64,000 nucleotides of DNA from Ruditapes philippinarum (Eukaryota): positions 1-64,000 of the forward strand of contig NW_026863539.1 of the NCBI RefSeq assembly GCF_026571515.1, written 5' to 3'. Both the position numbers and the translations under genes were made by a program. The notes below the pieces were generated by a model, which saw nothing but the letters and a program-made list of their open reading frames with translations, was not told the origin of the DNA and searched no databases. Each line of letters begins with the position of its first letter. Position 1 is the stretch's first letter. Below are positions 1 to 64,000 of the stretch, piece after piece.

Positions 1-774
1 AATTTCACATGTAATAACCATCATTTTCAGTAATTTATGTAATACAGGTTCATGTGATATGTCAATTAAAATGTATTATATTTTGTATTTGTATAGAAAC
101 TTCTTTTAAAACCAAGTAAAAATTTTGTTCTGATCTTTTCATTGGTAACTAGACTTTCCTATTTATTGACAATTTAAAATTATAATATACCTTTTTAATA
201 GAAAAATTTAAGAGATAACCAAACATTCTTAAAGGCATTGCCTTTAATTTTTATGTATGTTTTATGTATGGACGTTGTTGTTGACTTGCTCCTGTTTTTT
301 TGTGATATGAAATACATTTATATAGTAATATAATTATAATGATTATACTAATCAAGTAGTCATATAAACGAATTTTGAATTAAATCTCTTAAGAATTAAG
401 AAAATATAAACCTTTTCAAATCAAATTTCATTATTTATACTACCGCGTCACCTTTTTTTCCGACTTGATTACAAGTTTAATATTTTGAAATTAAAGTGAA
501 CTATATGTTCGCTTTTTAAAACAAACCGATTCAAACCATTTCCTAATATACCACAGAAAAAGAAAATTTGATCTTTATTTTTAATTTTGCTTTAATTTTT
601 TATCCTTGATTCTCGTTCAGTACGACATTATTGCTGTACTTGTGGTAATTTAGTTTTTTTCTATTTGGCTATTTTCTTGCCTTGAATACTGTTAAATCAT
701 CCTTAGGCCTGCTTTTTAAATTAATTTTGCCTTTTGACGTCTTATCTGTGATATGCAGGCTTCATAACCTCTGA

Positions 775-1065
775 TCCCCTTTTAAATTTCCATTTTATTT
801 AGTTCTGCCTATTGTTTTCTCGTTTAGGGCACACGCATGTTTTTCTTTGGGACCACATGCCGCTTTTCTTGGAATGGCACTTACGTGCCACATTGTAAGT
901 GCTACATTGAAGGTTCCATGATAACCGCCATATGAACACATCTGTGCATGTTTCAAAATTCAAAATTGTACCAGTTCATGTTAAATTCTGCTTAAGCCGG
1001 TGCTAAGGGGCGTGGACGGTAACTTGCACTTTTCAATACCGTCCATGAACAGGCTCAATCAAAAC
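775..1065. repeat. Interspersed repeat, Helitron/Helentron-like non-autonomous candidate
   Basis: Aligns by eye with 60790-61045 (CCATGATAACCGCC...AAATTCTGCTTAAG.CGGTGCTA.GGGCGTGGACGGT...TACCGTCCATGA...AATCAAA). The AAGCCGGTGCTAAGGGGCG part recurs at ~40165 and, with one or two changes, at ~46572. Contains a short TGGACGGT/ACCGTCCA stem. The class assignment is inference. Confidence 0.5.
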
Positions 1066-3145
1066 ACGGATTTATATTACAGGGATCGGACACTCCCAGT
1101 TAACCCTATATAAATGCTTAAATATCTTGTCGTGCGCCCGATAAAGGTACATCGATCGATAATTTACCGGTGCTAAGCGTAAATGCCCGTTCGCAACGGA
1201 TACCTACTTTACAAAATACCATACAGCTTTCCATTTATTATCTGATTTTGGAAATTTAAAGTTTATTTGAAGAAAAAACTTGTTAATTCAAATATATCTA
1301 ATTTATTTTTTTAAAGGTACAGTTTATCTGTCCGCACGACGATTAAAAAATTAACTTGACGAAAATCCGCGGTAAATTTTCCTTTTTTTTATATAAAGAA
1401 TGCAGGTATTTGAAATTTATTATTACGGTACCATAATAATTTCAGTTTCAAAATAAAAAAGAAGCCGATGTAAGTTTTCACAGATGATCAAAGAGTGCAA
1501 TATTAAAGATTTATGGGGTTATGTAGTCAAATTTATTAACGCACACTTGTTTTACGGGTAATGTATTGCGGCCTTTACAATTCGCTCAACACGTGAAGAA
1601 AATTTATTCACTTTTTTTAAGTACAAACTATTGCCGAGATTGTCAATATTGCCATATTCATAGAATATTTAAATTTCATTCATTTATATCAATATTATTT
1701 TTTGTAAATCTATTTTCAAATGTCGGTGCAGTGAAGTAGACAATCGTCGTAACAGTAAAGTTCTCTCGTATGGCTGTCTCGATTCCGACCTTTGTAATGT
1801 CACTCGTATATTTTAATCCGTATATTTTAATTATTATTTTTATTTGAATGCCCGTGGAAAGATATTTATGATACTTTTTAATGTAACGCTAGAAAAACAA
1901 TAAAAATCTTGACAGTTAGAGTAAGTATTTTGCGAAATAAAAGTAACTTTTGATTATTTTTTACACATCGCTTAAATTCTTTCAAGTTTAATTACTTTTG
2001 AAGGGGTGAGTGATAATTAAAAAACTTTATTTTCAAACTTTCACTACCAGGTTACATGTGATAATTGCAACACTCAATTTTCAAAAACAAATAGTATTTG
2101 AATGTATATTTTGTATGTGCGCGGTCTTTAACTACAGTCCATGGCATGTGTGCTAAGAAAATGATTCTGAAGAGGATATATATAAATACAATGTAAATCT
2201 ATTTTCTTTTTTAACATTTATAAATGAAATTGAAAATATACAACTAAATTTGTATAGTCCTTTCTTTGAAAAATAATGAAAATAAACATGTGATAAATAA
2301 ATCATTTTACGTGAATTGTAAAGAATAACTATGTTCTGTATGCCAATAAAAGTTTCTTCCTTGCCAATCTAACGAATTCATCTGTATATGACTGTTTGTC
2401 TAGACTGATCTGAAAATATATTTAATACACAAATTAGTAGAATATTTACTATATTTATACTAATATACAGGTAATCAAATAAAAAATGTACAAATCATTT
2501 GGAAATTATTTACACAGAAATAAAGACACATTTCAAACATGAATTTCTTTAAAAGTTTTTTAGCAATCAAGAAACATTTTTTTGCAATGCCACCATTAAA
2601 CCATTTGAAAAATAATTATCTTATTCTGAATCGCGGTAATAATTCGTGCTTGAAGTAAAAGGGCGTCAAAGTATAGAGGGTATGCCTAAACAATAGTCGA
2701 ATATTTTTTAAATTAGGTACTTTTTAACTAAGCGTTGCAACGTTCTATCGGCATATTTTCATATATTAATACTTTAGCGACACAAAATAATGCTGTATCA
2801 ATACATTCATATGTGTATAATTTTTCACAAAGCTGCAATAACACCACATACTCTTGTGAAAATCTGTCATATTTCGCACTCTGCGCGTTCTGCCATCTCA
2901 TTCTGTCCACCTTTATCCGATTCTGTGCATGCGCGCGACGGGACTTTAAGCTTAACGAAAGTGTCCGATCCTTGTAATATAAATCCGTGATCAAATCGAG
3001 CCTGCAAAATTTTTGTCGTGTTGGACTTTCTTTAGGATTCTGTTTGTCTCTATTTTATATTTGTATACCATAATAGTAGACAACGAAAATGAATTATCGT
3101 AATTCATCAATTGAATAAAAAAATCTTATTTTTCGTACATTGCAG

Positions 3146-6100
3146 AGAACGCCAACGTGTGTGACTGCATGGATGTCAAACAAAGTGTAAAAAAAATACC
3201 CAAATTTGTCCAACGGCCATGCCAATGTTACTGAGGAGGTGTTACCACAAGTGGCTGTTAAGATAACATGTAATAAAGGTTTTGAAGTAAACGAAATAGA
3301 TACGGCAATTTGTCTAGAAACGGGCTCTTGGAGTGAAGTAAATACGTGTGAGCCAGTTGACTGCGGGATATATCAGCCACCTTACCATGTTCATACTCAA
3401 CAGTCCGTACATGAAACAACAGTTGGGTCATCAATTAATCTTCAATGTGATCCTGGTTTCCATTTTACAACATCTAGTGATAATTCCGTAACGTGTAACG
3501 AAAATGGCGTGTGGGTCGGTAATCCAAAATGTGAAAATTTAGGTAAGATATTGCAATTTTCGTCTTAAAATGGTTGTTCACTTTTGTAACATAATGATTC
3601 CTTTTATTGTTTTTATTAAATGTGATTTATATTTGCTGCAACGTCTTTAAACAGGCACAAACAAACAAGGCCTGTATTATTCTCAAGTTTTTCCCTTTTG
3701 GTCGACGTTCAATGTTTCCTCCTTTGGTTATTTTTACTACAGAATGTATGTTTTTCTTTGCATCTGTACTGATTGTATGTTTCAGTTGATTTATCTGTAG
3801 ACACCGATACTGTCTTCATCTTTGGAATGGCAACCTTGTCTTGTGAATTCAGAAAAATACCAAACTAGAGGAATATAAAGTTCAAACGCATTAACAGAAA
3901 AAGTGAATCCGTAATAATTGCCTCTGTTGTCAATAATATAGACTCGTACAAAGTGACTAAAGACAGTGATAGAACTATTATCATTGAAAAAACATTTACG
4001 CATGAATCAGGTACATTTAAAGTGATGATTGAGACCGTCAAATGCTCCGATGCTTTCGTAGAACCCGGTGTTATAAACATAACCTGTGATATTGAAACAA
4101 GTGATACCGTGAACACATTTCATGATGTGAAAATTGTTCGAATACAAGGTAATATTTGTTATAGAACTTCTTTTAATCTTACACAACATAATTAAGTAAT
4201 AAGTTAGTGCACAATTGCCTTACATGTAACGTGTTTGTTAGTAACAAATCTTCAAGAAAGCATCGACTGCCTTAAGCCTATTTTTAGTTATTTACAATCA
4301 TCCTTCTCAATTGAAAAATATATTTCTGCTTTATTGTATACAATGTACATTGATACATTTATTTAACACATTAAGCGTGGTAAGGGTTAAGGGACTTCAC
4401 TGATGATTTTTTTACATGACGAGACTGGAAACAATGTTTTTGAGATAAATATTCTATTTGTTGAAGGTCTTGACAAGTTACTTGTATGCAAAGTTTCAGA
4501 TTTTTCGATTACTTCATTTTACCGTTATGATTATTCAAATGTGAAAATGTATCAAAAAATTGAAATTTCAAGAGTCTTTTTAAAAAATTCAAATCTTATG
4601 CGTTTAGACCTTCAGTTCGTTAAAAAGTAGCGTGTTCTTTTGATATAATAATTTTTTGGAAATGTTTATCCCTTAGGCAAAGCGGTTAAGCCGGAGCTTT
4701 TCGTGCCAGCCCAAGTTGTCGAAGATGATATCAAGTCCACACTTTTTCATTGTGAAATGTTGTTTCCGGAACCGAACGGTCGCGTGACAATTGACACTGG
4801 CAATGATGGTTCCTTTACCACTCTGTTGTCTTCTCCAAACATTTGATAATCACAATTATCAATAATCATTAATATTGACCAATCGGTTATAAAATTAATC
4901 AGATATGAATAATAATTCACTTTTTGACAGATCTTTTAAATCACAATTAATTCATTTATTTTTATGTCAAATAAGTGTTGTAATTATGATAATTTTCAAT
5001 TTCTTCAGGGAACTTCAACTCCAATAATTTCAGTAATGTTTGTTATAAAATCAATATTTATGTGCTTTTCCCGTCTTATCTGCATGACATTATTACCACA
5101 AATCAAATTGATTACTATCCCATCATTAATGAACTAATAAGAATTTAGTCTTATTTATATATGGAAAAGGCCGATATTTTTTTTCACGTGAGGGGCCTTA
5201 TGTTTGGTCCTCTTCAAACGGTGTAAGCAATACAAATGCGGCGTGGATTGATACCATAAGGTTTGACTTGGATAATTGCTGGTATAGGATGAAAATGAAA
5301 TTTTGCCTAAAAAATATTTCAATGGAATGGTACAGGAAACATATTAGATGCACTGCAAAACCGTCAGAAGAAGCATATGACCAAACAGTGTTCACATCTG
5401 ACAGTGGCGTTGTAAAAGTTATACAAGGTGACTTTATGTTTATTTTTGACCTTTATGGTTGTTTTTGTTTTACTTTCTTCTGAACATATTTAGAATAACA
5501 ATGTATGTGTTCCATTTTTTTCAAACATGATAAGAAACCTTTATTTAATTCGAATTGTTGCTTCTTATTTGACGATGGTAAAAGTCTGGTATTTGTTTTG
5601 GTACACTACTAATTTTACATATATTGTATGTCAGAAACTTTTTCTTATTGCTGACTTCTTATTTTATAGATACTTTATGCAATGGTAAAAGTCAGGTACG
5701 GTACCCGTATAACTGCGAACATTTCATCGTTTGTGATGACAAGAATCACTTTAATTCAGTTTTGGAAGTGAGAGCTTGTGACAATAATGCATGCTATGAC
5801 GATCAATCTCAAACATGCATTCCGTGTTCGCCATCAAGCGGTTGTTAAGAGGTAATAGTGATAACTCGGTGACACTTTGAATAATTTAGACTCTATCACA
5901 ATGGCCGTGCGAAACTTGGTTCGTAAGATTTGTAGAGAAGTCTGGCCGTAGAAAAGTCTCAGGCAATTTCGCAGTCTATCTAGACATCGTAAGAGTTCGG
6001 TTTGCCATAGTCGTAAGATCCTAGTGCGGTAAACCTGCGGTCCTCGAAAGACAAACCCAAAATTTTTTTACACGAGCACCTCTAGAAATCGTGCGTCTGC

Positions 6101-7176
6101 CGTATGACTGTCTTGGGTCTTAGGACAAAGAAGGTCTTAGGTCTTAAAGAATTTGTACAAATGTCTTGCGGCTCCCGCACGAAACACAGCGATTTTAGTC
6201 AAAATCCGTTCGTACGGCTGTCGTAGGGCTGATGTGATAGAGGCCGTACGTGATGGTTGACCGAATATCTGCCATTGTCTGGCAATAAAAGCCCATGCGC
6301 ATGGTCTCCTGCATTCTGTTACATTGCAAATGTTCTGACTTAAGAATATGGTCGTTTGTTTTTCATGAACTTTATTAGCCATTTTATTCATTAAAATACC
6401 TGAGATGTGGTACATTAGTGAGAAGTGAAAACCTGAAGTATTATATTTGGTAACTTTATGATTTTCATGAATATAAGCATAAGCATGGTTGGGTCGTCTG
6501 AAGTATGTGCTTTTAATAAGCTGTAAAAATTCTTAAAGAGCTTGCAGGACACACGTTCGTGGTTTCAGTTAATATTCATTTCAAACTATATTGACTTGCT
6601 TATCGGCATACATAACACCGTCTATTGCTTTTGTAATATGAATTTAAAAACAAGTATAAAAGAACGCCTAAACGGTAAAAATGAAAATGTGGCTGACTCA
6701 GTTTAGCCTCTTTATGAAATGTAACGATATATGCAAGTTATCGTCCACGGCGATGCCACCGATAGTTTGACACGAGTTGACTTTTTTCTTTATTTTTGTG
6801 CCTAAATGATATTATATTATTCCTATATTATGAACCAAGTTTCTTTTTAAATTTCAGACATTTTCTTCAGTGGACATTCAGCTACTATTGGGGGACAAAT
6901 TGATATTGTATCGTGGAAGACTTTAAATGGCTTACTGACATCAAGATCACAAGGGCTAATGGAGAGTTTGTATCGTCGATCAAATCAGGAGATAATACTA
7001 GAATACCGAATTTCAACACAAATTCGGATCAGACTTATGTTAATGAAACGCATGGAAAGATCACAATACATGTAGACTTTCTTCTGTGTACTGATAAAGG
7101 AACATATCGATGTAGTCCTGAAGGAACTGGAGATGTACAGTCAGAAGACGTTATAGACCTTGACCTGAATTGTTGA
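3146..7176 (+). pseudogene. Sushi(CCP)x2 - Ig - Ig - chitin-binding type-2 - Ig mosaic gene, disrupted (gene A)
   Basis: Exons: 3146-3542 (two CCP domains, ITCNKGF...CLETGSW...C / LQCDPGF...CNENGVW...PKC; 5' end frameshifted at an A8 run); 3801-4148 (V-like Ig, ATLSCEFRKIPN*RNI with TAG at 3866-3868 where the Ig Trp is expected); 4677-~4825, 5009-5032 and 5193-5427 (split C-like Ig); 5670-5848 (ChtBD2: LCNG...YPYNCEHFIVC...C...C...C); 6858-~7171 (V-like Ig, ...CTDKGTYRC, frameshifted near 6910). Domain-boundary introns are phase 1. No first/TM exon was identified. Confidence 0.8.
5889..6244. mobile_element. Putative MITE in a gene A intron
   Basis: GC-richer block bounded by inverted CTCTATCACA (5891-5900) / TGTGATAGAG (6233-6242), with internal CGTA-type repeats. 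TSD not clear. Confidence 0.45.
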
Positions 7177-7593
7177 AAATATATGTATTAAAATGTTTGC
7201 ATGACAACATACCACATTACCTTAGTTAAATAATATTTATTGCATATATCAATATACAACAACAAATATCACAATATACAAAAGGGTTTGGCCAAAAGTT
7301 TTTACAACATTATTATGGGCCATCCCACTACATGTATATCGAAGCACTTAGCTGAACAAACGTGCTAGTTCAGTAATCATAAGGTTGCAGGTTTTACCCC
7401 AGCTCCAAAAATAGTAAAGAAATGAACCGAAAAGAAGAAATATCATCAACATGTGTCTTGCGGCACGATATTAATCTTGTTATTCAGCTGGTCAGTTTTC
7501 CCTCTTAGTTTCTAAATAGAAAATAAAGATCTTTGGCGACTTGTTTTAAAACACCAGAAAACACTGTGAATTTTTTGTTTTAACTTTTTCGGT

Positions 7594-8659
7594 TCCGAAA
7601 TTGTACCACATTTATTACTTGATGCAGTTACTCAAATATCTCACAAAACCAGATGATTTGCAGGTATTTTGAGGGAATGCAATGATACTTTATGGAATTG
7701 TAAAAGTCAGGTACGGTACCCGTATGACTGCGAACATTTCCTCGTTTGTGATGACAAGAATCACTTTAATTCAGTTTTGGATGCATGCTATGACGATCAA
7801 TCTCAAACATGCATTCCGTGTTCACCATCAAGAGGTTGTTAAGAGGTAATAGTGATAACTTGGTGACACTTTGAATAATTTAGTCTCTATCACACCGGCC
7901 GTGCGAAACTTGGTTCGTAAGATTTGTAGAGAAGTCTGGCCGTAGAAAAGTCTCAGGCAATTTCGCCTTCTATCTAGACATCGTAAGAGTTTGTTTTTCA
8001 TGAACTTTATTAGCAATTTTATTCATTAAAATACCTGAGATGTGGTACATTAGTGAGAAGTGAACACCTGAAGTATTATATTTAGTAACTTTATGATTTT
8101 CATGAATATAAGCATAAGCATGGTTGGGTCGTCTGAAGTATGTGCTTTTAATAAGCTGTAAAAATTCTTAAAGAGCTTGAAGGACACACGTTCGTGGCGT
8201 CAGTTAATATTGCATTTCAAACTATATTGACTTGCTTATCGGCATACATTACACCGTCTATTGCTTTTGTAATATGAATTTAAAAACAAGTATAAAAGAA
8301 CGCCTGAACGGTAAAAATGAAAATGTGGCTGACTCAGTTTGGCTTCTTTATGAAATGTTACGATATATGCAAGTTATCGTCCACGGCGGTGCCACCGATA
8401 GTTTGACACGAGTTGACTTTTTTCTTTAATTTTTGTGCCTAAATGATATTATATTATTCCTATATTATGAACCAAGTTTTTTTTTTACTTTCAGACATTT
8501 TCTTCAGTGGACATTCAGCTACTATTGGGGGACAAATTGACATTGTATCGTGGAAGACTTTAAATCCGAAATTATACCACATTTATTATTTGATACATTG
8601 ATGCAGTTATTCAAATATCTCACAAAACCAGATGAATGCAGGTATTTGGAGGGAATGCA
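7594..8659 (+). repeat. Local duplicate of the gene A ChtBD2 exon through the start of the next Ig exon, flanked by ~90-bp direct repeats
   Basis: 7684-8565 copies ~5669-6927 but lacks ~20 bp inside the ChtBD2 exon and ~355 bp of the MITE region. 7594-7681 and 8566-8659 are near-identical direct repeats. Confidence 0.85.
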
Positions 8660-9981
8660 CCCGATCGTACCTTTTTCGCCTAATCATTCAACATATTGTA
8701 TAGATGGTTTATGAATATTTTAATGAATGTATTATAAATGCAATAACATATTTGTGTCTACGAAATGTGATATACCCGTATCATATTTCCTATTTACTTT
8801 ATATTCACGTGAACATACATTCATTTCGCAGATCTAACCGCATTTTGAATCATCAAAACGTGTCATGCCTACAGTGTTTATATAGAAATACAAAATCCGT
8901 CTGCTTATTGATGAAGAAATGCACTAAACTTGAAAGGAAAGCAAAATGAAAACTTAAAAAAAAATTCACCTGTTCATTCACTAAATACCCTTTTATGGGC
9001 ATAAAGTCACTTTAACTTAAACAATTTGTACCAGCAACAACTTATAAACTTTAAGGCTTTCTTTTATATTTCAATATACTGATACAACAATCATTTTGAG
9101 AAAAAAAAGCTCAGAAGTTGTTTATCATTGCAGATTGCTTATTATTTGTTGCCTGCAATTAAGTTTAAGATAAGAGATAATTTGGAGAAAAACACACACA
9201 CACAGACAGAGTTTACATCGATTTGCTTTATAACCATTATATTTGCTTAATCTTTCTCTGATTTCTCAGCTTATTACGAAGGCGAAAAATAAACTGTGAA
9301 TTGTGGAGTCCAATTGCCAAAATTTGTTGTGCCATAACCCATTAACAAACCGTTTAGTTGATAGTCGTGAAATAGAATTATAAACGGTTCATTCATAGTT
9401 ATTGTATGTAATCAGTGTTTTTAATCATGTTATGCATTGGCCTGCACTTTACTATGTTTCTGTTTACAACTGTCACATGGCAACTTGAAAATGATAACTG
9501 AAGACTGTGATTGAGTTTCTCCATAACAGAAGAGACAATATAAATTTTACTGGCTAATTAATTTTTCACTCTTTAAAATTACATGTACAAGTACGTTCGC
9601 TTAAATTCATGATCGTCGTACTACGATTTTTATATATTTATCCTGATTCATTATATTCTTTATTCAGCACCGGGTATTTTGAATACGTTCTTTGTATTCT
9701 AAAGTATTTTGTATTGAAACCATTCAAATGAAAATAATATCAGCGTGCAATCTTTATCTTGTGACAATAAACTCTATCTATCTTACGTTCAATGTTTATC
9801 CTCAATATATACACCCGGTGTTGTGTAATAATCACACGAGCGTAATATTACCATCCCTGCAAAAAACCGCAATTATTCATTGATATATAATGACTGCATT
9901 CAAGATGCAATAAATCAATTTTTTACAAATTGTTATCTCTTCTATGGTCATTTACACTGTACCACATCTTTTGCATGTACA

Positions 9982-10426
9982 GAAGTGATCAGTACCTTGC
10001 GAAAGTGACGGAAAACACAGCTGTCCCATGAACGATGAAATGGATAAACTGTGCTCTGGTTAACTCAATGTGGCTTACTGCCGTGATCCGGAGTGAAATA
10101 TACAAACACCACCACAAGACGTTAAAACATGATCTCGTTAAAAGCCGCTTTATTACCTGCTCGGTCCAGATCCAGATAGTTTTATTGAAAAAGAGAAGTG
10201 TTGTAAAGACATATCTAGATTCATTTTGCTTCTTTACATACACGCATATGAAAACAATACGTTTATCATTCAAAGATGTGTTTTGGCGAAAATCGTAGAC
10301 TTAGTTTATAGCAATATCTTTCTTTTTATACACGAAAATGATGAGAGACGAGGAAAAGTACAACATCTCCCATGCTCTCTCCTGGCAACTTGCATTACTT
10401 TCAACTGCGCATGTTACAACAGGTAA
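9982..10426 (+). pseudogene. Possible decayed Cys-rich exon (cystine-knot/spaetzle-like?)
   Basis: One frame with several stops reads SVPCESDGKHSCPMNDEMDKLCSG*...KEKCCKDISRFIL...IIQRC...CITFNCACYN. The CC...Q.C...CxC pattern is only suggestive. Confidence 0.25.
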
Positions 10427-11149
10427 ATCACTGACTAATAAAGAAAATTAAAGAATGACGTAACAATTTAACCAGTGGTGACTGTCGCTTAATTTAAATT
10501 TTACTCCAGAATCTGTGTATTTAATCTTGCAGGATAGTCATAGAATTATGTCAAGCCAGGAAGATTATTAGCTTAATGGTTAAGGAAGGCCTCAACTTTT
10601 ATTATGTTGAGGATATATGTTTGAGGGTTTTGCAAGGCTTTTGGATTATAATGTAAAGGGTATTTATTTGGGCTTTTTTTGTGTGAGATGAAATCTACTT
10701 CTATGTGTTGTTTTTTCTAAATCAGAATTTTCGCGTGGGGCGTAATCACTAGTGAGTGAACTGTTCTTTTTTTGTTTTTGTTTTTCAAAAAACATTTTCA
10801 ATTCTTCGGGGTATTCTTTAGTGATTTATTTATTTCTTTCTTTTTTATTTCAGTACAGTTCCTTTAAAAACATAAAATAAAAACTGTAATTACAGTAAAA
10901 GGGGCGCACTGAATTTATCGTCGTAAAATGATAATTTCTCACCATATCATTGAAAAACAACAACTTGATATTGATTGAAAATGTATTTAATTTAAACGAA
11001 CATGAATGAGTTGTATGAGCATAGCTATCCAAAAGAGTAATTATTCAGCCCCCCCCCCCCAAAAAAAAAATAAGAACCGTATGATATACATGTAATTGAA
11101 ATCGATTTATTGTTAGACTTGAGCATATTTTAGAGGTTGCTTTATTATG

Positions 11150-11434
11150 TTTGTTTGTTTGTTTGTTTTTATTCGGTTTTACGTCACACAGACACAGTAC
11201 ATGTCATTTGGCGACGTTTCAGCTTTACTGGTGGAGGAAGACCTCAGGTGCCCTACCTTGCATTATTTCAGGCACGAACGGGCACCTAAGTAAAACCACC
11301 GACCTTCCGTTAGCTAGCGGGGTAACTTCCTCACATGAAAGATTCAAAAGTCCCTGTCGGGATTCGAACCCATAGCGGTGAGGGGCAAGTGGTTTGAAGA
11401 CAACAACCTTAACCACTCGGCCATGGACGCCCCT
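11150..11434 (-). mobile_element. tRNA-derived SINE, family 1, full length
   Basis: On the minus strand: A-box TGGCCGAGTGG, B-box GGTTCGAATCC, conserved body (TCATGTGAGGAAG...CTTCCTCCACCAGTAAAGCTG) and (AAAC)n tail. Confidence 0.9.
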
Positions 11435-11467
11435 CTTTATGTTGTTGATGTTAGTCTTTTACAATTA

Positions 11468-11632
11468 ATGTTGATGATGATGATAATGAAGATGATGATG
11501 AAAATGATGGTTGTGATGATACTGTTTTTTATGATGGTAATGACGGTGATAAAGATGTTGATTACAGTGGTAGGTTTTTATGAGATGATGATGATGTTAA
11601 AGATGATGAGAATGATGATGATGATGATGATG
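11468..11632. repeat. Degenerate (GAT)n microsatellite
   Basis: Direct reading; explains the poly-Met ORF 11378-11662. Confidence 0.9.
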
Positions 11633-12506
11633 AACAAGTTAAATAAAAGATGTAATAAATAATCCCTAACGCTACAATGATTTAAAGACGGTTCCGGGAT
11701 TAATGTTACGTTTTACAAACTTTAAGACAAACAGGAACATTTCAAGCATGAATGAAGTCCTTTTTTGAAACGTTAGCGATTAAAGAATATAATGAGATGA
11801 CCAAATGATTGAAGAAACCTTCGGACAACCATCATATTTTTGAATTATTTGTCCTTTAAAGTGAGTTTTAAGCTGCCGGAAAAACTTTAAACAAACAAAA
11901 ATCGTAACAGAAACTATATATGGATCTTGTTAATAAGTGCTAGGTGCATTATTTGATGACATATCATATACACACGTATCAGAGCAAACTTTTATTCACC
12001 ACAATGATATTCTACCATATATTTATTACATATTATTAAAATTGTATCATATCAAATATATGTTCATACTACATCACTCTGGAACTCTCTCAAACAAATC
12101 ATAAGAATATCATTATGATACATGTCTATTGCTTGTATCAATACTTGAAATAATAATAATAATAATGTGCTTACTGTTGACTTAATCACTTTAAACCATT
12201 GATATATATCCTCAAATTTGATCTTCAAAAGAAGATTTGTTAATAATCTTTAAAATTCTTAGAAAAAATCTATATACAGTCAGAATCATCATGACTATGT
12301 TATTCGCCAAATATCACGATTTTGTTTAAGTCATTTTCAAAAGTACAAGATTGGCATATACAAATACACCATTATCAATCAATTGTGAGAATCACATCTA
12401 ACTTTGGTTAATAAAATTGAATTGGCATCAATAACATCAATGTCTATGTAAATGTCTTTCCAATACTCATTAATTATTTTCGATGAAAACTTCACATATA
12501 ACTAGG

Positions 12507-38866: not shown

Positions 38867-41289
38867 ATGAGCGTAATGGTGAATTCGGTGGTGCATATCT
38901 TATTAGCTTCGAGTTTATATGGTAAAATATTTTTTTTTTCCTCGCGTTCTTAAGAGGAGTTTATTCTAATAATGAATATATATATTTTTTTAAAATATGC
39001 TGCTTCTTACAGTAGGCAATAAAAACGCGACAGTCATTTTAAGTGCTTTACGTGTACTCGGAATAAATATAAAAAAAACTACTAGATGGATCATAAATAT
39101 CTTAATCTAAATGAAAGTTATAATCGCGTTTGTCACCTGTAAAAATCATTTGCTTTGAACTATCGTAAACTTATTTTGGAAAAGGAGCTTAAAAAGGAAT
39201 TTTAATACCAATTTAAGTCAATAGTGGTTCTTTAATGTATTTTTGCATATAAATATGATTTCTAAATAATTAAATAATTTAACACAAGAAAATTAGCACT
39301 GATCAACATGTAGATTATTTTTTTATCATGAGAAGGCATAGATTTATTGAAAATCTATTCTTAATTTGTCTTTTCAATATTTTCCTTGTAGCGGCTGTGG
39401 AAGCAAACAGTTCTGAACCAAAGCCAAGAAAGGTAAATATGTATTTTTTTATTTACTTACTTCAAAGTCAAAGTATCATTTCACTTAATTAGCAGTTTGT
39501 TTTCTGAACATGTGGACCATTTCAAATAATGATTAATTCAACTAAATTTTCGCATTGTGTAATAGTAGGTAGATCTGCAATTTATTAAGGCATAATATTA
39601 AAAGATAAAAACAGTTTTGAAATATTGTTTATTAGTTTAAACAGTTTAAAGCAACAAGTTTTGTATTACATTGTGGTCATTTAAAATCTAAGCTGTATTG
39701 TTCTTTTTCTATTGCGACATATACATGGTCTCTAAATAATTATATGAAACCAAGTTATCTTAATATCAACTTCATATCAAGTTAGTTCAAGTCTATTATG
39801 AATATTGTTCAATGCAATATTTGAAGAAAAAGAAAAACAGACGAAAATGTGGCACCAATGAATGCAGTCCTAGGTGTTTGGGTGCATCTGGCAAAACAGT
39901 ATAACAATGTAGCTCTTAATCTTAAGGAGATATTTTCTTTATCTATTCTTACTATATTTTCATGACTTAAGGCGAACAGATACCTTCTTGAGAAGTGGGG
40001 AAAATGGTATACATTTTGTGACATCAATCATGATGGTGTGATATCTCTGGAAGACCCTAAACATTTTGAGTATGTTCATATACATTACATTTATCAAAAG
40101 TTTATTACGGTCATAAAAATGTCCGAACATATCCAATGCGCGAGATACTTGAAGTTGAAAGCTCAAGCCGGTGCTAAGGGGCGCGAGGTATTTTGCACTT
40201 AATCATTATCCCTAATGTACAGACTTAATCAAACCGATTCTGCAATTTTCATGTTATTTTGTTGTGATTAATGCTTCCGAGGGATCAAAGTTGAAATGAA
40301 AGCATAACAAAATGTGTAGATAAACAATACATTATCCAAAATCAAATTAAGTGTAATCAATGGACTTTTACAGTGTTATGCAAATTATCTATCACACTGC
40401 TACTTTTGGAATATACATAGTTACTGGTTGACATGGTTTTATTTGTAATACTGTCTGTGCGTAGTTGATCTACCAATGGAAAAACGAATAAAAACCTAAT
40501 TTGTTTACTATTTAAAACTGGAAAGTTCCATTAATTTCGCCGCCCTTCAGACATTATGTCAAACTATATATCAGCACAATTTTTCTTGACGATATTTGCT
40601 ATTAAATATCACGTATATAAAGGGAATTTTGTACTTTTCAGCAAAGATCTTTCCCGTAATTATTGTTACAATGTATTTATAGAGAAATATTTTGCAAATA
40701 TCATTTTGTCTATCAGAAAAAGAGATTACCTTACTGTCATGACAATTCATTTGTACTTCAAAAACATATTTTAAAATGTAATCATATTATACTGTAAACT
40801 TTATATACTGTAGCAGATAAAAAAACAAATTTGACTGATATTTTCAACAGGAGTTTTTACAAGGGTTATGATTGCGCAAGAGATGAAAAGCAGAGCTCTT
40901 CATTGGAAACAATGGTTCAACTATGGAAGGCAGTCCATTTATTCAACAACACGGAAATCTCTCAAGCCGAATTTGTACAAACAGTTAAGCAACAATTTGA
41001 ATCAAACAATACCGCTTTCTATGAGTTGGTTCGTGTGTATATGTCTGAATTGAGCAAATTCATAGATTGTAATGCAGACGACCTAATATCAAACGACGAA
41101 TTTCTAACGCTCCTGAACGCTTTGGGACACAACAATACAGCACAAAATGAAAAACAATTCTTTTCCATACCGGATATTAATGGAAAAGTCCCCCCAGCAG
41201 TTGTAGTTGCAAATTTCATGCGCTTTGTATTTGAAAACGACAAATCAAAGCCGGACATTTTCAAAAACTCACTTGATTATGGTATATAA
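38867..41289 (+). CDS. Signal-peptide-bearing sarcoplasmic calcium-binding protein/calexcitin-like EF-hand protein, copy 1
   Basis: Exons 38867-38921 (MSVMVNSVVHILLASSLY), 39392-39432, 39972-40069 (YLLEKWGKWYTFC-DINHDGVISLED), 40851-41289 (EF3 DCNADDLISNDE). Phases 1/0/2 join without stops. AATAAA at ~41356. Confidence 0.9.
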
Positions 41290-41852
41290 GGTTTATACAA
41301 AAGTGTGTGTTTAATTGTGTAAAAGTATATTAGATGTGTAATCTATTATAAGGAAAATAAATATGTTCATGTAAAACAATAATTTCTGTGATTATTTATC
41401 CATCCGTTGATGACATTTTAAATTTATGCAATACCTATATGTCACGGTGCATTCTGTACCTTTCATTTTATTTGGTATGAAGTTGTAAAATAGGGAAAAA
41501 TTGAATCCCGAAAGAAAGCCCCCGAAAAAAATAATAATGGCTGCATTTAATGACCCATATTTCACGCTGTGTTAGACATTTCGGATTTCACCTTGTAACT
41601 CTGAATATAATCAAGTTAAAAAATTTAATTTTTATACCGGTAACTTATTATCAATATTAGAATAATATTTTATACTGTGACCTCTGGAGACTTCTTTAAA
41701 AAGTAATAATTTAATGAAAAATTTCTACTATAAACTTCAATGTAAAAAGAAAACAAATTAATTACTTTCTTTTGAGATTATGACATTAACGTTCGCTTAT
41801 CCGTTTATGTTTTAAGCTGTGCACTAATAATAAGTTATTGAAGTAAGATATC

Positions 41853-42072
41853 ATATGAGCCGCGTCATGACAAAACCAAATTAATGGGTTTGCGACCAGC
41901 ATGGATCCAGACCAGCTTGCACATCCGCGCAGTCTGATCAGGATCCATGCTCTTCGCTATCAGTTTCTCTACTTGTTATAGAGTTTGTAAGCGAACAGCA
42001 TGGATCCTGATCAGATTGCGTGGACGCGCAGGCTGGTCTGAATCCATGCTTGTCGCAAACCCATTATGTTTG
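41853..42072. mobile_element. Foldback (palindromic) MITE-like repeat
   Basis: ~77-bp arms TAATGGGTTTGCGACCAGCATGGATCCAGACCAGC...GGATCCATGCTCTTCGCT / AGCGAACAGCATGGATCC...TGTCGCAAACCCATTA, with few mismatches. Confidence 0.85.
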
Positions 42073-42494
42073 GCGAATACACGAGGACACTTATTGGTCG
42101 TGGGATACTAAATTATACCCAAATGTCATCAAGAGCTTTTATGCATGTGGAAGGAATGGTATTTTTCAGGCTGTAAACGAAATATTTAGAGAGATGACAT
42201 TTGGTGATAGGTAATTTGAATGAATTGTAGTAAGTTTTTTTTCTTTTTGTTAAATTTGAAATTAAAGTCTATCAATTTCAATTTTAATTTTCTTAAAACA
42301 GCCCTGACAATGTCAGAATTGTCAGCAAAAAATAAAATTGCGGTACCATATGGGGAAATCTTTAAAAGTAGTCTCATTGAAAACTGTGTGACTCAATTTT
42401 GATAATTTTCACTGTGAAATTATCAAATATAATTTTCACGGATAAATCAGTAATCCACTCAAAAGCATTGAATAAATTCAAACAATTTTGTTAC

Positions 42495-42760
42495 GCGGAT
42501 GAATATCATTTTAATCAATGAAAATTGCTCGGCTATTTCCGTAAAGCTTCTCGGCTATTTCCGTAAAGCTTCAGATTATTGTGATCGCCTAAATGGATAT
42601 TTGTTAGTTAGACTTTCTGAAAATTAAGTAGGGATGTTGACTCTAGGACATGGAGGTTAGGTAGTCGTTGATCGATAATCAGTTTCTTTCTTGTAAGTTC
42701 AGCACCCGATAATTTAATCCATATAAACAAAGCGCTAATTTTAGCGTATTACACAAAGAG
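42495..42760. repeat. Interspersed repeat, inverted relative to 51150-51385
   Basis: TTAATCAATGAAAAT.GCTCGGCTATTTCCGTAAAGCTTC and GGATGTTGACTCTAGGAC occur reverse-complemented at ~51250-51378. A 22-bp tandem duplication is at 42528-42571. Confidence 0.75.
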
Positions 42761-42814
42761 TAGTGAAATATTATATACATATGAGACGATTTTTTCTAAA
42801 TCATTTCGCAGATG

Positions 42815-43029
42815 GTTTGTTTGTTTGTTTCATTTTACGCCTTTTCAGGCAGTTTTTCAGTCATATAGGCGGGTAGTTTCCTTACTATCGTTCTTGGAGA
42901 GTTACACCAGTACTAGACTACCTTCCTCGGCGCTAAACTACCAAAGCATCTCCCGGGGATCGAACCCACGCCAGAGAGGTAACTGGATTAGAAGTCATCG
43001 ACTCTAACCCCTCGACTATGGAGACGGTA
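42815..43029 (-). mobile_element. tRNA-derived SINE, family 2
   Basis: Reverse complement of 38278-38499. Confidence 0.9.
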
Positions 43030-43373
43030 ACATAACAATTAAAACGACGCGTGACACTTATATATTAGCTCCAACATACATCAATGTTAAACAACAGGTT
43101 TACCATGATACAAACAGTAATTTAGAATAATCTGGTTTGCTTCGGTCTTTTTTCTTATTGCTTCCCCGTGGTCCTGGGGTTACACGCTCGGTTAAGAGTC
43201 GAGAAGTCTGGGGTTCAAATCCCAGCTAAGGCAACTCATATTATATTTTTTCTTTTAAATTGTTTAAACCAAATAAACATTGCATTGAATATCAGTGTTG
43301 CAATTAGCCTTATAGCCAATTTGCTATACAAAACAATTTAGTTTATAATCTGACAACCTTCACCTTTCTTACA

Positions 43374-46300
43374 TTCTGAGACCCAAACAAAATCAGCGCC
43401 TTCTGTGCTTTTTTTTTATTTATAAACTCGAGGCGTCGATTTGTAAGGTTTCAGAGATTTCTTCATTCCCAATACAGTCCACATTAAGTCATTTGGCGTT
43501 GATGATAACGAGGACGCTGATTTGAAAGCTTCAACGTAAAGTTTCCCGAAGAGCACGGTTTGAAAACGTGAACGATAAATGGATTTCCAGTCACCGCAAA
43601 TGCCTCGAAGTATTGCTTATGAAGCTTACGTCGCTGTATAAGGATCTTAAATCCTGATTATTGACGTACACGTATTCCATTTTTGTCGCTCAGACATGAA
43701 TTCAGTTACAGGCTCTGTGGCATTTTTAGGACATACCTCATATATTTATGCAACGTATGCATGTATTTATTAAAAAAATAATGTTACTTCTTGGATTGTA
43801 TAATTTTTATCGGTATGTAGCTTTTAGATTTTCAAAGCAGAGTCCGGCTGCGAACGATTAATTTAAAACGAATTCATACGACAATTGAAAGGCGGTTTTT
43901 TTAATAAAATCAATGTGCTTTCAGATCTAATCATTAACATTTACTTTTGAATGATTAACTTGACAATGTCAAGCTTTCCACTGAAAGAAAACATATAGAA
44001 CAGGTGTTTCTTACAAATAATATCATTTATAAAAGATATAAATTCAACAGCAAAATAAACTGTTTGCTGGTGACATTAAAAGTATACGTAAAGAACCATG
44101 AGATAAAGGTACAAAGCATGTTGTATATTAATATAGTGTTAATACACCTTTTGCTGCACCTGCGCAGACGCACGAAGACACATTTTAAGCCCGAGCTCGC
44201 AGGACATTATAATAAATTAATAAATAATATATTAGTAAGGTGTATTAATGCTGTTCTCGCAAAAAAGTATGCGTCAAATTCTGCATCTAATAATGCAATA
44301 AATGCAATAATAATGATACTAATGATAATATGATTATCATTATTTCACTGATCAGAGTGTATTAACGCTGTTAAAAGCATAAAAGTATATACGTCAAATT
44401 CGAAAATTCAACGTTTCATTATCCGTATGCCTTTTATGCGCTAGTGCGATGTCATTTGACTTTTTGCCTTTTGTTTTGATTATGGAACTAACGGGGCCCT
44501 TATTGCGATAAGTTAATTTTATAAGGTGTTTTTGGCCAGGCATAAACAAAACGTTTAATTAAGGCAGTCGTGTATACATGCGTGCGCAGCTGTTTTGCCT
44601 CAATTACAATTTCAAAGTTTTTTTTTTCAAGTGGAACGCATTCTTCATTTTTGTAATTTCACATATCAAAGTGATTGATATATTGTAACAATATTTAATC
44701 CTGCATAAAATCTCTACAAGTATTATGCATAATATATCACTTTATCCCTTTTATATTTAAGTAATCTGTATAACAATTAAGAAAGATCCAATAGATAATG
44801 AGATGGAACGACGGTTAAATACGAGTACACTCATTAACAACAGCATAATGAACAGATGTGTTGTGTTTATAAAGCTGTTTTAACCACCGACCCCTCTGTA
44901 AACAAGCTAGATAGCTTCCTGACATATAAGAATCCAAAGGACCTGGCGGAACAGCTGCTCGAATCTGTCCTCAACATCAAAATCATGATATTTCCAAAAC
45001 AGTTTAACGATATGAATAACAGTTTAATAATTTGAAGACTTATAATGTAATTCTAAACAGATTGGAATTATATTTGATGTTGTAGACACATCTGTTCTCG
45101 CAAATGCAGGTAAATGTTAATACAGATTCACGAAATATGCGTCATTCAATGTATGGTTTACGAAGAAACACGTTTGCTTGATTTTTATAATGTCGTTGGC
45201 TATACGTCTTTAGATCTTGCGTCTAAAATGAATTTCAGCTGCAAGACTTCAAACACGTAATTAGTAAGTAAAGCTAATATATGTAATAGACTGTTGTAAT
45301 GTTGAACAATATTTAAACATGAACATCAGCTTCATTAGGATGATGGTGAATTTGGTGGTGCATGTCTTATTAGCTTTGAGTTTATATGGTAAAACATATA
45401 TCTTCTCTTCACGTTCTTAAGAGGAGTTAATTTTAATGAGGAATTTTTTTTATATATGTTGCTTCTAAAACGCGACAGTAATTTAAAGTGCTTTATGTAC
45501 ACTCGGAAGAAATATAAAAAACTACTAGATGGATCATAAATATCTTAATCTAAATAAAAGTTATAATCGCGTTTGTGAACTGTAAAAATCATTTGCTTTG
45601 AACTACCATAAACTTATTTTGGAAAAGGAACTTAAAAAGGAATTTTAATACCAATTCCAGTCAAAAGAGGTTCTTTTATGTAATTTTAGATATTAATATG
45701 ATTTCTGAATAATTAAATAATTTAACACAAGAAAATTAGCACTGAACAATATGTAGTTTATTTTTTATCATTAGAATGGATAGATTTATTGAATATCTAT
45801 TCTTAGTTTGTCTTTTCAATATTTTCCTTGTAGCGGCTGTGGAAGCAAACAGTTCTGAACCAAAGCCAAGAAAGGTAAATATATATTTGTTTTGTTGATT
45901 TATTAACTTCATAGTCAAAGTATCATTTCACTTGATTAGCAGTGTGTTTTCTGAACATGTAGACCATTAAAATTAATGATTAATTCAACTAAATATTCAC
46001 ACTGTGAAATAGCAGGTAGATTTGCAATTGATTATGGACTAATATTAAAAAGGAATTAGTTTTGAAAAATTTTAAGCTACATGTTTTGTATTACATTGTG
46101 GTCATTTAAAATCTAAGCTGTATTGTACTTTTTCTATTGCGACATATACATTGTCTCTAAATAATTACATGAAACCAAGTTATTTTAATATCAACTTCTT
46201 TTCAAATTAGTTTGTTCTGTGCAATATTTGAAAAAGAAAAATATCAGACGAAAAGGTGGCACAAAGGAATGCAGTCATAGGTGTTTGGATGCATCTGGCA

Positions 46301-48452
46301 AAACAGTATAAAAATGTAGTTCTTAATGTAAAGGAGATATTTTCTTTATATATTTTTACTATATTTTCATGACTAAAGGCGAACAGATATCTTCTTGAGA
46401 AGTGGGGAAGATGGTATACATTTTGTGACATCAATAAAGACGGAGTCATATCTCTGGAAGACCCTAAACATTTTGAGTATGTTCGTATACATCATATTAA
46501 ACGGAAGTTTATTACGGTCATAAAAATGTCCGAACATATCCAATGCGTAAGATACTTGAAGTTGAAAGCTCAAGCCGATGCTAGGGGCGCGAGGGATTTT
46601 GCACTTAATCATTATCCCTCATGTACAGACTTAATCAAACCGACTCTGCAATTTTCATGTAAATTTGTTGTGATTAATGCTTCCAAGGGATCACTTTAGT
46701 TTTTATACATGAAGTTGAAATGAAATCGTAACAAAATGTATAGATAAACAATACATTATCCAAAATCAAATTAAGTGTATTCAATGGACTTTTACAGTGT
46801 TATGTAAATTATCTATCCCACTGCTACATTGGGATTATACATAATTACTGGTTGGCATGGTTTTGTTTGTAATACTGTCTGTGCGTAGTTGATCTAGAAA
46901 TGGAAAAAAAAAGAATAAAACCCTGATTTGTTTACTTTTTAAACTGGAAAATCCATTAATTCCTCTGCCCTTCAGACATTTTGTCAAACTTTATATCAGC
47001 ACAATATTTATTGACGATATTTGCTATTTAATATCACGTATATAAAGGAAATCTTGTACTTTTCAGCAAAGATCTTTCCCGTAATTATTGATATAATTTA
47101 TTTAAAGAGAAATATTTGCAAATATCCACTTTTGTCTAGAAGAAAAAGAGATTACCATACTGTCATTACAGTTCATTTGTACTTGAAATATATTTTATAA
47201 GGTAATCATATTACACTTTAACCTTTATTATTCTGTAGCAGATTAAAAACAAACTTCATTGATATTTTCAACAGGAATTTTTACAAGGGTTATGAATGCG
47301 CAAGAGGCGGAAATCAGAGCACTTCATTGGCAACAATGGTTCGCCTATGGAAGGTAGTCCATTTATTCAACAACACGGAAATCTCTCAAGCCGAATTTGT
47401 ACAAACAGTTAAGCAACAATTTGAATCAAACAATACCGCTTTCTATGAGTTGATTCGTGTGTATATGTCTGCGTGGAGCAAGTTCATAGATTGTAATGCA
47501 GACGACCTAATATCAAACGACGAATTTCTAACGCTCCTGAACGCTTTGGGACACAGCAATACAGCACAGAATGAAAAACAATTCTTTTCCATACCGGATA
47601 TTAATGGAAAAGTCGCACCAGCAGTTGTAGTTGCAAATTTCATGCGCTTTGTATTTGAAAACGATAAATCAAAGCCGGACATTTTCAAAAACTCACTTGA
47701 TTCTGGTATCTAAGGTTTACACGAAAATGTGTTTAAATGTGTAAAAGTATATTAGATGTATATTCTATTATGAGGAAAATAAATATTTTCATGTAAAACA
47801 ATGATTTCTGTGATTATTTATCCATCGGTTGATGAAATTTTGAATTTATGCAAAACTTGTATGTCACGATGCATTCCGCTTGTTACTCGTACCTTTCATT
47901 TTATTGTGTATGAAGTTGTAAAATTGAGAGAAACAGAATCACTGAAGGATGCCCCTCACCCACCCACCCCCAAAAAAATAAATAACACGGTGCAATCCGC
48001 TTGTTACTCGTACCTTTCACTTTCTTGTGTATGAAGTTGTAAAATAGAGAGAAACAGGATCACTAAAGAATGCCACCCCCCCCCCCCCGAAAAAAAATAA
48101 ATGAAATAAAAAAATAAAATAAATAAATAAAAAATGCTGCATTTAATGATTTATAATTCACGCTGTGTTAGACATTTCGGACTTCACCTTATTACTCTTA
48201 TTGAAATCAAGTTAAAAAATTTAATTTTAATACTGGTAACTTAGAATTAATATAAGAATAATATATTCTATACTGTGACCTCTAGAGGCTTCTTGAAAAA
48301 GCTATAATTTAATGAAAAATTTCTACTATAAACTTCATTGTAAAAAAAATCAAATTAATAATTTTCTTTTGAGATTATGACATTAACGATCGTTTATCTG
48401 TTTATGTTTAAAAATCTGCACATATAATAATTTTATTGTTATAAGATATTTC
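43374..48452 (+). repeat. Segmental duplication copy 2 of the EF-hand gene unit
   Basis: Colinear with 27445-27815 plus 35443-41852, without the large transposon and the MITE/SINE. Confidence 0.9.
45319..47713 (+). CDS. Signal-peptide-bearing SCP/calexcitin-like EF-hand protein, copy 2
   Basis: Exons 45319-45388 (MNISFIRMMVNLVVHVLLALSLY), 45834-45874, 46379-46476 (DINKDGVISLED), 47275-47713. Intact and close paralog of copy 1. Confidence 0.9.
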
Positions 48453-49415
48453 ATGTCCTTTTATAAGCTCATCTTAATGCACACGTCACGTTGTAAGAGA
48501 CGTTGTCCGGAAGGGAATTTTGAGCTCTGCGCTGCTGACATGCGTTTGCATGAGAACTACAGAGAACCGTTACGCACAAATGTTTTCTTACTTCAAGAAT
48601 AGGTCGAGTTATAAGCATTTTCGATAGTAGATATGTATTTTACTTTGATATTGCATACAAACCAACTTGCGGATCAAACGAGAATGTAAGAGGATATGAC
48701 ATGCCAAAACCGTTGCGAACGTTTTGAAGCAACATTAATATCGAAAGTAGTAAATTTCGTAACGAAATGTGCACGGATCTTCAGAGTAGTTTTCTATCTT
48801 AATTCATACAGTTGATATAAAAAATACAAATGAAAAAAAATCCGTCTCTTACAAAGAAATCAGAAAAGTACAATACAGTTTCATTTCATGAAATAAGAAT
48901 TTCATGAAATAAGAGCCCCGTTAGATGAACAGGGAAGTGTTTCTAGAAAATGTCCAGTATACACACCCCCTACGCCCCATACTACTGTTGATATATAAAT
49001 GTACGAGATATTACAGCATTACGGTTTCCGCTGGTCATTTCTTCTCAGAAAGTAAATCCCCTAACGTGCTACATTTTGCAGAAGATAGAAATAGAATCAG
49101 AGCGCAGCAGATGGTGACTTTTGTATCAGCGTCATTACCCTTTTTATTGAGATGTCAACTGTTAAAGGGACGTAATTGCCATTAGGTTCTGAATGACCAT
49201 GGTCAACGGGAGATAAGCGAATTTGTGTTCACTTTCTTTCTAACCTGTTATTCTTGTTACCGTATAAAACTTGGAGAACACTTTGTTCCAAAATGTTCAA
49301 CGTTGATTCTTTTTGGTGATTTGTCTGAGATATTATGACAGATATATATCATGTTAGTGTGAATAAAATTTTTATAGTATTGATTATGACACGTTATGGG
49401 GATGAATCATATGTA

Positions 49416-49543
49416 TTATGATGATGATGATGAAGATGATGATAATGTTGGAGGTGGTGGTGTTGGTGATGATGATGATGATCAGGATAATGACGACGAT
49501 GACGTCGACGACGACGACGATGATGATGATGATGATGATGATC
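49416..49543. repeat. (GAT/GAC)n microsatellite
   Basis: Direct reading; explains the poly-Asp ORF 49396-49674. Confidence 0.85.
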
Positions 49544-49791
49544 AATTTACACAACTAATCATGAGTTATCTCTGTCTAATGATAAAAGGTATGATAACAA
49601 AACAGATAAGAAAACACATGTTACTAGTTCAACATTACCAAATAATTGTTTTATTGTCACACAAAAACATATGAGTTTTGCCTTGTCAAATTTAATTGTT
49701 TTGTATTATTTCGACAATTTCATTTTCTGCACAAATGTAACGGAAATGTAGATGTGCACATTTCTATTATGTTTTTCTTATGTGTATAAAT

Positions 49792-50196
49792 TATGGTGGC
49801 TGATTTCTGCCATTTCGTATCTTCGCCACTCAAATGTCGAAGACACGATAATTGGCATATCTATCGAGTTTTCGTGTTTCGTGTCTTCGCCCCGAAAGTC
49901 GAAATTGGCAAATTATCGTGACTTCGCTTTTCGAATTTTAGGCGAATACACGACAACACGACTAATTTAGGACGCCGATATGAAGATTTCTACCCACCAA
50001 CAGGAAATTTCTGCAGAAGAAAATCCCGTAGCCTATCAAGATATCATTATTTTGCCTAAAATATATCGTGTATTCGTGTCGAAGCCCTCAAAAGTAGATG
50101 GTGAAGTCAATATATGAGAATATAATGAGGTATTCGCCTTCGACTTTTGAGGGGCGATTACACGAAGACACGAAAAGGCAGAAATCAGCCACCATA
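49792..50196. mobile_element. IS3EU-type MITE (405 bp)
   Basis: 34-bp TIRs TATGGTGGCTGATTTCTGCC(A/T)TTTCGT(A/G)TCTTCG (32/34 match); flanks ATAAAT / ATAAAC (5/6 TSD match). Confidence 0.88.
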
Positions 50197-52596
50197 ATAA
50201 ACAAATGTAAATATTAACAAAGAACGAAGGAAAACTCGTTAAATAGCTACCATCAGTATTATCATAACAGGTGATACTCATTTACAAACATGAACACACC
50301 TGCAAATACATTTGAATTACAAATACATTAAAAAATGAAAATGGAACATTAGAAATAAAGTAAAAACCTTAAAGAATTTAATACTGACAACACTGATCAA
50401 ACTGTAATATTAGTATTAATTAAGCCTTATGCATGGTAATGTTATACAAAATATAACTGCAATATGCAGATCAGAAACTAACTTCCAAGCTTTAGCACCT
50501 CGCTCAAAATTGTCAGTTAATATTTGTCCTTGCTTGCATGCACGAACAATATTTGTAATGTATTTTGTTAAATAGCCCGCAGTAGTATATTCTTACTAGA
50601 ATCAAAGGGATGCGAGCTCTTGTGGTATATTCCGATTTCTGCAATGTAAATCGTACTGTATACCTGTATGTATTTTGCTGAATAAGTTTATTTTGAAATA
50701 CTAAAATTCACCGAGTTGCAGCGACTGCGTTTAGAATTTTGCTTTAACGGTTTGAGTTTGATACATACGGAATTTTGCATGACAAGAGTTTCTACTTGCA
50801 TCATGAAATCATTTATGTTCATTTTTATGACACCCACACTTTATCCTTGCATATACTGGCTAATTCTTATAAAATCGCTAAAACAATATAGTTGCCACGA
50901 CTAAAATTTGAACTCCTCTCACATTGTAAACGAGCGTGTAACCCCTCGGCCACGGTGATGTTATAAAACCATATTATTCTTAATTTAGAATCTCAATTTA
51001 TGGTTTGTAATTCTCATTAATTTCTAGGTTGACCTGTTGTTTATCGCTAATGTTAATGTTTTGGCGAAAATCTTCTGTACTTTAAATATTTCACTACTCG
51101 CCAGTGAGATTTATTTGTGTAATACGCGCAAAAGTATTCGGTATTCGACAGCGCTAAACAAGCATTTTGTTTACGTGGATTAAATTTTCGGGGGCTTATC
51201 TTATGGTAGAAATTGATTATCGATCGTCGACTGCCCTAAATTTGTCCCCGTCCTAGAGTCAACATCCTTACTTTATTTTTCATAAAGTCTTAATACCTGT
51301 TCATTCAGGGGCGTTTAATTCCGATCACAAAAATTCGAAGCTTTACGGAAATAGCCGAGCCATTTTCATTGATTAAAATTATTTTCATCAGCGTATTTTT
51401 TTTGTTGTGCATTTATTGACAATTCAATAATCCAAAGCTACTTCTAAACTATGGATACGTGCTTATTTGATGGATACTTGTAACAAAATAAAAAAAATCT
51501 TTCTTTACAATCGCTAGTTTTAAGCTGTTTTGAGAACTACTTGTTGTTAGGTTTCTCGGTAAAAATTGTGCCTAAGGTTGATTGTCAGCTTTGTATTTCC
51601 TGATCTGCGATCAGAAAATACAAAAAGTGGCAAAATATAGTATGATTTAGTCACTAAAAACCAAGCTCCACATTTGAAAGGCATAATCCTATTTTTTCAA
51701 TCTTTTTGTATTAGATTGATGTTGCTAGCATTACTCATTATGGCTGTGAAAGGTAACTCTGTGAAGTTAAAAAGGTTTCTTACAAAATCTTAATCAAATA
51801 TTTATATTGTTTTTGATTAAAGGAACATTAAGGCCCAGAAACGTTATTTTTTCTCATTATGTAAAAAGAATATATGTATATGTTTTATAATGTTGATATA
51901 ATTAATTTAGAATATATGAGGTTCATCTGAAGAAAAGAGCGTTATGTGTGGTAGTTGGCACAATTGAAAGAGACCGGCTTTTTTACTTCCAAAGAAAGCG
52001 GTTTATAAATCACTATATAGCAATACTTATAGCAAAACCAAGAATCTATAGATAGTTCCGTTTTATGGCCAGTCAGATACATCTTGGAAATTGTAACGGT
52101 ATACATTAAAATAATTGGTTATTAATTCTCTTATCAAGTTTCTTTTGCATATGAATCTTAATTAGTATTTAGTGTAATCATGATTTTCATTTTGCAATGC
52201 ATACATTTTCACCTTAAGTAGTGCAGTTACGGATTGACTCTTTATATAATTTTAAGGAGTTAACCCGTTACTGCACTAAGTTGACGATATTCCATACAAT
52301 GGAATCTCAATATGTTTTACTCACAGTAAAGAAAAAAAACACCTTTAAAATTTCTTGTGTATTTTTATGAAAGACAATATTTTATGCACTACATGTTTTG
52401 GTTGTTTTATCATAGTTGAAGTACTGAATATTTAAAAAAAAAATCTTTAGTGGTATATTGGAACAAAACGTGTTCGCAAGTGAAGTGCTCGTATAGATTC
52501 CTCTACAGTTAAGCGATATTGATAAAGAAATAGTGAGTGGGAGATAAAGAGAATAAGTTTAGTTGTATACATTTGTTAATGAAGGACATAGTCGAC

Positions 52597-55481
52597 ATGT
52601 GTCTAATACCTTATATTACGGCCAATATCTTACTGGCTTTAATTTGCAATGGTAAGTAATTTCTTCTTTTAACAAATCCGGTGCTATCGTCTGTCTGTGA
52701 AGCGTTATGAGCCATAGAAATCATAAACTTGTCAATTCAGATAAAACAATTTTCGACATGTACATTGTTACATTGTTTTTCGTTTTGTAAAAACCACAGG
52801 ACGTTTTTAACACATATGTTATCCAAGATTAGAAGAAGACACCGAACCATATGTCAGTTCTTATTTGGAATTTCGCTTATTTAATTGTTATACAACTTAG
52901 TAATGATTTGCGTTAAAAAGTCTTAAATCAGCACGCCTCACGATTCATGTTAAGTTTCATGAAAATTTTGGAAATATAATTTTTAAATTAAAAGTAAAAT
53001 ATTGTGAGATGGACAAATAAAGCAATTTACATATTGCAATCGGCACTTACAATCCAAGAAAATGACCAAAAAGTGGTCACACATTGCAAAAACAGCCCTC
53101 ACTGCATTAATAACGCAGTAGAAATATGGTGATTTAATACTGCAAAAGATGTCTTTAACCATATATAACATGTAAAATATTCCTTGGGTCTTAAATTAAT
53201 TTTTACCTTTCTTAAAATTTTAGTACATTTTTCTCAAGTTTGATTTTCCTGAAATATGTTGGCTCATCTAAAGACGTGCAGCTTTAAAGATGAACAGTTT
53301 CAAGTTGTTTTCAAATTTCATTTTTCTTTTTACTTCTAAAAGCTGCTGCGGTTTCTGTTCTGTCCGAACCAGAGGATGGAAAGGTAAATATAACTAAATT
53401 GTTAAAGGGAGACACACGCAAAATTTAATAATTTCTTCGTTTTGAATGTTTTATTCATTATTCTGTAAATGTCCACAAAATTGATACAACATGCTTAGGC
53501 TATAAAAATGTCTTTTTAGCGTAATATGAGTACATGAGATCATTTTAATATTTTTGTCATTATTTTGCCTGAGTATCCCTGTCTATCAATAGACAATACA
53601 TAAAAGTTATATTGCTGTAACGTTAGTTACATAGGGGACCTGTGTTATGCTTTCATACTTTTCTTGAGTAGATAAAAAATGATAGGGTCACTTGGAGGCT
53701 GACACTATGTTTATGTCTCGTACTCAAGTGTAAAATAGATTTATTTATTTCACCATCAAGCTGAAGTCAGATTTCTGTACACAATGTAACTTGATGTTCA
53801 ATTGTCTGACTTGATATTTAGAATACATTGAATTATAAAAGCCATTAATACACTTGTTACTATATATAGTACAGAAATTGCCTATGATTTCAACTGATTA
53901 TGAGTGTCACGTGACTATTATGAGTTTGCAGCCCGGGGCCGAGAACTAGTTATCAGCCCGCAGAACATGTGCACGTGCACAAACTGAAACAATGACGTCA
54001 TATTTTACGTCATCAAACAGTAAACGGTAAAAGTGAAAGTAGGTTGTCAGCACGAATCGCTTTATTTCTATTATGAGAGTCAAGCGTATTAAGTACAAAC
54101 ACATTTTTGTTACTGTTGAAATTTGAAGAAATAATACGACAAATTCATCCCGAAAAAAAATGAAAATAAAACTTGCTTCTAGATTCTACTGCTTTGAACA
54201 CACAAACAGTAAACGTCTCTGTACAGAACAGTAGAAGAGTAGACAAGAATTTCAACGAAAGAACTTCAAAGTATTTGTTGTTGTTTTTTTGTTTTGTTTT
54301 TTAAAAATGCTACTTTTAGATCTACCAAGTGTATTAAAGACATTAATACACGTCAGAGTAGGGCCGGAAGGTGATAATCGACCCTGAATGAATAATGGCA
54401 CTCGGGCTAAAGCCCTCGTGTCCATTATTCATTTTGCGGGCCGATTATCACCTTCCGGCCCTCTCCTGTCGTGTATTAACCTCTTATTTATTATCTTCAG
54501 GCAAGCAGTTACCTTATTGGAAAGTGGAGACTTTGGTACACCTTTTTCGATGTTAATTATGATGGGGTCATATCTATTGACGAGTTTAAACAATATGAGT
54601 AAGTGTGGAAACATTTCTAATCAAAAGCATCTTTTTTTTAAAAAAAATGGGCAATACTGTATCTCTGAATAAGAAAAATGGCTAATGGCAATACCATAAT
54701 TGTCGAGCAATTTCTGCAGTTTCTTCACAAGTGCTTATTTCACACTGAGAGCTTTTCAAAGTATCTTAATTGTTCCGTACTAAATACATGTGTAGTAAGT
54801 AGCGTTACGTGTCGTCATGTAATAATTCGTCTTTATATAGGCGTATTGATGGTAAATCAGTATACAGGAAATGTATATAATTAGCATTATTTCGTTTACA
54901 TATTTCAATTTCAATTTATTAATAAGACAATAATAGTTATATTCTGTATCAATTTGTGGGAATGAGCAATTCATCAATATTAGGTGTTGATATTTATAAT
55001 ATTTATCTAAATGCTAAAAAAACCAATATTTTTGTTTATTTTTTCTAGTTTTATATTCGACAAAGGTCTAGATAATGTTAATAATGGACAACTTAAGACC
55101 AAAAAAGTTAGGTTTTTCAAGCTATGGAAGACGGTTGTCTTAAATAACAAGAAAGAAATCTCGAAAGATGAGTTCACAGCATTGATGACGCAAAGATTTG
55201 AAGCTGACAAAACTGGCTTCATTGATATGATAAAAGAATATGAACTGGCATTGTGCAAATTAGTAGACATAAACGGAGATGACTTCATATCAAGAGAGGA
55301 ATTCGTGATGAACCTTTTTGCAGTAGGACACCGTAATAAGACTAAAGAATTTTTTCTCGCCTTTCTGCCTAAAAATGGAAAGATTCACGTACAAAAAATA
55401 ATATCTGAAATTATACGATTTACAACTGAGAATTTTGAGTCAACAGATATTTTCAAAAACGAATACGAATCAGACATATAA
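52597..55481 (+). CDS. Signal-peptide-bearing SCP/calexcitin-like EF-hand protein, copy 3 (divergent)
   Basis: Exons 52597-52651 (MCLIPYITANILLALICN; alternative in-frame ATG at 52579), 53343-53383, 54501-54598 (YLIGKWRLWYTFF-DVNYDGVISIDE), 55049-55481 (EF3 DINGDDFISREE). Same 41- and 98-nt internal exons as copies 1 and 2. Confidence 0.9.
54343..54479. repeat. Long imperfect hairpin ending a repeat in intron 2 of copy 3 (Crypton-like end candidate)
   Basis: TTAATACACG..AG..AGGGCCGGAAGGTGATAATCG / CGATTATCACCTTCCGGCCCT..CT..CGTGTATTAA, with an inner ATGAATAATGG-CACTCGGGCTAAAGCCCTCGTG-CCATTATTCAT stem. Confidence 0.7.
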
Positions 55482-56744
55482 ACATATAAAAAAAGTTCAA
55501 ATCATTTATTGAAAAGGTTCCGTTCCTTGAAATAAAGTAAAAACTAGATACAAATGTTAGTTATTTTATATTAGATGAGTTGCATTTAGAAAATATTAAA
55601 TAATCGGGTTGATACCTCATTTGTTCCGTTCCCACAATAAAATGACCTCGTTATTAAATCATTTTGTTCCTATCAATTATGGTTTGACTATCGTTATGAA
55701 TTACCTCCGCGTAAAAAGTATTCAATTGGCTAGAATCATTGTCAACTGCTATGACACTTAGTGTTAACTATTATTTACAATGTTAACAGTAGAGTCTTTA
55801 AAATGACAGGTTCTCACCGTAAAGAATCTGGTTTTTACATTGTTGATGGAAAAACAGGGATTCTGCACACAAGACTAACAAGTTCCAGTAATTGGTAGCT
55901 TGCACTCCATTCAGTGTTTACAATTTGAAATATCGTAATGTTCAAATCAAAGTCTTCCATTACACATATAAACAAAAATGCAAATCAAAGCCATAAAATA
56001 TACCTTATTCTATCATTTTAAAGAACAATGCAACATTGCTAAAAAATCTTTTTCAGACAAAGTACATCATTTAGTCAGCAAAACAAAATAAAATATTTGA
56101 ACCAGATGATAAGTGTAAAAATTATACCAAGAAAAAAGGGTTGAGAAAAATTAAAAAATGAAGCATTGACTATGACAAAGTCATTTGCTAATTTATTTGT
56201 ATTAGAAAATCTAAAATGAAAGTCAACGTATTCGTATATCCAGAAAATGCTTTAAAATTGTTGCAGTCATATATGCAATATGCGTTAAAATATGTTAACA
56301 TTTACAAACACATTTTTAAATATATTTTACTTCTAAAGTGGCTGTAGGCTTTGATACAATTGCTATGATGTAATACAACGTCATTGCTTCTTTCCCTATG
56401 CAGAACGTGAAAATCTTAAAGTCCTACCTTTTGCATATCTTTTTTGTGCGTAAAAATGGCTTTACCTCCTTATGTAAATAAGGTTTAACTTTTAAATATG
56501 AAAACGCGAGATATATGCGAACATTATATGTTTGAAACTTGTAATGTAAGGATATGACATTTTTATGAATCATTAACTAGTTTATAATTAGCTAAACATT
56601 GACCATGTTCTTGAAAACATTATCATACAGCTGGTTCTATCAAAACACAACTTCCAACAAAAAACAATATGCGATCACAAAGCAAGTCGACGTGTTCTAT
56701 ACTAAATAAAAAGTTTTAAGCAGAGATCCAACACACGATACATA

Positions 56745-56872
56745 TTTTGTTTGATCACACCGACACATTATAGGTCATTTGGCTACGTTCCAGCTTTACT
56801 GGTTGAGGAAGATCTCTTGTGCCCCTCAGTGCATTTTTTTCAGGCACGGACGGGTACCTGAGTAGATCCACC
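56745..56872 (-). mobile_element. SINE family 1 3' fragment
   Basis: CAGCTTTACTGGTTGAGGAAGA...CAGGCACGGACGGGTACCTGAGTAGA matches 11170-11300. Other decayed copies at ~37420-37560 and ~44883-44960. Confidence 0.75.
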
Positions 56873-57094
56873 TACGATACATATCTCACGTACGTAACTG
56901 TAAATATCATAAAAAAACTCATTACTAATGAAACTTTAAACACGAAGGAAAAATATTTCTTAATTATGAAAATAAAATCAAAACCCATGAAGATAAAGAA
57001 CAATGTGTTGCTTTTTCCTAATGAAATGAAAAGGCAAAGCAGATACTTAAGACTGGTGAGGTCATTTCAACATCATCGATTCCCGATTTCTTTT

Positions 57095-57303
57095 TCGTGA
57101 ATTGACTAATTTAATTGAATTCCTGAAGTTAAACTCGTGAATTAGTGAAATTGAATTCGAGAATTCATGAAACTGAAATCGTGAATTCATTAAGCTGAAA
57201 TCGTGAACTCGTGAATTTCGCATGTTGAAAACGTGAATGCACGAAGTTAAAATTGTGAATTCACAAATTCATGATGTTGAAATGTCCCCGCCGATCTTTC
57301 GTA
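57095..57303. mobile_element. Solo end of an IS3EU-type element with a TCGTGAA subterminal array
   Basis: The end reads TACGAAAGATCGGCGGGGAC on the minus strand, versus TACGAAAGACCGGTGGTGAC for the full element. Confidence 0.65.
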
Positions 57304-58084
57304 TTATCGTATTCAGTAAAGACAATGTGAAACCCTGATCAATATACATGCTTTGTGATGCAGTACAATGTATAACAATTATAATAACATAAATGAATTT
57401 ATAAAATGAAACATCTGTCCACAAAACAAGCTTCCCAGAAAATTATCAACAACGAATAAATATCATGTGATCCATTAAAGAATCGTAGGCTATTATTACG
57501 CATTTTAATTCTTTAAACAAAGAACATTGTATAATGCAGATGGTTTGCTTACAAAGTTCGTGATAAATATACATGTATATTATATGATTTCAAAAATACT
57601 GATCATCCTAATGATATTCACGTGGTCAACATGCTTCAGCAGCAGGCCTCCAAATTGTAAAATGATATTCAATATTACTGGCCGTTTAATTCATGAACCA
57701 AAGATGACAAAATATTCTTGTGACATTGACAATAACGGAAATCTAGCGGAGATGTAATTTTAATAATAATGCTTTACTAACTTAATTACAAAAGACAATA
57801 TCAATTAGAAAAAAGTGAAATAACTTTGCAACATGAGTTTAAATATTTAATATAGCAAATGATGCAGCTGAAAATGGCATGAGTAAATACAGGTAGCTAC
57901 AAGAAAAGAATTGATGCAAAACATCAAAAGTGACGCCGAAATATATTTGATCAAGACTTTCACCTTAGTACTTTACAGAACATGTATATTTTTTTAAATA
58001 CCATTGTATGTGACCTTGAGGCTAGGATGATCTGTCTTCTCAAGATGTAAAGACAATTTATAGTCAATTAACCAATTACTTATA

Positions 58085-58490
58085 AGACTCTTTCCATAAA
58101 AGAGAATATTTTTCAGATTTATTTTACCAGATACAGGGATACCGGAGTCATCAGCATATCATGAAAGCTAATTGCTTAGGGTTACAGACATGTCATTGAC
58201 ATATATAAGACATATTAGGGGACCTAAAAAGAACCCCTGGGGGACACCATATGTACTCGGATCAGCCACATCCACCAGTTGCTGTCTTTTAGAGATTAGA
58301 CTTGAACCAGGTAAGAATAACCTATGCCAGATGCTTGAAAATGCATGTGCGGTGTTGTGTGATCAACTGTCTCAAATGTCTTTTGTAAATATAAAGCATC
58401 AATCATACAATACTGCCGTTGTTAATTTCAAACAATCTGTTGAGTGAATCAAACATGATTCAGTTGAAAAACCACTTCTTAACCCTGATC
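58085..58490 (-). mobile_element. Decayed non-LTR retrotransposon (CR1/L2-like) reverse transcriptase fragment
   Basis: Minus-strand remnants in the expected order: SGLRSGFST, LQKTFETVDH, YGVPQGFFLGPLICLIYVNDM, YADDSG, with stops. Confidence 0.85.
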
Positions 58491-60789
58491 GAAACTGCCT
58501 GACCATGACTCGAGTCCATGACCGTCAGAAGACAAACTGGGCTATCCGGCCGGCTACATATGATCTCTAATACAACGTGCCTAAATTACAAGACACAGAC
58601 ACAAGCGCAACAACTTTTTCCACCATTTAAAACAAAATGCCACCATATTAATGTCAGTATAATATGTCATATTAAAACATTTACGTATTATCTTAAAAAA
58701 TATCAAAACTTTTCTTCAAAAGGTCACTATGTTTGCTATTTCATTTTTTTTTATTAAACAAAATATATTATTGAAATTTAAAAGTTAACACATTTCATGG
58801 CATAAGAAACGATACGAATGTTCTTGCTGTGTCGACCTCTTAATCTTGTAGCACTCCAGAACTTATCAAATACTCTTATGTTCTAAACTAATAGTGTAGT
58901 ATTTCCCATTTAATAATTGTATCCTTCTACAATATCGAATTCTGATTGCCTTTGGTCTTTTTGTTGTTCTACTAGCTATCTTATACTGTTATCTTAAAAT
59001 ATTCTTTCATTTGCTTCATTTTCTTCTATTGTCATCTTTGTTTCCCATTATGATTTTAATACCTCCATTGTTGCTGGGTTTTTTTTCAAGTTAATCATTC
59101 TATAAGTAAGCGTCGTTCTTTGTCTTCCCTTGAATTCATTTACTGTCACAGTCATTAAGTCTACATGTTCTCTGCTTCCGTGCATTTTTCTTCTAGTGAC
59201 TCCTCTTTAATTTCCTCAATACTTTAGCTGTCTTTTCTGAAATTACTTTTCTCCTCTTATCTTTCTTTTATCTTCTTGCCTTTGACTCTCCAATCTGTTT
59301 GCCCGCTTCCACTTCACTGTCTTGTTTAACTGTCGCTACATATACCTCTATCATTTCTGTAACTTTTACCTTTACAAAGTTCCTGCTCTTTTCCATATCT
59401 CTTGTTTGTGATCAGTTAAGCTCTCTTTCTGGTTTTTCGATAAATTGTAGTCATATTTATGGGCATGCCCTCTGGTATAAGAATATGAAGAACATTATAA
59501 TCACGCTCCTCACTAGTGCGGCCACGATCTCTTAACCCGGATACATGCATTTTCCCTTGTACCTCTCTTTATATTTTCTTCCTCTTTCTGTATATATGTT
59601 TCCTTTTCATTATTGCCAATACCAACCAACTAATTTTCTTGATGTAAATAATATCGGTGCAGTGTCTTAACTGTACCAACTTGACATGTAATTTCTCAAA
59701 CAGTTATAAGCTAATTCTTTTACTTTCTCTTTCTCATTTATAGTTAAGCTCCTCAAATCTTTCTATCTCATTGTGTGTTTGTTGTCAATGTTGTTGTTGT
59801 TGTCGTTGTTTGTTTTTTGTAGTTTTTTTTTTGGTTTATTTTTGGGCGGGTTTAAGGCGGGGAGGGGCTCGTGTTAAGTTTTGTTTTTGTGTTGATTTGA
59901 CCTAGCAGACCACTTGTTTTTTTTCTTTTCTCTTCCCGGTTCTTCATTTCCGTTAGTTACTGTTTGAAATATATTGGTCCACCTTTGGGTTCATTTCCAA
60001 TTTTAATGCATTTATCGGTGGATGTTTTGAACATGTATTTGGCCATGCCTAAGTCAGAGAAGAAGACGTCAAGCATATGCTGTATGCAGTGAAGTAATTC
60101 AGGTGACAGTTACATGACTAGATAGATGCAAATTTTGACAAAGGGAAACCCGATAAAAAAAAACCTTAACGGACTTCTACATCACAGATGAAAATCTTTC
60201 ATATGCGAACTAGTGACAACAGACTAAATGGTGTTAACTTGATTAAATTCAGTTCAAAATGACAGTGATATCAAACAATCACAGTGGAAAATATACAATT
60301 AAAAAACAAAAACAAAAAACACACACAAAGAATTTATAAATTGATTTATTAACGGACGGAACATAGATGAAACATTATTCATTGCAGTACTGTAATGTTG
60401 AAAATGATAATGTTCAATCACCACAACAAAAATGTGCAATTTGACTGTAAAATCACAAGTTCTAGCAGTCATTAAGGGACACCCATTGAATAATTACTTT
60501 TTCTTTTATACAAAAGTATAATATTGAATTTTGTTCTGTTATAAATAATAACAGATTATTATTAGAATTGGGTGAAATTGATAATGAAATGTTATTGTTA
60601 GGTCATTAGAAATATCATTTTAATTTTGAACAGAATGTAATAAATTTAACATCATTTTTGTCGCAATATTGCTCACATTACTTTGTAGTATATACTATCG
60701 ATAGATCTTTTTCTTACAAAAAAAAACAACATGTTTTCTTGTTGTGTGGTTCCAAAATTCCTACTTGAATAATGTTGAATCACCCTATT

Positions 60790-61045
60790 TTGTTCAGTTT
60801 CGCCCATTGTTTTCTCGTTTAAGGCACACGCTTTTTATTACTTGGGGACCATAAGCCGCTTTTCATGGAATGACATTATTGTGTTTCATTGAAGGTTCCA
60901 TGATAACCGCCGTATGAACACATCTACGGATATTTCTAAATTCAAAATTTTAACTTTTTATGTTTAAATGATAAATTCTGCTTAAGACGGTGCTAGCGGG
61001 CGTGGACGGTGTACCGTCCATGATCAGGCTAAATCAAACCGAGCC
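60790..61045. repeat. Second copy of the 775-1065 repeat
   Basis: Same-orientation alignment by eye. Confidence 0.7.
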
Positions 61046-61508
61046 TTCAACATTTTCAGTTTTGCCGTAATGAGCTCTTTTTTTTTCAGGGATTCTTATT
61101 TTTTAAATTTTTTTTCAGCTCATATTGATATACTTTTTTATACGATGTTTTTGATTGCTTAATTATACATATAACTTCCATAATTCAACACTTTCATTGC
61201 AACGGTTATAAATAAATTATATCGACGCTTATGATGTGGTGTAAATTTAAGGTAGTCTAATTTCACATCTTAACATGGGACTGCATTTTGTATGATTCAT
61301 GAATCAAATGTGTTTAAAAGGCAAAGGCAGGACGCCTTGATAATTCCTGGAAATGTTAACTTAATCAGTTTTGCATAATGTATGTATAATATGACAAAAA
61401 AACAAATGAAATGCTCGTATAAATTGCTGTCCATTTGAGCATTATTTTGTAGACAGGAGAAGCGGTGAACAATTGTTTGCTAGGAAAGATATTTATAATA
61501 TTCGGAAT

Positions 61509-63951
61509 ATGCTTTATGTAACAGTTCTTATCGTATTGGCATTAAGTTGTAGTGGTAAGTAAGTGTTGGGGTTTTTTTTATTAGTAAATTATGAATACAT
61601 TATTGACACACTATCTGAAAATTTAAATCTTGATTGCATCCGAAAAGGCACGATAATTAAGGGAACAGTTTTAAAAAGTCAGGGCTCTGTGGTTCGAGAC
61701 TTACTGTTAGTACCAATGATATTTTTCTCGTTCTTTATTTTGCAGTTTATTTTAAAAGAAATGGCAAACATGCAAACATGCAGCGAAACTCATTAATATA
61801 TATGTTTTGTCTTGTTTGTTTTAACATTTAGTGATTTTAATTCTATTTAATTTTAAATATTAATTCTTAAATAGAGTATATTGTATGAATGCAGATTCAA
61901 TATTGGGTTGACTGAAGATAGCGAAAGAGTTGAATAAAATTATATACTGCGAGTCCCTGGCGAGCATTATTATGTTATTCAACGAGTTCAATATCTAGTC
62001 GAATATAATATAGAAAAAAAATATTGAATGAGTGTAAGTGCAATACTGAATTTATTGCACAAGTTGAATAAGAGGCTCGCATAATATTATTTTATTCAAC
62101 GAGTGCAATAAATTTGGTAATGAACTTACACAAATTTAATATTTTATTTATCACATACCCAAAATAAGGACCGTTTAAAGTGAAATAAGAGTCATTTTTC
62201 ATTGACGCGCCTATAGTTTAACGCTAACATTTAGCGCGTCATTACACTATGTTTGTATAACGCTAATGACGTCAGAACAAAATATATGCACGGCCGTGCA
62301 ATACCATATTTACGGAGTCGCAAAATCGGCACGGGTGTGTGATAAATAGAAATTACTGACATTGTGCTATACCTCCTGAGTATTCTTTTTATGTTCCAGA
62401 ACTTTACTGTTCGTATAATCAGTATGCAATTGACAGGCTAATGAAAATTAACGATACATTTTTACGAAAACTTGTGTTTTATGTCGATGCAGTGTCTGTT
62501 CTTTAGTGTTCAAAAAAAATTCTCATGCTATTTTTTTTTTGTTCAAAAAAAGTTAAACAGAATATTTTTCCTACACATTCATTAATTACCTTTTATTAAA
62601 ATGTTGCATCTTTATTTAAAATAACAATACATCATATACAAAGTCCGTCAGTTTTGCTTGTTCCTTTTATTATGTTTAAAATAAATATTTAAGTATATTA
62701 GTTATTTATAATTACTTATAAACAGCTTTACAAACGGATTGAATCCATGAATTTAAGAATGGAAGATACCAAATATATCAAAGCATTAAAACATTATAGA
62801 CACCATTTCATATAAAGCCGTTCTGCAAACAGTTTTTGACTAAAATATTAGTCTTTTAGAGCCGCAGTGACTTGTAGCACTTGTATTTGTTGTCTCTTCT
62901 ACTTCTACATTTAGGCGTTGATATGTTCATCCGTTCAACACCACCAGAAAGAAAGGTAAATATAACTATACTTCTTACTGAGTAACAAACACTACATTGA
63001 AGTTATAATTCGTTCTGCAATATGTAAAATGAGACAACTTGATGGTTGACAATTGTGGCATTTGCTACTGTGATACAATTTATAACTTATCTTTAAATGT
63101 TCGGGTTACATACTAACACATCTATGAAAAAAATATATTACACTATAAGAATTGTCCTATGATACATACATGCTAATTCATTTCACAATACAATTATATG
63201 CGGCAAATGTCAATGTCTCTGCAATATTGACCTAAGATTTTTGTTAGTTTCCGTAATCCATTTCGATTTTACTTATTGATTTCTAATGATAGGAAAGTTC
63301 TCGATTCTTCATCAAGTTTCGCAAAATATTATTTAAAAAAATCTAAGAGTCTTAAAATCTTATCGCCGGGGCTATTTAGGCACGTGTTGCTTCGGTAACT
63401 TTAAGTAAGACATACGCAGCCATAATTTAAAATCCGTATAATTTACTTCGGAATCCGACGACTAACGGCAAAAGGTCATTGAATATTCAAATGTCTCAGT
63501 TAAATATTGACAAACAATAACGTCTGTTCATACTAGACTTGTGTATTATTCATATATTAAGAAGTATAAATGCTTGTCAGATTGTAGAATGGACAATTTT
63601 TTTTATAGATGTTACCGGAACGCGGCAAATGTGGGATTTTCCGAGCTAATCTCTCGTTACATACAACCTTTTAGCATTAAAGCTTTACAAATACGTCAAC
63701 ACTTATTTTCAAAGATTTAACTGTAAAAGATTGTTTTTATCCCCGGATTTTCTTAGAAAATCCAAAATATTCTTAATTTTGGAGTAAGTATGTAATTGTA
63801 ATTGTCATTATCTGTGTTTTAAACTGTTAAGAAGTACAATTTATTGTCTTCAGGCGAGCAGAAACCTTATTAAAAAATGGGGACAGTGGTATACATTTAG
63901 TGACGTCAATCATGACGAGGTTATATCAGATGATGACTTCGAACAATTTGA
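61509..63951 (+). CDS. Signal-peptide-bearing SCP/calexcitin-like EF-hand protein, copy 4 (3'-partial; last exon outside the window)
   Basis: Exons 61509-61554 (MLYVTVLIVLALSCS), 62915-62955 (41 nt), 63854-63951 (98 nt; NLIKKWGQWYTFS-DVNHDEVISDDD). Same phases as the paralogs. Confidence 0.85.
61900..62347. mobile_element. Non-autonomous repeat in intron 1 of copy 4, related to 22960-23920
   Basis: AACGAGT(T/G)CAATA repeats and inverted TATTTATCACA(T/C)ACCC (~62146-62160 / ~62333-62347). Confidence 0.55.
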
Positions 63952-64000
63952 GTAAGTAAAGAAATATATCTTATTGTAAAACCCCGCAATTAGTGTCAGA

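What the first reader, a model, noticed from the sequence alone, without database searches (positions are those of the whole stretch)
38867..63951. Tandem array of secreted SCP/calexcitin/photoprotein-fold EF-hand proteins
Seen: four paralogs share exon structure (41- and 98-nt internal exons; phases 1/0/2) and each starts with a hydrophobic leader exon. EF1 and EF3 loops are near canonical, EF2 and EF4 are degenerate. Copies 1-2 have several N-x-S/T sequons. A Trp/aromatic-rich motif (KWxxWYTF; LWK) is conserved. Established: SCPs, calexcitin and aequorin-type proteins share this four-EF fold and are cytosolic; in photoproteins and coelenterazine-binding proteins the fold holds a hydrophobic ligand. 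Inference: an expanded extracellular family that may act in shell/mucus calcium handling or carry a small hydrophobic ligand such as a pigment or signal.
Basis: partly seen in the sequence, partly recalled or inferred. Interest (0 to 1): 0.72.

Follow-up and report, generated by a model that had tools for sequence, protein, structure and literature searches.

The report
Clam calcium buffers rerouted for export
These four neighbouring clam genes are copies of an ordinary in-cell calcium-binding protein that gained two extra front exons predicted to send it out of the cell, and they belong to a family of dozens of such copies that likely bind calcium in a secretion not yet identified.

Summary
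Four + strand genes share a four-exon layout; copies 1, 2 and 4 match RefSeq Ruditapes philippinarum proteins letter for letter, and RNA-type contigs show all three splice joints of the copy 1/2 pair. The core is a bivalve sarcoplasmic Ca-binding protein (SCP): best structural match Pf-SCP 9L5M (Z 24.6). The EF1+EF3 pattern and the Trp motif are inherited from cytosolic SCPs, so they do not point to a photoprotein-like ligand. New here: the genome gives 76 exon-4 matches. Of 65 genes examined, 44 lack the SCP start codon, and 39 of these carry a shared leader exon, against 0 of 21 that keep it. Leader-bearing copies keep both Ca loops (27 of 29, against 5 of 20). The same leader cassette also sits on cytosolic-type cores elsewhere (two spliced genes, one probable pseudogene), which suggests exon shuffling; one origin is not rejected (AU p=0.076). 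Secretion is predicted only (no SignalP, no proteomics) and the tissue is unknown. Verdict: a new secreted variant of SCP, likely venerid-specific, probably a Ca-loaded component of a secretion.

The parts
38867..38921 (+). Copy 1 exon 1: start codon and hydrophobic leader (predicted signal peptide), ends in phase 1
   Evidence: equals RefSeq P0001; joint to exon 2 in run X2
39392..39432 (+). Copy 1 exon 2 (41 nt): end of leader and short linker, ends AAG|GT, phase 0
39972..40069 (+). Copy 1 exon 3 (98 nt): starts exactly at the codon that is Ala2 of cytosolic SCPs; KWxxW helix and EF1
40851..41289 (+). Copy 1 exon 4: degenerate EF2, intact EF3, degenerate EF4, stop; AATAAA at 41356
45319..45388 (+). 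Copy 2 exon 1 (leader)
   Evidence: equals RefSeq P0004
45834..45874 (+). Copy 2 exon 2 (41 nt)
46379..46476 (+). Copy 2 exon 3 (98 nt, EF1)
47275..47713 (+). Copy 2 exon 4 (EF3, stop)
52579..52651 (+). Copy 3 exon 1 (leader; start codon could also be 52597)
   Evidence: model only
53343..53383 (+). Copy 3 exon 2 (41 nt)
   Evidence: model only
54501..54598 (+). Copy 3 exon 3 (98 nt, EF1)
55049..55481 (+). Copy 3 exon 4 (EF3, stop)
61509..61554 (+). Copy 4 exon 1 (leader)
   Evidence: equals RefSeq P0007
62915..62955 (+). Copy 4 exon 2 (41 nt)
63854..63951 (+). Copy 4 exon 3 (98 nt, EF1); exon 4 lies beyond the window at contig 64818-65256
38580..41851 (+). Recent whole-gene duplication unit, repeated at about 45050-48449 (87% DNA identity over 2984 columns; dS 0.116, dN/dS 0.38)

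Best explanation
Four tandem, four-exon genes encode a bivalve sarcoplasmic calcium-binding protein core with two intact calcium loops behind a hydrophobic leader predicted to be a cleaved signal peptide, so the proteins are likely exported and likely act as calcium-loaded components of a gland or epithelial secretion. Shown: gene structure, splicing of the copy 1/2 pair, fold match to Pf-SCP, loss of the SCP start codon with an acceptor directly before Ala2, and selective retention of EF1 and EF3 ligands. Inferred: an ancestral cytosolic SCP gene acquired a two-exon promoter-plus-leader cassette before Ruditapes and Mercenaria split, the clade then multiplied by tandem duplication, and the cassette was later recombined onto other cytosolic paralogs. 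Inferred mechanism: the protein loads two Ca2+ in the secretory pathway, stays compact and Ca-saturated in seawater-like fluid, and holds or hands off calcium locally in mucus or organic matrix (Pf-SCP releases its Ca2+ to carbonate in vitro), while its surface drifts between copies.
For: Fold: AlphaFold model pLDDT 88.4 matches Pf-SCP 9L5M at Z 24.6, rmsd 2.0, 177 aligned; phmmer E 3e-18. Pf-SCP binds Ca at the two equivalent loops and releases it to carbonate (PMC12542302, abstract, introduction and section 2.1). Splicing. Gene classes: 44 of 65 genes lack the start codon at SCP Met1 and 21 keep it; leader exon 1 or 2 profile found upstream of 39 of 44 (23 of 28 not used in training) and 0 of 21. 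Both Ca loops intact in 27 of 29 main-clade leader genes against 5 of 20 start-keeping genes; 11 of 12 against 3 of 13 after thinning to under 60% identity, at similar mean divergence (44% and 41% identity). No KDEL-type end in the four window proteins and no second hydrophobic run as strong as the leader in their models. Leader-bearing relatives in Mercenaria mercenaria (P0010, P0082) group with the clade. Near-zero reads in two raw RNA runs against high contig depth in X1 suggests restricted expression.
Against: No signal-peptide predictor, proteome or binding assay was available; secretion rests on hydropathy and gene structure. Copy 1 has a weak h-region (KD about 2.0). In the Mercenaria cell-free haemolymph and extrapallial proteome, 20 SCP-labelled rows are listed and none has the 190-215 aa length of the leader type (18 are 168-183 aa, one 132, one 247; PMC8902148 Table 1 supplement), so there is no sign of this subfamily in those fluids, though those gene models may lack leader exons. 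Two Ca2+ per 20 kDa is a poor bulk carrier against the roughly 10 mM Ca2+ of seawater-like fluids (recalled figure), and dozens of diverged copies with median dN/dS 0.50 are more than a simple carrier needs. The Ca-loop contrast is not phylogenetically independent.
Confidence: 0.5

Rival explanations
1. Calcium only stabilises the fold, and the family is a diversified extracellular binding repertoire (microbes, food particles, or toxic metals such as Cd, Pb, Mn) in mucus or gut secretions.
For: Large lineage-specific expansion with broken copies; median dN/dS 0.50 in 84 non-independent close pairs against 0.26 in 7 pairs of start-keeping genes; only 12 columns are at least 90% invariant in 27 genes, five of them EF acidic ligands. 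An SCP-labelled probe fell 25.5-fold in Manila clam haemocytes after Vibrio challenge (PMC4234419, one table passage; paralog not identified).
Against: No pair among the 40 of 84 listed exceeds dN/dS 1 (highest 0.97), so relaxed constraint explains the data as well; variability per 10-residue block is similar in both gene classes; no binding partner is known.
Confidence: 0.27
2. The proteins are secreted carriers of a small hydrophobic ligand (pigment, signal, luciferin-like molecule), as in coelenterazine-binding protein or juvenile hormone diol kinase, which share the fold.
For: Same fold: 2hq8 Z 16.7, 7pjd Z 18.2, aequorin Z 13.8. Clade-specific core changes exist (Trp to Leu at 89, Trp to Phe at 187, new Trp at 132, polar residue at 152).
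Against: Summed side-chain volume at core positions changes by only about -33 cubic angstrom, which fits repacking rather than a pocket; the Trp motif is ancestral; mitrocomin's C-terminal His and Trp align to Phe and Val/Ala (their role in photoproteins is recalled).
Confidence: 0.12
3. The leader routes the proteins into the secretory lumen, where they buffer calcium in ER, Golgi or mucous granules and are not functional outside.
For: High-affinity EF loops suit sub-millimolar luminal Ca2+ better than seawater (general knowledge); not seen by length in plasma or extrapallial fluid.
Against: No KDEL-type retention signal; expansion to dozens of diverged copies is unusual for a housekeeping buffer.
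Confidence: 0.08
4. The leader is not a working signal peptide and the proteins are cytosolic or membrane-anchored SCP variants.
For: No predictor or experiment; weak h-region in copy 1.
Against: Hydrophobic stretch followed by small residues in 13 of 13 proteins inspected from two genera; sequons depleted in start-keeping genes (10 observed, 18.2 expected) but not in leader genes (50, 41.7).
Confidence: 0.03

Closest known systems
Pf-SCP, Pinctada fucata sarcoplasmic Ca-binding protein (PDB 9L5M; PMC12542302)
   Same: Fold (Z 24.6, rmsd 2.0 over 177 residues, 27% identity), about 180-aa core, two Ca loops at EF1 and EF3, KWxxW helix
   Different: Pf-SCP aligns from its residue 1 to residue 31 of copy 1, so it has no leader, and it is reported inside mantle epithelial cells; the window proteins add a 29-38 aa leader and sequons, and belong to a large expansion
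Leaderless SCP paralogs of the same genome and of Mercenaria, Magallana, Mytilus (e.g. P0015, P0018, P0064, P0035)
   Same: Same core and, within this genome, the same phase-2 intron after EF1
   Different: Keep the start codon a few bases behind a splice acceptor, no leader exons (0 of 21), often degenerate Ca loops (both intact in 5 of 20)
Nereis SCP (2SCP), calexcitin (2CCM, 4NDB), JH diol kinase (7PJD), coelenterazine-binding protein (2HPS, 2HQ8), aequorin/obelin
   Same: Compact four-EF fold, Z 13-19
   Different: 12-17% identity; cytosolic and with other Ca-site patterns (recalled); no evidence here of their ligand pockets or catalysis
Secreted molluscan EF-hand proteins: Hdh-SMP5 (PMC10741955, abstract read) and Pomacea eggshell CaBP (PMC6573481, passage read)
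   Same: Precedent for secreted EF-hand proteins in calcified secretions; the Pomacea gene family also shows lineage-specific expansion
   Different: SMP5 is 134 aa, Asp-rich, with three EF regions; neither was compared by sequence here and neither is described as an SCP in the text read

Membership tests
Bivalve SCP (Pf-SCP type) | Compact SCP four-EF fold over an about 180-aa core | tested here: met
   Model matches 9L5M Z 24.6, rmsd 2.0, 177 aligned; next row 2SCP Z 19.0; Foldseek E 2.9e-10
Bivalve SCP (Pf-SCP type) | Ca ligands retained at EF1 and EF3, EF2 and EF4 degenerate | tested here: met
   All four window proteins keep positions 1/3/5/12 in both loops, matching the two Ca sites of 9L5M
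Bivalve SCP (Pf-SCP type) | Sequence homology to named SCPs | tested here: met
   phmmer E 3.1e-18, profile E 1.3e-29 to 9L5M; RefSeq names them SCP-like
Bivalve SCP (Pf-SCP type) | Cytosolic, no signal peptide, starts at Met-Ala-Asn-type N-terminus | tested here: not met
   Start codon absent, acceptor sits directly before Ala2, two leader exons spliced in front. Hence a variant derived from SCPs, not a classical member
Bivalve SCP (Pf-SCP type) | Measured high-affinity Ca2+/Mg2+ binding | not testable with these tools
   Needs recombinant protein
Ca-regulated photoproteins / coelenterazine-binding protein | Functional EF4 loop (recalled pattern EF1, EF3, EF4) | tested here: not met
   EF4 region lacks the acidic ligands in 29 of 29 main-clade genes listed
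Ca-regulated photoproteins / coelenterazine-binding protein | C-terminal His and Trp of the substrate site (role recalled) | tested here: not met
   Mitrocomin His and Trp align to Phe and Val in the family profile; low-identity alignment
Ca-regulated photoproteins / coelenterazine-binding protein | Buried hydrophobic cavity holding a ligand | tested here: inconclusive
Calexcitin | Closest sequence and structural affinity to calexcitin | tested here: not met
   phmmer E 0.28-1.5; Z 15.7-16.2 against 24.6 for 9L5M
Classically secreted protein | N-terminal hydrophobic stretch, small residues behind it, no retention signal | tested here: met
   Hydropathy heuristic only; not SignalP
Classically secreted protein | Detected in a cell-free secretion | tested here: inconclusive
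   None of 20 SCP rows in the Mercenaria plasma/EPF table has leader-type length; other secretions not found in print
SMP5/IMSP5-type secreted EF-hand shell proteins | Sequence homology to SMP5 | not tested
   Only the abstract of PMC10741955 was read; no sequence was in hand

The most novel reading that the evidence does not exclude
A portable two-exon export cassette has been grafted more than once onto cytosolic SCP genes in venerid clams, creating a repertoire of dozens of secreted, calcium-locked globular proteins whose diverging surfaces bind different extracellular partners: a lipocalin- or C1q-like expansion built from a muscle-type calcium buffer.
Probability: 0.3. Interest if true: 0.72.

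Novelty: new variant of a known kind. Interest (0 to 1): 0.52.

Why it matters
SCPs are treated as intracellular buffers and shellfish allergens. A secreted branch of dozens of genes hides under the same RefSeq name, so clam expression and proteome studies that report 'SCP' mix two protein classes with different destinations. The genome also preserves stages of how a cytosolic protein gained export (start codon kept, lost, leader cassette moved between paralogs), which makes the origin of a secreted family directly testable. If the proteins prove to be shell, mucus or gut components they are candidates for clam calcification, acidification response, metal handling and allergen surveys.

Tried and rejected
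Pfam gave only sub-threshold EF-hand hits on single exons. Word-index homolog searches found few relatives (3, 6 and 2 proteins), so range outside Veneridae rests on one phmmer scan of 50% representatives (54 hits), of which 20 were looked up for names; no leader-bearing full-length hit outside Ruditapes and Mercenaria was seen, which is not proof of absence. Two Mytilus-cluster proteins with N-terminal extensions (P0075, P0079) and P0026 have no hydrophobic leader by inspection. ESM Atlas returned only 170-208 aa EF-hand/SCP clusters. No run listed as a holder was on record as RNA; run labels are coded, so no tissue. RNA check of copies 3 and 4 was not obtained. Idea that the leader exons arose from the 5' UTR exons of start-keeping genes: leader profiles found nothing upstream of 21 such genes, so no support, though non-coding exons decay fast. 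Idea that ATG-to-AAG created the new acceptor: fits copies 1 and 2 and C6898:125023 by eye but most genes have CAG or TAG acceptors; left as a lead. The careful mixture-model tree did not finish (quick tree used); a careful LG+G4 tree used 34 of 70 rows (36 dropped as long branches or near-duplicates). AU test did not reject one origin of leader-bearing cores (p=0.076). Contig C263 and a few exon-4 matches without a fetched exon 3 were not modelled. Literature: nine searches found no paper describing signal-peptide-bearing SCPs or this expansion; most were judged from listings only, and subscription journals are not covered. A snail-mucus 'SCP' is a MASCOT match to a 56-60 kDa band (PMC8050916) and was not taken as a precedent. 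No complex prediction was run because no binding claim is made.
Full report
1. Observation. Reading the window and building models by coordinates gives four + strand genes with exons of 46-73, 41, 98 and 433-439 nt, GT-AG introns and phases 1/0/2. Copy 4's last exon lies just beyond the window (contig 64818-65256). Copies 1, 2 and 4 are letter-for-letter RefSeq proteins of Ruditapes philippinarum named 'sarcoplasmic calcium-binding protein-like'; copy 3 is my model only. Copies 1 and 2 are a recent whole-gene duplicate (87% DNA identity, 89% protein identity, dS 0.116); copy 3 is 38-39% identical to them. Contigs from runs X1 and X2, RNA by the tool's guess, show the three joints and a poly(A) end; two raw RNA runs hold almost no exon reads (one read per joint in X23, none listed in X21). 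At 90% likeness these records cannot be assigned to copy 1 or 2. No further copy was found on the contig up to 90 kb.

2. What the core is. The best solved relative by sequence (E 3e-18; profile E 1e-29) and by fold (model pLDDT 88.4; Z 24.6, rmsd 2.0, 177 residues; Foldseek E 2.9e-10) is Pf-SCP, 9L5M. Nereis SCP follows at Z 19.0, JH diol kinase 18.2, coelenterazine-binding protein 16.7, calexcitin 16.2, aequorin 13.8. The model was built from a 40-row alignment that includes leaderless SCPs. Pf-SCP binds two Ca2+ at the loops that align with EF1 and EF3 here, is found within mantle epithelial cells and releases Ca2+ to carbonate (PMC12542302; abstract, introduction, section 2.1 and search passages read; 'signal peptide' does not occur in it). 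The two-site pattern and the KWxxW helix are therefore inherited: both Trp are present in 20 of 20 start-keeping paralogs.

3. The family. A search of the own genome with exon 4 gave 76 matches among 94 scored candidates; a search with a leaderless paralog gave largely the same places (81 matches). I fetched 63 stretches and found 65 exon-3 hits at score 25 or more. In 21 an ATG stands at or next to SCP Met1, a few bases behind a splice acceptor; in 44 it is absent and in most an acceptor sits directly before the Ala2 codon. DNA profiles trained on leader exons 1 and 2 of 16 genes hit upstream of 34 and 35 of the 44 (either: 39 of 44; 23 of 28 outside training) and 0 of 21 start-keeping genes at E 0.01. 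Some loci are haplotig duplicates (e.g. C6552 and C9981 identical in the tree) or broken, so the true gene count is lower than the match count. Of 52 cores of 150 aa or more, 29 start-lacking genes, the four window genes among them, form one long-stemmed group with Mercenaria P0010 (SH-aLRT 99, quick tree of 70 rows; 100/100 in a careful tree of 34 rows). A second Mercenaria leader protein exists (P0082). Named oyster and mussel hits are leaderless.

4. What is kept and what drifts. Both Ca loops are intact in 27 of 29 main-clade genes and 5 of 20 start-keeping genes (EF1 29 of 29 against 9 of 20; EF3 27 of 29 against 6 of 20); thinning to under 60% identity leaves 11 of 12 against 3 of 13 (relatives are not independent). 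Five of the 12 near-invariant columns are EF acidic ligands. Median dN/dS is 0.50 over 84 close pairs against 0.26 over 7; of the 40 pairs printed none exceeds 1. Sequons: 50 observed against 41.7 expected in leader genes, 10 against 18.2 in the others. Core side-chain volume is about unchanged (-33 cubic angstrom), with Trp lost at 89 and 187 and gained at 132; this proxy gives no hint of a pocket, but no cavity calculation was possible.

5. Leader cassette on other cores. On contig C6898, where both gene classes lie mixed, genes 165523 and 172989 carry a leader exon 1 that matches the main-clade profile (E 5e-7 and 1e-8) although their cores are 65-67% identical to start-keeping gene 42761 and 24-32% to the three main-clade genes compared (grouped 100/100). 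Their predicted introns (1800, 725, 1448 nt) appear as joints in runs X1, X5 and X12, one study, and not in X21. Gene 106106 has leader exons 83-89% identical in DNA to those of 165523 but a core 83% identical to start-keeping gene 178028 and 37-40% to 165523/172989; its exon-1 donor is altered and a stop lies in exon 4, so it is probably a pseudogene. The simplest reading is recombination in intron 2 that moved promoter and leader onto other paralogs. The AU test does not reject a single clade of leader-bearing cores (p=0.076), so repeated loss or gene conversion remains possible.

6. How it likely works. Shown: structure of the genes, splicing, fold, ligand retention. Inferred: signal-peptide cleavage near residues 19-24, Ca2+ loading in the secretory pathway, export. 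I commit to a calcium-loaded component of a secretion (0.5). A Ca-stabilised, surface-diversified binding family (0.27), a small-ligand carrier (0.12), a luminal buffer (0.08) and no secretion (0.03) are the rivals. Against a plasma or extrapallial role: none of 20 SCP rows in the Mercenaria cell-free proteome has leader-type length (PMC8902148, passages and supplementary Table 1 rows read); those fluids also hold cytoskeletal proteins, so reports of 'SCP' in them (also PMC9781830, passages) are no evidence for this subfamily.

7. Relation to what is known. It works like an SCP in fold and Ca sites but fails the cytosolic criterion, so it is filed as a variant. Secreted EF-hand proteins in molluscan secretions have precedent (Hdh-SMP5, abstract; Pomacea eggshell CaBP, passage), which lowers the surprise. 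Nine literature searches found no description of signal-peptide-bearing SCPs or of this expansion; PMC13190495, PMC8933548, PMC4234419, PMC13176007 and PMC8050916 were read only as passages (and one section of the last). Three look-ups in the scan's own findings returned nothing on this family.

8. Verdict. Real, expressed (copy 1/2 pair and two grafted paralogs), a new secreted variant of a known family, function not yet placed. Interest 0.52.

Noticed in passing
window 3191-20806: Exon-like ORFs with Sushi repeats (3191-3568 +, 19039-19497 -) and Ig-like domains (18135-18608 -); probably parts of one or two Sushi/Ig receptor-like genes.
   Followed up: no
window 33417-34673 (-): Two adjacent frames with integrase core (PF24764 rva_4) and an HTH-like domain; looks like an interrupted transposase/integrase-type mobile element.
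   Followed up: no
window 29100-31100: Long Thr/Ala-type low-complexity trinucleotide tract, partly masked; could be a mucin-like exon or a simple repeat.
   Followed up: no
window 40161-40287 and its twin in copy 2 intron 3: Short dispersed repeat inside intron 3 covered by thousands of RNA reads from other loci on both strands.
   Followed up: no
window 38003-38280 and 38499-38582: Tandem, self-complementary TAACTAGTTA-type 52-nt repeat directly upstream of copy 1, interrupted by a roughly 220-nt element that recurs inverted at 42815-43031.
   Followed up: no
G000:C6898:105000-197000 (L054-L063): Mixed cluster of about 17 SCP genes and fragments of both classes, the likely site of leader-cassette shuffling; many start-keeping paralogs have lost Ca ligands (10 of 20 have neither loop intact), which raises the question of what these do.
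   Followed up: partly
G000:C2112:6207 and 35732 (L077, L078): Two divergent leader-bearing copies with the acceptor 9 nt further upstream, a degenerate EF3 and a shortened C-terminus (RefSeq 'uncharacterized', P0030 and P0070).
   Followed up: partly
P0026, P0075 (Mytilus cluster): SCP core predicted behind a long Thr/Pro/Lys repeat without a signal peptide; may be a gene-model artefact or a separate N-terminal gain.
   Followed up: no
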